Shown one piece after another: positions 1 to 64,000 of a stretch of 64,000 nucleotides of DNA (position 1 is its first letter; each line of letters opens with the position of its first letter). Made by a program: the position numbers and the translations under genes. The stretch spans positions 96,001 through 160,000 of the forward strand of contig CAXXET010000006.1 of the NCBI GenBank assembly GCA_963666115.2, written 5' to 3'. The DNA is from Dehalococcoidia bacterium. GTDB lineage: Bacteria > Chloroflexota > Dehalococcoidia > UBA6926. Below the pieces are notes generated by a model. The model was given only the letters and a program-made list of their open reading frames with translations. It was not told the origin of the DNA and made no database searches.

Positions 1-1
1 C

Positions 2-1066
2 TCCTCCGCCGGCGAACTCGCTCGCATCGCGGCCTACTACGAGAACTTCATCGTCGGGCAGGAATCACGCACTCTCCTGGACGGCGTATCCGTTCGCGAT
101 TGGATAGGCGAATTCCTCCCGAAGCGCATTCGCGTTATCCCGCTCGTGGAGGAGCGCGATCAGATGCTCCGCGTCGATGACATCGTCCGCGAGTACCTGC
201 GGGAGCGTGAGGAGCCGTACCAGCGTGTCTTCCTGGCCCGCAGCGACCCCGCCCTGAACTACGGTATGGTTGGCGCGGAAATCCTGCTCAAGTCCGCCCT
301 CCACCGCGTTGACCGGCTCGCGCAGGAGACCGGCATTCCCATGTACCCGATTATCGGCGCCGGCTCCGTCCCGTTCCGCGGACACCTGACACCCGCCAAC
401 ACGGCCCGCGCCTTCCGTGAATACCCCAGCGTCCACACCCTCACCGTCCAGTCCGCCTTCAAATTTGACTATCCCCGTGACGATGTGGCATCGGCCATCG
501 CCCAAATCCGGGCTCACGAACAGGCGCCCGCGCAGCCGATTGATGAGCAGCGCGCCGTCGCCATCCTCGATAAGGCCGCCGCTGAGTACCAAAGGCAGGT
601 GCGCAGCCTTGCCCCCACCATCGCCGCAGTCTCCGCCCTCTCCCCGCGCAGGCGGGAGCGCAAGCTCCACGTGGGGCTCTTCGGCTACGGCCGCTCCCTC
701 TCCGGCTCGGACGACGTTACGCTCCCCCGCGCCATCGCCTTCACCACCGCCCTCTACTCCATCGGCGTCCCCCCGGAACTCCTCGGCCTCGCCGCCCTTG
801 ACCAGGATGACTTCGCCTACCTGCGAGAAATCTACCCCAGCTTCGCGGAAGACCTCGCCACGGCCCTCCGCTATGCGAACGAAACGCGCGTCAACCAGCT
901 CCTTGGGGACAACTACCGCCGCCTCCTTGTCCGCTTCACGGAAGAGATCGACCGCATTCACGAAGGTCTCACCACCGCAGTCTGGGCCAGCATCGAGCAG
1001 GACGCCACCGGCCAGGTCCCCCACTACATCGCAGAAGCAGGACAACTCCGCCGCTTCCTGGGCTGA
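2..1066 (+). CDS. ppcA: Archaeal-type phosphoenolpyruvate carboxylase, 5' truncated by window edge
   Basis: Frame open from base 2. Motifs RVFLARSDPALNYG, IIGAGSVPFRGHL, TVQSAFKFDY and LPRAIAFTTALYSIGVPPE are typical of PpcA. Confidence 0.9.
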   Translation, partial: SSAGELARIAAYYENFIVGQESRTLLDGVSVRDWIGEFLPKRIRVIPLVEERDQMLRVDDIVREYLREREEPYQRVFLARSDPALNYGMVGAEILLKSALHRVDRLAQETGIPMYPIIGAGSVPFRGHLTPANTARAFREYPSVHTLTVQSAFKFDYPRDDVASAIAQIRAHEQAPAQPIDEQRAVAILDKAAAEYQRQVRSLAPTIAAVSALSPRRRERKLHVGLFGYGRSLSGSDDVTLPRAIAFTTALYSIGVPPELLGLAALDQDDFAYLREIYPSFAEDLATALRYANETRVNQLLGDNYRRLLVRFTEEIDRIHEGLTTAVWASIEQDATGQVPHYIAEAGQLRRFLG

Positions 1067-1073
1067 ATCCCCC

Positions 1074-1099
1074 CCGTTCACCCTGAGCCTGTCGAAGGG
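1074..1099 (+). repeat. Palindromic repeat family C (CCGTTCACCCTGAGCCTGTCGAAGGG)
   Basis: Near-identical copies at 3939, 25340, 55176, 58000 and 59044, all on +. Confidence 0.85.
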
Positions 1100-1140
1100 C
1101 GCCCTATGCTAGACTGTCCCCTGAAAGGCGGACACCACCC

Positions 1141-1407
1141 ATGACAACCCAAACACCAACCCCCACTGACAACGAGCGTCTCAGCACCCTCGAAGGAACC
1201 GTTGGCCAAATGTCTGAGCGCATGTCTGACATGCATTCCCAGATGATCAGCCACAACGAGAACAACAAACGCCGCGCATGACAGGCTCCATAACGACATC
1301 AACAACCTCCGCACCCTCATGTTCATGGGCTTTTCGGCCTCATGTGGGCCACCATGGTCGGCGGCTTCATCGCCCTCTTCGTCGCCATCCTTAACGTCCC
1401 CTCCTAA
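1141..1407 (+). pseudogene. Frameshifted paralog of the small coiled-coil/membrane protein at 12845
   Basis: Begins MTTQTPTPTDNERLSTLEG. Removing one A (~1268) and two T (~1332) from homopolymers restores ...NNLRTLMFMGFGLMWATMVGGFIALFVAILNVPS*, collinear with 12845..13081. Could be an assembly error. Confidence 0.75.
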
Positions 1408-1414
1408 CCCCCCT

Positions 1415-1441
1415 CGTTTTTCCCGCGAAAGCGGGAATCCA
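1415..1441 (+). repeat. Palindromic repeat family A (GTCATTCCCGCGAAAGCGGGAATCCA-like)
   Basis: TTCCCGC-GAAA-GCGGGAA hairpin. Other copies at 11902, 11968, 13195, 13432, 15391, 16880, 24735, 25379, 53081, 55146, 58043 and 58084. Confidence 0.85.
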
Positions 1442-1454
1442 GCCCCCCAAAAAC

Positions 1455-1484
1455 TTGACACCCCGCCCCCTTTCCGCGCATAGT
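1455..1484 (+). promoter_or_regulatory. Putative sigma70 promoter of pyrG
   Basis: TTGACA-18 nt-CATAGT. Confidence 0.45.
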
Positions 1485-1603
1485 GAACCTTGGTATCCGG
1501 CTCGGGCATTCTCATGCCCCCGCCACGTCTTACCACACGTCCCACGCAGACGCGCAACGATATTCCTTGGCGCCGTTCACACAAGCGGCCCATTTGGGGA
1601 TGC

Positions 1604-3304
1604 ATGGCAAAGTACGTCTTTGTGACCGGCGGCGTCGTTAGTTCCATCGGTAAGGGCATCACCGCCGCCGCCATTGGTCGGCTCTTCACTAGCCGCGGCA
1701 TCAGGGTCGCTGTTCAGAAGCTTGACCCCTATCTGAACGTCGACCCCGGCACCATGTCCCCCTACCAGCACGGCGAGGTCTTCGTCACCAGGGACGGCGC
1801 CGAGACCGATCTCGACCTCGGACACTATGAACGATTCGTGGACACCGAAATGACACGCTCATCCAGCGTCACCGCCGGACAGGTCTACTCGTCCGTCCTC
1901 TCCCGCGAGAGGCGCGGCGACTTCCTCGGCGGCACCATCCAGGTCATCCCCCACGTCACCAACTCCATCAAGAACCGCATGAGGCACGTCGCCGACGAAA
2001 CCGGGGCGGAGGTCATCATCATCGAGGTCGGCGGCACCGTCGGCGACATCGAGGGCCAGCCCTTCCTCGAAGCCATCCGCCAGGTCCGCAATGAGGTCGG
2101 GCGCGCCGACGCCATCTTCGTCCACGTCACCTATCTCCCGTACCTCCACGCCACCGGCGAGCTCAAGACCAAGCCCACACAGCACTCCGTACGCGAGCTT
2201 GGCCGCGTCGCCGGCATCGCCCCGGACGTCATCATCGCCCGCAGCGAGGTTGAGGCCGACCAGGACACGGTCGACAAGATCGCCCTCTTCTGCGACGTTG
2301 AGAAACAAGCCGTCGTGCCCCTCTCCACCGTGGACACCATCTACCGCGTCCCCCTCCTCCTTGAAGAGCGCGGCCTGGGCGACTACCTCCTTAAAAGGAT
2401 GCAGCTCGCGGACTATGCCCAGGCCGAGCCGCAGCTCGATGATTGGCGCGATCTTGTCCGCCGTTTTGAAGAGCCCAAGCCCCCCCTCACCGTCGCCATC
2501 GTCGGCAAGTACGTCGAACTGCGCGATGCCTATCTATCCGTTAAAGAGGCGCTCGCCCACGCCGGCCTTGAGATCGGCGTGGACATCGATATCGAGTGGA
2601 TATCCGCCGAAGAGCTTGAGCAGGACGGCTGGGAAGCGCAGTTGGAGCGCGCCCACGGCATCGTCGTCCCCGGCGGCTTCGGCGAGCGCGGCATCGAGGG
2701 CATGATCCGCGCCGCCTCCTACGCGAGGGAGCAGCGCGTCCCGTACCTCGGCCTCTGCCTGGGCATGCAGATCATGGTCATCGAGTTCGCGCGAAACGTC
2801 GCCGGCCTCCGTGGCGCAAACTCCACCGAGTTTGACGTGGCAACCCCCCACCCCGTCATCCACATCATGGAAGACCAGGAGCGCATCCGCGCCAAGGGCG
2901 GCACCATGCGCCTCGGCTCCTACCTCTGCCACCTCACCCCCGGCACCAGCGCCGCCCGCGCCTATGGCAACCCGGAGACCATCGTGGAGCGCCACCGCCA
3001 CCGCTTTGAATTCAACAACGCCTATCGCTCTTCCTTTAAGGAGGCCGGCCTCATCGTCAGCGGCGCATACCGTGAGCTTGACCTCGTCGAGATATCCGAG
3101 GTGCGCGACCACCCATTCATGCTCGGCACCCAATTCCACCCGGAGTTCAAGTCCCGACCCACGCGCGCCCACCCCCTCTTCCGCGAATTCGTCTCCGTCG
3201 CCGCCGACATCCTCCGCGAAGGCGAACAACCCGCCCTGCTAATAGCCCAGGACGGCCTCGCCCACCCCGCCCAACGCCCCCACCCCGAAGCCGCAGTAGG
3301 GTAA
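1604..3304 (+). CDS. pyrG: CTP synthase
   Basis: MAKYVFVTGGVVSSIGKG, KLDPYLNVDPGTMSPYQHGEVFVT, GATase LGLCLGMQ and QFHPEF. Confidence 0.98.
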   Translation: MAKYVFVTGGVVSSIGKGITAAAIGRLFTSRGIRVAVQKLDPYLNVDPGTMSPYQHGEVFVTRDGAETDLDLGHYERFVDTEMTRSSSVTAGQVYSSVLSRERRGDFLGGTIQVIPHVTNSIKNRMRHVADETGAEVIIIEVGGTVGDIEGQPFLEAIRQVRNEVGRADAIFVHVTYLPYLHATGELKTKPTQHSVRELGRVAGIAPDVIIARSEVEADQDTVDKIALFCDVEKQAVVPLSTVDTIYRVPLLLEERGLGDYLLKRMQLADYAQAEPQLDDWRDLVRRFEEPKPPLTVAIVGKYVELRDAYLSVKEALAHAGLEIGVDIDIEWISAEELEQDGWEAQLERAHGIVVPGGFGERGIEGMIRAASYAREQRVPYLGLCLGMQIMVIEFARNVAGLRGANSTEFDVATPHPVIHIMEDQERIRAKGGTMRLGSYLCHLTPGTSAARAYGNPETIVERHRHRFEFNNAYRSSFKEAGLIVSGAYRELDLVEISEVRDHPFMLGTQFHPEFKSRPTRAHPLFREFVSVAADILREGEQPALLIAQDGLAHPAQRPHPEAAVG

Positions 3305-3308
3305 CCAC

Positions 3309-3509
3309 GTGGCAAGGAAGTACAGAGATGCAATCCGTATCATCAAGAATGACGGCTGGTACTATTCGTACAGCAGGGGTGGGCATGACTACTACTACCA
3401 CGATGTCAAACGCGGCAAAGTCACCGTTGACGGCCGCCCCGGCGACGACATCCGCAAAAAGCGTTGGGCGCAGATCATGAGGCAGGCAGGCCTCAGGGAG
3501 CGATACTGA
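3309..3509 (+). CDS. hicA: HicA-family toxin (mRNA interferase)
   Basis: 66 aa basic protein with DGWY..SRGGH.YY.H and KVTV...DI pattern. Its stop overlaps the start of a HicB-like gene. Confidence 0.8.
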   Translation: MARKYRDAIRIIKNDGWYYSYSRGGHDYYYHDVKRGKVTVDGRPGDDIRKKRWAQIMRQAGLRERY

Positions 3510-3976
3510 TGAAGCTGACGAAACTCACCTACGCAGTCGTCCTGACAGAGGGCCCCAACAACTGGGACGGGTATTGCCCGGACGTCCCCTCAGTCTTCAG
3601 CGCCGGCGCTGACATCCATGACCAGCGCAAACGCCTCGCCTCCGCCCTCGCCTTCCACCTCGAATGTCTCGCCGCGGACGGCGAGCCCATCCCATATCCC
3701 AGGATGACCACCCCGGAGGAAGCCCTTGAACATGAGGCCAAGACCGACGCCGAATACGCCGCCGAGTTCCCGGATGAACCCACAGACCAGGAGGAAGGCT
3801 GGTCCGAACCCATCGCAGAAATGATGGAAATCGAAACCAACATCACCAATCCCAACCCGCCCCCCGCCAGACCCGGCCGGAATGCCCGCCCCCGCCGCCG
3901 CTCCCGCCCCGAATCCCCCGCGAAGGCGGGGGCCCCCTCCGCTCACCCTGAGCCCGTCGAAGGGCGAACCCCCTAA
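3509..3976 (+). CDS. hicB: HicB-family antitoxin; C-terminus runs through repeats E and C
   Basis: YAVVL.EG..NW.GYCPDVP.VFSAG......L..AL.FHLE.L..DGEPIP.P. Confidence 0.8.
   Translation: MKLTKLTYAVVLTEGPNNWDGYCPDVPSVFSAGADIHDQRKRLASALAFHLECLAADGEPIPYPRMTTPEEALEHEAKTDAEYAAEFPDEPTDQEEGWSEPIAEMMEIETNITNPNPPPARPGRNARPRRRSRPESPAKAGAPSAHPEPVEGRTP
3911..3964 (+). repeat. Repeat family E (GAATCCCCCGCGAAGGCGGGGGCC) followed by family C
   Basis: E also at 14188 and 53147, with a partial copy at 11946. Confidence 0.8.
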
Positions 3977-4002
3977 CCGCCCCTTAATTAAAGGAGACCC
4001 AC

Positions 4003-5703
<1,701 letters not shown>

Positions 5704-5711
5704 GGCGCCCA

Positions 5712-6209
5712 ATGCCAACACCCACTCTCGGCGCTGTCTACATCGAAACCTCCGTCGTCTCATACCTCACCGCGCGCGCCTCCACAGACCTCTCAATGGC
5801 CGCCCGCCAACTCGCCACCCTGGAATGGTGGACCAACCACAGGCAGCGCTATCGACTTGTCACCTCGGAGCTCACACTCACGGAAGCCCGTCAGGGAGAC
5901 AGGGCCGCAGCCGACAGGAGGCTGGCCGCCTTGCGCGGCATCCCGCTCCTCCCCATCACCGCGGAGGCGCAGCAACTCACGGACGCCCTCATCGACGCCG
6001 GGGCAGTGCCGGCAGCCTCACGCATCGACGCCGCCCACATCGCCGTATCCGCCGTCCATGGCATCGACTACCTCTTAACGTGGAACTTTCGCCACATCGC
6101 CAACGTCCGCAACCAGGCCCTCATTTTCACCGTCTGCCAACAGCAGGGGTATACTAGCCCCGGAATAGGCGCTCCATCCGCGCTCATGGGAGACCCAACC
6201 GATGGCTGA
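5712..6209 (+). CDS. PIN-domain (VapC-like) toxin
   Basis: VYIETSVVSYL and DAAHIAVSAVHGIDYLLTWNFRHIAN. Confidence 0.88.
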   Translation: MPTPTLGAVYIETSVVSYLTARASTDLSMAARQLATLEWWTNHRQRYRLVTSELTLTEARQGDRAAADRRLAALRGIPLLPITAEAQQLTDALIDAGAVPAASRIDAAHIAVSAVHGIDYLLTWNFRHIANVRNQALIFTVCQQQGYTSPGIGAPSALMGDPTDG

Positions 6210-6774
6210 CAAGATCATGGAAGAACTCTGGAAGATCAGAGACGACTTCGCCCGTGAGCACGGCTACGACACAGGCCGCATGTTTGACTACCTTCGCAGT
6301 GTGGACGGGCGCACCGCCGAAGACTGGCTAACTGATCGCGATTCACACGGTTCCGAAGACACGCCCTCATACATCCGCGCGATCACCGAAACCCCCACGC
6401 CCACTGCGGAGTGGCCTTTCCCCGGCGGCCCCCTCAACACCCAGCTCTTTGACGAAGCCAAAGACTGCTACCTTGAAGGCCGCTTCCGCGCCGCCATCCT
6501 CCTCGGACTCGCGTGCGCCGAACGGGCCCTGGCCGCCTCCCTGCGCCCCGCAGGCGGTGATCACAATCGGGCAGGGCAGGCAGCGCTCCATGATCTCCTG
6601 GCCGCCGCAAGGCGCGACGGCCTCATCGACCCCGCCGATTGCGACTATCTGGACACAATCGACGCAAAGAGGAACGACTCCGTCCACCAGCCCGACCATA
6701 TCCTTGAGCGTCACGCCTCCCGCGTCATCGCCGCAGCCACCCGCCTCATCTCAACCCTCTCCAAGGAAATCTAA
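6202..6774 (+). CDS. Short PIN-partner peptide fused to a DUF4145/HEPN-like domain
   Basis: N-term MADKIMEELWKIRDDFAREHGYD resembles small ORFs that follow this PIN family. C-term has EAKDCYLEGRFRAAILL...E.AL and an R-x4-H motif (RNDSVH). Confidence 0.6.
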   Translation: MADKIMEELWKIRDDFAREHGYDTGRMFDYLRSVDGRTAEDWLTDRDSHGSEDTPSYIRAITETPTPTAEWPFPGGPLNTQLFDEAKDCYLEGRFRAAILLGLACAERALAASLRPAGGDHNRAGQAALHDLLAAARRDGLIDPADCDYLDTIDAKRNDSVHQPDHILERHASRVIAAATRLISTLSKEI

Positions 6775-6807
6775 CCCTGCTACACTGTCCGCAGGAGACA
6801 CCCGCCA

Positions 6808-7311
6808 ATGGACTCGGACACCATAACCATCCTCACCGCCATGGGCGTCGGCTTCATAGCCCTCGCCGCCCTTGTGGTCAGCCTCTTCGCCTGGCTCCGG
6901 TCAGACATGGCCAAAATGGAAGAGCGCGTGAACAAGCGCATGGACGACGGCTTCGCCCGTGTAGACCAGCGCTTCGAAGCCGTAGACGCCCGCATGGATC
7001 GGATGGATGCCAGGTTTGACGGCGTAGATGCCCGCTTTGATCGCGTGGACGCCCGCTTTGACCGCATGGAAGAGCGCTTTGACGCCCGCTTCCAGCGTGT
7101 TGAATCCCAACTCAATACCCTCGCAGAAGACATCGCCCGCATGGACGAACGCCTTGAAGCCCTCGAAGCCCGCCTCAAGGCCCTTGAAGCCGAGGTCGCC
7201 CAGCTCCACGCCCAGACCGCACGCTTCAGCGAGCGCATGGCGCACCTGGACGGCCTCCTCGATGGACTCCGCCAGGCCATCGTCGCCGCCGCCCGCACCC
7301 CCGCCGCCTAA
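6808..7311 (+). CDS. Membrane-anchored heptad-repeat coiled-coil protein
   Basis: N-terminal hydrophobic helix, then 7-aa repeats (VDARFDR/MDARFDG/MEERFDA). Confidence 0.8.
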   Translation: MDSDTITILTAMGVGFIALAALVVSLFAWLRSDMAKMEERVNKRMDDGFARVDQRFEAVDARMDRMDARFDGVDARFDRVDARFDRMEERFDARFQRVESQLNTLAEDIARMDERLEALEARLKALEAEVAQLHAQTARFSERMAHLDGLLDGLRQAIVAAARTPAA

Positions 7312-7371
7312 CCCCCTCCCCAAACCCAAACCCATTTCGAAAAACCCTACCTAATCCCACGCCATAGGCTA

Positions 7372-7401
7372 TTGACAACATATGCCAATCTCCCCTATAG
7401 T
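7372..7401 (+). promoter_or_regulatory. Sigma70 promoter upstream of the S-layer-like gene
   Basis: TTGACA-18 nt-TATAGT. Confidence 0.65.
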
Positions 7402-7406
7402 CTCTC

Positions 7407-7790
7407 GCAGTGACTACGCCTCGCGTCAGGCGTGGGGTATTGGGTGTAGCGCTATTGCGCCGTCCAATCCCCGGTGGGGCAGGACGCGCAGCCACGCACT
7501 GCTTGAGTTGGAGGACTACCCGGAGAGTCGCCTCAAACCTCTCCGAAGACAGGGAGACCGGTCAGAACGACGGAACAGCGCGGGATTGTCAGCGCCCACT
7601 CCACGCCGCATCACGCGGCAAACGTGAGGGTCTCCTGGCGCCCACAGACAGGGAGGAGCAGATGAGTCTACGAGAGCCTTGGCAATCACGAAGCCCCACG
7701 AAGGGCGCCCACAAACCATCACGTTCCTCTACATCACTCGGGAAAGAGGGCCCCAAAGGCCCACATCACAGTTACGGAAGGGGGCTTCCT
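7407..7790 (+). ncRNA. Candidate long structured 5' leader RNA
   Basis: Nested complementary segments: GCAGTG/CACTGC, CGGAGAG/CTCTCCG, GGAGACC/GGTCTCC, GGCGCCC/GGGCGCC, GGGCC/GGCCC, and GGAAG/CTTCC over the RBS. Confidence 0.45.
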
Positions 7791-10700
7791 GTGAAGCGCA
7801 AAGCACTCGTAATCTTGACGGTCGCAATCCTGGCTCTCGCCTTGATTCCGGCCCTCGGGGTTCAGGCCGCAACGGGCGCGGTTAAGATCGTTACGCCCGC
7901 TGAACTCGCCAACCCCACAACGGACAGGACGGCGGCTTTTGACAAGCTCACCAACGCGCCGTACGTCTCCGACGCCTATGGCGAAATCTCCGGCGATATG
8001 TCCGATGTCTACGGCACACTCTACGCCGTCATCGAGGACAACGACGCCACAGCGAACGCCCACCAGGAATACACCGCGTACTTCGGCTCGCAGAGCAATC
8101 AAGACGGCGTGTCCATGGATTTGGACGAGTTGGCTGTCGACACCGTTTATCCCGGTGGAGCCAAAGTCCATGACCATGTAGTCCCGACGGCCGTAACTGC
8201 TCCTGCTACCGCTACTCCGAATGATATTGGCCTCACTGCAGTAGCGAACGATGCCCTTGTGATCGCGGATCGCAACCGTGACGGCGTGGTGAACGGCAAC
8301 GACGTGACCGTCATCAGCTACGGCGTGGATGGCGACGGTAACGAAACCGGTAAGCGCATCTGGCCGGCCACCCTGGTCTTCGACGTGCAAGAGGACACCA
8401 TTTGGGCCAACTTCGCGTCGATGGACACCGCCGCCACCAATGTCCGCGTTCACTTCGTCACGGCCAAGAAGGACACCCTTCTGTACACAACCGGCTCCAA
8501 CACCGGCAAGAGCCTTGTCAGCGTTGAAAGCGATACCGGCGACGCCATCACCATCACCGCGACGGAGAAGAACATCGCCGGGATGGCCACAGGCATTACC
8601 GACGCGGTGGATAGCGCCGACTTTGAGAACGCGGACTACGACTCCACGGACTCCGGCATCTTCCTCGCGCGCTTCGGCGTGATCGACAACCGCTGGAAGA
8701 CCATGCTTACCGATTGGGTAACGGCCGCAGAGGCTGCCGTGGCGACGACCACCGCGACAGCCACTGCCGGAATCGTCCCCGCGCAAACCGGAGCCGGTAC
8801 AACTGCTAGCCCGTACGTTCCCGGCACTCTTATCGTGCCGGTCACCGTTGACTCTTCCGTCACGCACAACGGCACGGATCACTACGTGTACGACGGGAAC
8901 AAGGACGGCGTGATCGACCACAAGGACTTCACCGTTGGGGTGACTTGGACGGAAGGGACCGCAGACACCGATACAACTAATGACCCCGGGCTGACCGTCG
9001 TAGCTACCCACCTTGTCAAGGGCGGCACCGTGGCAGCCGACCATGACTGCAGCGGCACCGCAGCCGACGACACCGTTGTTGCAACGGACACCCTGTGCAC
9101 GACGATTAGCAACACCGGTGTTATCACCGAGACCGAAGACACGACCACGGTCACGGCGACAAGCAAGGTTGTTGACAGCGTTGCCGGGCTTGAGGACGAT
9201 CTGGATATGCAGGCCACGGGCAGCGGCGATAACGCCAAGACCCGGAAGGAAGTCATCGAGGGCATCGCAGCCTTTGCCGGCCTCTGCTCCACGGACGCCT
9301 GCCCTGAGGCGGACTCCCTGGGCGATGCCGTCAACGGCCAGGCCAATAACCTGGGCGCGAGCGACGGCCCGGCGGGCGACCTCGTCCGCCAGCTCCTCGG
9401 CGTCTCGGACGGTGATGACATCGATGTCCTCTACCGCGACCAGAGCCCGAGCGGCACACGCAGCGCCACCTCCACGGTTGACCTGCGCGCGCCCACCATC
9501 GGCGGCCTCAACCCCGCCAATGACACCTTCACCACGGATGACAGGTTTGATGTCCTCTTCACGGTGACCGACGCCGACGCCGGCCTGCCCGAAGACGCCG
9601 AGTCCACCAACTTCGCGGGCTCCGGCGATAACGCCAGGAACTTCGTAGCCGTCGTGGCTGCCGCCAGGCAAGAGGGTGGAACCGGGTACAACGACTCCGA
9701 CGCGAGCGCGTCCAAGCTCGACGAGGACGACGAGATCCCTGACGGCTTCAGCTATGAGTTGGAGATCGACGCCAACAACGCGGCCCGGCTCGCCAGCAAC
9801 GACAACAAGAACCTTGAAGTCCGCATGACCATCACCGCCTACGACAAGGCCGGCAACAAGGGCGTCGCCAACGTCTTCTACACGATCGACGTGATCGATC
9901 CGGACCTCCTCGGCGCGCTCACCGGCATCGGCGTGGAGTTTTCCTCCACGTTGGACCGCAACGACAAGGGAGACAAGGGCGCGCACAAGGTCCTGGAGAA
10001 CAACCGCCGCTGGATGGCCCTCGTCTTCAACGGCCCCGTTGACGGCTCCAACCTCAACCCCTCGGACGTCGCAATCGGCGGCCAGAGCGTGGATGATGTC
10101 ATCTGGCTCAACAACGTGGGCGACAACGTCGTCACCACGGCGGCCAACCAGGACAGCGGCAACATCACCGGCACCACCGGCGCGGGCCTTGCCCTCAAGG
10201 CCGGAACGAAGGGCCAGGACGCGAGGCACGTCCTCTTCGTCAAGCTCGCAACAGACCTTGACACCACCGATCGGCCGCAGGTCGAGATCGATGGCGATGA
10301 CATCCCTGACCTTGCCGGCAACACCAGCCGCTCGGACCACACCATCGCCCGGGCAACGGATCGCCTCGCCCCGGTCTTCACCGTCACCCTGGACGACAAG
10401 CTCAGCAACAACAACCTTGGCGTGACCATCGTGTCCACCGAGGAGCTCCGCCGCTCGCCCACCGCGACCGTCAGCAACGCGCTCGGCGTCGTCAAGCGCC
10501 TGGTCGTCCGTGACAGCGGTGAGAACGCCTGGACGGTCAACACCGCCCGCTCCGGCATCGGACTCGGCGGCAGCGGCCATGACGGCATCTGGACCGTCAA
10601 CGTCTCCGGCGAGGACAGCAACGGCAACGGCGCCACCAACATGAAGGCCAAGTGGGAGCTTGACACCAAGGTCAACAACGGTATGGCCCCCACGCGCGGC

Positions 10701-11627
10701 GGCACCACTGACGCTGCCAACAAGACCCAGAAGATTGAAGTCAACGATGTCGTCTTCCTCAACGTCAGCTTCGACGCTGAGACGGGCGAGTACACCGGCG
10801 ACTCCAAGAAGAAGGTCAGCATCAGCGGCCTGACCCTGGAGACCCTGTCCGCGGACTCCGTCAGCTCCAGCGGCACGCTCGCCAGCAGCCCGACGGTTGA
10901 AGAGTCCATGGACCTGGAGGACGGGACCGCCCAGAGTTCGAACGGCATCAAGCACGTCATCGCGCTCTCGGAGCCTGCCCTGGGCAACTACCGCCTGAAG
11001 ATCGACTACGCGGATGAGGCTGGCAACGCCGATGACTTCGGCTACGTCTTCACCATCGTCGCCCCGGCGCCTGCCACCGTCGACGTGGTGCCCGGCTGGA
11101 CCCTCGTGTCCATCCCCGGCACCCCGCAGGACAAGAGCATCGCCGGCGTCCTGGCCGGTTCCCAGGTGACGGATGTCTGGAGCCTCAACAACGAGACCAA
11201 GATTTGGGAGTTCGCTCGCATCGATGACGAGGGCGAGTGGACGGGCACCCTGTCCCAGATCGTGGATGGCCGCGGCTACTTCGTCCGCAGCACCACCTTC
11301 GATCCCATCTCCGTCCTCCTTGAGCGCTTCAGCCCCCAGCGCACACCGCCGCAGTACATCGTCGCCACCGGCTGGAACAGCATCGGCTACACCCCCGCAG
11401 GCAATGAGGACTCCGTCAGCGTTGACGGCTACCTCAGCGCCCTCGGAACCAGCGGATGGGGCATGATCCGCATGTGGAACTCCGATGCCACCCCGCCGCA
11501 GTACGAGACCTACTTCTCCAGCGGTGCAATGACCGATGGCTTCCCGAACGACAACGGCGTCGCCAAGGTCGAAAAGGGCAAGGGCTACCTCCTCTTCGCC
11601 ACCCGCAACGGAGTAATCGGCGGCTAA
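7791..11627 (+). CDS. Large secreted acidic Thr/Asp-rich surface (S-layer-like) protein
   Basis: Signal peptide (KRKALVILTVAILALALIPALGVQA), beta-rich Ig-like segments, DxNxDG motifs, C-terminal PGWTLVSIP/GWNSIG domain, strong codon bias. An alternative in-frame ATG lies at 7662. Confidence 0.7.
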   Translation: MKRKALVILTVAILALALIPALGVQAATGAVKIVTPAELANPTTDRTAAFDKLTNAPYVSDAYGEISGDMSDVYGTLYAVIEDNDATANAHQEYTAYFGSQSNQDGVSMDLDELAVDTVYPGGAKVHDHVVPTAVTAPATATPNDIGLTAVANDALVIADRNRDGVVNGNDVTVISYGVDGDGNETGKRIWPATLVFDVQEDTIWANFASMDTAATNVRVHFVTAKKDTLLYTTGSNTGKSLVSVESDTGDAITITATEKNIAGMATGITDAVDSADFENADYDSTDSGIFLARFGVIDNRWKTMLTDWVTAAEAAVATTTATATAGIVPAQTGAGTTASPYVPGTLIVPVTVDSSVTHNGTDHYVYDGNKDGVIDHKDFTVGVTWTEGTADTDTTNDPGLTVVATHLVKGGTVAADHDCSGTAADDTVVATDTLCTTISNTGVITETEDTTTVTATSKVVDSVAGLEDDLDMQATGSGDNAKTRKEVIEGIAAFAGLCSTDACPEADSLGDAVNGQANNLGASDGPAGDLVRQLLGVSDGDDIDVLYRDQSPSGTRSATSTVDLRAPTIGGLNPANDTFTTDDRFDVLFTVTDADAGLPEDAESTNFAGSGDNARNFVAVVAAARQEGGTGYNDSDASASKLDEDDEIPDGFSYELEIDANNAARLASNDNKNLEVRMTITAYDKAGNKGVANVFYTIDVIDPDLLGALTGIGVEFSSTLDRNDKGDKGAHKVLENNRRWMALVFNGPVDGSNLNPSDVAIGGQSVDDVIWLNNVGDNVVTTAANQDSGNITGTTGAGLALKAGTKGQDARHVLFVKLATDLDTTDRPQVEIDGDDIPDLAGNTSRSDHTIARATDRLAPVFTVTLDDKLSNNNLGVTIVSTEELRRSPTATVSNALGVVKRLVVRDSGENAWTVNTARSGIGLGGSGHDGIWTVNVSGEDSNGNGATNMKAKWELDTKVNNGMAPTRGGTTDAANKTQKIEVNDVVFLNVSFDAETGEYTGDSKKKVSISGLTLETLSADSVSSSGTLASSPTVEESMDLEDGTAQSSNGIKHVIALSEPALGNYRLKIDYADEAGNADDFGYVFTIVAPAPATVDVVPGWTLVSIPGTPQDKSIAGVLAGSQVTDVWSLNNETKIWEFARIDDEGEWTGTLSQIVDGRGYFVRSTTFDPISVLLERFSPQRTPPQYIVATGWNSIGYTPAGNEDSVSVDGYLSALGTSGWGMIRMWNSDATPPQYETYFSSGAMTDGFPNDNGVAKVEKGKGYLLFATRNGVIGG

Positions 11628-11648
11628 CCCCCACCACCCGACCCAAAA

Positions 11649-11680
11649 GGAGGGGGGCGCGCAAGCGCCCCCCTCCCTCG
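11649..11680 (+). terminator. GC hairpin after the S-layer-like gene
   Basis: GGAGGGGGGCGC-GCAA-GCGCCCCCCTCC; weak U tract. Confidence 0.6.
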
Positions 11681-11712
11681 TTAACCCCATGTCCCCCTGA
11701 GCGCCCATTCAT

Positions 11713-11737
11713 GTCATTCTGAGCGCAGCGAAGAATC
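11713..11737 (+). repeat. Repeat family B (GTCATTCTGAGCGCAGCGAAGAATC)
   Basis: Identical 25-mers at 13091, 48386, 51488 and 58135. Confidence 0.9.
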
Positions 11738-11765
11738 CCCCAACCCCCCGTGCTACCCTTAACCC

Positions 11766-12848
11766 ATGCAAGACCTAACCACCCGCCTCCTAAAAGGAGA
11801 CCTAACAGCCGCCCCCCGCATCCTAACCCTCCTCGAAAAAGGACACCCCCAAGCCAACGAAATCCTCACCCAACTGTCCGTCATTCCCGCAACCCCAGTC
11901 CGTCATTCCGGCGAAGGCCGGAATCCATCCGGCTCCCCCCCCTCCGAATCCCCCGCGACCCCAGTCCGTCATTCCGGCGAAAGCCGGAATCCATCCGGCT
12001 CCCCCCCCACGTCCCCCGCCCACCACATCGGCATCACAGGCCCCCCCGGCGCAGGCAAGAGCACCCTCGTCGAAGCCCTCACCAAGCTCCTCCGCCAACA
12101 AGACAAAACCGTCGGCGTCCTCGTCGTCGATCCCTCAAGCCCCTTCACCGGCGGCGCCATCCTCGGCGACCGCGTCCGCATGAGAGACCACTTCCTCGAC
12201 CCCGGCGTCTTCATCCGCAGCATGGCAACGCGAGGCGCGACAGGCGGCCTCTCCGCCATCGTCCCATCAGCCCTCCGCGTCCTCGATGCCGCGGGCCTCG
12301 ATGTCATCCTCGTCGAAACAGCAGGCGTCGGCCAGACGGAACTGGACATCATGAACACCGTAGACACCGTCGTCGTCACAGTAGTCCCCGAAGCGGGCGA
12401 TGCCATCCAGACAATGAAAGCCGGACTCCTGGAAATCGCCGATATCTTCGTCGTCAACAAGGCAGACCGCCAGGGCGCAAAGCGCATGGCGACTGACCTG
12501 GAAACAACAGCCCACCTCGGCAGCCGAGACATGGACTGGTGGACAATCCCCGTCCTCCAAACCCAGGCCACCCTCGGCGCAGGAGTAACAGACCTCCTAA
12601 ACGCCCTAACCAACCACTACAAAACCCTCGTCGACACCAACCGCCTGGAACTCCGCCGCGCCGCCCAAAGAAGAGCAGAACTCCAAACAGCCCTAAGAGA
12701 CCGCCTCCTACACCACCTGGACCAAGCCGAACACTCAACCCCCCTAACCAACATCATCCAACAAGTAGAATCCGGCCACCTCCCCCCCCAAACCGCCGCA
12801 GACCAAATCCTCGCGAACCTCGCCCCCCGTGCTAAACTATCCCCATGA
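11766..12848 (+). CDS. meaB: MeaB/ArgK-family GTPase (methylmalonyl-CoA mutase chaperone) with in-frame repeat insertion
   Basis: IGITGPPGAGKSTL, VDPSSPFTGGAILGDRVRM and VETAGVGQTE. Confidence 0.92.
   Translation: MQDLTTRLLKGDLTAAPRILTLLEKGHPQANEILTQLSVIPATPVRHSGEGRNPSGSPPSESPATPVRHSGESRNPSGSPPTSPAHHIGITGPPGAGKSTLVEALTKLLRQQDKTVGVLVVDPSSPFTGGAILGDRVRMRDHFLDPGVFIRSMATRGATGGLSAIVPSALRVLDAAGLDVILVETAGVGQTELDIMNTVDTVVVTVVPEAGDAIQTMKAGLLEIADIFVVNKADRQGAKRMATDLETTAHLGSRDMDWWTIPVLQTQATLGAGVTDLLNALTNHYKTLVDTNRLELRRAAQRRAELQTALRDRLLHHLDQAEHSTPLTNIIQQVESGHLPPQTAADQILANLAPRAKLSP
11880..12005 (+). repeat. Two tandem family-A repeats plus half copies, translated inside meaB
   Basis: 66-nt near-duplicate unit read twice as PATPVRHSGE[G/S]RNPSGSPP. 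Confidence 0.9.
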
Positions 12849-13081
12849 CAACCCAAACACCCACGCCCCCGCCAACAGACAACGAGCGCCTATCCCGCTT
12901 GGAGGGCATCGTCGAACAGATCGTCATACGCCTTGACGGCTTTGAACGACGCTTGGATGGCGTCGAGTCTCGCCTGGACTCCCTCCGCACCATGATGTTC
13001 ATGGGCTTCGGCTTCCTCTGGGCATCGACGATGGCAGGCTTCATAGCCATCTTCATCGCCATCCTCAACATCAACCCCTAG
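12845..13081 (+). CDS. Small coiled-coil protein with C-terminal transmembrane helix
   Basis: Heptads RLDGFER/RLDGVES, then a hydrophobic tail. Paralog at 1141. Confidence 0.75.
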   Translation: MTTQTPTPPPTDNERLSRLEGIVEQIVIRLDGFERRLDGVESRLDSLRTMMFMGFGFLWASTMAGFIAIFIAILNINP

Positions 13082-13090
13082 CCCACACCT

Positions 13091-13115
13091 GTCATTCTGA
13101 GCGCAGCGAAGAATC
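13091..13115 (+). repeat. Repeat family B
   Basis: Exact copy; supplies the stop codon of the - strand gene. Confidence 0.9.
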
Positions 13116-14270
13116 CACCCGCATAAACCGCAAAACATCCCCAACCTCCCCCTCGATCCCCGCGCCCATCCCGCCATTCCCGCGCTCCCCCTCCGTCATT
13201 CCCGCGAAAGCGGGAACCTCACCCCCAAACCACTCAAAAATAACCTCCGCCCGCCCCCCACCCCGCCGCCTCACCCCCCAAGTCCCCACCGCCAACCCAT
13301 CGACGATCACCACAGGCCGTATCATCCCCCCACCCGCATTCACCCGGGACACATCCTCCGCCGCCACCGCAAGCCCCCGCCCCCGATACCCCAACAAATA
13401 AGTATCAAACGCCCCCAACAACCGAACCCTCTTTTTCCCGCGAAAGCGGGAACCCAGTCCCCCGCCCCCGTCCCCCAACAACCACATCCCCTCCCCCCCA
13501 ACCTCAACCTCCACCAACTCCCCCTCAATCGCCCCCCACCCAGCCCGCGCATCCCGCAGCGAAATCCCCGCCCACACAGCAAAATCCCGCGCCGTCGACG
13601 GCCCGAACGCCCGCACATACCGCCCGGCCAGCCGCGCCAAGGCCTCCTCCCGGTCCAACACAGGCCGCTCAACCCCCGCCAGCCACGAATCCGCCGCCAC
13701 GAACGTCTCCGTCTTCCCGTCCACCAGCGGCCCGTGCGTCATCAACCCCAGGAACCCCGCGGACCGCACGACGTGATGCAGCCCCTGGTTCTCGACGGGT
13801 ATCCCATGCGGCGCGAGCCGCTCCGCGAGCTGCGCCCGCGTCAGAGGCCCCTCGGCGGTCAACGCATCCAGCGCAAGCGAATGCGCCCGTTCAAGCTTAG
13901 ACTCATCCAACCCCAGCTCAAGCCGCCGCCCCCGCCCCGACGAAAACGCGATAGGCCCCAAAAGCGATGTCATCCACCGGTGATCCTCCGATGGAATCAA
14001 GTGCAAAGTCCCCCGCATAACCCACGTCCGCACGACAGACCGCTCCTCGGCGATCATGTGATGCATGCTCGCAGCGCTAAGCCCGGAACTCCGGGCGCGA
14101 ATCTGCAGCGCCGCCGCATTCAAATCCTGCCCCTGCAACCCCCCCGCCCGAGCCACAACAGCGGCCGCAATCCCCGCGCCCCCCTCCAAATCCCCCGCGA
14201 AGGCGGGGGCCAACCCCTGCGCCAAAACACGCAGCCACCGAACCTCACCAGCAGAAAGAGAAACGGCCAT
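13092..14270 (-). CDS. AlkZ/YcaQ-like winged-helix DNA glycosylase family protein (HTH_42)
   Basis: GLQGQD, RTWVMRGTLHL, RYVRAFGPSTARDFAVWAG and RLLGAFDTYLLGY. Contains translated repeats. Confidence 0.88.
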   Translation of the reverse strand: MAVSLSAGEVRWLRVLAQGLAPAFAGDLEGGAGIAAAVVARAGGLQGQDLNAAALQIRARSSGLSAASMHHMIAEERSVVRTWVMRGTLHLIPSEDHRWMTSLLGPIAFSSGRGRRLELGLDESKLERAHSLALDALTAEGPLTRAQLAERLAPHGIPVENQGLHHVVRSAGFLGLMTHGPLVDGKTETFVAADSWLAGVERPVLDREEALARLAGRYVRAFGPSTARDFAVWAGISLRDARAGWGAIEGELVEVEVGGEGMWLLGDGGGGLGSRFRGKKRVRLLGAFDTYLLGYRGRGLAVAAEDVSRVNAGGGMIRPVVIVDGLAVGTWGVRRRGGGRAEVIFEWFGGEVPAFAGMTEGERGNGGMGAGIEGEVGDVLRFMRVDSSLRSE

Positions 14271-14279
14271 AGGGGAAAC

Positions 14280-14687
14280 TCAGGACAGCGAAATCGGCTC
14301 TAACTGGCCATCCTCGAGCACATCCAGAATGAAGGGAGGCGTCAAATACACAATGGCATCGAGAATGAGTTCAAATGCCCGCAAGAAGCACCGGACCTTT
14401 TCCCATAGCTGCTCTGAGCCTCCCCACAGGTAGAAGCATCGAATTCTGTAGTCGATGATGGCGGCTCGCTCTGAGGGCTCCAGGTGGTGCCTGCGGTCAT
14501 GCCCGATGATGATCCAGCCCCGCCGCCCAATCTCTGGCATCCATACTTCATCCGGGGTGTCCTGCGCGAAGTGATCACGGAGGAACTCGACTTCTATGGG
14601 GAGGCGCAGTCTGGCTAAGACCTCCGGCAGACGCTTTCCGACGTCTCGGTCAAAGAACAGTGTAGGCCGACTAGCGGGCGCGATCAT
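14280..14687 (-). CDS. PIN-like toxin (VapC45-type)
   Basis: LFFDRDVG, TPDEVWM..IG.RGWIII.HD and E..AI. Paired with a DUF433 gene. Confidence 0.8.
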   Translation of the reverse strand: MIAPASRPTLFFDRDVGKRLPEVLARLRLPIEVEFLRDHFAQDTPDEVWMPEIGRRGWIIIGHDRRHHLEPSERAAIIDYRIRCFYLWGGSEQLWEKVRCFLRAFELILDAIVYLTPPFILDVLEDGQLEPISLS

Positions 14688-15347
14688 TCAGACCGCAGCG
14701 TCATTGACGGCTTCAAACGCCAGAGCGTCCTTGACTTGCGCAGGACTCAGCACGAGGTCATCTTCAATATCCTCAAGCGATTCGCCTGCTTCATGGCGCC
14801 CCTTAATGATCGCGGTTAGCACGCCGCCGGACGATGGCGCCCCAAACCGCATCCGGGGATCGATGATCACGCTGCTGCCGCGACCTCTCGGATACCACCG
14901 CACCGCCAGGCCATCCTCGTAATCAAACTCCTCAAACCGCTCCGCTAGGCAGCCGTGCCAATCCATGGAACCGGCATCCCCCATCAAGTCAGCCGCGTAG
15001 CTCTTCCACCGCGCGTCCACAAAGGGATATTCCAAATCGAACGCGTTCGCCGCTCGCTCATGCGCCGCGCGAATCTGGCGGAGCGAAACCCCCGCGTTCC
15101 GGAGAGTCGCCACGAACGCCACCTCAATCAACTCGAGATATGAGAGCGACGGCAGCTTGTGACCGCGACCGCGACCCCGCCCGTTCGACGCCGCTGCAAG
15201 CGAACTGTAGGACTGGCGCCTCCATGCGCTGACGGTCTGCGCGCTCGTGCCCGCATAGCGGGCTGCCTCGCCCGTAGGGTAACCGGGAAGATGTATGCGG
15301 CCCCGCCACCCCTCGGTAGGGCGCGCCCCCGCCAAAGACACCATCAC
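14688..15347 (-). CDS. DUF433 antitoxin (VapB45-like)
   Basis: N-terminal HTH (EAARYAG), LSYLELIE, and IIDPRMRFGAP...AGESLEDIEDDLVLSPAQVKDALAFE. Confidence 0.8.
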   Translation of the reverse strand: MMVSLAGARPTEGWRGRIHLPGYPTGEAARYAGTSAQTVSAWRRQSYSSLAAASNGRGRGRGHKLPSLSYLELIEVAFVATLRNAGVSLRQIRAAHERAANAFDLEYPFVDARWKSYAADLMGDAGSMDWHGCLAERFEEFDYEDGLAVRWYPRGRGSSVIIDPRMRFGAPSSGGVLTAIIKGRHEAGESLEDIEDDLVLSPAQVKDALAFEAVNDAAV

Positions 15348-15390
15348 TCACTCTCCATCCTCATAGCCCCACCAGTATACCGCCCCCTCC

Positions 15391-15416
15391 GTCATTCCCG
15401 CGAAAGCGGGAACCTA
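15391..15416 (+). repeat. Repeat family A
   Basis: GTCATTCCCGCGAAAGCGGGAACCTA. Confidence 0.9.
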
Positions 15417-16844
15417 GAACCCCATCTCCCCCCGCGCCACGTAAAACTCCCGCAAACGCCGTATCGCCCGCGCCGCGTCCTGGAACGACGGGAACACCGC
15501 GATCCCCTTCTCCGCCACCTTGATACGGAACTCCGCCAGCGCCGCCTCATCCTGGTTCCACGTCGCGATCACCCCGAACGGCTTGTCCGTCGACTCCTGG
15601 AACTCCTTGAACATGTCGATCAGGTCGTCCATCCCCTGGCCCTGACGCTCAAGGCGCCGCGAGATGAACCCGATGCTCGCCTCGATCACCACGATGTCCG
15701 TATTCGGATCAGCCGCCAGCGCGTCCAGCATCTCCCGCCCGCGTTCGATGCTCGTCAGCGAGCCGGACACGTCCAGCGGGTTCTTGTAGCTGCCCCCCAC
15801 CACCGTCACGATGGGCTGCAGGATGTCATAGCTCTCCTGCGTCAGGTCGGGCACCGTCAGCCCCTCCCGCCCGAACGCGTCGGACACCAGCACGGACTGC
15901 CCGCCCGTCTGCGCCACAATCCCCATCCGGGTCCCCGTGAACGGCTTCAGGAAGTGCAGCGCCTTGAACGCGTCCATCAGCTCGTCCTGCGTGTCCACCC
16001 GGATCGCCCCCGTCTGCCGGATCATCGCGTCCCACAGCGCCATGTCCGACGCCAGGTGCCCCGTGTGCGACGCCGCGGCCCGCGCCCCCTCCTGCGTCTG
16101 CCCGCCCTTCCAGATGATCACCGGCTTCCGCGCCGCAACGTCGCGCAGCGCCTCGAAGAACTTGCGCCCGTCGCGCGTCCCCTCGACATACATCCCAATC
16201 GACTTGACCTCCGGGTCCTCCCCCAGGTACTCAAGCCAATCCCCCTGGTCGACGGAAATGCTGTTGCCCATGCTGATCGACTTCAACGGATACAGGCCGT
16301 TGATGCGCGCGCGAATGACGAAGCTGGTGGCGTGCGTGCCGGAGTTCGACATGAACCCGATGTCGCCGCCCTCGCCGATCCACTGGTCCTGCGAGTTCCG
16401 GATGCCCGCCTTGGAGTGGTACAGCGCCATGCAGTTCGGGCCGACGAGGTTGAAGTTCGCCTCGCTCGTCATCTTCGTCAGCGCCTCCTGGAGCTGGACG
16501 CCCTGCTCCTCGCCCGTCTCCGCGAAGCCGGACGTGAACAGCGCCGCCGCCCCGGCCCCCGCGCTGATCGCGTCCGCCACGATGCGCGGCGCGACAGGCC
16601 GCGGCACCGCCACAATCACATAGTCAACCTGCCCCGGCACGGCCTCCAGGCTCGGGTAATTCTCGAATCCCATCTCAAGGATGCCCGGGATCTCGTTCTC
16701 ATCGATCTGCACGGACACAACCTTCGCCTTCGCGTCGCGGACGCTCTTCAGCCACATATAGTCCGTGATCTTCTTGTCGCCCACCACCGCAATCAACTCC
16801 GGGTTGAATGCCCGATCCAAATTAGCCTTCCGTACCGCATCCAT
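15414..16844 (-). CDS. NDP-forming acyl-CoA synthetase, CoA-binding (alpha) subunit
   Basis: LFTSGFAETG, LVGPNC, WKGGQT.EGARAAASHTGHLA and NPLD. Confidence 0.88.
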   Translation of the reverse strand: MDAVRKANLDRAFNPELIAVVGDKKITDYMWLKSVRDAKAKVVSVQIDENEIPGILEMGFENYPSLEAVPGQVDYVIVAVPRPVAPRIVADAISAGAGAAALFTSGFAETGEEQGVQLQEALTKMTSEANFNLVGPNCMALYHSKAGIRNSQDQWIGEGGDIGFMSNSGTHATSFVIRARINGLYPLKSISMGNSISVDQGDWLEYLGEDPEVKSIGMYVEGTRDGRKFFEALRDVAARKPVIIWKGGQTQEGARAAASHTGHLASDMALWDAMIRQTGAIRVDTQDELMDAFKALHFLKPFTGTRMGIVAQTGGQSVLVSDAFGREGLTVPDLTQESYDILQPIVTVVGGSYKNPLDVSGSLTSIERGREMLDALAADPNTDIVVIEASIGFISRRLERQGQGMDDLIDMFKEFQESTDKPFGVIATWNQDEAALAEFRIKVAEKGIAVFPSFQDAARAIRRLREFYVARGEMGF

Positions 16845-16858
16845 CCTGTGCGCCCCCC

Positions 16859-16905
16859 TTTTTCCCGCGAAACCCCTCCGTCATTCCCGCGAAAGCGGGA
16901 ATCTA
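16859..16905 (+). repeat. Half copy plus full copy of repeat family A
   Basis: TTTTTCCCGCGAAA-CCCCTCC-GTCATTCCCGCGAAAGCGGGAATCTA. Confidence 0.85.
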
Positions 16906-17625
16906 CCCCTCCGCAGTAAGCACTATCCGCGCATCGACAGCGACTGACCCATCCGCGTAAGCAAGCACCGGATTCAAGTCCATCTCCGCAACCCCCGGCG
17001 TCTCGCTCACAAACGCCGAAACCGCCTCGATTACCCCCTCCAGCGCGCCCAGGTCAACGGCCCGCGTCGCCCGGTGCCCCGTCAGCAGCGGATACCCCTT
17101 GATCTCGCGGATGATCGCCCCCGCGTCCCTCGTCGTCAGCGGAGCGATCCGAAACGCCACGTCCTGCAGCACCTCAACCGCGATGCCGCCCAGCCCGAAC
17201 ATGATCACCGGCCCAAACTGGCGGTCGCGCGTCATGCCCACGATGACCTCGACGCCTCCTGCGGGCGCTTGCGGCTGCACCGTCACGCCGTCGATGGCCG
17301 CGTTCGGCTCCGCCGCCGTCGCGCTTGCGACGATCTCCTCGAAAGCCGCCCGCGCGGCGTCCGCGTCCGCGATGCCGAGCCGCACGCCGCCAACATCGCT
17401 CTTGTGCGTAATCTCCCTGGATGACACCTTCATCACGACGGGAAACCCGACGCTTTCCGCCGCCGCCGCAGCCTCATCCGCAGACGAAGCCGTCGTCGGC
17501 ATTGTCACCCGGATGCCCTGCTCCTGCAGGATCGCCTTGGATTCCTCCTCCGTCAGGATGAGACGCCCCTCGGCACGCGCGCGAGCCGCCGTCTCCCCAA
17601 AAAGTGTGGACGCTGACACAGTCAC
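16903..17625 (-). CDS. NDP-forming acyl-CoA synthetase, ATP-grasp (beta) subunit
   Basis: GFPVVMKV.S.EITHKSDVGGV, FGPVIMFGLGGI.VE and EMDLNPV...AVDAR. Start uncertain. Confidence 0.88.
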   Translation of the reverse strand: MTVSASTLFGETAARARAEGRLILTEEESKAILQEQGIRVTMPTTASSADEAAAAAESVGFPVVMKVSSREITHKSDVGGVRLGIADADAARAAFEEIVASATAAEPNAAIDGVTVQPQAPAGGVEVIVGMTRDRQFGPVIMFGLGGIAVEVLQDVAFRIAPLTTRDAGAIIREIKGYPLLTGHRATRAVDLGALEGVIEAVSAFVSETPGVAEMDLNPVLAYADGSVAVDARIVLTAEG

Positions 17626-17713
17626 AAACACCCCCCGCCTATTCCCCAAATTGCACTTGCTAGTGTATACGAATCGAACGCCAAACGCGCCCGTTCCCGC
17701 GTGCCGGCCCCCC

Positions 17714-18652
17714 CTACAGCCGTGACACGCCCACCAGCGTCGCGTTCACGATGAAGCGGTGAGAATACGTCGTCGCCGGCGCGCACGTCACCAGTGACAG
17801 CGTCGGCCCGTCCGAGTAATCGAAGACGTCCACGTCCTCCGGCAGCACAACCGTCGTATCCGTGGCCCGGTACAGAAACACGTCCCCACCCGCCGTCACG
17901 ATGATGTCCACGATCTTGCCCCGCCGCAGCAGCGGCGCAATTTCATCCAGCCGCGCAAACACCGACCCCTCCCCGGCAATCGGCGAATTGACGTGGCCTG
18001 ACATCACCGTGTTGCCAACCTCCCCCGGCGTCGCCGAGCCGATGTGGAACCCCACCGCGTGATCCGCCGTCTCCCACTCGCTCGTCTCGCCGTCCCAGAC
18101 AATGCTGAGATCGACAACCGTCGACTCCAGCCCGATGGCCGGAATGATGATGTGGTGCGGCCGCGGCTCCTCCCCATACGTCGAAACCAAATCATCCTCC
18201 GTGACCGCCCGAAAATTCTCCCGGATCGGTCCAAGCAGCGTTCCATCGTCTGCGCGGGCCACATAGTGATTGAGGTCACGAAGTATGCCGTACTCGTCAT
18301 AGGGGCTTTCGACTGCTTCAGAAGCATCGTTGGTCTCCTCAGATTCGGGCAACGGCGTAGGCGCCGTGGCAACCGGCAGCGCCGAATCGACGTACACGAT
18401 AGACGTTGCCGCTGCCGTAGGCATGGCAGGGGTCTGGATGGCCAGGTCTCGCGACAAATCCTCCCGCGTAAGCCCAGTCTCAGCCTGCGTAACAGTCAAA
18501 TCATCAAGCCCCGCCTGCCCGTAAGCCCCAACGATGAAATACCCGCCCGCGAACAAGACCAACCCAACCCCGATAGCCACAATGAATACGCCCAGGACAA
18601 GCATCGGCCGCACAAAGACAAGCGCCCAAAGCCCAATCAGCCGGTCCATCAT
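17714..18652 (-). CDS. Sortase family protein
   Basis: N-terminal TM, PGEVGNTVMSGH, catalytic LSLVTC and HRFIV. Confidence 0.88.
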   Translation of the reverse strand: MMDRLIGLWALVFVRPMLVLGVFIVAIGVGLVLFAGGYFIVGAYGQAGLDDLTVTQAETGLTREDLSRDLAIQTPAMPTAAATSIVYVDSALPVATAPTPLPESEETNDASEAVESPYDEYGILRDLNHYVARADDGTLLGPIRENFRAVTEDDLVSTYGEEPRPHHIIIPAIGLESTVVDLSIVWDGETSEWETADHAVGFHIGSATPGEVGNTVMSGHVNSPIAGEGSVFARLDEIAPLLRRGKIVDIIVTAGGDVFLYRATDTTVVLPEDVDVFDYSDGPTLSLVTCAPATTYSHRFIVNATLVGVSRL

Positions 18653-18660
18653 CCGACCGC

Positions 18661-19275
18661 CTACCCGAGTATCTCCGCGATTCTCTCATCGAGAACCGCG
18701 CCGGTCACCACGCCCGCCCACCGCGTATGCACCGTCCCGTCCCGCTCGATGAAGAACGTGATCGGCAAGCCGCCCACGCCGTAATCGATGGTCGCCTCCC
18801 CGTCCGGATCGGTCACCATCACGTAGCCGTCATCCACGGGAACATTGAACTCCTCGATGAACGCCAGCGCGTCCTCATTCGTGTCCTGGATCGCCACGCC
18901 AATGAACCGGACGCCCTCGCCCGTGTAACGCTCGTGCGCCTCCACCAGGTGCGGCATTTCTGTGCGGCACGGCACGCACCAGGATGCCCAAAAATTCACA
19001 ACCAACGGCGACCCCTCAAAATCGGACAGGCTAACGTCTCCCGCCCCGTTCAACTGCGAGAGCGTGAACGAAGGCGCCGCGATGCTCGTGCGCGTCGTGG
19101 TATCCATCGGCATCGATTCCCGCGTCATCAGGCTGTACGCCAACAGCCCGACAAACGCCGCCATCACGACAACCGCCACCGAAACAACAACAACCCCCGG
19201 CCGCCGCTGCTCCGCAGCGCCGACCCCGGGAACCGTATCCGAACCGTCCGCTCTCTCGCCAGCGTCCTCAACCAT
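18661..19275 (-). CDS. TlpA/ResA-family membrane thiol-disulfide oxidoreductase
   Basis: TM helix, VVNFWASWCVPCRTE and YGVGGLPITFFI. Confidence 0.9.
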   Translation of the reverse strand: MVEDAGERADGSDTVPGVGAAEQRRPGVVVVSVAVVVMAAFVGLLAYSLMTRESMPMDTTTRTSIAAPSFTLSQLNGAGDVSLSDFEGSPLVVNFWASWCVPCRTEMPHLVEAHERYTGEGVRFIGVAIQDTNEDALAFIEEFNVPVDDGYVMVTDPDGEATIDYGVGGLPITFFIERDGTVHTRWAGVVTGAVLDERIAEILG

Positions 19276-19338
19276 AACCTAACCATCCCCGCGCTTCCCT
19301 GATTATACCCGTTGGCGGTCCAGCGCGAGCCGAGGAAT

Positions 19339-20259
19339 CTAAGGCCGCGTCCCGTTGAAGTGAATAAGATGGTCCACAGTTTCCGCTATCCAAACATCAG
19401 TCTCCCAGGCGATAGTGTCGAGATGCCGCCTGAACTGGCGGAAATCTGGGAAGGCGCTGATGTACGTCCTGCCTGCCGGGCAGTTCGCGAGCGTAGCCTC
19501 CAATTCCTCTAATCTCTTGGGGCTAACTGGGCCATGGGAAGTGACAGCCTCAATCAGGAATAATCGATTCCGTTCCTCATCGTAAAGAATGACGTCGGGA
19601 AGCTTGTCGTGCTCCGTAATCGGAATATCGAGCTGGTTCAGCTTTTCGTCGTCCACGTGTAAGAGCTTGTTTGAGGCGTCTCCCAAGTAGAGCAGGATTG
19701 CTCCGGGAGCAAAGCGCGGCGCGAATTCCGTTACGACTTGCGCCTGTAGTCTATTGTGTCTGCCGGGTGAAAGGTGAATCTCGGCCCCTGTCGAAGTGCG
19801 GACGGGTATCTCACGCATTCGACGCCTACGTTGATAGATTTCCAGTAGAGCGCCGTGGCTGGAGCGAAATGCGCGCAGCTTCGATGCCCACCCCCTGCGC
19901 CGATAGAGCCGAATCACCCCTAGCGCCTCGTCCGTGAGGCCGTAATGCGTTCTTGGACTGTTCGTGGGCAAGTCTGGCTCGTCGGGGTTCCGATCCACTA
20001 CCCGAGCTTGCTCCAATTGATGAATAACTTGACGCCGCACCGTTTCTCGTGTGTTCTCCGCGTAATCTCTCCCGTACGTATCCCTCATGAAGCCGAGCAT
20101 CTGATGGATTGTCAGGGACGGCTTGGTCGCCTGACCCCACGCATCACCTTCGGAGAGGTTGCAGAGCGCCAGCAGCGTTAGACAGGAGATGTCGTTCTGC
20201 TGCGCAGGCGGCAGCCCTAGCTGCTCGAGGATGTTCCGTGCTTCGTCGATCTTTGTCAT
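19339..20259 (-). CDS. BsuBI/PstI-family type II restriction endonuclease
   Basis: YAENTRETVRRQ, LSPGRHN.LQ and HDKLPDVILY...LFLIEAVTSHGPVSPKR. Confidence 0.92.
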   Translation of the reverse strand: MTKIDEARNILEQLGLPPAQQNDISCLTLLALCNLSEGDAWGQATKPSLTIHQMLGFMRDTYGRDYAENTRETVRRQVIHQLEQARVVDRNPDEPDLPTNSPRTHYGLTDEALGVIRLYRRRGWASKLRAFRSSHGALLEIYQRRRRMREIPVRTSTGAEIHLSPGRHNRLQAQVVTEFAPRFAPGAILLYLGDASNKLLHVDDEKLNQLDIPITEHDKLPDVILYDEERNRLFLIEAVTSHGPVSPKRLEELEATLANCPAGRTYISAFPDFRQFRRHLDTIAWETDVWIAETVDHLIHFNGTRP

Positions 20260-21902
20260 TTGGTGGAGGGCAACGGCCCAAAAAGAAGTTCGGAGGACAT
20301 CCCAAGTATCTCGCCGACAAGGGAATCTATCCTGGCGGGATTGGAATTGGAACCAGGTTGCATGCGTGCCTCAACGCCGATCGAGCGGATGTCCCGTTCG
20401 TCGGGTAGCGGCATGGCTCGCAATTCGGTAGCGCTAACCTGGGTGTTGCCGTTGGATATACGGAAGTAGCGGTCTAGCGGCGTTGAGTTGTAGAGCGCTG
20501 CAAGGCCGTAGGCCAACTCATCATCCAGTTCGCGGGAAACGCCGCGCACGTAATTCAAATGGTTTTCCAGCCCCACCATAGTGGTCCCCAAAGTGCCTTG
20601 AATCAAGGGGGATGCCACCAGTCGCCGCTCCTCCTCCTTCGCGCTAAATCGACGCAAGAGGACGTAAGTCGCATCTTTCACCAGCAGGCGCATGGATTGC
20701 GGCGCGGCCCTAATCCACTGTGGCTTTGTCGTTATCGTAGATGGCCAAACTGTTCGCATGGGGTGAACGTGCTGCATCCAGAGCAGCGGAACGACCGAAC
20801 CCTCAGACGCAGAGTTGGCCAGTAACTGTGTAGCCCTGAACGGCACCACTGGGCCGGTGGAGACGTCCAGTCCGAGAGAATGCAGTGTGTTGGGCCAGTC
20901 CCGAATGATCTGAGCCAGCATCAAGTCCTCTTCGCAACTGGGAATCAGCAGCTCGCTGTTCGGACTAGTGGGGTCCAGCACCTGCTTCACGCTTACGGTC
21001 AACTTTCTCCGGCTGGCAATGTCATGGTTTGCCTTGCTGTGTGAGACTACGACCTGATCGTCATCGACTCGTGACCCACGCGGTTCCTTACGGCTTGTCA
21101 GGACGACGCTCTCCTGCAGAACCGCCTGATTGTCGAATACATCTCTTCGTGACTCGAAGAGGTGTATAGCCGTAGGAGTCGTGAGCTCAAAGAACTTCTC
21201 ACGGAACCTCTTGAAGTAAGGGCCTGCCGCAAAGCTCCTTGGGACGATAAAGGTGAGTTGGCCGGACGGAGACAGCAGCTCCGCGGAAATCGCCATGAAG
21301 AGTGCGTAGATGTTTGGTTGCCCCTGCACCACGGCTGCGCTCGCGACGGCTCGCGGATCCCGTTTCCCTATCTTGAAGTATGGCGGGTTGGAGATGATCA
21401 GGTCATATTCGTCAAACTGCTTGTCCAGGCTCTGGCCAAGCTCCACGGGCCCGGTGATTCTACGAAGCGCCGCAGCCTGATCCAGCACAAAATCCTTGAG
21501 CCGAACGTCGTAAGTGAGTTCGACACCCCGTTCCGCAAGCCACGCCTTAGTGTAGTCGAGCGTCATGCTCGAAATCTCTGCCAGTGAGGGTTCTACTTCA
21601 TAGGCGTCAATATGGAGAGCCTTGACGGATTCATGAAGTGAGGACTGTTCGCATATCGCTGCCGACAGGATGCCGGTTCCGCTCCCTGGATCGAGGACAC
21701 GCAATCGCTCGTGCTCATAGGTAAGCGTTCCCGCCATGAACCTGGAGATCGTCGCCGGTGTGAGGTAGTGGCCCACGCTCTTGTGGTTCTCATCTTTCGG
21801 CCCGGCCTGTCCTAGGGACTGAGCAAAATCGACTGGAGATGCTTCGGGCGGCAGCGCGCCATCCCTCAACGCGTCAATCCTCTCAAGCGTACGAGTAGAC
21901 AT
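20256..21902 (-). CDS. N6-adenine DNA methyltransferase (BsuBI/PstI, Eco57I-like)
   Basis: VLDPGSGTG, ISNPPYFK, GLENHLNY and GNTQVSATELRAMPLP. Overlaps the endonuclease start. Confidence 0.92.
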   Translation of the reverse strand: MSTRTLERIDALRDGALPPEASPVDFAQSLGQAGPKDENHKSVGHYLTPATISRFMAGTLTYEHERLRVLDPGSGTGILSAAICEQSSLHESVKALHIDAYEVEPSLAEISSMTLDYTKAWLAERGVELTYDVRLKDFVLDQAAALRRITGPVELGQSLDKQFDEYDLIISNPPYFKIGKRDPRAVASAAVVQGQPNIYALFMAISAELLSPSGQLTFIVPRSFAAGPYFKRFREKFFELTTPTAIHLFESRRDVFDNQAVLQESVVLTSRKEPRGSRVDDDQVVVSHSKANHDIASRRKLTVSVKQVLDPTSPNSELLIPSCEEDLMLAQIIRDWPNTLHSLGLDVSTGPVVPFRATQLLANSASEGSVVPLLWMQHVHPMRTVWPSTITTKPQWIRAAPQSMRLLVKDATYVLLRRFSAKEEERRLVASPLIQGTLGTTMVGLENHLNYVRGVSRELDDELAYGLAALYNSTPLDRYFRISNGNTQVSATELRAMPLPDERDIRSIGVEARMQPGSNSNPARIDSLVGEILGMSSELLFGPLPSTK

Positions 21903-22127
21903 CCCCTGCTCGCCGTATACCCTTCAATTTAGAACAAGCGTTAAGTGATTGTATGGTGTTCTCTGGAGAACTGTCTAGGGCGTGAAAGAGCCTCGCCAAA
22001 CGTTCGCCCCCCCAATCCCTTTACCCCGCACCCGCGCAGTGCCACAATATGGCATCTATCTATCGGGATGGCGGGCGTCACGATGCCCGCGCCTGGTAGG
22101 GAACAACGGAGGGGGGGCCGTTACACC

Positions 22128-23345
22128 ATGTTTATGCCGCTTGAAGGTGTCCGCGTCATTGACCTGACGCATTACACTGCCGGGCCGTACGCCACGCGGA
22201 TACTCGGCGACTACGGAGCCGACGTCATCAAGATTGAACGACCGGGTGGAGGCGATCCCGCCCGCCGCATCGGGCCCTTCTACCACGATGAGCCTGACCT
22301 CGAAAAGAGCGGCCTGTTCCTCTTCCTCAACACCAACAAGCGCTCCGTCACCCTCGACTTCAAGACCGAGAAGGGCAAGCAGATCATCAAGGAGCTGGTC
22401 AAGGACGCCGACATCCTCATCGAAAACTTCCCTCCCGATGTCATGCCCAACGCCGGCCTGGGCTACGACGAACTCATCCGGCTCAACCCCACGCTCGTCA
22501 TGACCTCCATCAGCAACTTCGGCAAGACCGGCCCCTACAAGGACTGGGTCGGCCTTGATCTCACCCTGTTTGCCATGGGCGGCAACATGTGGGGCTCCGG
22601 CGATCCGGAGCTTGAGCCTCTCAAGACCGCCGGCCGCATGGCCAGTTTCCACGTCGGCTATGCCGCCGCCCTCGCCACCGCCCTCGGCCTCACCAACACC
22701 GAACTGCGAGGGCACGGGGAGAACATCGACGTCAGCTTCTTTGAAGTCACGCTCCAATCCATCGACGCCCGGATGCAGCGCCTGCTCGGCTACCAGTACA
22801 ACAACAGCGTCGCCATGCGCGTTTCCCCCGGCGCCAGCCTCGGACTCGGCAGCGGCGTCTACCCCTGCCTGGACGGCATGTTCATGACCACCGCCGGCGC
22901 CGCCCAGTTCCCCAATATGGCCCGCATGGTCGGCGCGGAGGACATCCTGACCCAGCCCGGCTGGGACACCGTCGCCGCCCGTTCTCGCCCGGAGGCCGCC
23001 GAAGAGTGGGAGGCGACTCTCATCCCCTGGATGCTGGAGCGCACCACCAAGGAAGTGCAGCGCGCCTGCATGGAGCACGGCGTGCTCGGCGGGCCACTCA
23101 ACACCATTGAGAACCTCATGAACGACGAGGACTTTGACGCGCGCGGCTTCTGGCAGACCATCGACCACCCCGCCACCGGCCCGCTCACCTATCCCGGCTT
23201 CAACTCCCGCATCCACTTCGACGACGGCGAGCGGCCCGCCCGTCGCCGTGCCCCGCTCCTCGGCGAGCACACCGCCGAGATTCTCAAGGAGATCGGCATC
23301 GAAGGCGAGGAAGTCTCCCTCCTCCGCTCAGAGCGCGTCATCTAA
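22128..23345 (+). CDS. Family III CoA-transferase (CaiB/BaiF)
   Basis: PLEGVRVIDLT..AGP, GADVIKIE, NTNKRSVTLD and APLLGEHT. Confidence 0.92.
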   Translation: MFMPLEGVRVIDLTHYTAGPYATRILGDYGADVIKIERPGGGDPARRIGPFYHDEPDLEKSGLFLFLNTNKRSVTLDFKTEKGKQIIKELVKDADILIENFPPDVMPNAGLGYDELIRLNPTLVMTSISNFGKTGPYKDWVGLDLTLFAMGGNMWGSGDPELEPLKTAGRMASFHVGYAAALATALGLTNTELRGHGENIDVSFFEVTLQSIDARMQRLLGYQYNNSVAMRVSPGASLGLGSGVYPCLDGMFMTTAGAAQFPNMARMVGAEDILTQPGWDTVAARSRPEAAEEWEATLIPWMLERTTKEVQRACMEHGVLGGPLNTIENLMNDEDFDARGFWQTIDHPATGPLTYPGFNSRIHFDDGERPARRRAPLLGEHTAEILKEIGIEGEEVSLLRSERVI

Positions 23346-23360
23346 CAAAGGAGTAGCGAA

Positions 23361-24707
23361 ATGACCACCACAGACCGCAGAGACATGACCGGCTCCCCCG
23401 TCCCCGGCACCGGCAAGCTCCCCCTCGAGGGACTGCGAATCCTCGACATCACCGTCGTCTGGGCCGGCCCCTACGGCACTATGCACCTTGCCGATTGGGG
23501 CGCGGAGGTCATCCGCATCGAGTCCGTCAAGCACTTCGCCACCAGCACGCGCGGCCAGATGGCCCGCCCCCCGCTGGAATTCGTCCAACTCCGCAACACG
23601 GGCATGGGCTATGTCGATGATGACCCCGGCGAGCGCCCCTGGAACCGCAACGCCATCTTCAACACCCACGCCCGCAACAAGCTCTCCGTCACCATGGACC
23701 TGACGACCCCGGAAGGGCAGGAAGCCCTTGAGCGGCTCGTCGCGCAGGCGGACGGTTTCCTGGAGAACAACGTCGCCATCTCGATGGAGCGTTTCGGCAT
23801 CACGTGGGAGCGCCTCTCCGCCATCAACCCGCGCCTCATCATGGTGAGGATGCCCGCCTTCGGCATCGAAGGCCCCTACAAGAACTACCGCACGTGGGGC
23901 AATCACATGGAGTCCCTCGCAGGGCATCCCTACCTGCGCGCCTATCCCGATGAAGACCCCTCCCGCGGCCCCAGCGGCGTTCCCAGCGACGCGGCAGGCG
24001 GCGTCGGCGGCGCGCTCGCCTTCATCATGGGCCTGCGCCACCGTAACAAGACCGGCAAGGGCATCCTCATTGAGGCGCCCACCGCCGAAAACTTCGTCCC
24101 GTTCCTCGGCGATTTCATCATGGACTACTCTATGAACGGCCGCGTCTACACCCAGCTCGGCAACGGCCACCTGTTCCTCGCACCGCACAACGTCTACCGC
24201 TGCGCCGGTGAAGAGCGATGGCTCACCATCGCCTGCCGCTCGGATGCCGAGTTCCGCACCCTCTGCCAGATCATGGGCGAGCCGAATCTTGCCGACGATC
24301 CCCGCTTCGCCGACTCCCTCAGCCGCTACCGGAATCGACGCGCGCTTGATGAGGTGATCTCCCGGTGGACGGCGGAGCAGGACGCCCGCGAGACCATGCA
24401 CCGCCTCCAGGCCGCCGGCGTCCCTGCCGGCATGGTCATGGATGAGAGCGACGTCCACCAGGATCCGCACGTTGCGCACCGGGAATTCTTTCAGGAGGTC
24501 ACCCACCCCGAGGCCGGCACGCACAAGAACCCGACAGTCGGCTTCAAACTCCGGAACACGCCCTACGAAATCCGCCGCCACGCCGTCCTCCTCGGCCAGG
24601 ACAACGAATACGTCTACAAACAGGTAATGGGCTACTCAGACGAGGAATACCAAAAATTCATCCAAATGGGCCACGTCGGCATGGACTACGACCCAGACGT
24701 ACAATAG
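23361..24707 (+). CDS. Family III CoA-transferase (CaiB/BaiF)
   Basis: PLEGLRILDIT.VWAGP, GAEVIRIES and APHNVYRCAGEERW. Confidence 0.92.
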   Translation: MTTTDRRDMTGSPVPGTGKLPLEGLRILDITVVWAGPYGTMHLADWGAEVIRIESVKHFATSTRGQMARPPLEFVQLRNTGMGYVDDDPGERPWNRNAIFNTHARNKLSVTMDLTTPEGQEALERLVAQADGFLENNVAISMERFGITWERLSAINPRLIMVRMPAFGIEGPYKNYRTWGNHMESLAGHPYLRAYPDEDPSRGPSGVPSDAAGGVGGALAFIMGLRHRNKTGKGILIEAPTAENFVPFLGDFIMDYSMNGRVYTQLGNGHLFLAPHNVYRCAGEERWLTIACRSDAEFRTLCQIMGEPNLADDPRFADSLSRYRNRRALDEVISRWTAEQDARETMHRLQAAGVPAGMVMDESDVHQDPHVAHREFFQEVTHPEAGTHKNPTVGFKLRNTPYEIRRHAVLLGQDNEYVYKQVMGYSDEEYQKFIQMGHVGMDYDPDVQ

Positions 24708-24715
24708 CCATCCGC

Positions 24716-24760
24716 GTCATTCCCACACCCACCCGTCATTCCCGCGAAAGCGGGAATCCA
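24716..24760 (+). repeat. Half copy plus full copy of repeat family A
   Basis: GTCATTCCC-ACACCCACCC-GTCATTCCCGCGAAAGCGGGAATCCA. Confidence 0.88.
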
Positions 24761-24888
24761 GAGGCGGGCCCAACAACAGCCACCCATGTGGCTGGTAAGG
24801 GGTGTCTAGATGATGCCGCGTTGCCGACGGTGACGGTGAAGCCAAATTTGCGTACAACCCTGTCAAACTCACGCGCCGTTATTGGCAT
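24736..24888 (-). pseudogene. Truncated HicA-like toxin ending in repeat A
   Basis: MPITAREFDRVVRKFGF resembles a HicA N-terminus and overlaps the end of the HicB-like ORF. It then degenerates and stops inside the repeat. Confidence 0.5.
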
Positions 24889-25198
24889 CGATCACGGCCA
24901 GCTTTCTGGTGACGGTATCGTAAATTCTCTGCAAATCCCTGCCCAGCCGGCCGCGGTATTCGTCAAGCTCAAAGTATGCCTCGGCGATTGACAATTGGAG
25001 GTCGCTTATGGCTGCGGCAGGCGTGTCGCCCTTCCCCCATTCCTCGATTTCAGGCGCCTCCGCGATGTACGTGCCGTCCACCACCTCCCACGTCACAGCA
25101 AAAGGCTCAATAACACGGAGCCGGCTGTCCAGCAGGCTGTCCACGGACGTGGGCAGGGCTGCCACCGCCTGTTGTGATTCCAATTGAGGAGAACTCAT
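24869..25198 (-). CDS. HicB-like protein
   Basis: YIAEAPEIEEWGKGDTPAAAISDLQ..I.E.Y.EL. Paralog of 28708..29028. TACAAT upstream. Confidence 0.65.
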   Translation of the reverse strand: MSSPQLESQQAVAALPTSVDSLLDSRLRVIEPFAVTWEVVDGTYIAEAPEIEEWGKGDTPAAAISDLQLSIAEAYFELDEYRGRLGRDLQRIYDTVTRKLAVIDANNGA

Positions 25199-25301
25199 AA
25201 CCCAGCCATTGTACACGACACCCCGCCAACATGCCCGTCTCCAGCATGAGTCATGGTAGCATGGGCTACAGCCTGGACGTGGCGCAGGAGAAGCCATAAG
25301 G

Positions 25302-25404
25302 CCCTCCCCTTCATGGGGGAGGACCGGGGTGGGGTTTAACCGCTCATCCTGAGCCTGTCGAAGGATATGAGCGGCACCGTCATTCCCGCGAAAGCGGGAA
25401 TCTA
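25302..25404 (+). repeat. Cluster of repeats D, C and A directly before the helicase
   Basis: CCCTCCCC..GGGGGGAGG..GGGGTGGGG, then CCGCTCATCCTGAGCCTGTCGAAGGA, then GTCATTCCCGCGAAAGCGGGAATCTA. Confidence 0.8.
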
Positions 25405-25414
25405 GGAGAAGATT

Positions 25415-28400
25415 ATGGCAGACGACCTTAGCGCAGGTATGTTGGTTGAATGGCAAGGCCGCCCCCACGCAGGCTATGGCGTCGTGACTGCCACAGGCAA
25501 TCGGCGTGTCACAGTAGCGTGGGACTCTGCCGATGAAGAGACGACGCAGTTCGCGCTTCATGACAATTCACTCCTCAGGGTGAACCTTCCGCAAGGTACT
25601 CAAGCGAGAAGGAGGTCAACAAATGAATTGGTCATCATCCAGAGTGACCTTGGCAGTGTGACGCCTGCGAAGGGTTGCTTGGTCATTTCTGGAGAGGGGA
25701 GTACTAGGGTCGAAAACATACCTGAAGCTGACCTTCGACCAAAGCCAGTGACTGAACCAGCTGAGAGGTTCAAGTCTGGCCAAGTTGGTGGAACAGACAA
25801 ATACTTGCTGAGACAAGTAGCCGATCTTTACCTGAATCTTCATCTCCATGATGATCTCGTATCGCTTGGTCAGTCGCAAGTCGACATCCAGCCGCATCAG
25901 GTTTCGGTTGTTCATAGGGCAACTCGCGAGTTCCCTCATCGTTTCCTACTCTGCGATGAGACCGGTCTGGGAAAGACAATTGAGGCTGGAATGATCATCA
26001 AGGAACTCAGGGCCAGAGGTGGTGCTCAGCGAGTGCTCATCATCTGTCCAGCAAACCTTGTGCGGCAATGGCAAGGGGAAATGCGCTCAAAATTCAATGA
26101 AGAATTCGCCGTGTTGAATCGGCAGACGGTCGATTATTTGCGAAGTGACCAAGCCTTTACCGGGAATCCGTTTGACAACCCAGACCACGATAGTGTCATC
26201 TGTTCGGCCAGCTGGATTACTCGCTCTCCTTGGAGAGAACTTTGTCTTGACGCGGAATGGGACCTTGTCATAGTAGACGAGGCACACCATGCCCGTCGTC
26301 ACGCTGACGGCGAGACCACTCAGCTTTATGACTTGGTGCAATCTCTCGTGGGCGGACAGAATACGAGGAATCGCTCAGCCTTGTTTCTGACCGCTACTCC
26401 TATGCAGATCCACCCATTGGAGCTATACGGCCTAGTGGAAATCTTAGACCCGACGCTATTTTTGTCCGAGGACGACTTCACGGAGCATCGATCGAGGATG
26501 CGCGGCCTCTCGCATTTGGTGGAGAGCCTGCTGGCAGGGGGCCAAGACTTGCCTTGGCAGGACGGTGAGGCACTACAAGCAATCTCTGAGTGGCTTGAGG
26601 AAACCCCTGAGGCGACAATGACGCGGATTTCTAGCGGGGATGATGGACTCAGGGAAACAGCAAGGCTGTTGACCTCTAGGCACCGCCTAAGCGAAGTGAT
26701 GTTCAGGAACCGCAAATCACGGATTGGCGGCTTCACCCCCCGAAGTGCAAATCGATGGGCTGTAACAATGACAGAGCCTGAGCGTGCAGCCCTGAGTTCT
26801 GTGGAAGACTACGTCACTTACGGGTATAGCGTTGCAGAGGAAAGACAGGACACGAGCATAGGGTTCCTGATGGTGAATTTCCAAAAGCTCACCGCTTCAA
26901 GCCACATGGCAATTCTTTCCTCCCTGCGGCGTCGTAGGGAACGCCTAGTCCTTGGGAACCTAAGGTCCTTCACGGCCTCAGAATTGGAAGACGTTGAAGA
27001 ACAGACTGAAGATGATGGTGATATTCCGGAAGCCATTATGGCGAGCGACGGGATTCTCTTTGCAGACCCTGGGAATCAGAACGAGACCGGACTCTTGGAC
27101 AAGGCCATCAAAGCCTTGGAAAGCCTTGGCGATAAAGATTCCAAGGCAGAGACATTCCTCCGACAGATGCGAGAGATCTTCCGGGAGAACCAGCAAGAAA
27201 AAGTGCTCGTCTTCACACAGTTTCGCGTCACTCAGAACCTCATTGCCAAGTTGTGCACTGAAAATGGTTGGGGAGTGAATGTCTTCCATGGCCAACTGAA
27301 CCCACTAGAAAAGGATGAGGCTATAAGCCAGTTCCGGCAGCAAGATGGACCCCAGGTGCTTGTCAGCACTGAAGCAGGCGGTGAAGGAAGAAACCTGCAG
27401 TTCTGCCATTGGCTCGTTAACTATGACCTTCCATGGAACCCCATGCGAGTTGAACAGCGGATTGGGCGAATCGACCGAATCGGGCAAACGAACGATGTCC
27501 TAATCGGAAACCTATTCGTCGAGGATAGCATCGAAGAACGGATTCTGGATGTCTTGGAAAACCGTATTCATGCGTTTGAGGAAACAGTTGGTGGCTTGGA
27601 CGAAATTCTGGGAGGTGCAGAGGCAGACATCCGCCGGATCATGGCGCTAGCGGCCGATAGGAGAGACCAGGCAACTACGGACTTTGCGGAGCAATTTGAG
27701 ACAAGAAAGCAGGCAGCGATTGAGGCCGGCGGCATGCTTGGTGACTTCATAATGGATACGAGGTCGTATCAGCGGGACATTGTTGAGCAAATCACTGGTT
27801 CAAGCTCAGCGGTTAGCGCTGATGACTTGGAGAATTTCCTTTTGCGCCTGATCGCGGACGTGGGCACTCACATACGGCGCAGGAGCCAGAGTACGTACGC
27901 GCTCACGTTTCAGGGCCAATTCCACGATAGGTTTGCTACGGCATTATTCCCACAGGGTTCTACGCTGAGCGCAGTGCTCGGCAACTCTGTAGCCCCGGCA
28001 GGTTCAGGCGCGACCATGCTGACATTTGGAAACAAGATAGTTGACACCATAGTTGCTTTGGTCACTGCCGACGACTACGAGGGAAACACGGGAACCAGAG
28101 TCATAAAGGGTGGAGATGACCTACAGCAGGCTGAAGGATGGCTGTTTCACTATCGGTTCAATGTGCCTGGCCCGCGGCCCCTCGAAGAACTATTGCCCGT
28201 TTTCGTTGACGATTCCGGAGAGGCCGACACACAGATTGGAAAGGCTCTAGTTGCTAGGGCCACCAGATTTGAAAATGAGCGGGCCTTAGATGGCGGACAA
28301 GATATCGGGACCCTCCATAGTGCAATGGCTGTCGCAGAAGAGCACGCCGGGCGTCATAGAGACGTCATTCAAGCTGACGCGCAGGCACGTGCACAAGAGA

Positions 28401-28687
28401 GATTCGACCTAGAGATAAGTCGAATCGACGCCGTCTATGAGTATCGAAAGCAAGTTCACGTGCGCAAGATTTCGGATCTTGAGCAGCGGGTTCAAGGCAT
28501 TGAATCCCTCACAGAAGAGCAACGGCGAATTTTGCCGGTCTGGCAGGCAAGGCTTCGTGGTGCTCAAAATGCGCAGTTGGCCGACGAGAGAGAGCGACAA
28601 GACCGACTTGAGGAGCTAAATCGATACCGTAACCCGCAAGTTAGCTGGAAGCTCACCGCAATTGGCAGAGTCCGTATCATGCCCTGA
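25415..28687 (+). CDS. SNF2/RapA-like superfamily 2 helicase (DrmD-like architecture), lower GC than the backbone
   Basis: LLCDETGLGKT, DEAHH, LTATP, STEAGGEGRNLQ, NYDLPWNP..EQRIGRIDRIGQ, and a C-terminal coiled coil. Confidence 0.88.
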   Translation: MADDLSAGMLVEWQGRPHAGYGVVTATGNRRVTVAWDSADEETTQFALHDNSLLRVNLPQGTQARRRSTNELVIIQSDLGSVTPAKGCLVISGEGSTRVENIPEADLRPKPVTEPAERFKSGQVGGTDKYLLRQVADLYLNLHLHDDLVSLGQSQVDIQPHQVSVVHRATREFPHRFLLCDETGLGKTIEAGMIIKELRARGGAQRVLIICPANLVRQWQGEMRSKFNEEFAVLNRQTVDYLRSDQAFTGNPFDNPDHDSVICSASWITRSPWRELCLDAEWDLVIVDEAHHARRHADGETTQLYDLVQSLVGGQNTRNRSALFLTATPMQIHPLELYGLVEILDPTLFLSEDDFTEHRSRMRGLSHLVESLLAGGQDLPWQDGEALQAISEWLEETPEATMTRISSGDDGLRETARLLTSRHRLSEVMFRNRKSRIGGFTPRSANRWAVTMTEPERAALSSVEDYVTYGYSVAEERQDTSIGFLMVNFQKLTASSHMAILSSLRRRRERLVLGNLRSFTASELEDVEEQTEDDGDIPEAIMASDGILFADPGNQNETGLLDKAIKALESLGDKDSKAETFLRQMREIFRENQQEKVLVFTQFRVTQNLIAKLCTENGWGVNVFHGQLNPLEKDEAISQFRQQDGPQVLVSTEAGGEGRNLQFCHWLVNYDLPWNPMRVEQRIGRIDRIGQTNDVLIGNLFVEDSIEERILDVLENRIHAFEETVGGLDEILGGAEADIRRIMALAADRRDQATTDFAEQFETRKQAAIEAGGMLGDFIMDTRSYQRDIVEQITGSSSAVSADDLENFLLRLIADVGTHIRRRSQSTYALTFQGQFHDRFATALFPQGSTLSAVLGNSVAPAGSGATMLTFGNKIVDTIVALVTADDYEGNTGTRVIKGGDDLQQAEGWLFHYRFNVPGPRPLEELLPVFVDDSGEADTQIGKALVARATRFENERALDGGQDIGTLHSAMAVAEEHAGRHRDVIQADAQARAQERFDLEISRIDAVYEYRKQVHVRKISDLEQRVQGIESLTEEQRRILPVWQARLRGAQNAQLADERERQDRLEELNRYRNPQVSWKLTAIGRVRIMP

Positions 28688-28707
28688 CTGTCACTCCCAC
28701 CGCTTAG

Positions 28708-29028
28708 CTAGGGCGTATACACCAGCTGCCTGCTCATCGCCTCGTAAACGCCGCGCAAATGCGTCCCCAGCCCATACTCTTTCGCATCCTCCTCTAGGTC
28801 AAGGTAGAGTTCGATGAGGGAGGCCTGCAGGTCTGAGATAGCTTCCTCAATCGACTTGCCGTCGCCGTACCAGTAGTTGAACTCGTCCGGCGCGCCGGCG
28901 ACCACCCATCCGTCCTCGCCAACGTAGAGACGCACGTGGATTGGCTCAACTACGCGGAAACGGCTGTCGTTCAAACTATCTATAGTAGTCGTCGAAGTCG
29001 GAGCAGGCTCCTCGTCGCTTAGACTCAT
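28708..29028 (-). CDS. HicB-like protein, orphan
   Basis: WVVAGAPDEF.YWYGDGKSIEEAISDLQ.SL.ELY.DL. Shares DSL.DSR.RV.EP with 24869..25198. Confidence 0.65.
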   Translation of the reverse strand: MSLSDEEPAPTSTTTIDSLNDSRFRVVEPIHVRLYVGEDGWVVAGAPDEFNYWYGDGKSIEEAISDLQASLIELYLDLEEDAKEYGLGTHLRGVYEAMSRQLVYTP

Positions 29029-29039
29029 GTCGCCCCCCA

Positions 29040-29720
29040 TCACAACTTGCTAGCCAGCTCCTCCATATGCCCCGTCACCAAAAACACAATCCGCTCTGCG
29101 ATATTCGTCGTCCGGTCCGCGATGCGCTCAAAGTTGTGCGTCGCCCACACCAGGTACGTCGCCTCCTGCACCAGCGACGGATTCTCGATCATGATCTGGA
29201 TTAGCGCGTGGTAGGACGAATCCTGCATCGCGTCGACTTCATCATCCTCGTCGCAGATCGCGCGGGCCGTTTCGGCATCCCTCTCCACTAGGGCCGTCAA
29301 TGTCCGCCGCAGCATGTCCCGGCACTTGTCCGCCATCTGCGGCAGCGTCTCCAGAGGACGCACCGCGCTGTCCGCCCCGATCAACTCCGCGAGCCGCGCG
29401 TTCCCCTCCGCGTGATCCGCCATCCGCTCAAGATCGACAATCACGTTCAGAACCGTGACAACAACGCGCAAGTCGCCGGCCATCGGCTGCTGCGTTGCGA
29501 TAACCCGAATCGCCTTTTCCTCGATATCGAAGCGTGCCTTGTCGATGCGTTCATCCTCGGCAACCACCTGCTGCGCCAGGATCGCGTCACGGTTCAGCAG
29601 CGCCTCGAGAGAGCGTTCGATGGACTTGTCCACCATGGAGCCCATGGCGAGAACGTCATCCAGGAGTTCGCGCAGCAGCCGGTCAAAGTCGGTGCGCGTC
29701 GCGTGCGGTTCCATTGCCAT
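29040..29720 (-). CDS. phoU: Phosphate signalling protein PhoU
   Basis: QQPMAGDLR, DLERMADHA and FERIADRTTNIAER. Confidence 0.96.
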   Translation of the reverse strand: MAMEPHATRTDFDRLLRELLDDVLAMGSMVDKSIERSLEALLNRDAILAQQVVAEDERIDKARFDIEEKAIRVIATQQPMAGDLRVVVTVLNVIVDLERMADHAEGNARLAELIGADSAVRPLETLPQMADKCRDMLRRTLTALVERDAETARAICDEDDEVDAMQDSSYHALIQIMIENPSLVQEATYLVWATHNFERIADRTTNIAERIVFLVTGHMEELASKL

Positions 29721-29772
29721 CGTCTGTCACCTCCCCGGCTTCCGGTTCGTTTTGACAGGTTATCCAGTCTAC

Positions 29773-30696
29773 CTAACTAAAGCGTCCGGTGATATAGTCC
29801 TCGGTCGTCTTCTCTGTCGGATTCGTGAATATCTCTGATGTGGGCCCGTACTCAACGAGCATCCCGGCGCGGTCCTCCCCCATGTGCATGAACGCCGTCA
29901 TCTCGGATACCCGCGCCGCCTGCTGCATGTTGTGCGTGACGACCAGGATCGTATACTCGCGCCCCAGTTCCTGCATCAGTTCCTCGATGCGGAGCGTTGA
30001 CGCCGGATCCAGCGCGGAGCACGGCTCGTCCATCAGGATCACGTCTGGCTCGACGGCAAGCGTCCGTGCAATGCACAGCCGCTGCTGCTGGCCCCCGGAA
30101 AGCTCGTTCCCCTGCTGCTTCAGCTTGTCCTTCACCTCGTCCCACAGCGCCGCCTGCGTCAGGCACCGCTCCACAATCTCATCCAGATCCTCGCGCTTCG
30201 TGACTCCGTGGCGACGCGGTCCGTAGGTGATGTTGTCATAGATGGACATTGGCAGCGGGTTGGGCCGCTGGAAGACCATCCCGACGGCGCGCCGCAGCTC
30301 CGTCACGTCCACGCGGCGGTCATAGATCGGCACGCCGCTCATCTCGACAGCGCCCTCGACCCGCGCGCCCGGAATCAGGTCGTTCATGCGATTGAAGCTG
30401 CGCAGAAGTGAACTCTTGCCGCAGCCGGACGCGCCGATGATTGCCGTCACCGTGCGTTCGGGAATCTCGACGGACACGTCGCGGAGAGCGCGGAACTCGC
30501 CGTAGTACAGGGACATATTCTCCGTGCGCAGTGAAACGGGCCGCTCCGCCGCCGCTATCCTGTCCGTCTCCCGTGCTGTCGTCATCGCATTGTCCCGCCC
30601 CGTGCCGTTCCGACCTGTATCTCCATTTGCCACGGTTGTCATGATAGGCGTCCGAAGCGGCTCGGCGCTGCGTGGGCTTTCAGTCATTTTGTTCAT
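29773..30696 (-). CDS. pstB: Phosphate ABC transporter ATPase
   Basis: [31 protein letters not shown] and [10 protein letters not shown]. Confidence 0.95.
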
Positions 30697-30705
30697 CACT
30701 CCCGC

Positions 30706-31501
30706 CTATCCAAACCGTCCTGTGATATAGTCCTCGGTCGCCCTCTTCTGCGGCGTCGAAAAGATGTCGCCCCGTCTCCCCGAATTCCACGACATAGCCG
30801 CTGCGCTCGTCGTCGACCGTCAGGAACGTCGTGTAATCGGAGACGCGCGCTGCCTGCTGCATGTTGTGTGTGACAAGAGCGATGGTGTAGTTCGGCGCCA
30901 GTTCCCGCATCAGGTCCTCGATGGCCAGCGTCGCGATGGGATCGAGCGATGAACACGGCTCATCCATCAGGATGACCTCCGGGTCCAGCGCCAGCGTCCG
31001 CGCGATGCACAGCCTCTGCTGCTGGCCGCCCGACAACTGGTACGCCGATTGCTTCAGCCTGTCCTTCACCTCGTCCCACAACGCCGCCTGCCGCAGGCAC
31101 CGTTCCACAAGCGCGCCCATGTCGCCCTTGTACCCGGCGAGCTTTGGCCCAAACGCGACGTTGTCGTAGATCGACTTCGGGAACGGGTTTGGCTTCTGGA
31201 AGACCATGCCGATACGGAAGCGAATCTCGGTCGGGTCCGCCTCCTCCGCGTACACGTTGTCCCCGTGAAAGAGAACCTCCCCGTCCACCCGCGCCGTTCT
31301 GATCAGGTCGTTCATCCGGTTCATGCACCGCAAGAGCGAGCTCTTGCCGCAGCCGGACGGCCCGATGAACGCCGTGATCTTCCGTGGCGGAATGTCCAGG
31401 TTCACGTCCTTGAGCGCCTGGAAGTCCCCGTAATAGAGGTTCAGCCCTCGAACGGACAGGGCAGGGGGCGCGGATACCGCCGTCTCTGTTGCAATTGCCA
31501 T
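30706..31501 (-). CDS. pstB: Second phosphate ABC ATPase with a +1 frameshift near the C-terminus
   Basis: GPSGCGKS and [16 protein letters not shown]. Removing one base from the C-run at ~30770 restores [23 protein letters not shown]. Confidence 0.9.
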
Positions 31502-31509
31502 TCTGTCTC

Positions 31510-32418
31510 TCACTCCTCAGACCGCCGCTGGAACCTGTCCCGCAGCAGGATCGCCGTCGCGTTCATGGTCAGCAGCACCAGCAGCAGGATGATGATCGCC
31601 GCCGCCGTCACGTGCTGCCAGTCCAACTGCGGGCGCGACACCCAGTTGAAGATCTGGATCGGCAGCACCGTGAACCGCTCAAATGGATGCCCGGGCGTGA
31701 ACGTCACGAAGACGAGGCCGGAGATGGCGAGCAACGGCGCCGCCTCCCCAATCGCGCGGGACATCGCGAGGATCGTGCCCGTCAGGATGCCCGGCAAGGC
31801 CGACGGCAATACGACGTGCCGCACCGTCTGCCATCGCGTCGCTCCCAGGGCCAGCGAACCCTGCCGGTAGCTGTCGGGCACGGACCGGATCGCCTCCCGG
31901 CCCGCCACGATCAACAGCGGCAGCACCAGCAGTGTCAGTGTCAGTGCGCCGGCAAGGATGACCCGGTCCATGCTCAGCAGGAACACGAAGACCGCCAGCC
32001 CCAACAGCCCGTACACGATGGACGGCACGCCCGCCAGGTTGGAGATATTCACCTCGATGAGCTGCGTCAGCCTGTTTCGCGGCGCGTACTCCTCAAGATA
32101 GATCGCAGTCGCCGTCCCGATGGGGAATGTGAACAACGCCGTCAACCCGCCAACCCATAGCGTGCCGAAGAGGGCGGAGCGCAAACCTGCATCAGGCGGT
32201 CGCCGTGACGGATAGGTGGACAAAAAATCCCAGTCGATCCACGGCAGCCCGTCGATGAGAACGTCGATGATAAGCGCGGCCAACGTCGCAAGCCCCACGA
32301 ACGTTGACGTGAAGAACAGCGCGACCGCCGCGTTGCCAAGCAGACGCCGCCCGCGCAGGCTCCTGTGAAACTGCTCTGCGCTGACGCCCCGGACGCCGCT
32401 GTTCCCTGTTGTCGCCAT
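31510..32418 (-). CDS. pstA: Phosphate ABC permease PstA
   Basis: [22 protein letters not shown] and [10 protein letters not shown]. Confidence 0.95.
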
Positions 32419-32430
32419 GTTCAAGCGCCC

Positions 32431-33384
32431 CTAATACGCCTGCCGCCAGCGGCGAACCACCCAGTGGCCCAGGACATTCATGGCCAGCGTCATCACGAAC
32501 AGCAGCAGGGCCACGGCGAAGATCGTGTAATAGATCGTCGTCCCCTGGGGTGTCTCGCCGAAGCCCACCTGGACGATGTAGGCCGTCATCGTCTGGATGC
32601 TCTCCCGCGGGTCCAGCGTGAGACGTGGAGTCGCGCCCGCCGCGATGGTCACCAGCATCGTCTCGCCGATGGCGCGTGAAAGCCCGAGTATGATTGCCGC
32701 CACGATGCCGGACAACGCCGCCGGCGTCACAACCCGCGTCGCCACCTCAAACCGTGTCGCCCCCAGCGCATACGCCGCCTCTCGCAATGAGCGCGGCACC
32801 GCCAGCATCGCGTCCTCCGTCAACGATGACACAATCGGGATAATCATCACGCCCATCACCAGGCCCGCGCTCAGCGCGTTGAAGATGATCATGTCCGGGA
32901 ACAGGTACTCCTGCAGCAGGGGCGTCACGAACGTCAATGCGAAGTAGCCGTACACGACCGTCGGAATGCCCGCGAGGATTTCCAGCATCGGCTTGACGAT
33001 GCGCCGGAAGCGGTCCGGCGCGTACTCGCTCAGGAAGATGGCCGTGAACAGCCCCACCGGCCCCGCCACCATGATTGCGATGGCCGCCACCAGCACGGTG
33101 CCCGCGACCAGCGGCAGCACGCCGAAGAGGGATGGCTGGAATCGCGGCGTCCAGACGGTGCCCGTCATGAACTCCCACACGGAGACATCCTGGAAGAACC
33201 GGAAGCTCTCATTCACCAGGACGAAGACAATCCCGAGTGTCGTGGCGATTGAGATAACCGTCGCTCCAAGAAGGAGCATGTGAATCGCTGTCTCGGTTCC
33301 GCGCTCTCTCCGTGAGCCGGACAGCAGGCGCTTCTCCAGGTCCTCCCGCGAAACGCGCGGCGCGGTGTATGACGCGTCAGCCAA
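32431..33384 (-). CDS. pstC: Phosphate ABC permease PstC
   Basis: [15 protein letters not shown] and LSRAIGETM. Confidence 0.95.
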
Positions 33385-33439
33385 AAAGTTAGTCCCTCCC
33401 CAATAGGGCCCCGACAGCCCCGCGCATAAGAATGCCCCA

Positions 33440-33461
33440 CCCGGATTAAGCGCGTGTTAAA
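33440..33461 (-). promoter_or_regulatory. Possible PHO box upstream of pstC
   Basis: Two TTAA units 11 nt apart (TTTAACACGCG/CTTAATCCGGG on -). Confidence 0.4.
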
Positions 33462-33486
33462 GAACCCGCTCCCCTTTCCCACTGTC

Positions 33487-33520
33487 CCCTCTCCCTCTGG
33501 GAGAGGGCTAGGGTGAGGGT
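33487..33520 (+). repeat. Repeat family D (CCCTCTCCCTCTGGGAGAGGGCTAGGGTGAGGG)
   Basis: Related copies at 25302, 48415 and 51448. Supplies the arsC stop. Confidence 0.8.
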
Positions 33521-33942
33521 ATCCCCAACTCCTCCAGCAGGCTCGCCACCCGCGCCCGTATCGTGTCCCGGATCTCCCGGACCTCCCTCAACGGCCGGCC
33601 CTTTGGATCAGGAAGCCCCCAGTCCTCCGCGTCAAATATCGCCCCTGGGCACGCGTCATCAACGTTGCACCCCATCGTGATGACGCGGTCCGCCCCCTCC
33701 AGCATCTCCTCCGTCACCACCTGCGGCGTCGCGTCTGCCAGTTCCAGCCCAATCTCGCGCATCGCGTCCACCACTTGTGGGTGAACGTGCTCCGCAGGCA
33801 TCGTCCCCGCGGACATCGCCGTAGCCCTCCCCTCGGAGAGAACATTCAGCAGCGATGCTGCCATCTGGCTGCGGCCCGCGTTGTGAACGCAAACGAACAG
33901 GACCTCCGGATGCTGATTCGGGGAGCGGTGTGCCCCTGTCAT
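33508..33942 (-). CDS. arsC: Thioredoxin-type arsenate reductase (LMW-PTP fold)
   Basis: VLFVCVHNAGRSQMA, VITMGC.VDDACP and EDWGLPDP. Confidence 0.85.
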   Translation of the reverse strand: MTGAHRSPNQHPEVLFVCVHNAGRSQMAASLLNVLSEGRATAMSAGTMPAEHVHPQVVDAMREIGLELADATPQVVTEEMLEGADRVITMGCNVDDACPGAIFDAEDWGLPDPKGRPLREVREIRDTIRARVASLLEELGIPSP

Positions 33943-33970
33943 CTCCTCGCCCCTTTCAACGTCGAAGCCG

Positions 33971-34930
33971 CTAGGCCCCGGTGTATGCCTTGATCAGCTT
34001 GCCCTTCTCCTCGTCATAGTCGGGGAGGGCAGTGTAGCCGACCTCCGGCACGAGCCGCGGCAGGTTGTCGAGGTAGTAATCGACAAACAGCTTGAGCTCA
34101 GGCCGCAGGCGAAGCTTGTTGACGTCCACGTAGATGAAGATCGGGCGGGCCAGCGGCGCATAGCTGCCGTCCGCGACCGTTTCATCACTCGGGGCGACGC
34201 AGCCGTTGCCCCCGTCGATCTCCACCAGCTTCAACTGGCTCGCGTTCTCCGCGTAGTAGGCGTACCCGAAGTACCCCAGGGAGTTGCGGTCCCCGGAGAT
34301 GCCGCGCACCAGCACGTTGTCGTCCGAAGACGCCACGTAATTGGAGCGGGACACACCCTCATCCCCATTTACCACGTGTGTGAAGTAGTCGAATGTCCCT
34401 GACTCCGTATCCGGCCCGTACAGGTTGAGGGGCTCGCTCGGGAATCCGGGGCGCACGTCATCCCACGAATCGACCATGCTGTCCGGCTTCCAGATTTCAC
34501 TCAGCTCAGCGACTGTCAGGCAGTCAACGAAGTCATTCTCCGTGCTGACCATCACGGCCAGCCCGTCCAGCGCCACCGTCAACTCCACGTAGTTGATCCC
34601 GTTCTCCGCAGCTATTGCCGCCTCGGAGTCCTTGATGGGGCGGGATGCATCGGAAATCTCCGTCTCCCCTACGGTGAACCGCTTGAAGCCGCCGCCCGTG
34701 CCGGAGATGCCAACGTTTACGCGAACGTCCGGGTGCTCTCGAAGAAACTCTTCGGCAACCGCCTCGGAGATCGGCGCGACCGTGCTTGAACCGTCAATCT
34801 CAATAGTGCCTGTCAGCTGCATGTCGCCGCCCGAATCGCCGCCGTCCCCGCACGCCGCGCCCCCAAGCACGACGATCAGTCCAAGAACGCCGGCAAACAT
34901 AAACCGGCGCCACGTCTTGCCTAACTGCAT
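33971..34930 (-). CDS. pstS: Phosphate-binding lipoprotein PstS
   Basis: Lipobox [23 protein letters not shown] and SGTFDYF. Confidence 0.95.
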
Positions 34931-34990
34931 CTTTCCTCCCTGTCCTCGTGCAGACTTACTCACCCAGTTGTCTCAACTGAGCGTAGGCAA

Positions 34991-35034
34991 GATGCATTAA
35001 CGACAAGGCAACACGCCGTTAACACCTGATTAAG
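34991..35034 (-). promoter_or_regulatory. Putative PHO box (four 11-nt direct repeat units)
   Basis: On -: CTTAATCAGGT GTTAACGGCGT GTTGCCTTGTC GTTAATGCATC, immediately upstream of pstS. Confidence 0.65.
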
Positions 35035-37825
35035 ACATCGTCCCCCAGGACGCCCCCGCCTTCACGTCCACCACCAGCGGCACGTCAAGCTCCGGCATCA
35101 CCACCGGCATCACCTCGTCCACGATGGCCGCCAGCGCCTCCCGTTCATCATCCGGCGCCTCAAAAAGCAGCTCATCGTGAATCTGCAGCAGCATCAGCGT
35201 CCGCATCCCTGACTCATCCAGCCGCTCCTGCATCCTTAACATCGCCAGCTTGATGATCTCCGCCGCCGTCCCCTGCACGGGCATGTTGATCGCCATCCGC
35301 TCCGCCGCCGCGCGCGCCTGCTGGTTGGACGCCGTGATCTCCGGCAAGTAGCGCCGCCGCCCCAGCAGCGTCTGCACGTAGCCGTTCTCTCGCGCTCCGG
35401 CGATGGTTTCGTCCATGTACGTGCGAACCTTCGGGAACCGCTCGAAATACGCAGTGATGAACGCGTCCGCCTCCTTGCGGTCCATCTCAAGCCGCGTCGC
35501 CAATCCGAACCCGCCCATCCCGTACACGATGCCGAAGTTCACTGCCTTCGCAATGCGCCGGTGGTCGGATGTCACCCCGTCCGGCGCGATGCCGAGAACC
35601 TGCGACGCTGTCGAGGAGTGAATGTCCTCTCCGGCGTGAAACGCATCCTTTAATCCCGCGTCGTCGGAGAGGTGCGCCAGCACGCGCAACTCCACCTGCG
35701 AATAATCCGCTGACACCAGCGCCGACCCGTCCCCCGCGATGAACGCCTCCCGGATGCGCCGCCCAGATTCCGTTCGCACGGGGATGTTCTGGAGATTCGG
35801 GTCCTGCGACGCGATGCGCCCCGTCGCCGAGCCCGTCTGGTTGAAGCTCGTATGAATCCGCCCGGTCCCCGTGTAGACCTCCTTGGGCAGTGCGTCCACG
35901 TACGTGGAAACCAGCTTGGACAACTCGCGGTATTCCAGAATGCGCTGTACGATGTGGCTGTGCGGCTCGCCGCTCTTGACCAGCCCCTCCAGCACGGACG
36001 CATCTGTTGAATAGCCCGTCTGAGTCCGCCGCCGCGCCGGCAGCCCCAGCTTCTCAAATAAAACCTCTCCCAGTTGCTTGGGAGAATTAAGGTTGAAGAC
36101 GAGGGGCTCGTCCATGCCGGCCCCCGCGCCCGCCTCGTCGTAGATCTCCTGCGTCATCTGGTCCAGGTGTCCGTGCATCTCTCCGGACATCCGCGACAGC
36201 AGGTCTGCGTCCAGCCGCACCCCGTTGCGCTCCATGCGTGACAGCACCGGCGCGAGCGGCATCTCAAGTCCCTCAAACAACGCTTCTGCACGCTGTTCTT
36301 TAAGGGTAGGCGCCCACGACTCCATCATCCGCAACGCGTAGTCCGCGGCGGAGCACGCGTACCCCATCGCAGTCTCAGCCTCCAGGGCGTGGAACGGAAT
36401 CGCCTTCTTCCCCGTTCCCAGCAGTTCGTCGAGCGTCGGCAGCTCCTGTCCGAACTCCGAGAGGACAAGCTGTGGCAGGGCAGTGGACGGCTTGCCGAGC
36501 ATATGCGCCGCCACGGACGTATCCCAGATCGGGTTGTCGATCTCAATGCCGGCGTTGGCGAAGAGCGGCAGAACCTCCCGCGCCACGTGCGCCACAAGCG
36601 TCCGCGGCGTCCCCTCCGGCCCGTCCTCCCCCAAAAATCGCCCCAGCCGCTCCAGCATCTCCCCGCCGGCCGCAAGGGGCATCCCAAGCCCCTCTTCCAT
36701 TAACGGAACAAAAGCGGCCTCCCCGGGCGCCCACGACAACCCAATTCCCGCCGCCGTCCCTTCCATCACCTGGGACGATGTCGTTGGCGCGACGATGGCC
36801 GTATGCGGCGCGTGTGCAATCTCGCTCAATAGAACATCCAGATCCTGCGGCGTCGTGACAGTCTGGTAGGACGTGTCCACGTCCGGTATCGCGACTGCGG
36901 GCGATGGCGATTCCTCCCCCGCGTCGCCAATATCCGGTATCCGGTTGATCAGCGAGTTGAACTCCATCGCCCGGAAAAAATCGACCAGCCGTGAGCGGTC
37001 AAACCTCTCCGTCCACTGCAAATCGTCCAGCGTCACCGGCAGGTCAAGCGTCGTCACGATGCGCGTCAACTCCAGTCCCTGCATCGCCGACTCCCGCCCG
37101 TCGATCAGGCGCTGCCGCACCCGCTCCGGCTGCACGTCGTCAATCTGCTCATACAACGCGCCAACCGTGCCGTACTCCTGCAGCAGCGTCGTCGCCGTCT
37201 TTGAGCCCACCCCCGCCACGCCCGGGATATTGTCGGACGGGTCGCCCTGTAGCGCCTTTAGGTCCGGTATCTGCTCCGGCGTAAGCCCGTACCGCTCTTT
37301 CACCCCGTCGGGATCGAAGAGCGACTCATTCCGCGCGCCCCGTTGATACAGCACGCTCACCGTCGGCGAAACCAGCTGCATCGTGTCCTGGTCGCCCGTC
37401 ACGATGACGGTTCGCAGCCCTCGTTCCGTGGCGCGGTGGGAGAAATGCCCCAGCACGTCGTCCGCCTCATACCCTTGCAGCTCCAGGATGGGTATGCCGA
37501 ACGACTCCACCGCTTCCCGCACCCGCCCGTACTGGCTCCGCATCTCGTCCGGCATGTGTGGCCGCTGCGCCTTGTACTCCGCGTACATCTCGTGGCGAAA
37601 CGTCGGGCCGGACATGTCGAACGCCACCGCCGCATACGCCGGACGCATCTGCCCCAGCGCCTTCAACAGCGACGACGCCACGCCGTACACGGCGTTGATC
37701 ACCTCGCCGGTCTGCGAAACCGACATGTGCGGAATCGCGTGGAACGCCCGGTGAAACATCGCGTGGCCGTCGAAGAGCGCCACGAGACTGTCATCGATCT
37801 CGTGCCTACGGCTCCGTGGTGGCAT
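35030..37825 (-). CDS. polA: DNA polymerase I
   Basis: 5'-3' exonuclease (FDGH..FHRAFHA, YEADD), SADYSQVELRVLAH, AKAVNFGIVYG and LQIHDEL. Confidence 0.98.
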   Translation of the reverse strand: MPPRSRRHEIDDSLVALFDGHAMFHRAFHAIPHMSVSQTGEVINAVYGVASSLLKALGQMRPAYAAVAFDMSGPTFRHEMYAEYKAQRPHMPDEMRSQYGRVREAVESFGIPILELQGYEADDVLGHFSHRATERGLRTVIVTGDQDTMQLVSPTVSVLYQRGARNESLFDPDGVKERYGLTPEQIPDLKALQGDPSDNIPGVAGVGSKTATTLLQEYGTVGALYEQIDDVQPERVRQRLIDGRESAMQGLELTRIVTTLDLPVTLDDLQWTERFDRSRLVDFFRAMEFNSLINRIPDIGDAGEESPSPAVAIPDVDTSYQTVTTPQDLDVLLSEIAHAPHTAIVAPTTSSQVMEGTAAGIGLSWAPGEAAFVPLMEEGLGMPLAAGGEMLERLGRFLGEDGPEGTPRTLVAHVAREVLPLFANAGIEIDNPIWDTSVAAHMLGKPSTALPQLVLSEFGQELPTLDELLGTGKKAIPFHALEAETAMGYACSAADYALRMMESWAPTLKEQRAEALFEGLEMPLAPVLSRMERNGVRLDADLLSRMSGEMHGHLDQMTQEIYDEAGAGAGMDEPLVFNLNSPKQLGEVLFEKLGLPARRRTQTGYSTDASVLEGLVKSGEPHSHIVQRILEYRELSKLVSTYVDALPKEVYTGTGRIHTSFNQTGSATGRIASQDPNLQNIPVRTESGRRIREAFIAGDGSALVSADYSQVELRVLAHLSDDAGLKDAFHAGEDIHSSTASQVLGIAPDGVTSDHRRIAKAVNFGIVYGMGGFGLATRLEMDRKEADAFITAYFERFPKVRTYMDETIAGARENGYVQTLLGRRRYLPEITASNQQARAAAERMAINMPVQGTAAEIIKLAMLRMQERLDESGMRTLMLLQIHDELLFEAPDDEREALAAIVDEVMPVVMPELDVPLVVDVKAGASWGTMS

Positions 37826-38204
37826 CCCGATCCTCCGGCAGCATCCACGCGCGCAGCGCAAGAACACGCGCCCGCGCCCGGTGAAGCTCCCCCAACGCCT
37901 CGATGATCGCGCGCGCGTCAGGCCAACCGGCCAAATCCACGTCCGTGCGGAAGGGATGTGTCGTGATGTGGAGCGGCAGCAGTTCCGCCGCCGTCTCGCT
38001 GTTCGTGGGCGCCAGGGACAGGGGATTCTCGGACAGGTGCTGGCCGAGGCTGCCGAGGCGCTCGGCAAGGCCGCGTACCCGTGACTCCGCCGCACGGAGC
38101 GCGGTCAGCGCCTCCGCATACCGTTCACGGGGCGTCCGTGTCTCGTGGCCGCCTGTCGCCACCCGTGCCGCTTCAGGCGGCGGAACTGCTCGTCGCTGCA
38201 TCAT
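37806..38204 (-). CDS. Hypothetical helical protein
   Basis: ORF overlapping the polA start in the same orientation, with plausible codon use. Confidence 0.5.
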   Translation of the reverse strand: MMQRRAVPPPEAARVATGGHETRTPRERYAEALTALRAAESRVRGLAERLGSLGQHLSENPLSLAPTNSETAAELLPLHITTHPFRTDVDLAGWPDARAIIEALGELHRARARVLALRAWMLPEDRDATTEP

Positions 38205-38287
38205 CGTTCTCACACAAGAGTACCGTATAATCGTTGGGTAGGCGCGGAGCGGGCATCCCGGACACCATGCAGCGAGGGCGAATGCAA

Positions 38288-40105
38288 ATGACACGATGGA
38301 GCGGACGAGGACTCATGCTTGTCATCTGCCTTGTCTTGCTCGTTGCCGCAGCCGCCTGCAACGACGACGCCGCATCGACCACCACCGCGGAGCCAACCGC
38401 CGTCGGAGATGGCGCCGGCGGCCAGGGCGGAGGCGTCGCTCGCCCCACGCCGACGGTGAACCCTCCCGTCCCCACCATTCAGCCCGTCAGAAGCAATATC
38501 ATCGAAACAACGTCCATCAGCGGCAAGCCTGTTCCCAACGATGCCGTGCAGGGCGGCACACTCATCGCGTCTGTCTGGCAGTCAGAGCAAACATTCAATA
38601 CGTGGGAAGACTATGAGGGCGCGTCTTTCGTCATGATGCACCCCTTGCATAATCTTCTCCTGCAAACCCGCACCTGGGGTGATACCGATGACTTTCAGCG
38701 GCACAGGTTCCTTGAGATTTACCCGGACCTGGCCCTGGGATGGGAAATCTCCAGGGACGGTTTGACCATCACGGTCAACCTCAGGGATGACGTTTTCTGG
38801 ACGGACGGCGTCCGGTTGACGTGCGGGGACGTCGCCTGGACCTACAATACGATCCGAACGGGCGGGGGACTTATTCGCAGCCCGAGGTCCGTCTACTTCG
38901 CCTCCGTCAGGCAGGTGGAGTGCGCGGACGCTTTCACCGTCCTCTTCCTGCTCCGCGAACCGCGAGTTGCAGTCATCGATGCGCTTGCCCTTCCGCATAA
39001 CATCATTCGACCGCAGCACATTTACGCCAATGACACCGCAGCCATGCGGGATCGGCTCCCCACGGTTACCACCGGCCCGTTCGTCGTCGCCGGACAGGTG
39101 CCGGGCGAGAGCGTCACGTATAGCCGGAACAATAGCTACTGGGATCAGCCCTTCCCGTTCTTGTCGGGACTGGAGTTCGTCATCCTGGCGGAATCCGCCC
39201 TGGCGACCGGGCTCCGTTCGGGAGCCATCGACGTGGGCAAGCCGGAGGGCTATGCCAAGGAGGACGCGGAGACCCTGCAAAACGAATGTGACACCTGCCA
39301 GGTCTGGCCGCGGGCATTGGCAATGGGCCAAACGCACCACATCATCCTCAACCACACCAGGGAGCCCTGGAACAGCAGCGGCATCAAGGAGGTTATCGCC
39401 CTCGGAATTGACAACACGAAGTACATCCGGAACATCCATGGCGGCTGGCACTTGCCGCCCACCGGCTGCGGCACCTATCCCTACTCAACCTGGGCATTGC
39501 CAATAGACCGTTGCACGGACATTCCCGGCTATAGCGATTTCTCCGCAAAGTCCTCGCCTGCGGCGGACAAGGCGCATGCCAGGGAAATCCTTGCCAATCT
39601 CGGCTACTCCCCCGGCGAGCTGTCCATCTCCATCTACTTCAGTGAAGTTACTGAGGAGGATATCCCTGCAGTCATCTCCGACTTCCAGGAAATCGGCATC
39701 AACGCCGCCTCCATCGTCCTTAGCCGGCAAGACTTCCTGGCCCGCATCACCGAAGGCGACTTTGACGCTGCCGTCCATTCTGAATGGGCCATCAGCGATG
39801 CCCCGGACCTCTTGCTCCTCGGACACTTCTATACCGATGGCCGGAACAATTTCGGACGCTTCAGCAGCCCGGAACTCGATGACCTCGTCGATACCATGAG
39901 CGCCGCCCAGAACCTGGACACCCGGCGGGAACTCGCTTGGGATGCCCTGGAGTTGGCCCTCAAGGAGCAGGCAAAGATCGTTGTCTCCCACGGCGTCCTC
40001 ATGCCCGTCTTCAGTGGACGAGTGCGCGGCGTCATGCCCGGTCTCGACTACCAGGCTGAATACGGCCCCCAACTTCGGTACGATCACGCCTGGCTGGCCC
40101 AATAG
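38288..40105 (+). CDS. ABC family-5 solute-binding lipoprotein 1 (most divergent copy)
   Basis: Lipobox AAAC, PDLA..W..S.DG, W.DG....DV and TTGPF. Confidence 0.9.
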   Translation: MTRWSGRGLMLVICLVLLVAAAACNDDAASTTTAEPTAVGDGAGGQGGGVARPTPTVNPPVPTIQPVRSNIIETTSISGKPVPNDAVQGGTLIASVWQSEQTFNTWEDYEGASFVMMHPLHNLLLQTRTWGDTDDFQRHRFLEIYPDLALGWEISRDGLTITVNLRDDVFWTDGVRLTCGDVAWTYNTIRTGGGLIRSPRSVYFASVRQVECADAFTVLFLLREPRVAVIDALALPHNIIRPQHIYANDTAAMRDRLPTVTTGPFVVAGQVPGESVTYSRNNSYWDQPFPFLSGLEFVILAESALATGLRSGAIDVGKPEGYAKEDAETLQNECDTCQVWPRALAMGQTHHIILNHTREPWNSSGIKEVIALGIDNTKYIRNIHGGWHLPPTGCGTYPYSTWALPIDRCTDIPGYSDFSAKSSPAADKAHAREILANLGYSPGELSISIYFSEVTEEDIPAVISDFQEIGINAASIVLSRQDFLARITEGDFDAAVHSEWAISDAPDLLLLGHFYTDGRNNFGRFSSPELDDLVDTMSAAQNLDTRRELAWDALELALKEQAKIVVSHGVLMPVFSGRVRGVMPGLDYQAEYGPQLRYDHAWLAQ

Positions 40106-40163
40106 GCCGCGGCGCCGGACAGCCGGAGTGAACCCGCTATTCAATTCAGTACACCCTTGCGCT

Positions 40164-40198
40164 GCTAGGATTGACATGACTCTAGCCACTGTCATAAT
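40164..40198 (+). promoter_or_regulatory. Conserved SBP promoter, copy 1
   Basis: GCTAGGA-TTGACA-16 nt-CATAAT. Confidence 0.75.
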
Positions 40199-40251
40199 CA
40201 ATGCATCCAACAACTGGTAAAGCAGATGGTTTAAGGTAGGAGGAAGACCTC

Positions 40252-42105
40252 ATGAGCAGATGGACCCTGCTCCTCATCGGGCTGGTCGCAACAATCGCCT
40301 TGCTGGCGGCTGCGTGCGGCGGCACCGCTGAGGAAGAACAGGATGAAGTGGCCAACACGCCTGCGCCCACGGCAACGGCGCTGACCATTACCGCAAGCTC
40401 CCCGCAGGCCGAGCCGACGACGCCTCCGGCGGCAACCCCGGCCACAGACGAAGACCCCACGCATTCCGTCAGCGGAATCCCGCTTGATCCTGACGCGGTC
40501 TACGGCGGCACGCTCAAGCTCGCCTATCGGTCCACCAACCCGCTGAACCCCTGGGAAGAGGCGGCCGGACCGGCATTCGACGTTGGGCACCTGCTCAATA
40601 ACATGCTTATCAAGCCGCGCACGTGGGGAACCGAAGAGGACTTCAAGAACAATGCGTTCTTCGAACTGCATCCTGACCTGGCCAGCACGTGGGAACAGTC
40701 TGAGGACGGCCTGTCCTGGAGCTTCACCCTGCGCGACGGCATTGACTGGTCGGACGGAACACCCCTGTCCTGCAACGACGTGAAGTGGTCCTTTGACACA
40801 ATCAGGCTGTCAAACGACGCCGGACTCCTGCGCAGCCCGCGCAAGACCCACTACCTGGCAATTGACAGCATCCAGTGCGCGGACGACCTCACCGTGGTCT
40901 TTAACCTTCGGTGGGCGAAGCCCGCTGTCCTGGAGGTCATTGGCCAGCCGTACAACATCATCTTCCCCTCCCACGTCTACCAGACCGAGTTCCTGGAGAC
41001 CGGCAAGCTGGATTCCATGCGCGAAGAGCCCTCCAAGGCCACCACCGGCGCGTTCCAACTCGTTGACTACATCCCCGGCGAGGGCTACACCTTTGAGCGG
41101 AATGACGACTACTGGGATGCTCCGCTCCCGTACGTTGACGGCGTCGAGATGATTTTCCTCTCCCGCTCCAACATCCCGCCCGCCCTCAGGACCGGCTCGG
41201 TTCACGTGGGCGACTCCCATGGTTACACCGGCGGACAGGCCCTCACCCTCCTGAGCGAGCATGACCCCGAGATCTTTACGATTTACGATCGGGTCATCGC
41301 ATCCTCGTTCAGCCCCGCGCTGTTCCTTAACAAGGAGCGCGCGCCCTGGAATGACCCTGCGGTCAACACCGCCTTCGCGCTCGCCATTGACAACCAGAAG
41401 TACATCACCGCCGTTCAGCAGGACCTCTTTGAACTGCCCACCGGCTGCGGCTTCTACCCCACCAGTGAGTGGGCCATGCCCGCCGAGCGCTGCGCCGCCA
41501 TCCCCGGCTATGCGGACGTGTTCGGAGCGACCACTGAGGATCGCGCCGCCGCCGCCGCCGCTGATAAGGAGCGCGCCAAGAAGATCCTTGCGGACGCCGG
41601 CTACACCGGTGAGAATGCGCTCGACCTCAGCATGACTGTTTGGAACGTCATCCAGGCGGACGGCCCGCAGATCCAGTTGGACCTGCAGGAAGTCGGCGTC
41701 AACGTGGAGCTCCTGATCTTCGATTCCACCACCACCTACACCAAGTGGTCCAACGCCGACTTCGACGTGGGAGTCCACAGCTTCTGGATCGCGGGAATCG
41801 ACCCGGACGTGACGCTCTACGAGCACTTCTACACCGGCTCGGACCGCAACTACAACCGCTACAGCAATCCTGAGTTCGACAACCTGGTCAACCAGATGAG
41901 CCGGACCCTGGACAAGGAAGAGCGCAAGGAGCTTGCCTGGCAGGCCATGGAGCTCGCGCTGACTGAGGTGGGCAAGGTCGTCATTTCACACGGCTCCTAC
42001 TACCCGATGTTCAGCGCCAACCTCCGCGGCTACATGCCCGCCCCCAACTACCTCGCAGGCTACGGCCCGGTCAAGCGCTACGCCCACGTCTGGATCGACG
42101 AGTAG
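40252..42105 (+). CDS. ABC family-5 solute-binding lipoprotein 2
   Basis: Lipobox AAAC; paralog of its neighbours. Confidence 0.92.
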   Translation: MSRWTLLLIGLVATIALLAAACGGTAEEEQDEVANTPAPTATALTITASSPQAEPTTPPAATPATDEDPTHSVSGIPLDPDAVYGGTLKLAYRSTNPLNPWEEAAGPAFDVGHLLNNMLIKPRTWGTEEDFKNNAFFELHPDLASTWEQSEDGLSWSFTLRDGIDWSDGTPLSCNDVKWSFDTIRLSNDAGLLRSPRKTHYLAIDSIQCADDLTVVFNLRWAKPAVLEVIGQPYNIIFPSHVYQTEFLETGKLDSMREEPSKATTGAFQLVDYIPGEGYTFERNDDYWDAPLPYVDGVEMIFLSRSNIPPALRTGSVHVGDSHGYTGGQALTLLSEHDPEIFTIYDRVIASSFSPALFLNKERAPWNDPAVNTAFALAIDNQKYITAVQQDLFELPTGCGFYPTSEWAMPAERCAAIPGYADVFGATTEDRAAAAAADKERAKKILADAGYTGENALDLSMTVWNVIQADGPQIQLDLQEVGVNVELLIFDSTTTYTKWSNADFDVGVHSFWIAGIDPDVTLYEHFYTGSDRNYNRYSNPEFDNLVNQMSRTLDKEERKELAWQAMELALTEVGKVVISHGSYYPMFSANLRGYMPAPNYLAGYGPVKRYAHVWIDE

Positions 42106-42136
42106 CGCAACGCGAATCCGGCCGGTTTCGGATAAC

Positions 42137-42178
42137 AATGCTGCCCCTGCCGCAACGGCAGGGGCAGCATTTCTTTTT
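42137..42178 (+). terminator. Intrinsic terminator
   Basis: AATGCTGCCCCTGCC-GCAAC-GGCAGGGGCAGCATT plus a T-run. Confidence 0.85.
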
Positions 42179-42193
42179 GCCATGCATAGTGTT

Positions 42194-42228
42194 GCTAGGG
42201 TTGACACTAGCTACAGTCAAGTCATAAT
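42194..42228 (+). promoter_or_regulatory. Conserved SBP promoter, copy 2
   Basis: GCTAGGG-TTGACA-16 nt-CATAAT. Confidence 0.75.
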
Positions 42229-42265
42229 AACTCAATCACAGTTACCAATAGGGGAGGAGAAGATT

Positions 42266-44140
42266 ATGAGCAGATGGACCTTGCTTCTCATCGGCTTGGT
42301 CGCTGCCCTTGCGCTGCTTGCGGCGGCGTGCGGCACGGCTGAAGAAGATGAGGAGGACACGGGGGAAACGGAAACCCCGCCGACGGCGACAGCAACAGCT
42401 ATCGTCATCACCGGCAGCGCGGCAGATACCCCAACACCTGTGCCTGTTGACATGGACGATGATGACGACATGATGGACGATACCCGTTCCGTCAGCGGCA
42501 TCCCGCTTGACCCGGATGCCAAGTACGGCGGCACCCTCCAGATCGCCTACACGAGCCACAGCCCGAGCTTCGTGCCGTGGGAGTCCGCAGCCGGCCACTC
42601 CTTCGAAGTGGCGCAGATGCTGAACAACATGCTGATCAAGCCGAGGACGTGGGGCACCGAAGAAGACTTCAATAACTTCGTCTACTTTGAGTTGCATCCT
42701 GACCTCGCCACCAGTTGGGAACAGTCCGATGATGGACTCGCCTACACCTTCGCCCTGCGTGAGGGCGTGGACTGGTCGGACGGCGTGCCTGTCACGTGCA
42801 ACGACATCAAGTGGTCGTTTGACACCATCCGGCTTGCCCAGGACGCAGGCCTAAGCACCAGCCCGCGCAAGACGCACTACCTCGCGGTTGACGCCATCAC
42901 CTGCCCGGATGACCTGACGGTGGTCTTCAACCTCCGGTGGGCGAAGCCGGCCATGATTGAAGTCATCGGCCAGCCCTACAACGTCATCTTCCCGGCACAC
43001 ATCTACCAGACGGAATTCCTGGAGACCGGCGCATTGATGTCCTTCCAGGATGAGCCGTCCAAGGCAACAACCGGCGCCTACAAGCTGGCGAACTACATTC
43101 CCGGCGAGATTTTCGTGTTCGAGCGCAACGATGACTACTGGGACCAGCCGCTTCCGTACCTTGACGGCGTAGAGATGCGCTTCCTTGGCCCGGGTTCATC
43201 CCAGATTCCCCCGGCCCTGCGCGCAGGACGTCTGCATATCGGCAGCCCCAACGGCTACACCGGCGGACAGGCGGACACGCTCCTCGCGGAGTGCACGGAA
43301 ACGTGCCAGTTCTGGCAGAACCGCATCATCGCCTCCTCCTTCAGCCCCGCGCTCTTCATCAACAAGCAGCGCAAGGGATGGATGGAAGACCAGAGAATCC
43401 ACGAGGCATTCTCCCTGGCGATCGACAACCAGGCATACATCACCACCGTTCGCAACGACTGGTACGAGCTCCCGGTGGGCTGCGGATTCTACCCGACGTC
43501 CCCGTGGGCCATGCCCAGGGAGCGCTGCGGCCAGATCACCGGCTTTGCTGATGTCGTTCCGGAGACGCGCGAGGCGCGCGCCGCCGCCGCTGCCGCTGAC
43601 AAGGAGCGCGCGCGGGCATTGCTGGCAGAGGCCGGCTACGACGCGGACAACCCGCTCGTCGTTGACTTCACCGTCTGGTCCCCAATCCAGGGCGACGCCC
43701 CGCAGTTCATCAATGACCTTGCGGAGATCGGCGTGACCGCCGAGCCGGATGTCCAGGAGTCGGCGACTGCCTACGGCAACTGGGCGACGGCCAACTTCGA
43801 CTTCGGAGTCCACAGCTTCTGGATCGCCGGAATCGACCCGGACGTGACCCTGTACGAGCACTTCTACACGGGTTCGGACCGCAACTACAACCGCTACAGC
43901 AATCCCGAGTTCGACAATCTGGTCAACCAGATGAGCCGGACACTGGATCAGGAAGAGCGGAAGGAGTTGGCATGGGACGCGATGGAAATGGCGCTCAATG
44001 ATGTCGCCAAGATCGTCGTCTCGCACAGCTCCTACGTCATGGCCATCAACAAGGACGTTCGCGGCTTCATGCCGGCCATCAACTACCTCTCCGCCTACGG
44101 CCCGCTGAAGCGCTACCAGCACGTCTGGCTTGACGAGTAG
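42266..44140 (+). CDS. ABC family-5 solute-binding lipoprotein 3
   Basis: MSRWTLLL..AAAC; strong SD. Confidence 0.92.
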   Translation: MSRWTLLLIGLVAALALLAAACGTAEEDEEDTGETETPPTATATAIVITGSAADTPTPVPVDMDDDDDMMDDTRSVSGIPLDPDAKYGGTLQIAYTSHSPSFVPWESAAGHSFEVAQMLNNMLIKPRTWGTEEDFNNFVYFELHPDLATSWEQSDDGLAYTFALREGVDWSDGVPVTCNDIKWSFDTIRLAQDAGLSTSPRKTHYLAVDAITCPDDLTVVFNLRWAKPAMIEVIGQPYNVIFPAHIYQTEFLETGALMSFQDEPSKATTGAYKLANYIPGEIFVFERNDDYWDQPLPYLDGVEMRFLGPGSSQIPPALRAGRLHIGSPNGYTGGQADTLLAECTETCQFWQNRIIASSFSPALFINKQRKGWMEDQRIHEAFSLAIDNQAYITTVRNDWYELPVGCGFYPTSPWAMPRERCGQITGFADVVPETREARAAAAAADKERARALLAEAGYDADNPLVVDFTVWSPIQGDAPQFINDLAEIGVTAEPDVQESATAYGNWATANFDFGVHSFWIAGIDPDVTLYEHFYTGSDRNYNRYSNPEFDNLVNQMSRTLDQEERKELAWDAMEMALNDVAKIVVSHSSYVMAINKDVRGFMPAINYLSAYGPLKRYQHVWLDE

Positions 44141-44187
44141 CAGACTCGCCTGAGATCGGGAACGGCAGCCAGCCCGTTTCGGATACC

Positions 44188-44229
44188 AATGATGCCCCTG
44201 CCATTGCGGCAGGGGCATCATTCCTTTTT
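44188..44229 (+). terminator. Intrinsic terminator
   Basis: AATGATGCCCCTGCC-ATTGC-GGCAGGGGCATCATT plus a T-run. Compensatory change relative to the 42137 copy. Confidence 0.85.
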
Positions 44230-44244
44230 GCAATACCTAGTATC

Positions 44245-44279
44245 GCTAGGGTTGACACTAGCTACAGTCAAGTCATAAT
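44245..44279 (+). promoter_or_regulatory. Conserved SBP promoter, copy 3
   Basis: GCTAGGG-TTGACA-16 nt-CATAAT. Confidence 0.75.
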
Positions 44280-44317
44280 GACACAATTGCGGTTGACCCA
44301 TAGGGGAGGAGGAGACT

Positions 44318-46207
44318 ATGAGCAGATGGACTTTGCTTCTTGTCGGTCTGGTCGCCACGCTTGCGCTTCTTGCGGCAGCATGCGGCACAGCCCAGGAAGA
44401 TGAAGACGAGGGAGAAACAGAAACCCCGCCGACAGCGACAGCGACAGCTATCGTCATCACCGGCAGCGCGGCAAATACGGCAACTCCGGTGCCCGACACG
44501 GGCGGTGGCGATATGCCGACCCCGGGGCCTGATCCCAACGCGTCCGTCAGCGGCATCCCGCTCGATCCCGATGCCAAGTACGGCGGCGTGTTGCAGACGT
44601 CCTATACGTCCAACAGCCCCAGCTTCATCCCGTGGGAGTCCGCCGCAGGTCACTCCTTCCCCATTGCCCACTTGCTGAACAACATGCTCATCAAGCCGCG
44701 CACGTGGGGCAATGAAGAGGACTTCAGGAACCAGGTCTACTTTGAGTTGCATCCTGACCTCGCCACAGGCTGGGAGCAGTCCGAGGATGGTCGCGCCTAC
44801 ACCTTCACCCTGCGTGACGGCGTGAACTGGTCAGACGGCGTGCCGGTCACGTGCAACGACATCAAGTGGTCGTTTGACACAATCAGGCTCGCGCAGGACG
44901 CAGGCCTGAGCACCAGCCCGCGGAAGACCCACTACCTGGCAATTGACTCCATCTCGTGCCCGGATGACCTCACCGTCGTATTCAACCTTCGGTGGGCGAA
45001 GCCGGCCATGATTGAGGTCATCGGCCAGCCCTACAACGTCATCTTCCCGGCCCACATCTACCAGCAGGAGTACCTCGACACCGGCGCCTTGAAGTCCTTC
45101 AAGGAGGAACCATCCAAGGCGACCACAGGCGCATACACGCTGGGCACCTGGATTCCGGGCGAGTCCTTTGAGTTCAACCGGAACCCCAACTACTGGGATG
45201 AGCCGCTTCCGTACCTCGATGGCGTCAAGATGATCTACCTTGGCCCCGGCTCCTCGCAGTTGCCTCCTGCGTTGCGCGCAGGCCGGCTGGACGTTGGCAG
45301 CACCACCGGCTACACCGGCGGCCAGGCAGACACGCTCCTTTCGGAATGCACGGACACCTGCCAGATCTGGGACGCCCGTGTGATCGCGTCATCCTTCAGC
45401 CCCGCGCTCTTCATCAACAAGCAGCGCAAGGGATGGATGGAAGACCAGAGGATCCACGAGGCCTTTGCGCTGGCAGTGGATAACCAGAAGTACATCACGA
45501 CCGTTCGCAACGATTGGTATGAGCTCCCTGTCGGCTGCGGCTTCTACCCCACGTCCCCGTGGGCCATGCCCAGGGAGCGCTGCGGCCAGATCACCGGCTT
45601 CGCGGACGTCGTTCCTGAGACGCGTGAAGCGCGTGCCGCCGCCGCTGCCTCTGACAAGGAAAAGGCTCGCGCCCTCCTCAGGGAAGCCGGCTACACCACC
45701 GACCCGGGCTCGGACAACCAGCTTGAGGTGACGTGGACCGTGTGGGCGCCCATCCAGGGCGACGTTCCGGCCTTCTCCAGCGACCTGGAAGAGATCGGTG
45801 TCAAGGTCAACGTGGATGTACAGGAGTCCGCGACCGCCTACGGCAACTGGGCGACGCACAACTTCGACTTCGGCCTCCACAGCTTCTGGATCGCCGGAAT
45901 CGACCCGGACGTGACCCTGTACGAGCACTTCTACACTGGCTCCGACCGGAACTACAACGACTACAGGAATCCGGAGTTCGACAACTTGGTCAACACCATG
46001 AGCCGGACCTTGGATCAGGAGGAGCGGAAGCAACTCGCGTGGGACGCGATGGAGATGGCGCTGAATGACGTTGCCAAGATCGTGGTCTCGCACAGTTCCT
46101 ACGTTCCGATCGTCGGCGCGGATGTGCGCGGCTTCATGCCGGCCCTCAACTACCTCACCGGCTACGGCCCGCTCTACCGCTACGCCCACGTCTGGCTTGA
46201 TCGGTAA
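44318..46207 (+). CDS. ABC family-5 solute-binding lipoprotein 4
   Basis: Paralog; lipobox AAAC. Confidence 0.92.
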   Translation: MSRWTLLLVGLVATLALLAAACGTAQEDEDEGETETPPTATATAIVITGSAANTATPVPDTGGGDMPTPGPDPNASVSGIPLDPDAKYGGVLQTSYTSNSPSFIPWESAAGHSFPIAHLLNNMLIKPRTWGNEEDFRNQVYFELHPDLATGWEQSEDGRAYTFTLRDGVNWSDGVPVTCNDIKWSFDTIRLAQDAGLSTSPRKTHYLAIDSISCPDDLTVVFNLRWAKPAMIEVIGQPYNVIFPAHIYQQEYLDTGALKSFKEEPSKATTGAYTLGTWIPGESFEFNRNPNYWDEPLPYLDGVKMIYLGPGSSQLPPALRAGRLDVGSTTGYTGGQADTLLSECTDTCQIWDARVIASSFSPALFINKQRKGWMEDQRIHEAFALAVDNQKYITTVRNDWYELPVGCGFYPTSPWAMPRERCGQITGFADVVPETREARAAAAASDKEKARALLREAGYTTDPGSDNQLEVTWTVWAPIQGDVPAFSSDLEEIGVKVNVDVQESATAYGNWATHNFDFGLHSFWIAGIDPDVTLYEHFYTGSDRNYNDYRNPEFDNLVNTMSRTLDQEERKQLAWDAMEMALNDVAKIVVSHSSYVPIVGADVRGFMPALNYLTGYGPLYRYAHVWLDR

Positions 46208-46258
46208 TCCAACCGACTGAGTCACTGTGGCGCTGACGGCAAATCCGCAGACCACAAG

Positions 46259-46297
46259 GGCGCCCCGGCGCGAAAGCGCCGGGGCGCTCCACTTTTT
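46259..46297 (+). terminator. Intrinsic terminator
   Basis: GCGCCCCGGCGC-GAAA-GCGCCGGGGCGC plus TTTTT. Confidence 0.85.
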
Positions 46298-46310
46298 GCT
46301 GCCTGGCATT

Positions 46311-46345
46311 GCTAGGGTTGACACTCAGCATCGCGGCGTCATACT
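46311..46345 (+). promoter_or_regulatory. Conserved SBP promoter, copy 4
   Basis: GCTAGGG-TTGACA-16 nt-CATACT. Confidence 0.75.
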
Positions 46346-46385
46346 GTCACAACTAGGGTTTACCTATGGGAGGAGGAGGGAGACC

Positions 46386-48269
46386 ATGAATAGGTTTACA
46401 TTGCTCCTTGTCGGCCTGATTGCCGCGCTTGCCTTGCTGGCGGCGGCGTGCGGCACGGCTGAAGAGGAAGCGGAAGATACGCCCGCGCCTGCGGAACCGA
46501 CCGCGACCGCGCTCAGCATCACGGGCAGCGCCCCGCCAACGGCAACCCCGATGACCGACATGGGCGACAGCGTTGCGCCAACGCCGGGGCCTGATCCCAA
46601 CGCATCCGTCAGCGGCATCCCGCTTGACCCGGACGCCCAGTACGGCGGCGTTTTGCAGATCTCATACACAACCAACAGTCCCAGCTTCGTTCCCTGGGAG
46701 TCGGCGGCAGGACACTCATTTGAAGTGGCTCACATGCTTAACAACATGCTGATCAAGCCGCGTACGTGGGGCGACGAAGCAGACTTTGACAACCAGGTCT
46801 ACTTTGAGTTGCACCCTGACCTCGCCACGGATTGGGAACAGTCTGACGACGGTCTGGCGTACACCTTCAATCTGCGTGACGGCGTGAACTGGTCGGATGG
46901 CGTGCCTGTCTCATGCAACGATGTCAAATGGTCGTTTGACACCATCCGGCTCGCGCAGGACGCAGGCCTGAGCACCAGCCCGCGGAAGACCCACTACCTG
47001 GCCATCGACTCCATCGCCTGCCCGGATGACCTCACCGTCGTGTTCAATCTCAGGTGGGCGAAGCCGGCCATGATTGAAGTCATCGGCCAGCCCTACAACG
47101 TCATCTTCCCCGCGCACATCTACCAGCAGGAGTACCTGGACACCGGCGCCCTGCGCTCATTCCAGGACGAACCATCCAAGGTGACCACTGGCGCCTACAC
47201 GTTGGGCCGGTGGATTCCCGGTGAGTCCTTCACCTTTGAGCGCAACGACAGCTATTGGGACGCGCCGCTGCCCTACCTTGATGGCGTTCAGATGACATTC
47301 CTTGGCCCCGGCTCCAGCCAGGTTGTGACAGCCTTGCGTGGCGACCGGCTGCATGTTGGAAGCACCACCGGCTACACTGGCGGTCAGGCGGACACGCTCA
47401 TCCAGGAATGCACGGAAGTCTGCCAGTTCTGGCAGAGCCGCGTCATTGCATCCTCCTTCAGCCCGGCGCTCTTCATCAACAAGCAGCGCAAGGGCTGGAT
47501 GGAAGACCAGAGGATCCACGAGGCCTTTGCGCTGGCAGTGGACAACCAGAAGTACATCACAACCGTGAGGAACGACTGGTATGAGCTCCCCGTCGGCTGC
47601 GGCTTCTACCCCACGTCCCCGTGGGCCATGCCGCGTGAGCGCTGCGGGCAGGTAATCGGCTTCGCCGATGTTGTTCCTGAGACGCGTGAGGCGCGCGCCG
47701 CAGCGGCTGCCGCCGACAAGGAAAAGGCTCGCGCGTTGCTGAGGGAAGCTGGCTACACCACTGATCCCGGCTCAGACAACCAGCTCCAGGTAACCTGGAC
47801 CGTCTGGGCGCCCATCCAGGGTGACATCCCGGCATTCGAGAGCGACCTTACGGAGATCGGCGTGATCGTGGAGACGGATGTGCAGGAGTCTGCGACCGCC
47901 TACGGCAACTGGGCAACGCATAACTTCGACTTCGGCCTCCACAGCTTCTGGATCGCGGGAATCGACCCGGACGTGACCCTGTACGAGCACTTCTACACCG
48001 GTTCCGACCGGAACTACAACGACTACAGGAATCCGGAGTTTGACAACCTCGTCAACCAGATGAGCCGGACCCTGGATCAGGAAGAGCGCAAGGAGCTCGC
48101 CTGGCAGGCCATGGAGATGGCGCTGAATGACGTCGCCAAGATCGTGGTCTCCCACAGTTCCTACGTCGCAGCGGTCAACAGGGATGTCCGCGGCTACATG
48201 CCCGCCCTCAACTACCTTGCCGGCTACGGCCCGGTCAAGCGCTACGCCCACGTCTGGCTTGATGAGTAA
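46386..48269 (+). CDS. ABC family-5 solute-binding lipoprotein 5
   Basis: MNRFTLLL..AAAC; paralog. Confidence 0.92.
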   Translation: MNRFTLLLVGLIAALALLAAACGTAEEEAEDTPAPAEPTATALSITGSAPPTATPMTDMGDSVAPTPGPDPNASVSGIPLDPDAQYGGVLQISYTTNSPSFVPWESAAGHSFEVAHMLNNMLIKPRTWGDEADFDNQVYFELHPDLATDWEQSDDGLAYTFNLRDGVNWSDGVPVSCNDVKWSFDTIRLAQDAGLSTSPRKTHYLAIDSIACPDDLTVVFNLRWAKPAMIEVIGQPYNVIFPAHIYQQEYLDTGALRSFQDEPSKVTTGAYTLGRWIPGESFTFERNDSYWDAPLPYLDGVQMTFLGPGSSQVVTALRGDRLHVGSTTGYTGGQADTLIQECTEVCQFWQSRVIASSFSPALFINKQRKGWMEDQRIHEAFALAVDNQKYITTVRNDWYELPVGCGFYPTSPWAMPRERCGQVIGFADVVPETREARAAAAAADKEKARALLREAGYTTDPGSDNQLQVTWTVWAPIQGDIPAFESDLTEIGVIVETDVQESATAYGNWATHNFDFGLHSFWIAGIDPDVTLYEHFYTGSDRNYNDYRNPEFDNLVNQMSRTLDQEERKELAWQAMEMALNDVAKIVVSHSSYVAAVNRDVRGYMPALNYLAGYGPVKRYAHVWLDE

Positions 48270-48318
48270 GCCAAACCGCTGAGCCACTGTGGCGCTGACG
48301 GCAAACCCGCAGACCACA

Positions 48319-48359
48319 AGAGGCCCTCGATGCACCCGCATCGGGGGCCTCTACTTTTT
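48319..48359 (+). terminator. Intrinsic terminator
   Basis: AGAGGCCCTCGATGC-ACCC-GCATCGGGGGCCTCT plus TTTTT. Confidence 0.85.
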
Positions 48360-48455
48360 GCCCCCACTGTCATTCTGCCCCCACTGTCATTCTGAGCGCA
48401 GCGAAGAATCCATCCCCTCTCCCTCAGGGTCAGGGAGAGGGCTAGGGTGAGGGGG
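48360..48455 (+). repeat. Half B, full B and D repeats next to tRNA-Sec
   Basis: GCCCCCACTGTCATTCT duplicated, then B at 48386 and D at 48415. Confidence 0.85.
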
Positions 48456-48463
48456 CGGCAAAC

Positions 48464-48561
48464 TGGCGGGAGTAGGAGGGAGTCGAACCCACCGGGGACG
48501 GCGCTGGCCGCCCCCCATCGGGGTTGAAGCCCGTGAGCCCCACCGGGAACCATCTACTCCC
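48464..48561 (-). tRNA. selC: tRNA-Sec (anticodon UCA)
   Basis: 98 nt; 8-bp acceptor stem GGGAGTAG/CTACTCCC followed by GCCA; anticodon loop CTTCAAC; long variable arm; GGTTCGACTCC T-arm. Confidence 0.93.
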
Positions 48562-48584
48562 GCGCGATGCGGGACGCCGGACAC

Positions 48585-49502
48585 CTAGGAATGCTCAGCG
48601 ATGTACTTCTCTGCGAAGATCGCCGCCGTCGCCCCGTCCCCAACCGCGGATGCCACCTGGCGCGCCGACTGCGCGCGAACGTCGCCCGCCGCGAACACGC
48701 CCGGGAACTGCGTCTCCATCTTCAAATTCACGTGCAGGTGCCCCTGCTCATCAGACGGCAGCTTCCCCCGCAGGAACTGCGTATTCGGCGTCAGCCCCAC
48801 GTAGATGAAAACCCCGTCAACCTGCCGCTCATACAGCGAGTCCTGCGTCACGTCCTTCAGCAGGAGCGTATCGACGAGGCCGTTGCCCTTGATCTCCTGC
48901 ACCGTTGTATTCCACAGGAAGTCCATCTTCTCGTTGGCGAACGCCCGCTCCTGCAGGATCTTCTGCGCCCGCAGCTCATCACGTCGATGGATGATCGTCA
49001 CCTTGTTCGCGAAACGCGTCAGGTAAGCGCCCTCCTCAACGGCCGCGTCGCCGCCGCCGACCACCACGAGCTCCTTGTCGCGGAAGAACGCGCCGTCGCA
49101 CACCGCGCAGTAAGAGACGCCGCGTCCGGAGAACTCATCCTCGCCCGGCACCTCCAGCTTGTTGTGCATGGAGCCGGTCGCGATGATCAGCGTCTTGGCC
49201 CTGATCTCGCCGTCGTCCGTCTTGACGATCTTGTAATCGCCCTCGAGCTCGACGTCCTCGACCTCGGCGTACTCGACGTTCAGGCCGAACTTCTCCGCGT
49301 GGTCCATCAACTTCTGCCCGAGCTCCGGTCCAAGGATGTGCTCAAAGCCCGGGTAATTTTCCACGTCCTCAGTGACGGCAAGCTGCCCGCCCACGAGGCC
49401 GCGTTCAACCAGCAGGGTATTCATCCGGGCGCGCGTGCCGTAAAGGCCCGCAGCCGCCCCCGTCGGCCCCCCGCCAAGGATGATCAGGTCATAGGTATCC
49501 AA
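48585..49502 (-). CDS. trxB: Thioredoxin reductase
   Basis: GGGPTG, GRGVSYCAVCDG, VVGGGDAAVEEG and VFAAGDVR. Confidence 0.96.
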   Translation of the reverse strand: MDTYDLIILGGGPTGAAAGLYGTRARMNTLLVERGLVGGQLAVTEDVENYPGFEHILGPELGQKLMDHAEKFGLNVEYAEVEDVELEGDYKIVKTDDGEIRAKTLIIATGSMHNKLEVPGEDEFSGRGVSYCAVCDGAFFRDKELVVVGGGDAAVEEGAYLTRFANKVTIIHRRDELRAQKILQERAFANEKMDFLWNTTVQEIKGNGLVDTLLLKDVTQDSLYERQVDGVFIYVGLTPNTQFLRGKLPSDEQGHLHVNLKMETQFPGVFAAGDVRAQSARQVASAVGDGATAAIFAEKYIAEHS

Positions 49503-49512
49503 CGCGCCGCCC

Positions 49513-49845
49513 CTAGACGGTTACGACCTTGGACAGCAGGCGGTCCTTGATCGCCTTCTTCGGCATCGCGCCGACAACCTGCGCCACCGGCTCGCCGCCT
49601 TGGAACACCATCAGCGTCGGGATGCTCATCACCTGGTACTTCAGCGCGATGTTCGGCGCCTCGTCCACGTTCAGCTTGGTGAAGCCCATGTCGGAGGAAT
49701 ACTCCTCCGCAAGCTCTTCGACGATCGGCGAGACGATCTTGCAGGGGCCGCACCAGGGCGCCCAGAAATCCACGAGCACCGGCTTCTCCGAACCCAGCAC
49801 CTCGCTCTGAAAATCGTTCTCGGTCACATCCTGCATCTTCGCCAT
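49513..49845 (-). CDS. trxA: Thioredoxin
   Basis: VDFWAPWCGPCK. Confidence 0.97.
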   Translation of the reverse strand: MAKMQDVTENDFQSEVLGSEKPVLVDFWAPWCGPCKIVSPIVEELAEEYSSDMGFTKLNVDEAPNIALKYQVMSIPTLMVFQGGEPVAQVVGAMPKKAIKDRLLSKVVTV

Positions 49846-50059
49846 CCCGGACCTTCCTTCCTGGTTCGCTACCCCTCTGTGGGTTCAGTTTACCCCGCCG
49901 CGCAACTAAAATCCGTCCCGCGCGGGCATATCAGTATACGAAATCTCAGCCCGCCCTGTCATTTTACCCCCCGCGCGGGTGTATGATTGCGGTACGGCAA
50001 GGCGTGACCGCCCGATGTGCGAGGGGCGGCGCTGAGCTTCAAGGGGAGGTAGGGAAGAC

Positions 50060-50938
50060 GTGCGTAACTTTAACTATGTCGCGCCCGCGTCGCTTGCTGA
50101 GGCCGTCCAGGCCTTTGGACAAGCCGGCGGCAAGGCGCGCGCTCTCGCAGGCGGCACCGACATCATCGACCAGATCCGCATCGGTCGCAGGACCCCGGAA
50201 CTGCTCATCGATACCAAGCGCGTGCCGGAAATGATGGTCTTTGACGATGACGGCGCGGGAGGACTCCGCATCGGCGCGGCGCTCCCGCTCTCACGCGTCC
50301 GGGACGATGACCGCGTCAAGGCCGGATTCCCGGCGCTTGCCACGGCGTCCGGGCTTGTCGGCGCAATCCAGATACAGAACCGCGCCACGCTTGGCGGCAA
50401 CGTCGGCAACGCGGCCCCCTCCGGCGACACCATACCCCCGCTGATGGTGCTGGGCAGCACCGTCGTCATCGCCGGTCCCAACGGCACGCGGGAAGAGCCT
50501 GTCGGCGACATCTTCGCAGGCCCCGGGCAGATGACGCTCGCGCCGGATGAGTGCCTGGTCGAGTTCCGCGTCCCCGCGCCCGCAGCCAACAGCTCCAGCT
50601 ACTACGTCCGGTTCATACCGCGCGCGGAGATGGACATCGCCGTCGTCGGCGTCGGCGTTTCAATGACCCTCAACGGTGGAGGACAGATCGAGGACGTCAA
50701 CATCGCCCTGGCATCCGTCGCCCCCACGCCGGTTCGGGCGACCGACGCCGAGAACGTGTTGCGCGGCGAGACGCTCACCGCCGCCCTTGCCCGCGAGGCC
50801 GGCGAACAGGCGGAGCATCACGCGTCCCCCATCTCGGACGTGCGCGGCTCAGCCGACTACCGCCGGGAGCTTACCAAGGTGCTGACGCGGCGCGCCGTCA
50901 CGGCCTGCGCCCAACAGCTCGGCGCCACCGTCAGTTAG
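50060..50938 (+). CDS. Xanthine dehydrogenase/CoxM-family FAD-binding subunit
   Basis: ALAGGTD, QIQNRATLGGN and PISDVRGSADYR. Confidence 0.92.
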   Translation: MRNFNYVAPASLAEAVQAFGQAGGKARALAGGTDIIDQIRIGRRTPELLIDTKRVPEMMVFDDDGAGGLRIGAALPLSRVRDDDRVKAGFPALATASGLVGAIQIQNRATLGGNVGNAAPSGDTIPPLMVLGSTVVIAGPNGTREEPVGDIFAGPGQMTLAPDECLVEFRVPAPAANSSSYYVRFIPRAEMDIAVVGVGVSMTLNGGGQIEDVNIALASVAPTPVRATDAENVLRGETLTAALAREAGEQAEHHASPISDVRGSADYRRELTKVLTRRAVTACAQQLGATVS

Positions 50939-50948
50939 GAGGACAACC

Positions 50949-51437
50949 ATGACGACAACGACAACAAACCGGCGCATCGTCCAATTCACCGTGAACGGCA
51001 ACGCCGTTGAGATCGCCATCACCCCCAGGCAGACCCTGCTTGAGGTTGTTCGAGACGAGCTTGGCCTCACCGGCGCGAAGGAGGGGTGCAGCAACGGCAA
51101 CTGCGGCTCCTGCACCATTGAGGTTGACGGCGTCACCATCAACTCCTGCTGCGCCCTCGGCGTTGAGATGGAGGGCAGGGAGGTCAACACCATCGAGGGC
51201 CTCGCCCCCGGCAATGATCTCCACCCCATCCAGCAGGCCTTCATGGAAAACGGCGGCCTCCAGTGCGGCATCTGCACCCCCGGATTCATCCTCTCCACAG
51301 ATCATCTCCTCAAGATGATTCCCAATCCCACGGAAGAGGAAATCAGGCTCCACCTGGCGGGCAACCTCTGCCGCTGCACCGGCTACGACAAGATAGTCCG
51401 CTCCGTCCAGGCCGCCGCCGCAGAAATGACCTCCTAA
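50949..51437 (+). CDS. Xanthine dehydrogenase/CoxS-family [2Fe-2S] subunit
   Basis: GC..G.CGSCT, QCGICTPG and GNLCRCTGY. Confidence 0.95.
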   Translation: MTTTTTNRRIVQFTVNGNAVEIAITPRQTLLEVVRDELGLTGAKEGCSNGNCGSCTIEVDGVTINSCCALGVEMEGREVNTIEGLAPGNDLHPIQQAFMENGGLQCGICTPGFILSTDHLLKMIPNPTEEEIRLHLAGNLCRCTGYDKIVRSVQAAAAEMTS

Positions 51438-51447
51438 GCGCTATTTC

Positions 51448-51512
51448 CCCTCCCCACTCTGTGGGGGAGGGCTAAGGTGGGCGAGGTGTCATTCTGAGCG
51501 CAGCGAAGAATC
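51448..51512 (+). repeat. Repeats D and B
   Basis: CCCTCCCC..GGGGGAGGGCTAAGGTGGG, then an exact B copy at 51488. Confidence 0.8.
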
Positions 51513-51540
51513 CAAAGTCACGATTGAGCAATCCAGCGCT

Positions 51541-53076
51541 ATGACCCAACCAGCCGCCACCCTCGTCCGCGGCCGCCGCGTCCTCACCCGCGCAGAGCAC
51601 GACGGCAGCTATACCCTCCTCAACGATGCCGCCGTCGCCATAGCCCCGGACGGCTCCATCATCGAGGCCGCCCCCTACGATGATCTCCGTTCCCGCCACC
51701 CCGATGCGGACGTCATCGGCAACGGCTCCCACTTCGTTCTCCCCGGCCTCGTCAACGCCCACCACCACGGGCGCGGCGTCTCCTACCTCCAACTCGGCCA
51801 GCCCGACGGCGCGCTTGAAACCTGGCTGAATCTCGCGTGGGGACGCAAGCCCATGGACTCATACCTCATGGGTCTCTACACCCTCATGCAGCAGCTCAGG
51901 TCCGGCACCACCGCCGTTATGTTCAACCAGGCCGGCCCCCTTGCCGAGGCCGAGGGCACCCTCACCGCGTTCCGTGAAGTGGGCGTCCGCACCGCATTCT
52001 CCATCGGATTCCGCTCCCAGTGCTTCCTGATCTACGGCGACGACGAGGAGTTCCTTGCCGGCCTGCCGGATGATCTCTCGCAGACCGCCCGCGCCGTCGT
52101 CGAAGCCTCCCGCGTCGACTTCGAGGACAACCTCAACCTCGTCCTTGACCTCCATGAGCGGTATCAGAAGCCGGACCCGATGGCCGTCCGTATTCTCCTC
52201 AGCCCGTCAGGCTACCACTGGGCCGATGAAAACACCCTCAGCCGCATCGTGGAAACTGCCCGCGACAACGACATGGGCATCCACACCCACGTCCTTGAAA
52301 CCGTCTACCAGCGCCTGTACGCCAACCGGACGACGGGCCAGTCCCCCGTGCAGCGCCTCGCAGACCTCGGCATGACCGGCCCCGGCGTCTCCTACGCCCA
52401 CTGCGTGTGGGTCACGGAGGACGATATCCGCATCCTCGCCGATACCGGCACGTCGGTCAGCCACAACCCCAGCTCCAACCTGCGCCTCCACAGCGGCATC
52501 GCCCCCGTCGGCGCCATGCTGGACGCCGGCGTCAACGTCGGACTCGGAACCGACAGCGTCGGCATCAACGACGATGATGACATGCTCCAGGAAATCGGCC
52601 TCAGCCAGCGACTCCACCGCGCCCCGGGCCTGGACAACCGCCGTGTCACGCCCGGCGAGTTGCTCTACATGGCGACGCTCGGCGGCGCGAAAGCCCTGAC
52701 TCTGGACGACCACATTGGCAGCCTCGAACCCGGCAAGCGCGCCGATATCGTCATGCTCAACTGGGACCGCGTCTCCTACCCGTATCTGGACAGCGAACTC
52801 GATCCCCTTGAAGTCCTCGTCTCACGCGCACGCGGACGAGACGTGCGAACCGTCCTGATCGATGGCCGCGTCGTCTACGACAACGGCGAATACCCCACCC
52901 TCAACGTCCCCGCCATCACCATGCGAATCCAGGAAGCCTTGGCAGGAGGCCCGCCCCCGGACGTCCTAAAGCGCCGCCAAGCCGCCCAGGCCCTCGACCC
53001 TCACATCCGAGCCTACTACCGAAACTGGCAACTCCCCGAAACCCCCCAATACACCCTCCGCAACGCCGCCCGATAG
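51541..53076 (+). CDS. Amidohydrolase (guanine/MTA-SAH deaminase, AtzA-like family)
   Basis: PGLVNAHHH, IHTHVLET, AHCVW, HNPSSNLRL.SG, LGTD and GSLEPGKRAD. Confidence 0.88.
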   Translation: MTQPAATLVRGRRVLTRAEHDGSYTLLNDAAVAIAPDGSIIEAAPYDDLRSRHPDADVIGNGSHFVLPGLVNAHHHGRGVSYLQLGQPDGALETWLNLAWGRKPMDSYLMGLYTLMQQLRSGTTAVMFNQAGPLAEAEGTLTAFREVGVRTAFSIGFRSQCFLIYGDDEEFLAGLPDDLSQTARAVVEASRVDFEDNLNLVLDLHERYQKPDPMAVRILLSPSGYHWADENTLSRIVETARDNDMGIHTHVLETVYQRLYANRTTGQSPVQRLADLGMTGPGVSYAHCVWVTEDDIRILADTGTSVSHNPSSNLRLHSGIAPVGAMLDAGVNVGLGTDSVGINDDDDMLQEIGLSQRLHRAPGLDNRRVTPGELLYMATLGGAKALTLDDHIGSLEPGKRADIVMLNWDRVSYPYLDSELDPLEVLVSRARGRDVRTVLIDGRVVYDNGEYPTLNVPAITMRIQEALAGGPPPDVLKRRQAAQALDPHIRAYYRNWQLPETPQYTLRNAAR

Positions 53077-53080
53077 CCCC

Positions 53081-53170
53081 GTCATTCCGGCGTAGGCCGG
53101 AATCCATCGCGTGGCCCGCAGGGCCACATCCCGCACCCCTCCCCCCGAATCCCCCGCGCAGGCGGGGGCC
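53081..53170 (+). repeat. Repeats A and E between convergent genes
   Basis: GTCATTCCGGCGTAGGCCGGAATCCA and GAATCCCCCGCGCAGGCGGGGGCC. Confidence 0.85.
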
Positions 53171-55062
53171 TACCCCCCGGCCGTAATCGTAACCGTGTCA
53201 GCCTTGATGTACTTCCACGCGTCGCTCACCTTGACGCCGATGAACAGTTTCACGCGGTACGTCGTCCCCGCAGTCAGCCCGGTTATCTGGTGGCTCGACG
53301 CCGACTTGCTGTAGAAAACGACGTTCTGCTTGCCCGTCCAATTTGAGGGCGCCTGGCCCGTATCCTCCACCCAGCGCACTTCGTAGTACTTGAAAACCTG
53401 GTCGTCGGAAAAGTCGTAGCTCCACGTCACAGCGCCGCTCGCGGTGACGGCGAAAGTCGGCGCGGCGGGTGGGACAGGCGTGGCAGTGGGCGGAATGGGC
53501 GTGGCGGTGGGTGGAACAGGTGTCGGCGCGGGCGCCGTGCCGTCATGGATGCGCAGCATCAGCGTGTCGCCATTCTCCCACGGCTGCGACGATACGCTCC
53601 AACTCAGTGTATCCTTCGCGCTGTCCACCGTCGCGTTGGCGACGCTCAGAGACAGCGACGCCGTGCCGTCCAACCCGATGACGTCCACAACCTGCCCCGC
53701 AAGCGCATCATCCGGTGTGACCCCAAGTGTCACCGTCCCGGATTCCCACGTCATCCCACTAATCGTCGCCGCCGCGCCGTCAGCGCCTGTGAACGTGTTG
53801 GGCTTCAGCACACCGTTCGTGGCATTCGCCCCGATAGCCGTGCCAATGGTCACCGGATCAAAGAACGCCTCGTGGAGGGTGCCGGTGGGCGCGGTAACGG
53901 TCAGGAACAACTCTTCCCGCTTCTTCTCCAGGTCGGGCATTCCGTCGCAGATGATGTATATCTTTGGACGAGGGGTGAAATAGGTCTTGTACTCTCCTGC
54001 GGGCAGGGGGCGCATCGTGTCCAGAACCACCGGCCATCTCGTTCTGAACAAGGCCGCGTCCCTGCCTGTAAGTTGGACATCGTCGGCATCAGGCGGCGGG
54101 GTTGCCGGAAACCCGCTATACGCAGAATCCGTGAACGCCATCGTTCCTCCGGCCAACCCGGAGCCGAGGGTGGCATCAAAGCGTTTGTAATAGTAACCTT
54201 GGCCGCCGATCTCGACTATCCTGGCCAGCTCATACTGTGCCTCACGTGCCTGTTCGGTCTTCCTGTAAAGGCAGTCCTTGTACGCCTCGGAGCCGCCTCC
54301 TGCTGCGATTTCGCGGTCATTGGCCGCAATCTTCGCCTTTAGGGCGGATAGCGTGATGGTTGGCGTGGTCTCGGACTGACCTGACACCCCAGATGCCCCA
54401 TCGGTGGCTGCGGGCGAATCCAGCAGGAAGCTCTGCGTATCCGAGCTGCCGGATGCTCCGCCGGCCTCGGACGAAGCGGCGGGCAGCCATCGCTTGTCCC
54501 ACCGGCTGGCTATCGTATAGTAGTCCTCCCAAGGCTCATCGAAGTATAACCCTCCCAGCCGATACCGATTCGCTTGACTGGTGCTGGGCAGTTCCGGATG
54601 GGAGTTTTCGAGAAAGAGTATCGCTTCCCTGCTATCCCACTGCGTGTCCCGCCTGCCCTTCAGGGCCTCTGCCCGCGTGACGGCGCTCCCGCTCGTACTA
54701 AAGGTATCCAGACCGTCCCAAGCCACCGCCACAAGCTCGCTGCTACCACTCCCCCTCAGGTACTCCAACACCCGGAACCGGTAGTCCAGGGCGGCGACGT
54801 AGTCCGTCTCTCCTGTCTGCTGCTCCGCCACCGCAGTCACTGAGAGCAACTCCACCCGGGCGATAACATCCGCCCACGCTATCGTCTCCTCGACGGGGGC
54901 CACACCGTAGTAATCAGAGCCTGAGCCAAGCATGTCAGTCGGCGCCTGTTGAGTCGGCGCCTGTTCCGTTTGGGAGTTGCAGCCCGCCAAAACGGCCGCC
55001 AACAAAATAAGCCCCACCGCGCGTATCATCGTCTCCGCCCCATCACGCCTCGTCCATGTCAT
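53170..55062 (-). CDS. Secreted lipoprotein with Pro/Thr linker and C-terminal fibronectin type III-like domain
   Basis: Lipobox LAGC, PTATP repeats, and YEVRW...ITGLTAGTTYRV. Confidence 0.75.
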   Translation of the reverse strand: MTWTRRDGAETMIRAVGLILLAAVLAGCNSQTEQAPTQQAPTDMLGSGSDYYGVAPVEETIAWADVIARVELLSVTAVAEQQTGETDYVAALDYRFRVLEYLRGSGSSELVAVAWDGLDTFSTSGSAVTRAEALKGRRDTQWDSREAILFLENSHPELPSTSQANRYRLGGLYFDEPWEDYYTIASRWDKRWLPAASSEAGGASGSSDTQSFLLDSPAATDGASGVSGQSETTPTITLSALKAKIAANDREIAAGGGSEAYKDCLYRKTEQAREAQYELARIVEIGGQGYYYKRFDATLGSGLAGGTMAFTDSAYSGFPATPPPDADDVQLTGRDAALFRTRWPVVLDTMRPLPAGEYKTYFTPRPKIYIICDGMPDLEKKREELFLTVTAPTGTLHEAFFDPVTIGTAIGANATNGVLKPNTFTGADGAAATISGMTWESGTVTLGVTPDDALAGQVVDVIGLDGTASLSLSVANATVDSAKDTLSWSVSSQPWENGDTLMLRIHDGTAPAPTPVPPTATPIPPTATPVPPAAPTFAVTASGAVTWSYDFSDDQVFKYYEVRWVEDTGQAPSNWTGKQNVVFYSKSASSHQITGLTAGTTYRVKLFIGVKVSDAWKYIKADTVTITAGG

Positions 55063-55145
55063 CCAATCTTGCCTGTAACGCCCACGTCATGCATGGCAGC
55101 AGTTCTACCCCGCGCCCGCCCGCCTGTCAACTCGGCCGCCTCCCC

Positions 55146-55201
55146 TTTTCCCCGCAAAACCGGGAATCCAGCCCCCCGCTCACCCTGAGCCTGTCGAAGG
55201 G
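55146..55201 (+). repeat. Degenerate A and C repeats
   Basis: TTTTCCCCGCAAAACCGGGAATCCA (same variant at 58043) and CCGCTCACCCTGAGCCTGTCGAAGGG. Confidence 0.8.
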
Positions 55202-55266
55202 TGCCCCCACCTCACCCCGCCCAATGCGCTATTATCCCCTAAGCGTGCCGTATCAACAGGGGGGTA

Positions 55267-57972
55267 ATGATGCGCGGCATTGTGTGGGTCACACTGACCG
55301 TTGGCGCCCTCGCCTTTGCACTCGCCGCCCTGACCGCCTGCCGGGCCCCTGACCCCACGCCCACTCCCACCCCAGCGCCAACACCGCCACCCACCCCCAC
55401 CCCAACGCCCACGTCCACCGAGCAGCTCAACCAACAGGCAGCCTGGCTCGCCAACCCCCCGGACGCCGCCCACTGGATCGCCAGAACCGCCATCCGTCGC
55501 ATCGCCGTGGAAGATGAAACCCTGGGGCAGCAGGTTGCCGCTCTGCCATGGAGCGTCGATGGCATAACCGCAGATGAGGCCGGCGTGCTGGACGATCTCT
55601 CGTGGCTGCTACAACAAGACCCCGCCATCGCCGCAGCCGTGCTGGACTTCTCATGGATGTCCGCAACCGCGAACATCACCGCAGATGACCGCCGCGCGCT
55701 CCGCGCAGTCCGCGCCGCCGTCGACGCGGATAGCGCCCTCGGCGCAACCCTAGCCTCCTACCCATGGTTCGAAACGCCCGTCACCCCCGAAGGTGCCGAC
55801 GCACTGGAAACCCTAGCCGAACTCGTCGCCCCGGACTTCCAGTCGCAGACCGTCACCGGCATCGGCGCAATGCGGCTCCGGCCTCCATCACCCACCGAAC
55901 CCCCACACCTCGAATTCGCGCAAGAACTAGCGGAGATCAACTGGCTCCAGGACGAAATAACCGGGGTCGAACCAGAGGCGCTCAACGCCTGGGCCGAGTT
56001 GATTCAAGTCGAAGAGCCGAGCGGAGACGCGGCCCTGGAAACAGTGTGGCGCTACAACTGGACGCGTGACGACGCGACGCAAGCAGAAGTAAAGTTCATC
56101 AGTGACCTAAGCGAAGTGGCTGCATCAACCGATGATCGCAATGCAGACGCGCTCGAGACAATCATGGCGTATGGCTGGGTGAGGAACGGCATCGCTCAAT
56201 CCGAAAGCGGGTGGATACTGCGTTACCAACCCCTGCTGGAGGATGCCGGCCCGGAGGACGCGGACGCGCTGCCCCTCATCCTGGACTATGCGTGGGTGAG
56301 GGACGGGCTCCGAGCGCAAGAGGTGGGCCATTTGTCGTCGCTGCGTTCCATCTTCCGCTACAGTTCCGCTGAGAACGCTCCGGCAATCCGTACGGTCTTC
56401 GGGTACCCGTGGTTGGCGGATTCGATCACGTCGGATGAAATTGCGGTGCTGAGAGACATCGCGAGTGCGCTGTCTGCGACCGAGACCGTGGGCGCGGCCC
56501 ACGTGAACAAACTCCTTGGTTACGGATGGGTCTCAGACGACATCACCGCTGACGAGTCAGCCGGTTTCGGCCTGCTGTCAGACACTCTGCGGATGCTTGG
56601 GCGGGATTACCCGGAGGCCGCGCAGTCCGTCCTCGCGTATGAGTGGGTGCAGGATGACCTGGTGGATTCCGACCTGGTTTCGCTGCGCGCGCTCTTTTCA
56701 GTCTTTAGGCATCCTAGAGACCAGACGGGCGACTTCACTGTGGCGCTAACCGCCCGGCCATGGCTCCAGGACGGCCTTGACGAGGATGAGTTGGCCCTGC
56801 TTGGACTCTTCGATCATTCCCTGAGATCAGTCCCTGCCGGCACAATCATGCCCCCTGCGCTTGCCGCCTACCCGTGGCTGGATGGCGGCATTTCAAGTCG
56901 GGAAGAGCAGTGGCTTATCGACTTCCTGCAGGTACTGGCTGCCGGTGTTCTGCCTGACGGCTTCGACGCGGTCCAGTTCTCGGAATTGCCGTGGTTCCAG
57001 GACGGCATCGATGAATTCGAGGCATCGGCAACATCACACCTCGCGTGGGACTCCACGCTCCGAGACCCGGACATCCTCAGCAAGGAGTGGTTCCAGGACG
57101 GCCTGTCTGAGCAAGACATGGTGCTCCTGAGGGCCCTCGTCGACGCCAAGTGGCGCTCTGAACACCACTATCCGGACTTGCTGGATTCGCCCTACATAGC
57201 CAACAAAACACTCACATTGCTGCACAGGGAGTTGGAGGTCTATGTTGTCGGCTCCACGCAGTTCAAGGCCAATGACCCGACGATGGGTCTGATTGAGGAC
57301 ATTGCCCTCAAACTCGAAGAGTTCATGGCGCTGCCGTTCCCGCGAGACAACATCGTCATCTTCTACTGGCAGCCTGCCTGGAGCGAGGGGCAGACGCCCC
57401 GGTTCGGTCTCGGCCACGCCGGATTGGCATTCTTTACCTTGGCGCCCCCGCACCACAACCGCAATTACCACCTGGCCGTCTTCCATGAGATGGCTCACGC
57501 ATACTGGGGCGGCCACACCGGCGCGCCGCCTTGGTGGAATGAAGGAGCCGCCGGTTTCCTGCCGGACTACGCCCGCGATGCCCTCGGCCAGGAAACCCTG
57601 GACGAACGGCGCGCCGACCTGCTTGAGGACACGGAGCGCGAGTGCTGGAGTTGGCGCATCGCCAACATCTCTGAGTACTACCACATACAAGAGACGAACC
57701 GCCCACTCGCGGAACGCCGCAGCATCTGCATCTACGCCTTTGGCGAGCTCTTCCTCATGGAGATGTACCTCCTCCTCGGACACGACGCCGTCTCCACTGC
57801 CATGCGCCAACTCTACGTGGACGCCCGCGACTCAGACTGGCAAGACCCGATTACAGACCAAAAAATCTACGATGCCTTCCTAGCCAACACCCCCCAGGAC
57901 AAACTCGAAGACTTCCACAACCTCTTCGACGACATCCACGGCGGCGCCAAAGTCACCCTCCAGGACTCCTAA
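55267..57972 (+). CDS. Lipoprotein with ~14 W-x-x-D-G/D repeats and a C-terminal gluzincin-like metallopeptidase domain
   Basis: Lipobox LTAC, PT linker, repeats such as LPWFQDGIDEFE, and HEMAH...WWNEGAA. Confidence 0.8.
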   Translation: MMRGIVWVTLTVGALAFALAALTACRAPDPTPTPTPAPTPPPTPTPTPTSTEQLNQQAAWLANPPDAAHWIARTAIRRIAVEDETLGQQVAALPWSVDGITADEAGVLDDLSWLLQQDPAIAAAVLDFSWMSATANITADDRRALRAVRAAVDADSALGATLASYPWFETPVTPEGADALETLAELVAPDFQSQTVTGIGAMRLRPPSPTEPPHLEFAQELAEINWLQDEITGVEPEALNAWAELIQVEEPSGDAALETVWRYNWTRDDATQAEVKFISDLSEVAASTDDRNADALETIMAYGWVRNGIAQSESGWILRYQPLLEDAGPEDADALPLILDYAWVRDGLRAQEVGHLSSLRSIFRYSSAENAPAIRTVFGYPWLADSITSDEIAVLRDIASALSATETVGAAHVNKLLGYGWVSDDITADESAGFGLLSDTLRMLGRDYPEAAQSVLAYEWVQDDLVDSDLVSLRALFSVFRHPRDQTGDFTVALTARPWLQDGLDEDELALLGLFDHSLRSVPAGTIMPPALAAYPWLDGGISSREEQWLIDFLQVLAAGVLPDGFDAVQFSELPWFQDGIDEFEASATSHLAWDSTLRDPDILSKEWFQDGLSEQDMVLLRALVDAKWRSEHHYPDLLDSPYIANKTLTLLHRELEVYVVGSTQFKANDPTMGLIEDIALKLEEFMALPFPRDNIVIFYWQPAWSEGQTPRFGLGHAGLAFFTLAPPHHNRNYHLAVFHEMAHAYWGGHTGAPPWWNEGAAGFLPDYARDALGQETLDERRADLLEDTERECWSWRIANISEYYHIQETNRPLAERRSICIYAFGELFLMEMYLLLGHDAVSTAMRQLYVDARDSDWQDPITDQKIYDAFLANTPQDKLEDFHNLFDDIHGGAKVTLQDS

Positions 57973-57977
57973 CCCTC

Positions 57978-58159
57978 CCGCTCACCCTAAGCACCACCCC
58001 CGTTCACCCTGAGCCTGTCGAAGGGTGAACCCCCACCCTCCCCTTTTCCCCGCAAAACCGGGAATCCAGCCCTCCCCCCCCCCGTCATTCCGGCGAAAGC
58101 CGGAATCCATCGGGCACCGTCATCCTGACGATCTGTCATTCTGAGCGCAGCGAAGAATC
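57978..58159 (+). repeat. Dense cluster: half C, C, A, A, half B, B
   Basis: Copies at 57978, 58000, 58043, 58084, 58119 and 58135. Confidence 0.88.
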
Positions 58160-58169
58160 CACCATCGCC

Positions 58170-58811
58170 CTAGGCGCCAGTGACCCACACATAAATACTG
58201 GATGCTAACAGCGTAGGCGCCAATATGCTCCATAGCAGAGCCCCCATGAATGGCCAAAAATGCCGTCGAGGCAATGCCGTCACTCTTCCTGGCAGATAAA
58301 TGTCATTCCACTCCCTGGGGCCGGACACCCATCGTCTTGCATTATTCCACATAACAAACTCTATTAGGACGGCGACTCCACCGAACAATGCAAAAAATAG
58401 TGAAAGGGCCATCATATCACCGCGGTCTGCATAACTGGAAAGGATGATCGTGACCGCAACAAAAATCCCATAGGATACAGTGAAGAGAGCCAATGGACAT
58501 ATGAACCACACGATGATAATCAATCCATATGATATCTCGGTTAGACGATTGCTTGAACGCCACCCTAGGAAATTGGCTATGAGGAAACACCATGGTAGAA
58601 AAAGGGCAATTGACGCAGCAGTGCCGCCTCCAAATGCCTTGAAGACAGGCATACCCTCCCTGTGAGCCAGCCATGCAGTGATTGCGCCCGCTGCGGGAGA
58701 CCAGATCATCCCAACTACCGCCAGGATAAGGATTGGTGAAAGGAGGAGTAGAGGCACCATGAAAAACCTTAGGAGATCAAGCAGCATCACTTTGCTCCAC
58801 AATCTGGACAA
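58170..58811 (-). CDS. Hypothetical multi-pass membrane protein, low GC; start uncertain
   Basis: 5-6 hydrophobic segments. A short upstream hydrophobic ORF in another frame may be its frameshifted N-terminus. Confidence 0.6.
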   Translation of the reverse strand: MSRLWSKVMLLDLLRFFMVPLLLLSPILILAVVGMIWSPAAGAITAWLAHREGMPVFKAFGGGTAASIALFLPWCFLIANFLGWRSSNRLTEISYGLIIIVWFICPLALFTVSYGIFVAVTIILSSYADRGDMMALSLFFALFGGVAVLIEFVMWNNARRWVSGPREWNDIYLPGRVTALPRRHFWPFMGALLWSILAPTLLASSIYVWVTGA

Positions 58812-59020
58812 GGCAGGCGATTAAGCCGAACAACGCGAGAATTGCCACAACCCACGCCGCTTTCCCAGGGAAAGCCGTCAGCGCTCTCCGACGTCCGCCG
58901 CGTTCTCGCATCACATCCTGGGACGACCTGATCGGTGACTCCCTCGTCCCCTATGCCGACACTTGTACCCCTCCCTCCGCAGTTCTGTCAAGCACCCACC
59001 CCCCCCTCACCCCGCCACCC

Positions 59021-59074
59021 CCCGTTCACCCTGACACCCCCCCCCGTTCACCCTGAGCCTGTCGAAGGGTGAAC
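59021..59074 (+). repeat. Half C and full C repeat
   Basis: CCCGTTCACCCTGA-CACCCCCCC-CCGTTCACCCTGAGCCTGTCGAAGGGTGAAC. Confidence 0.88.
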
Positions 59075-59096
59075 CCCCACCCCCTATACTGAACCC

Positions 59097-60866
59097 ATGA
59101 CTACCACCGCGCATGGCCGCCCCTTCCGCGTCGCCCTCGCCCAAATCAACCCCACCGTCGGCGACATCGAAGGCAACACACGCCTCATCATCGACCACAT
59201 CCAACGCGCCCAGGACGCCCAGGCGGACCTCGTCGCCTTCCCGGAGCTCTGCGTCACCGGCTACCCCCCCGAAGACCTCCTCTACAAAGACTCCTTCCTC
59301 CAAGCCGCCGACGATGCCCTCCAGCAGATCATCCACGCCTCCCACAACATCACCGCCATCGTCGGCTACCCCACCCCCACCACCCCCCCGTACAACGCCG
59401 CCGCCGTCATCCACAACGGCCAACTCATCGACGTCTACCGCAAAATCTTCCTCCCCAACTACAGCGTCTTCGACGAAGAGCGCTACTTCGCCCCCGGTGA
59501 CACCTCCCCCGTCTACCACATCGGCCCCGCCCGCATCGGCGTCAACGTCTGCGAAGACATCTGGTTCGACAACGGCCCCACCAACGTCCAAAAGGCCGCC
59601 GGCGCCCAGGCCGTCATCAACATCAACGGCTCCCCCTACTACCGCGGCAAACGCGCCCTCCGCCAGGACATGCTCACCCGCCGCGCCGCCCACAACGGCG
59701 TCTTCCTCTGCTACGTCAACATGGTCGGCGGACAGGACGAACTCGTCTTCGACGGCGCGAGCATGATCCTCGACCCGCGCGGCAGCGTCCTCGCCGCAGG
59801 CAAACAATTCGACGACGACTTCATCATCGCAGACCTCCCCCTCGCCCAAGCCGACGAAGTGCCCCAAACCGCCGTAATCGACCCTAAAGACCCCTTAAAC
59901 GCCGCTTTTAAGGATTACAATGTGATTTTTGTCACCGCCATAGAAGGGAGGGCAGACCGCGATTCCCTATCTGAAACGCAGCACGCTGCCCCAATGGACC
60001 CCCTCGAAGAGGTCTATAACGCTTTGGTCAAGGGAACGCAAGATTATGTTCGAAAAAGCGGCTTCTCCCAGGCCATAATCGGCCTCTCCGGCGGCATCGA
60101 TTCCGCCCTCACCGCAGCCGTCGCAGCCGATGCCCTCGGCCCCGAAAACGTCCTCTGCGTATCCATGCCATCCCAATACACCGCAGATAGGAGCGTCACG
60201 GATGCCCGCGCCCTCTGCGACAACTTTGGCATCCCCTTTGAAATCATCCCCATCGAGGACATGGCCGCCGCCTACCGCGATGGCCTCCGGTCCCTATTCG
60301 CAGGCACGCAGGAAGGCGTCGCCGAAGAAAACCTCCAGGCCCGCGCCCGCGGCAACATCCTCATGGCAATCTCCAACAAGTTCGGCCGCATCGTCCTCGC
60401 AACCGGAAACAAGAGCGAATACGCCACCGGCTACGCCACCCTCTACGGCGATATGGCAGGCGGATTCGCCGTCATCAAGGACGTCCCAAAGACCCTCGTC
60501 TACGAACTCGCCAACTGGCGCAATGAGCAGGCCGGGCGCGACATCATCCCGCAGGAAATCATCGACCGCCCCCCCACCGCCGAACTCCGCGAAAACCAGC
60601 TCGACGAAGACTCCCTCCCGCCCTACGACGTGCTTGACCCCATCCTGGAAGCCTACGTGGAGCGCGATGTCTCCCCAAAGGACATGATCGAAAAACTCGG
60701 CTTTGACAAAGACGCCGTCCAACGAGTCACCAGACTCGTTGACATAAGCGAATACAAACGCCGCCAGGCCGCCCCCGGCGTCAAGATAACCGAACGCGCC
60801 TTCGGCAAAGACCGCCGCCTCCCAATAGTAAACCAATTCAAACCGGATAGGGAAAATCTGCAATGA
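59097..60866 (+). CDS. nadE: Glutamine-dependent NAD+ synthetase
   Basis: Nitrilase domain (FPEL, LPNY.VFDE.RYF, CEDIW), GLSGGIDSAL and TGNKSE.ATGY.TLYGD. Confidence 0.97.
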   Translation: MTTTAHGRPFRVALAQINPTVGDIEGNTRLIIDHIQRAQDAQADLVAFPELCVTGYPPEDLLYKDSFLQAADDALQQIIHASHNITAIVGYPTPTTPPYNAAAVIHNGQLIDVYRKIFLPNYSVFDEERYFAPGDTSPVYHIGPARIGVNVCEDIWFDNGPTNVQKAAGAQAVININGSPYYRGKRALRQDMLTRRAAHNGVFLCYVNMVGGQDELVFDGASMILDPRGSVLAAGKQFDDDFIIADLPLAQADEVPQTAVIDPKDPLNAAFKDYNVIFVTAIEGRADRDSLSETQHAAPMDPLEEVYNALVKGTQDYVRKSGFSQAIIGLSGGIDSALTAAVAADALGPENVLCVSMPSQYTADRSVTDARALCDNFGIPFEIIPIEDMAAAYRDGLRSLFAGTQEGVAEENLQARARGNILMAISNKFGRIVLATGNKSEYATGYATLYGDMAGGFAVIKDVPKTLVYELANWRNEQAGRDIIPQEIIDRPPTAELRENQLDEDSLPPYDVLDPILEAYVERDVSPKDMIEKLGFDKDAVQRVTRLVDISEYKRRQAAPGVKITERAFGKDRRLPIVNQFKPDRENLQ

Positions 60867-62044
60867 CCATCTACCTGGATCATGCCGCCACGACCGCTGT
60901 TGATCCCCGCGTTATGGATGTTATGTTACCTTATTTCACCGGCCAGTACGGGAACCCCTCCAGCATCTATGGGCTCGGGCAGGACGCCGCCCGTGCTATC
61001 GACTCTGCCCGTGACCAGGTCGCCGGTGTCCTGAACGCCCGCAACGGCGACATCATCTTCACCGGCGGCGGCACCGATTCCGACAACATGGCCATCCGCG
61101 GCGCCGCATACGCCCTCCGCCGGCACGGCAGCCACGTCATCACCTCCGCCAGCGAGCACCACGCCGTCATTCATACCTGTGAGTGGCTTGAGAACAACGC
61201 CGGATTCTCCGTGACTTATCTGAAACCCGATGGCGAGGGCGTCATATCAGCCGAGCGGGTCGCCGAGGCCATCACGCCTGAAACCACCGTCGTCACCATC
61301 ATGTACGTCAACAACGAAACAGGCACCATCCAGCCCATCCCCGAAATCGCCGCCGCAATCCGCGCCGCAGAAGAAAAACACCGCCATCGCATCGTCTTTC
61401 ATACGGACGCCGTGCAGGGAGCGGGCTACCTGAGCCTCGATGTACAGGAGCTTGGCGTCGATATGCTGAGCCTCTCCGCCCACAAGTTCCACGGCCCCAA
61501 GGGCGTCGGCGTGCTCTTCCTGGACCGTGATGCGCCGTTCCAACCGCAGACCATGGGCGGCAGCCAGGAACGGAATCGACGCGCCGGCACGGAAAACACC
61601 CCCGGCATCGTTGGAACCGGCCTTGCCCTCGAGCTGGCTGAAAGCGACCGCGGCGAGACGATCCCGAACATCGCCCAGCTCGCCTCCCGCCTCGGCAACG
61701 GCATCCTTTCCACAATCCCCGATGCTCACCTCAACGGCCCTCCGCTCGGCGACCCGCGCCGCCTGCCCAACAACGTCAACATCTCCTTCAAGAACATTGA
61801 AATCGAATCCGTCCTGATCAACCTTGACATAATGGGAATCGCCGCCTCATCCGGCAGCGCCTGCACGTCCGGCTCCATCGACCCCTCGCACGTCCTCATC
61901 GCGATGGGCAAGCCGCTTGAACTGGCGCGCAATAGCCTGCGCCTCACGCTTGGACGTGACAATACCGGCGCGGACATCGACCGCGTCCTTGACGTTCTGC
62001 CGGAGACCGTCCGGCGCGTTCGCTCACTGGACAGGAGCCGTTAG
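60863..62044 (+). CDS. iscS: Cysteine desulfurase (IscS/NifS group)
   Basis: IYLDHAATT, SAHKFHGPKGVG and SSGSACTSG. Confidence 0.93.
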   Translation: MTIYLDHAATTAVDPRVMDVMLPYFTGQYGNPSSIYGLGQDAARAIDSARDQVAGVLNARNGDIIFTGGGTDSDNMAIRGAAYALRRHGSHVITSASEHHAVIHTCEWLENNAGFSVTYLKPDGEGVISAERVAEAITPETTVVTIMYVNNETGTIQPIPEIAAAIRAAEEKHRHRIVFHTDAVQGAGYLSLDVQELGVDMLSLSAHKFHGPKGVGVLFLDRDAPFQPQTMGGSQERNRRAGTENTPGIVGTGLALELAESDRGETIPNIAQLASRLGNGILSTIPDAHLNGPPLGDPRRLPNNVNISFKNIEIESVLINLDIMGIAASSGSACTSGSIDPSHVLIAMGKPLELARNSLRLTLGRDNTGADIDRVLDVLPETVRRVRSLDRSR

Positions 62045-62111
62045 ACCGTAGGTCGGCGAGAATCCCCTTGCGCCCCCCAGTGGAGGGGTGCGCGTCAGCG
62101 CCGCGATGGTA

Positions 62112-63617
<1,506 letters not shown>

Positions 63618-63632
63618 ATTTCCTCCTCCGTT

Positions 63633-63998
63633 CTATATGTTGCGGGTGTTCCTGTTCCAGGCGCCGTACTGCACGGCGCGGAGCTGTTCAAGGCGTTCGG
63701 TAAACTGCGCTCTCATCTCATCGGTGATGGCGCGAAGCGCGTCGGCCTCCTCGCCGTCTTCTTCGGCAAGCGATGCCACGGCCTCCGCCGCCTCAAGCTC
63801 ATCCTTCTTGAGTTGGCGCTCCCACATGCGGCGCACCAGATCGCTCAGCGCCTTGCCCTGCGCCCGCCGATCAAGCTGCACAGGAATGGCGGCGCGAAGC
63901 TCGTCCGCGTCCGGGCTGACGAGGATTTCGGCGCGCGTCACCGCATCGGCGGTGGTCAGCAGCTGCCACATGTCGCGGCGCTGCGGGTCCCAGAAGAA
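63633..63998 (-). CDS. 3' end of a gene upstream of rpoD, probably the DNA primase C-terminal domain
   Basis: Frame open to the window edge; helical sequence; dnaG-rpoD synteny (inferred). Confidence 0.55.
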   Translation of the reverse strand, partial: FFWDPQRRDMWQLLTTADAVTRAEILVSPDADELRAAIPVQLDRRAQGKALSDLVRRMWERQLKKDELEAAEAVASLAEEDGEEADALRAITDEMRAQFTERLEQLRAVQYGAWNRNTRNI

Positions 63999-64000
63999 AT

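Follow-up and report, generated by a model that had tools for sequence, protein, structure and literature searches.

A one-sided half-copy stutter at CGTC-tagged palindromic repeats in a sponge-associated Chloroflexota genus

The closest described relative of the repeats studied here is the NTS/SRM-Ssn system (Chenal et al. 2025, PMC11893778), whose nucleases were characterised only in 2025. In the parts of that paper drawn on here, Ssn is a GIY-YIG protein of ~95 aa that binds the NTS hairpin only as single-stranded DNA (ssDNA), in Neisseria and in three other tested species. It cleaves the tagged strand only, a few nucleotides 5′ of the tag, and the reverse strand stays uncut; on our interpretation of the oligonucleotide numbering, the cut falls 5 nt 5′ of GTC. 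NTS halves split across two oligonucleotides are still cleaved in vitro. The authors name the role of Ssn outside Neisseria and the multiplication of the repeats as open questions. The main text nowhere uses "tandem", "lagging" or "leading strand", and the supplements lack "tandem", "half", "partial" and "lagging" and have "truncated" in unrelated gene names only.

Similar hairpins were described earlier as CGTC-1 REPs (Di Nocera et al. 2013, PMC3733652). The sections of that report used here give them a CGTC, TGTC or CCTC tag, an 8-bp stem starting with AT, a 4-nt loop and a CCA tail, with some copies intragenic and RAYT absent, and place neisserial dRS3 and Rickettsia RPE-6 in the family. 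Head-to-head dimers predominate and head-to-tail ones are negligible; Chloroflexi are recorded for GTAG repeats, not CGTC; and neither "half" nor "truncated" appears in the text.

GTAG REPs and REPINs with their RAYT are likewise short hairpins in extragenic DNA that have an unpaired tag, a repeat-flanked nuclease gene and action on ssDNA, whereas the repeats here carry a CGTC tag, form no inverted doublets and come without a Y1 transposase. GIY-YIG nucleases belong to a different superfamily from the Y1 HUH enzymes and are not known to form a covalent intermediate. Flap- or hairpin-based repeat expansion and quasipalindrome template switching start from a strand that forms structure and an end that is displaced or misaligned, and yield a short gain in tandem. 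In its working, the stutter described below resembles these processes most closely, but the gain here affects one arm only, has a fixed length of ~20 nt and occurs at one repeat superfamily. IS200/IS605 elements transpose as single strands into the lagging-strand template and, as far as the consulted part of PMC6006769 describes them, recognise ssDNA hairpins and show a replication-linked strand and orientation bias, unlike the elements here in that these are 25–30 nt long and lack a transposase or TnpB.

We analysed a 64-kb window, by which we mean the whole stretch of DNA at its full length, together with the 2.07-Mb genome that contains it (G000; 9 contigs). Censuses of k-mers (k = 11 and k = 14) were drowned by GC-rich coding k-mers, and a census of hairpins was used instead, the repeat set being all full hairpin copies in the genome with ≤3 mismatches. 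This gave 260 full copies in four families that coexist in one genome: A (91), B (90), E (54) and C (25). In each element a leader rich in pyrimidines is followed by an unpaired C/TGTC tag, then by the hairpin and finally by a CCA-like tail; the stems of B and C are long and interrupted. With its flanks, family A has the consensus CCCCCTCCGTC-ATTCCCGC-GAAA-GCGGGAAT-CCAG and fits the NTS consensus, whose published degenerate form, CGTCATTCCCGCGMAVGCGGGAATCYRG, has 20 exactly matching sites in this genome. Families A and E show the unpaired CGTC tag, the 8-bp stem starting with AT, the 4-nt loop and the CCA tail of CGTC-1 REPs. The tag of family B is TGTC, and the interiors of both B and C, at 11 nt, fall outside the CGTC-1 loop length; B and C have in common with NTS/SRM only the tag, a stem that starts with AT or TC, and a C after the palindrome. 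We conclude that families A and E are very probably CGTC-tagged palindromic repeats of the same kind as the Ssn NTS/SRM motifs; for B and C this assignment is less secure.

The earlier note on this DNA, made from its letters alone, had taken the half-copy architecture for the best candidate for an undescribed system. The system itself is already known: A and E match both the CGTC-tagged REPs (PMC3733652) and NTS/SRM (PMC11893778), in the parts of these papers used here, and the nuclease family Ssn, described in 2025, has a candidate homologue in this genome. Shared with the published Ssn system are also the oriented hairpin with its conserved upstream tag, a single-domain GIY-YIG gene of ~95–98 aa with repeats on both sides, and a high copy number in a symbiont. 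The present case differs in its host, a sponge-associated Chloroflexota genus; in having four families and a conserved C-rich leader; in a half-copy stutter confined to one side and in a strand bias of 92%; and in having no known context of natural transformation. Copies here are co-oriented singletons or head-to-tail arrays, unlike the head-to-head dimers of CGTC-1. Nor are the arrays of CRISPR type: their units are half repeats, and their "spacers" are leader copies of 5–11 nt that are often identical within an array.

There are 20 full copies in the window, every one on the + strand. The earlier note had pointed to about ten loci at which a left half copy precedes the full copy, and all ten are present, with coordinates differing by at most 3 nt and periods of 16–23 nt. 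Under a strict test, which allows ≤1 mismatch in the first 7 nt, seven are retained. Two of these are of A type, with half units at 13173–13194 (GCCATTCCCGCG plus leader) and 24716–24734 (GTCATTCCC plus leader) followed by full copies at 13195–13217, which is NTS-like, and 24735–24757. Two are of B type: GTCATTCTG plus leader (48369–48385), where the private leader CCCCCACT is duplicated, precedes the copy at 48386–48410, and GTCATCCTGA plus leader (58119–58134) precedes that at 58135–58159. The C-type pairs are GCTCACCCTAAGC plus leader (57980–58001) with a full copy at 58002–58030, and GTTCACCCTGA plus leader (59024–59045) with one at 59046–59074. The seventh lies within the MeaB reading frame, where an A-type half unit (GTCATTCCCGC plus leader, 11880–11901) precedes an in-frame E-type copy (11902–11924). 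Half and full copy are here part of a 66-bp tandem duplication, whose second copy provides one of the three looser loci, a diverged half unit (11946–11967) before another in-frame E-type copy (11968–11990). The other two are a degenerate B-type half (GTCCCCCTGAGCGC plus leader, 11691–11712), which matches the full copy at 11713–11737 in 11 of its first 20 nt at a period of 22, and a degenerate A-type unit of which left arm and loop remain (TTCCCGCGAAA), followed by the leader (16859–16879), before the copy at 16880–16902. Full copies without a half are found at 1416–1438, 15391–15413 and 25379–25401 (A), 13091–13115 and 51488–51512 (B), 1076–1104, 3941–3969 and 55178–55206 (C), and 53081–53103 and 58084–58106 (E).

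Across the genome, 68 of the 260 full copies carry one to four upstream half copies (one unit at 57 copies, two at 8, three at 1 and four at 2), which makes 84 half units, 72 of them with a period of 18–22 nt. A downstream repeat of the right arm was found at only 4/260. A genome-wide count of orphan arms as 11-mers with one mismatch was swamped by chance matches and was replaced by tests beside full copies. We used 251 copies for this, leaving out nine near contig ends, and took local control windows 300–1200 nt away. Upstream orphan left arms accompany 67/251 copies, and downstream orphan right arms 7/251, compared to 6.6–6.9 expected from the control windows (left versus right, Fisher p = 3e-15). 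Upstream orphan right arms (6/251) and downstream orphan left arms (19/251, nearly all part of the next copy) complete the picture. The earlier observation that orphan right arms are missing beside full copies thus holds in a genome-wide count, where they stand at background (7/251, 6.9 expected). The stutter is also specific to SRM-type elements and almost absent at other hairpins: among perfect hairpins with a stem of ≥8 bp, an exact arm repeat at a distance of 12–26 nt occurs at 24/205 of SRM type and at 2/596 others.

The repeated unit of ~20 nt comprises leader, CGTC tag and left arm and stops at the loop; the duplicated segment begins ~7–10 nt before GTC and includes the left arm to its final base. 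The breakpoints cluster at the last base of the stem, and, as had been proposed, the left arm ends at or before the hairpin centre: breaks lie in front of the loop or at it, none of them clearly past it. Among the pairs listed, the match stops at nt 11, the last stem base, in 14/24 for family A and at nt 13–14 in 7/26 for family B. The behaviour is alike on four families, as the note had suggested for different repeat families, and the period stays at ~20 nt across families despite differing arm lengths. The linkers that it had described as C-rich are indeed so, but this is not a property of linkers, since a conserved C-rich leader of ~8 nt precedes each full copy.

Several features point to a local origin of the units. 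In 10/62 arrays, private locus-specific leaders were copied along with the arm, such as ATTCACTCC, CCACTGTCC and CAAACTTCC, and leaders of neighbouring units diverge by 0.375 per site versus 0.565 for unrelated copies. The stutter thus probably arose when the 5′ module of a copy already in place was duplicated locally and in tandem. Microhomology at the junctions is only 0–2 nt, which leaves slippage between direct repeats unsupported as the first event; once two units are present, ordinary slippage can expand the array. Many halves have decayed, for example the GTCATCCCCA units, and in 4/15 E arrays examined an A-type half precedes an E-type full copy. Left arms diverge by 0.226 per site at positions outside detection, versus 0.375 in the variable part of the leader. 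Unequal joining of a break upstream of the hairpin with a break at the loop was also considered and set aside: its reciprocal product would be an orphan loop with its right arm, for which no enrichment is seen.

The genome encodes one small GIY-YIG gene (G000 C4:200673–200966), a single-domain ORF of 98 aa in which PF01541 covers residues 8–79 (E = 5e-16) with no other domain. Searches of the 98-aa protein gave nothing above cut-off in NCBIfam and no informative match in the PDB; PF01541 is the sole domain in all of its homologues, which are 87–138 aa long. Stuttered E-type units in the same orientation flank the gene on both sides, which is the NTS-ssnA-NTS architecture already published for the Ssn system and recurs around an ssn-like gene in two relatives (G019 and G008). 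From its sequence, we regard the ORF as a candidate Ssn homologue. A search for Y1 transposases/RAYT (PF01797) found none in this genome, which has a completeness score of 100%, whereas a control search matched 6/14 control genomes.

Relatives share the architecture. Among the 22 genomes of the genus we counted 720 left versus 32 mirror matches, and the stutter is present in 21/22, eight of those examined being listed as single contigs. In a closed relative, G004, 27/104 copies (26%) are stuttered, as in G000; G004 lacks a small GIY-YIG gene, its sole Pfam match lying within a 651-aa frame. The highest stutter count (151 matches) belongs to G021, which gave no match to the ssn protein query. 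Orthologous loci, whose comparison the earlier note had proposed, differ in their halves: the in-gene MeaB element has them in G000 and has none in three other species (G019, G008 and G007). At another site, extra DNA in G011 relative to an empty site in G015 and G007 begins directly with a half copy.

Five further Chloroflexota genomes, hand-picked as the richest in stutters, gave 46 left versus 0 mirror matches. Together with the genus they are the mirror controls for a wide multi-phylum survey that counted the left side only and returned at least 112 stutter loci in many phyla, chromosome-level records included. The range takes in Chloroflexota, Proteobacteria, Nitrospirales, Omnitrophota and others. 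In the arrays of other phyla the break falls at the stem-loop boundary in 71/102 and one loop base further in 14/102, and spacers are pyrimidine-rich, often T-rich. Arrays reach 5–9 identical units. In some other genomes (loci L185, L170 and L204) the half copy belongs to a larger multi-copy unit, and a Nitrospirales chromosome repeats half, spacer, full copy and a common downstream sequence at several loci. A description of a half-copy stutter was not found in the open-access literature searched or in the texts named above, and the one-sided stutter and the strand bias seem to be unreported as far as that literature goes.

The tagged strand is the locally C-rich strand at 238/260 copies (92%), a bias measured against local strand composition rather than replication direction. 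In G000 and G004, 92–94% of copies point the same way relative to local skew, which is patchy in both genomes, with several sign changes per contig, and dnaA does not lie at a switch. Twenty-two copies lie on the "wrong" strand, most of them where the skew is near zero; 5/22 have left halves and 1/22 a right repeat. The bias towards the C- and A-rich strand may reflect the loss of copies that frequently expose their cleavable strand as ssDNA.

Taken as a whole, the explanation we consider best, and reasonably probable, is that Ssn-type repeats undergo local duplication of their 5′ module, possibly through an Ssn-linked error of nicking and resynthesis. The origin step in particular is a tentative proposal. 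The tagged strand, when single-stranded, would fold, and Ssn would nick it upstream of the hairpin. The 3′ end would then be extended across leader and left arm and push aside the old 5′ end; synthesis would stop at the loop, a point at which the old left arm, now displaced, can fold back onto its right arm. Were the old flap retained instead of removed, the segment from nick to loop would be present twice. Only left halves could be duplicated in this way, because one strand is cut and only on its 5′ side, and the strand-specific, upstream-only cut of the Ssn family counts in favour of the nick model. The earlier note had also thought of nicking, stalling or re-priming; such a mechanism is plausible, although its placing of the nick within the hairpin does not agree with the known nuclease, which cuts upstream of it. 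Other observations fit less well. Stutters in G004 and G021, where ssn was not detected, could date from long ago or have formed without Ssn. The unit begins at −7 to −10, away from the cut of the Neisseria enzyme (−5), which speaks against the nick model, although that cut may not be the one made by this homologue. A constant ~20-nt period over differing arm lengths is not obviously predicted by a fixed distance from cut to tag. Hybrids of A-type half and E-type full copy are better explained by a copy taken from another donor, or by decay, than by simple local duplication, and halves inside larger multi-copy units suggest that the element can also carry them along as it spreads.

Generic replication slippage at a stable hairpin could act without Ssn: the polymerase that copies the template of the tagged strand would abort unwinding, the hairpin would re-zip and the nascent end would re-prime ~20 nt back, with one-sidedness following because repeat orientation is fixed relative to a replication-linked strand asymmetry. 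The equal stutter frequency in G004, breaks that never clearly pass the loop, the shared orientation relative to local skew and arrays of 5–9 identical units that resemble ordinary slippage expansion are all consistent with this. We nevertheless think it rather doubtful, given the near absence of arm repeats at perfect hairpins of other kinds, the scant junction microhomology and the expectation that a template hairpin would stall synthesis at its base, not its loop. Halves might instead arise while the element is copied into a site, as abortive, 3′-truncated donor copies made before the complete one, as in target-primed elements. The A/E hybrids, the G011 insertion that opens with a half copy and the recurrent Nitrospirales unit point that way, but duplicated private leaders, the greater likeness of neighbouring leaders and a MeaB ortholog that exists both with and without halves make it unlikely; the same arrays and ortholog conflict with the idea of a new copy inserted into an old one, which the earlier note had entertained. 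The element also has no associated polymerase or integrase, and we know of no DNA-joining activity of GIY-YIG enzymes.

Extra left halves may also be kept as useful. Each consists of cut region, tag and left arm and could pair with the single right arm, offering alternative registers for Ssn binding and cutting or for DNA or RNA structures; this would explain maintenance only and is compatible with any origin. The lower divergence of left arms than of variable leaders and the in vitro cleavage of split NTS halves, as given in the part of PMC11893778 used here, agree with such a role, but the divergence gap is modest and many halves, like the GTCATCCCCA units, have decayed, and we hold it to be distinctly improbable. 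As for an assembly artefact at hairpins, repeats often lie at contig ends in fragmented relatives, and Logan contigs from marine and sponge metagenomes contained at most 0.15 of the sampled words, in short pieces of relatives, none of which spans a window stutter with its unique flanks. The stutter is nonetheless shared by nearly the whole genus, including assemblies listed as single contigs and the closed G004, occurs in closed chromosomes and chromosome-level records of other phyla and sits in frame inside the conserved MeaB gene, which makes an artefact extremely unlikely.

Returning to the nick-and-resynthesis reading, the stutter could be an in vivo scar of Ssn self-cleavage, with one cycle of nick, resynthesis and flap failure per unit and co-orientation through elimination of exposed copies; we offer this, too, tentatively. 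As a polar, length-defined and repeat-specific footprint, it provides a testable handle on what a nuclease and its hairpin do to a chromosome in vivo. If it is such a scar, SRM arrays in >20 bacterial groups would form a readable record of self-cleavage, unit length would predict the cut site of each homologue, and the repeats would spread and diversify via a repair route rather than a transposase. The relation between period and cut site would be useful in choosing Ssn enzymes as ssDNA tools, and the strand bias suggests a cost to carrying a self-targeting ssDNA nuclease. Should plain slippage be at work, the stutter would still supply an annotation rule, as ORF-disrupting or in-frame insertions and the resulting contig breaks are common in metagenome-assembled genomes.

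Repeats and ssn-like genes also co-occur outside the genus, in G032 and G033, the latter with 27 ssn matches, and in G339 the distance from a stutter array to the ssn gene downstream of it is 40 nt.

Read by eye, four hairpin repeat families lie where the earlier note had placed them in the window (C6:96001-160000 of G000, whose genome totals 2.07 Mb in 9 contigs), all on the + strand: family A, GTCATTCCCGC-GAAA-GCGGGAAT; family E, GTCATTCCGGC-GAAG/GAAA/GTAG-GCCGGAAT; family B, GTCATTCTGAGCGCAGCGAAGAATC; and family C, GTTCACCCTGAGCCTGTCGAAGGGTGAAC. In a flank alignment of all copies, the 8 nt preceding the CGTC-like tag are conserved (five positions that are C at 63-75%, then T, C, C). The C-rich stretch ahead of each full copy had been taken for a linker, a separate part; because the 8-nt leader stands before every tag, this stretch is instead the leader of the following unit. 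Leader, tag and left arm together form what is repeated. The equivalent spacers in other phyla are pyrimidine-rich (76% C+T) and often T-rich.

At the ten window loci where a truncated left arm had been described just ahead of a complete repeat, a copy of the head and left arm precedes each full copy by 16-23 nt; 7/10 loci passed a strict test and 3/10 are degenerate. Across G000, at least one such upstream half unit (a stutter) accompanies 68 of the 260 full copies (≤3 mismatches), giving 84 units, 72 of which have periods within 18-22 nt, and a right-arm repeat lies downstream of only 4/260. A partner test covered 251 copies, 9 close to a contig end being left out, and took windows 300-1200 nt away as controls. 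It counted 67 orphan left arms on the upstream side and 7 orphan right arms on the downstream side, where the controls predict 6.6-6.9. In family A, 14/24 listed pairs agree with the full copy up to the last stem base and no further, and in family B 7/26 listed pairs do so up to the centre; in the others the agreement stops earlier. These arm counts and breakpoints bear out the architecture that the earlier note described, including its statement that the mirror case is absent. The stutter, which is particular to these repeats, is a polar gain of ~20 nt. The duplicated stretch extends from a point 7-10 nt before GTC to the loop; junction microhomology is scant, and the gain is iterated in arrays.

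The suggestion of an undescribed system did not hold, as the repeats and the Ssn system are already known; what the window contributes is further members, from a host group new to the system. In the accessible text of Di Nocera et al. (PMC3733652), family 1 of the CGTC-tagged REPs is described by its tag (CGTC, TGTC or CCTC), an 8-bp stem that begins with AT, a loop of 4 nt and a tail of CCA, and every one of these features is present in the family A consensus with its flanks, CCGTC-ATTCCCGC-GAAA-GCGGGAAT-CCAG. The same text states that CGTC REPs seem to have no transposase of their own, consistent with our finding no Y1 transposase in G000. According to the accessible text of Chenal et al. 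2025 (PMC11893778), the GIY-YIG nuclease SsnA (94 aa) binds the hairpin motif NTS (CGTCATTCCCGCGMAVGCGGGAATCYRG) and its SRM relatives only when they are single-stranded; it cuts the tagged strand a few nt upstream and leaves the reverse strand uncut, and ssnA genes typically carry the motif on their flanks. Family A fits the published NTS consensus exactly at 20 sites, and G000 has one small GIY-YIG gene (98 aa, PF01541 as sole domain), with stuttered E-type copies on both flanks and 8-9 half units on the downstream side.

The closest named relatives of the 98-aa protein are ~98-aa "GIY-YIG nuclease family proteins" of Pseudoxanthomonas (60-68% identity). This match of the Chloroflexota Ssn-like protein to a gammaproteobacterial genus (P0020, P0025, P0035 and others) is far closer than the host phyla are, which suggests that the ssn element may have spread horizontally. 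In G000, the ssn-like gene lies within a composite at 1320-2040 of locus L026 (G000:C4:199194-202409), with, on each side, a C-type hairpin, half units, an E-type hairpin and a second hairpin (GTGGCCC-N4-GGGCCAC); the downstream array holds five identical decayed half units of 20 nt (GTCATCCCCA + CCCCACCCCC). G033, from another family of the same class, has over many contigs 27 ssn protein matches, many with internal stops, and 58 exact A-type repeats, as though the ssn element had multiplied in a burst and then decayed.

Among 22 genus genomes, the pattern GTCATTC-N9-17-GTCATTC has 720 matches, spread over 21 of them, and the mirror GGAATCY-N9-17-GGAATCY has 32, which look like chance. In the closed relative G004 (1,991,504 bp, whole), 27/104 copies are stuttered and 1/104 has a right-arm repeat. 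The exact A-type stutter has 92 matches in 19 of 401 Chloroflexota genomes, and in five chosen as stutter-richest the mirror pattern has 0 matches versus 46 for the left pattern. Scanning species genomes of all groups with the left pattern placed the stutter at at least 112 loci. The 80 matches listed include several Proteobacteria classes, Dehalococcoidia, Nitrospirales, Omnitrophota, Zixiibacteriota, Planctomycetota, Acidobacteriota, Bacteroidia, Clostridia, Patescibacteria and others, and many are chromosome-level records. Among the matches listed, a full hairpin follows 102/143 pattern pairs, arrays reach 5-6 identical units with a spacer specific to lineage or locus, and the break falls at the stem-loop boundary in 71/102 arrays and lies one base inside the loop in 14/102; the set had been filtered to keep only unbroken 11-nt arms and 16-22-nt periods and is hence uninformative on shorter arms or longer periods.

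In assemblies of four sponge or marine metagenome runs (X1-X4), summed contig depth is hundreds to tens of thousands over the repeats at window 11884-12011 and 13164-13227 and 0-50 over flanking genes; the repeats are therefore common to many members of these communities.

The tagged strand is the locally C-rich strand at 238/260 copies in G000 and 98/104 in G004 (binomial p = 6e-47), and repeat density climbs from 0.58 to 2.74 per 10 kb with |skew| (about five-fold). The skew is very strong and regional, not transcriptional, as Pfam-confirmed genes of both strands carry the same sign. It is not a simple two-replichore skew, being patchy and changing sign many times in the closed G004 as well; dnaA lies away from any switch in both genomes. 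Neither "lagging" nor "leading strand" occurs in the accessible main text of the Ssn paper (PMC11893778). In window 1-64000, GC skew falls to -0.41 and AT skew rises to +0.34 in single genes, and the sign flips sharply at the right end (G000:C6 near 160000). We found no description of the half-copy stutter, its generality or the strand bias within the openly searchable literature and the texts named. The stutter and the strand bias offer a testable lead on the in vivo behavior of Ssn-associated repeats.

The likeliest, though still doubtful, origin of the stutter is a nick by Ssn upstream of the folded tagged strand. Resynthesis would then run through the leader and left arm and halt at the loop, where the displaced arm could re-pair with its right arm; the old flap would be retained, and the array would grow by slippage. 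Against this model, stutter frequency in G004 equals that in G000, yet the only Pfam GIY-YIG match there belongs to a frame of 651 aa that is presumably UvrC, and ssn was found in only 12/21 genus relatives. Moreover, Ssn of Neisseria cuts at -5 by our reading of the oligo numbering in the accessible text (PMC11893778), versus -7 to -10 here. Plain hairpin slippage may account for the stutter instead. Among perfect hairpins of G000 and G004 (stem of at least 8 bp, loop of 3-8 nt), 8 nt of an arm recur exactly, 12-26 nt away on one side, in 24/205 of the SRM type versus 2/596 others; the latter are mostly single-copy and hence imperfectly matched to the SRM set, but the difference argues for something specific to these repeats rather than to any hairpin.

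Abortive copying at insertion and selective retention of half units may also be involved. A local origin is favored by several observations: leader variants private to a locus are duplicated along with the arm, leaders are identical in 10/62 arrays and diverge less between neighboring units (0.375 per site) than between unrelated copies (0.565), and an element in MeaB occurs with and without halves among species. Counting against a purely local origin, A-type halves stand ahead of E-type full copies in 4/15 E arrays examined, and in some genomes the half copy lies within a larger multi-copy unit. At positions outside detection, orphan left arms differ at 0.226 per site and leaders at 0.375, so the arms are somewhat better kept.

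Two composites recur across G000 (e.g., at C3:57532, C4:197323(-) and C6:4193): a B copy, spacer CAAAGCCTCAATTGTGC and a C copy, and, at 5 loci, an E copy with a B copy behind it at a period of 34 nt. Families are thus also moved, or retained, in fixed pairs.

Comparing orthologous sites across the genus, from the upstream terminator to MeaB, revealed three states: empty in G015 (L012) and G007 (L013), occupied by half and full copies in G011 and G021, and holding a ~100-aa GIY-YIG (ssn) gene between stuttered repeats in G019 (L002) and G008 (L004). The intergenic site has the look of a hot spot for such elements. In G019 and G008, the ssn site has several stuttered repeats with a second hairpin (TACGGCGCGCAGCGCCGTC) after each, and G000 has a B-type copy at the terminator-MeaB site. 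The in-frame MeaB element is common to five species, three of them without the half; in G000 it shows a half and a 66-bp duplication, and in G021 a stutter of another stem family.

In the MeaB GTPase gene of G000 (window 11766-12848, +), E-type half, full, half and full copies lie in frame at 11880-12010; they precede the P-loop, and the ORF stays open (360 aa), with a Pfam MeaB match from residue 82. The in-frame insertion is absent from G004, G011, G015 and G002, and G019, G008 and G007 have one full copy at the site. Window 7410-11624 (+) holds a 1405-aa ORF that matches nothing in Pfam at E <= 1e-5, and the opposite strand has an open frame of 1324 aa; the codon-position GC pattern indicates that the + frame is likely the gene.
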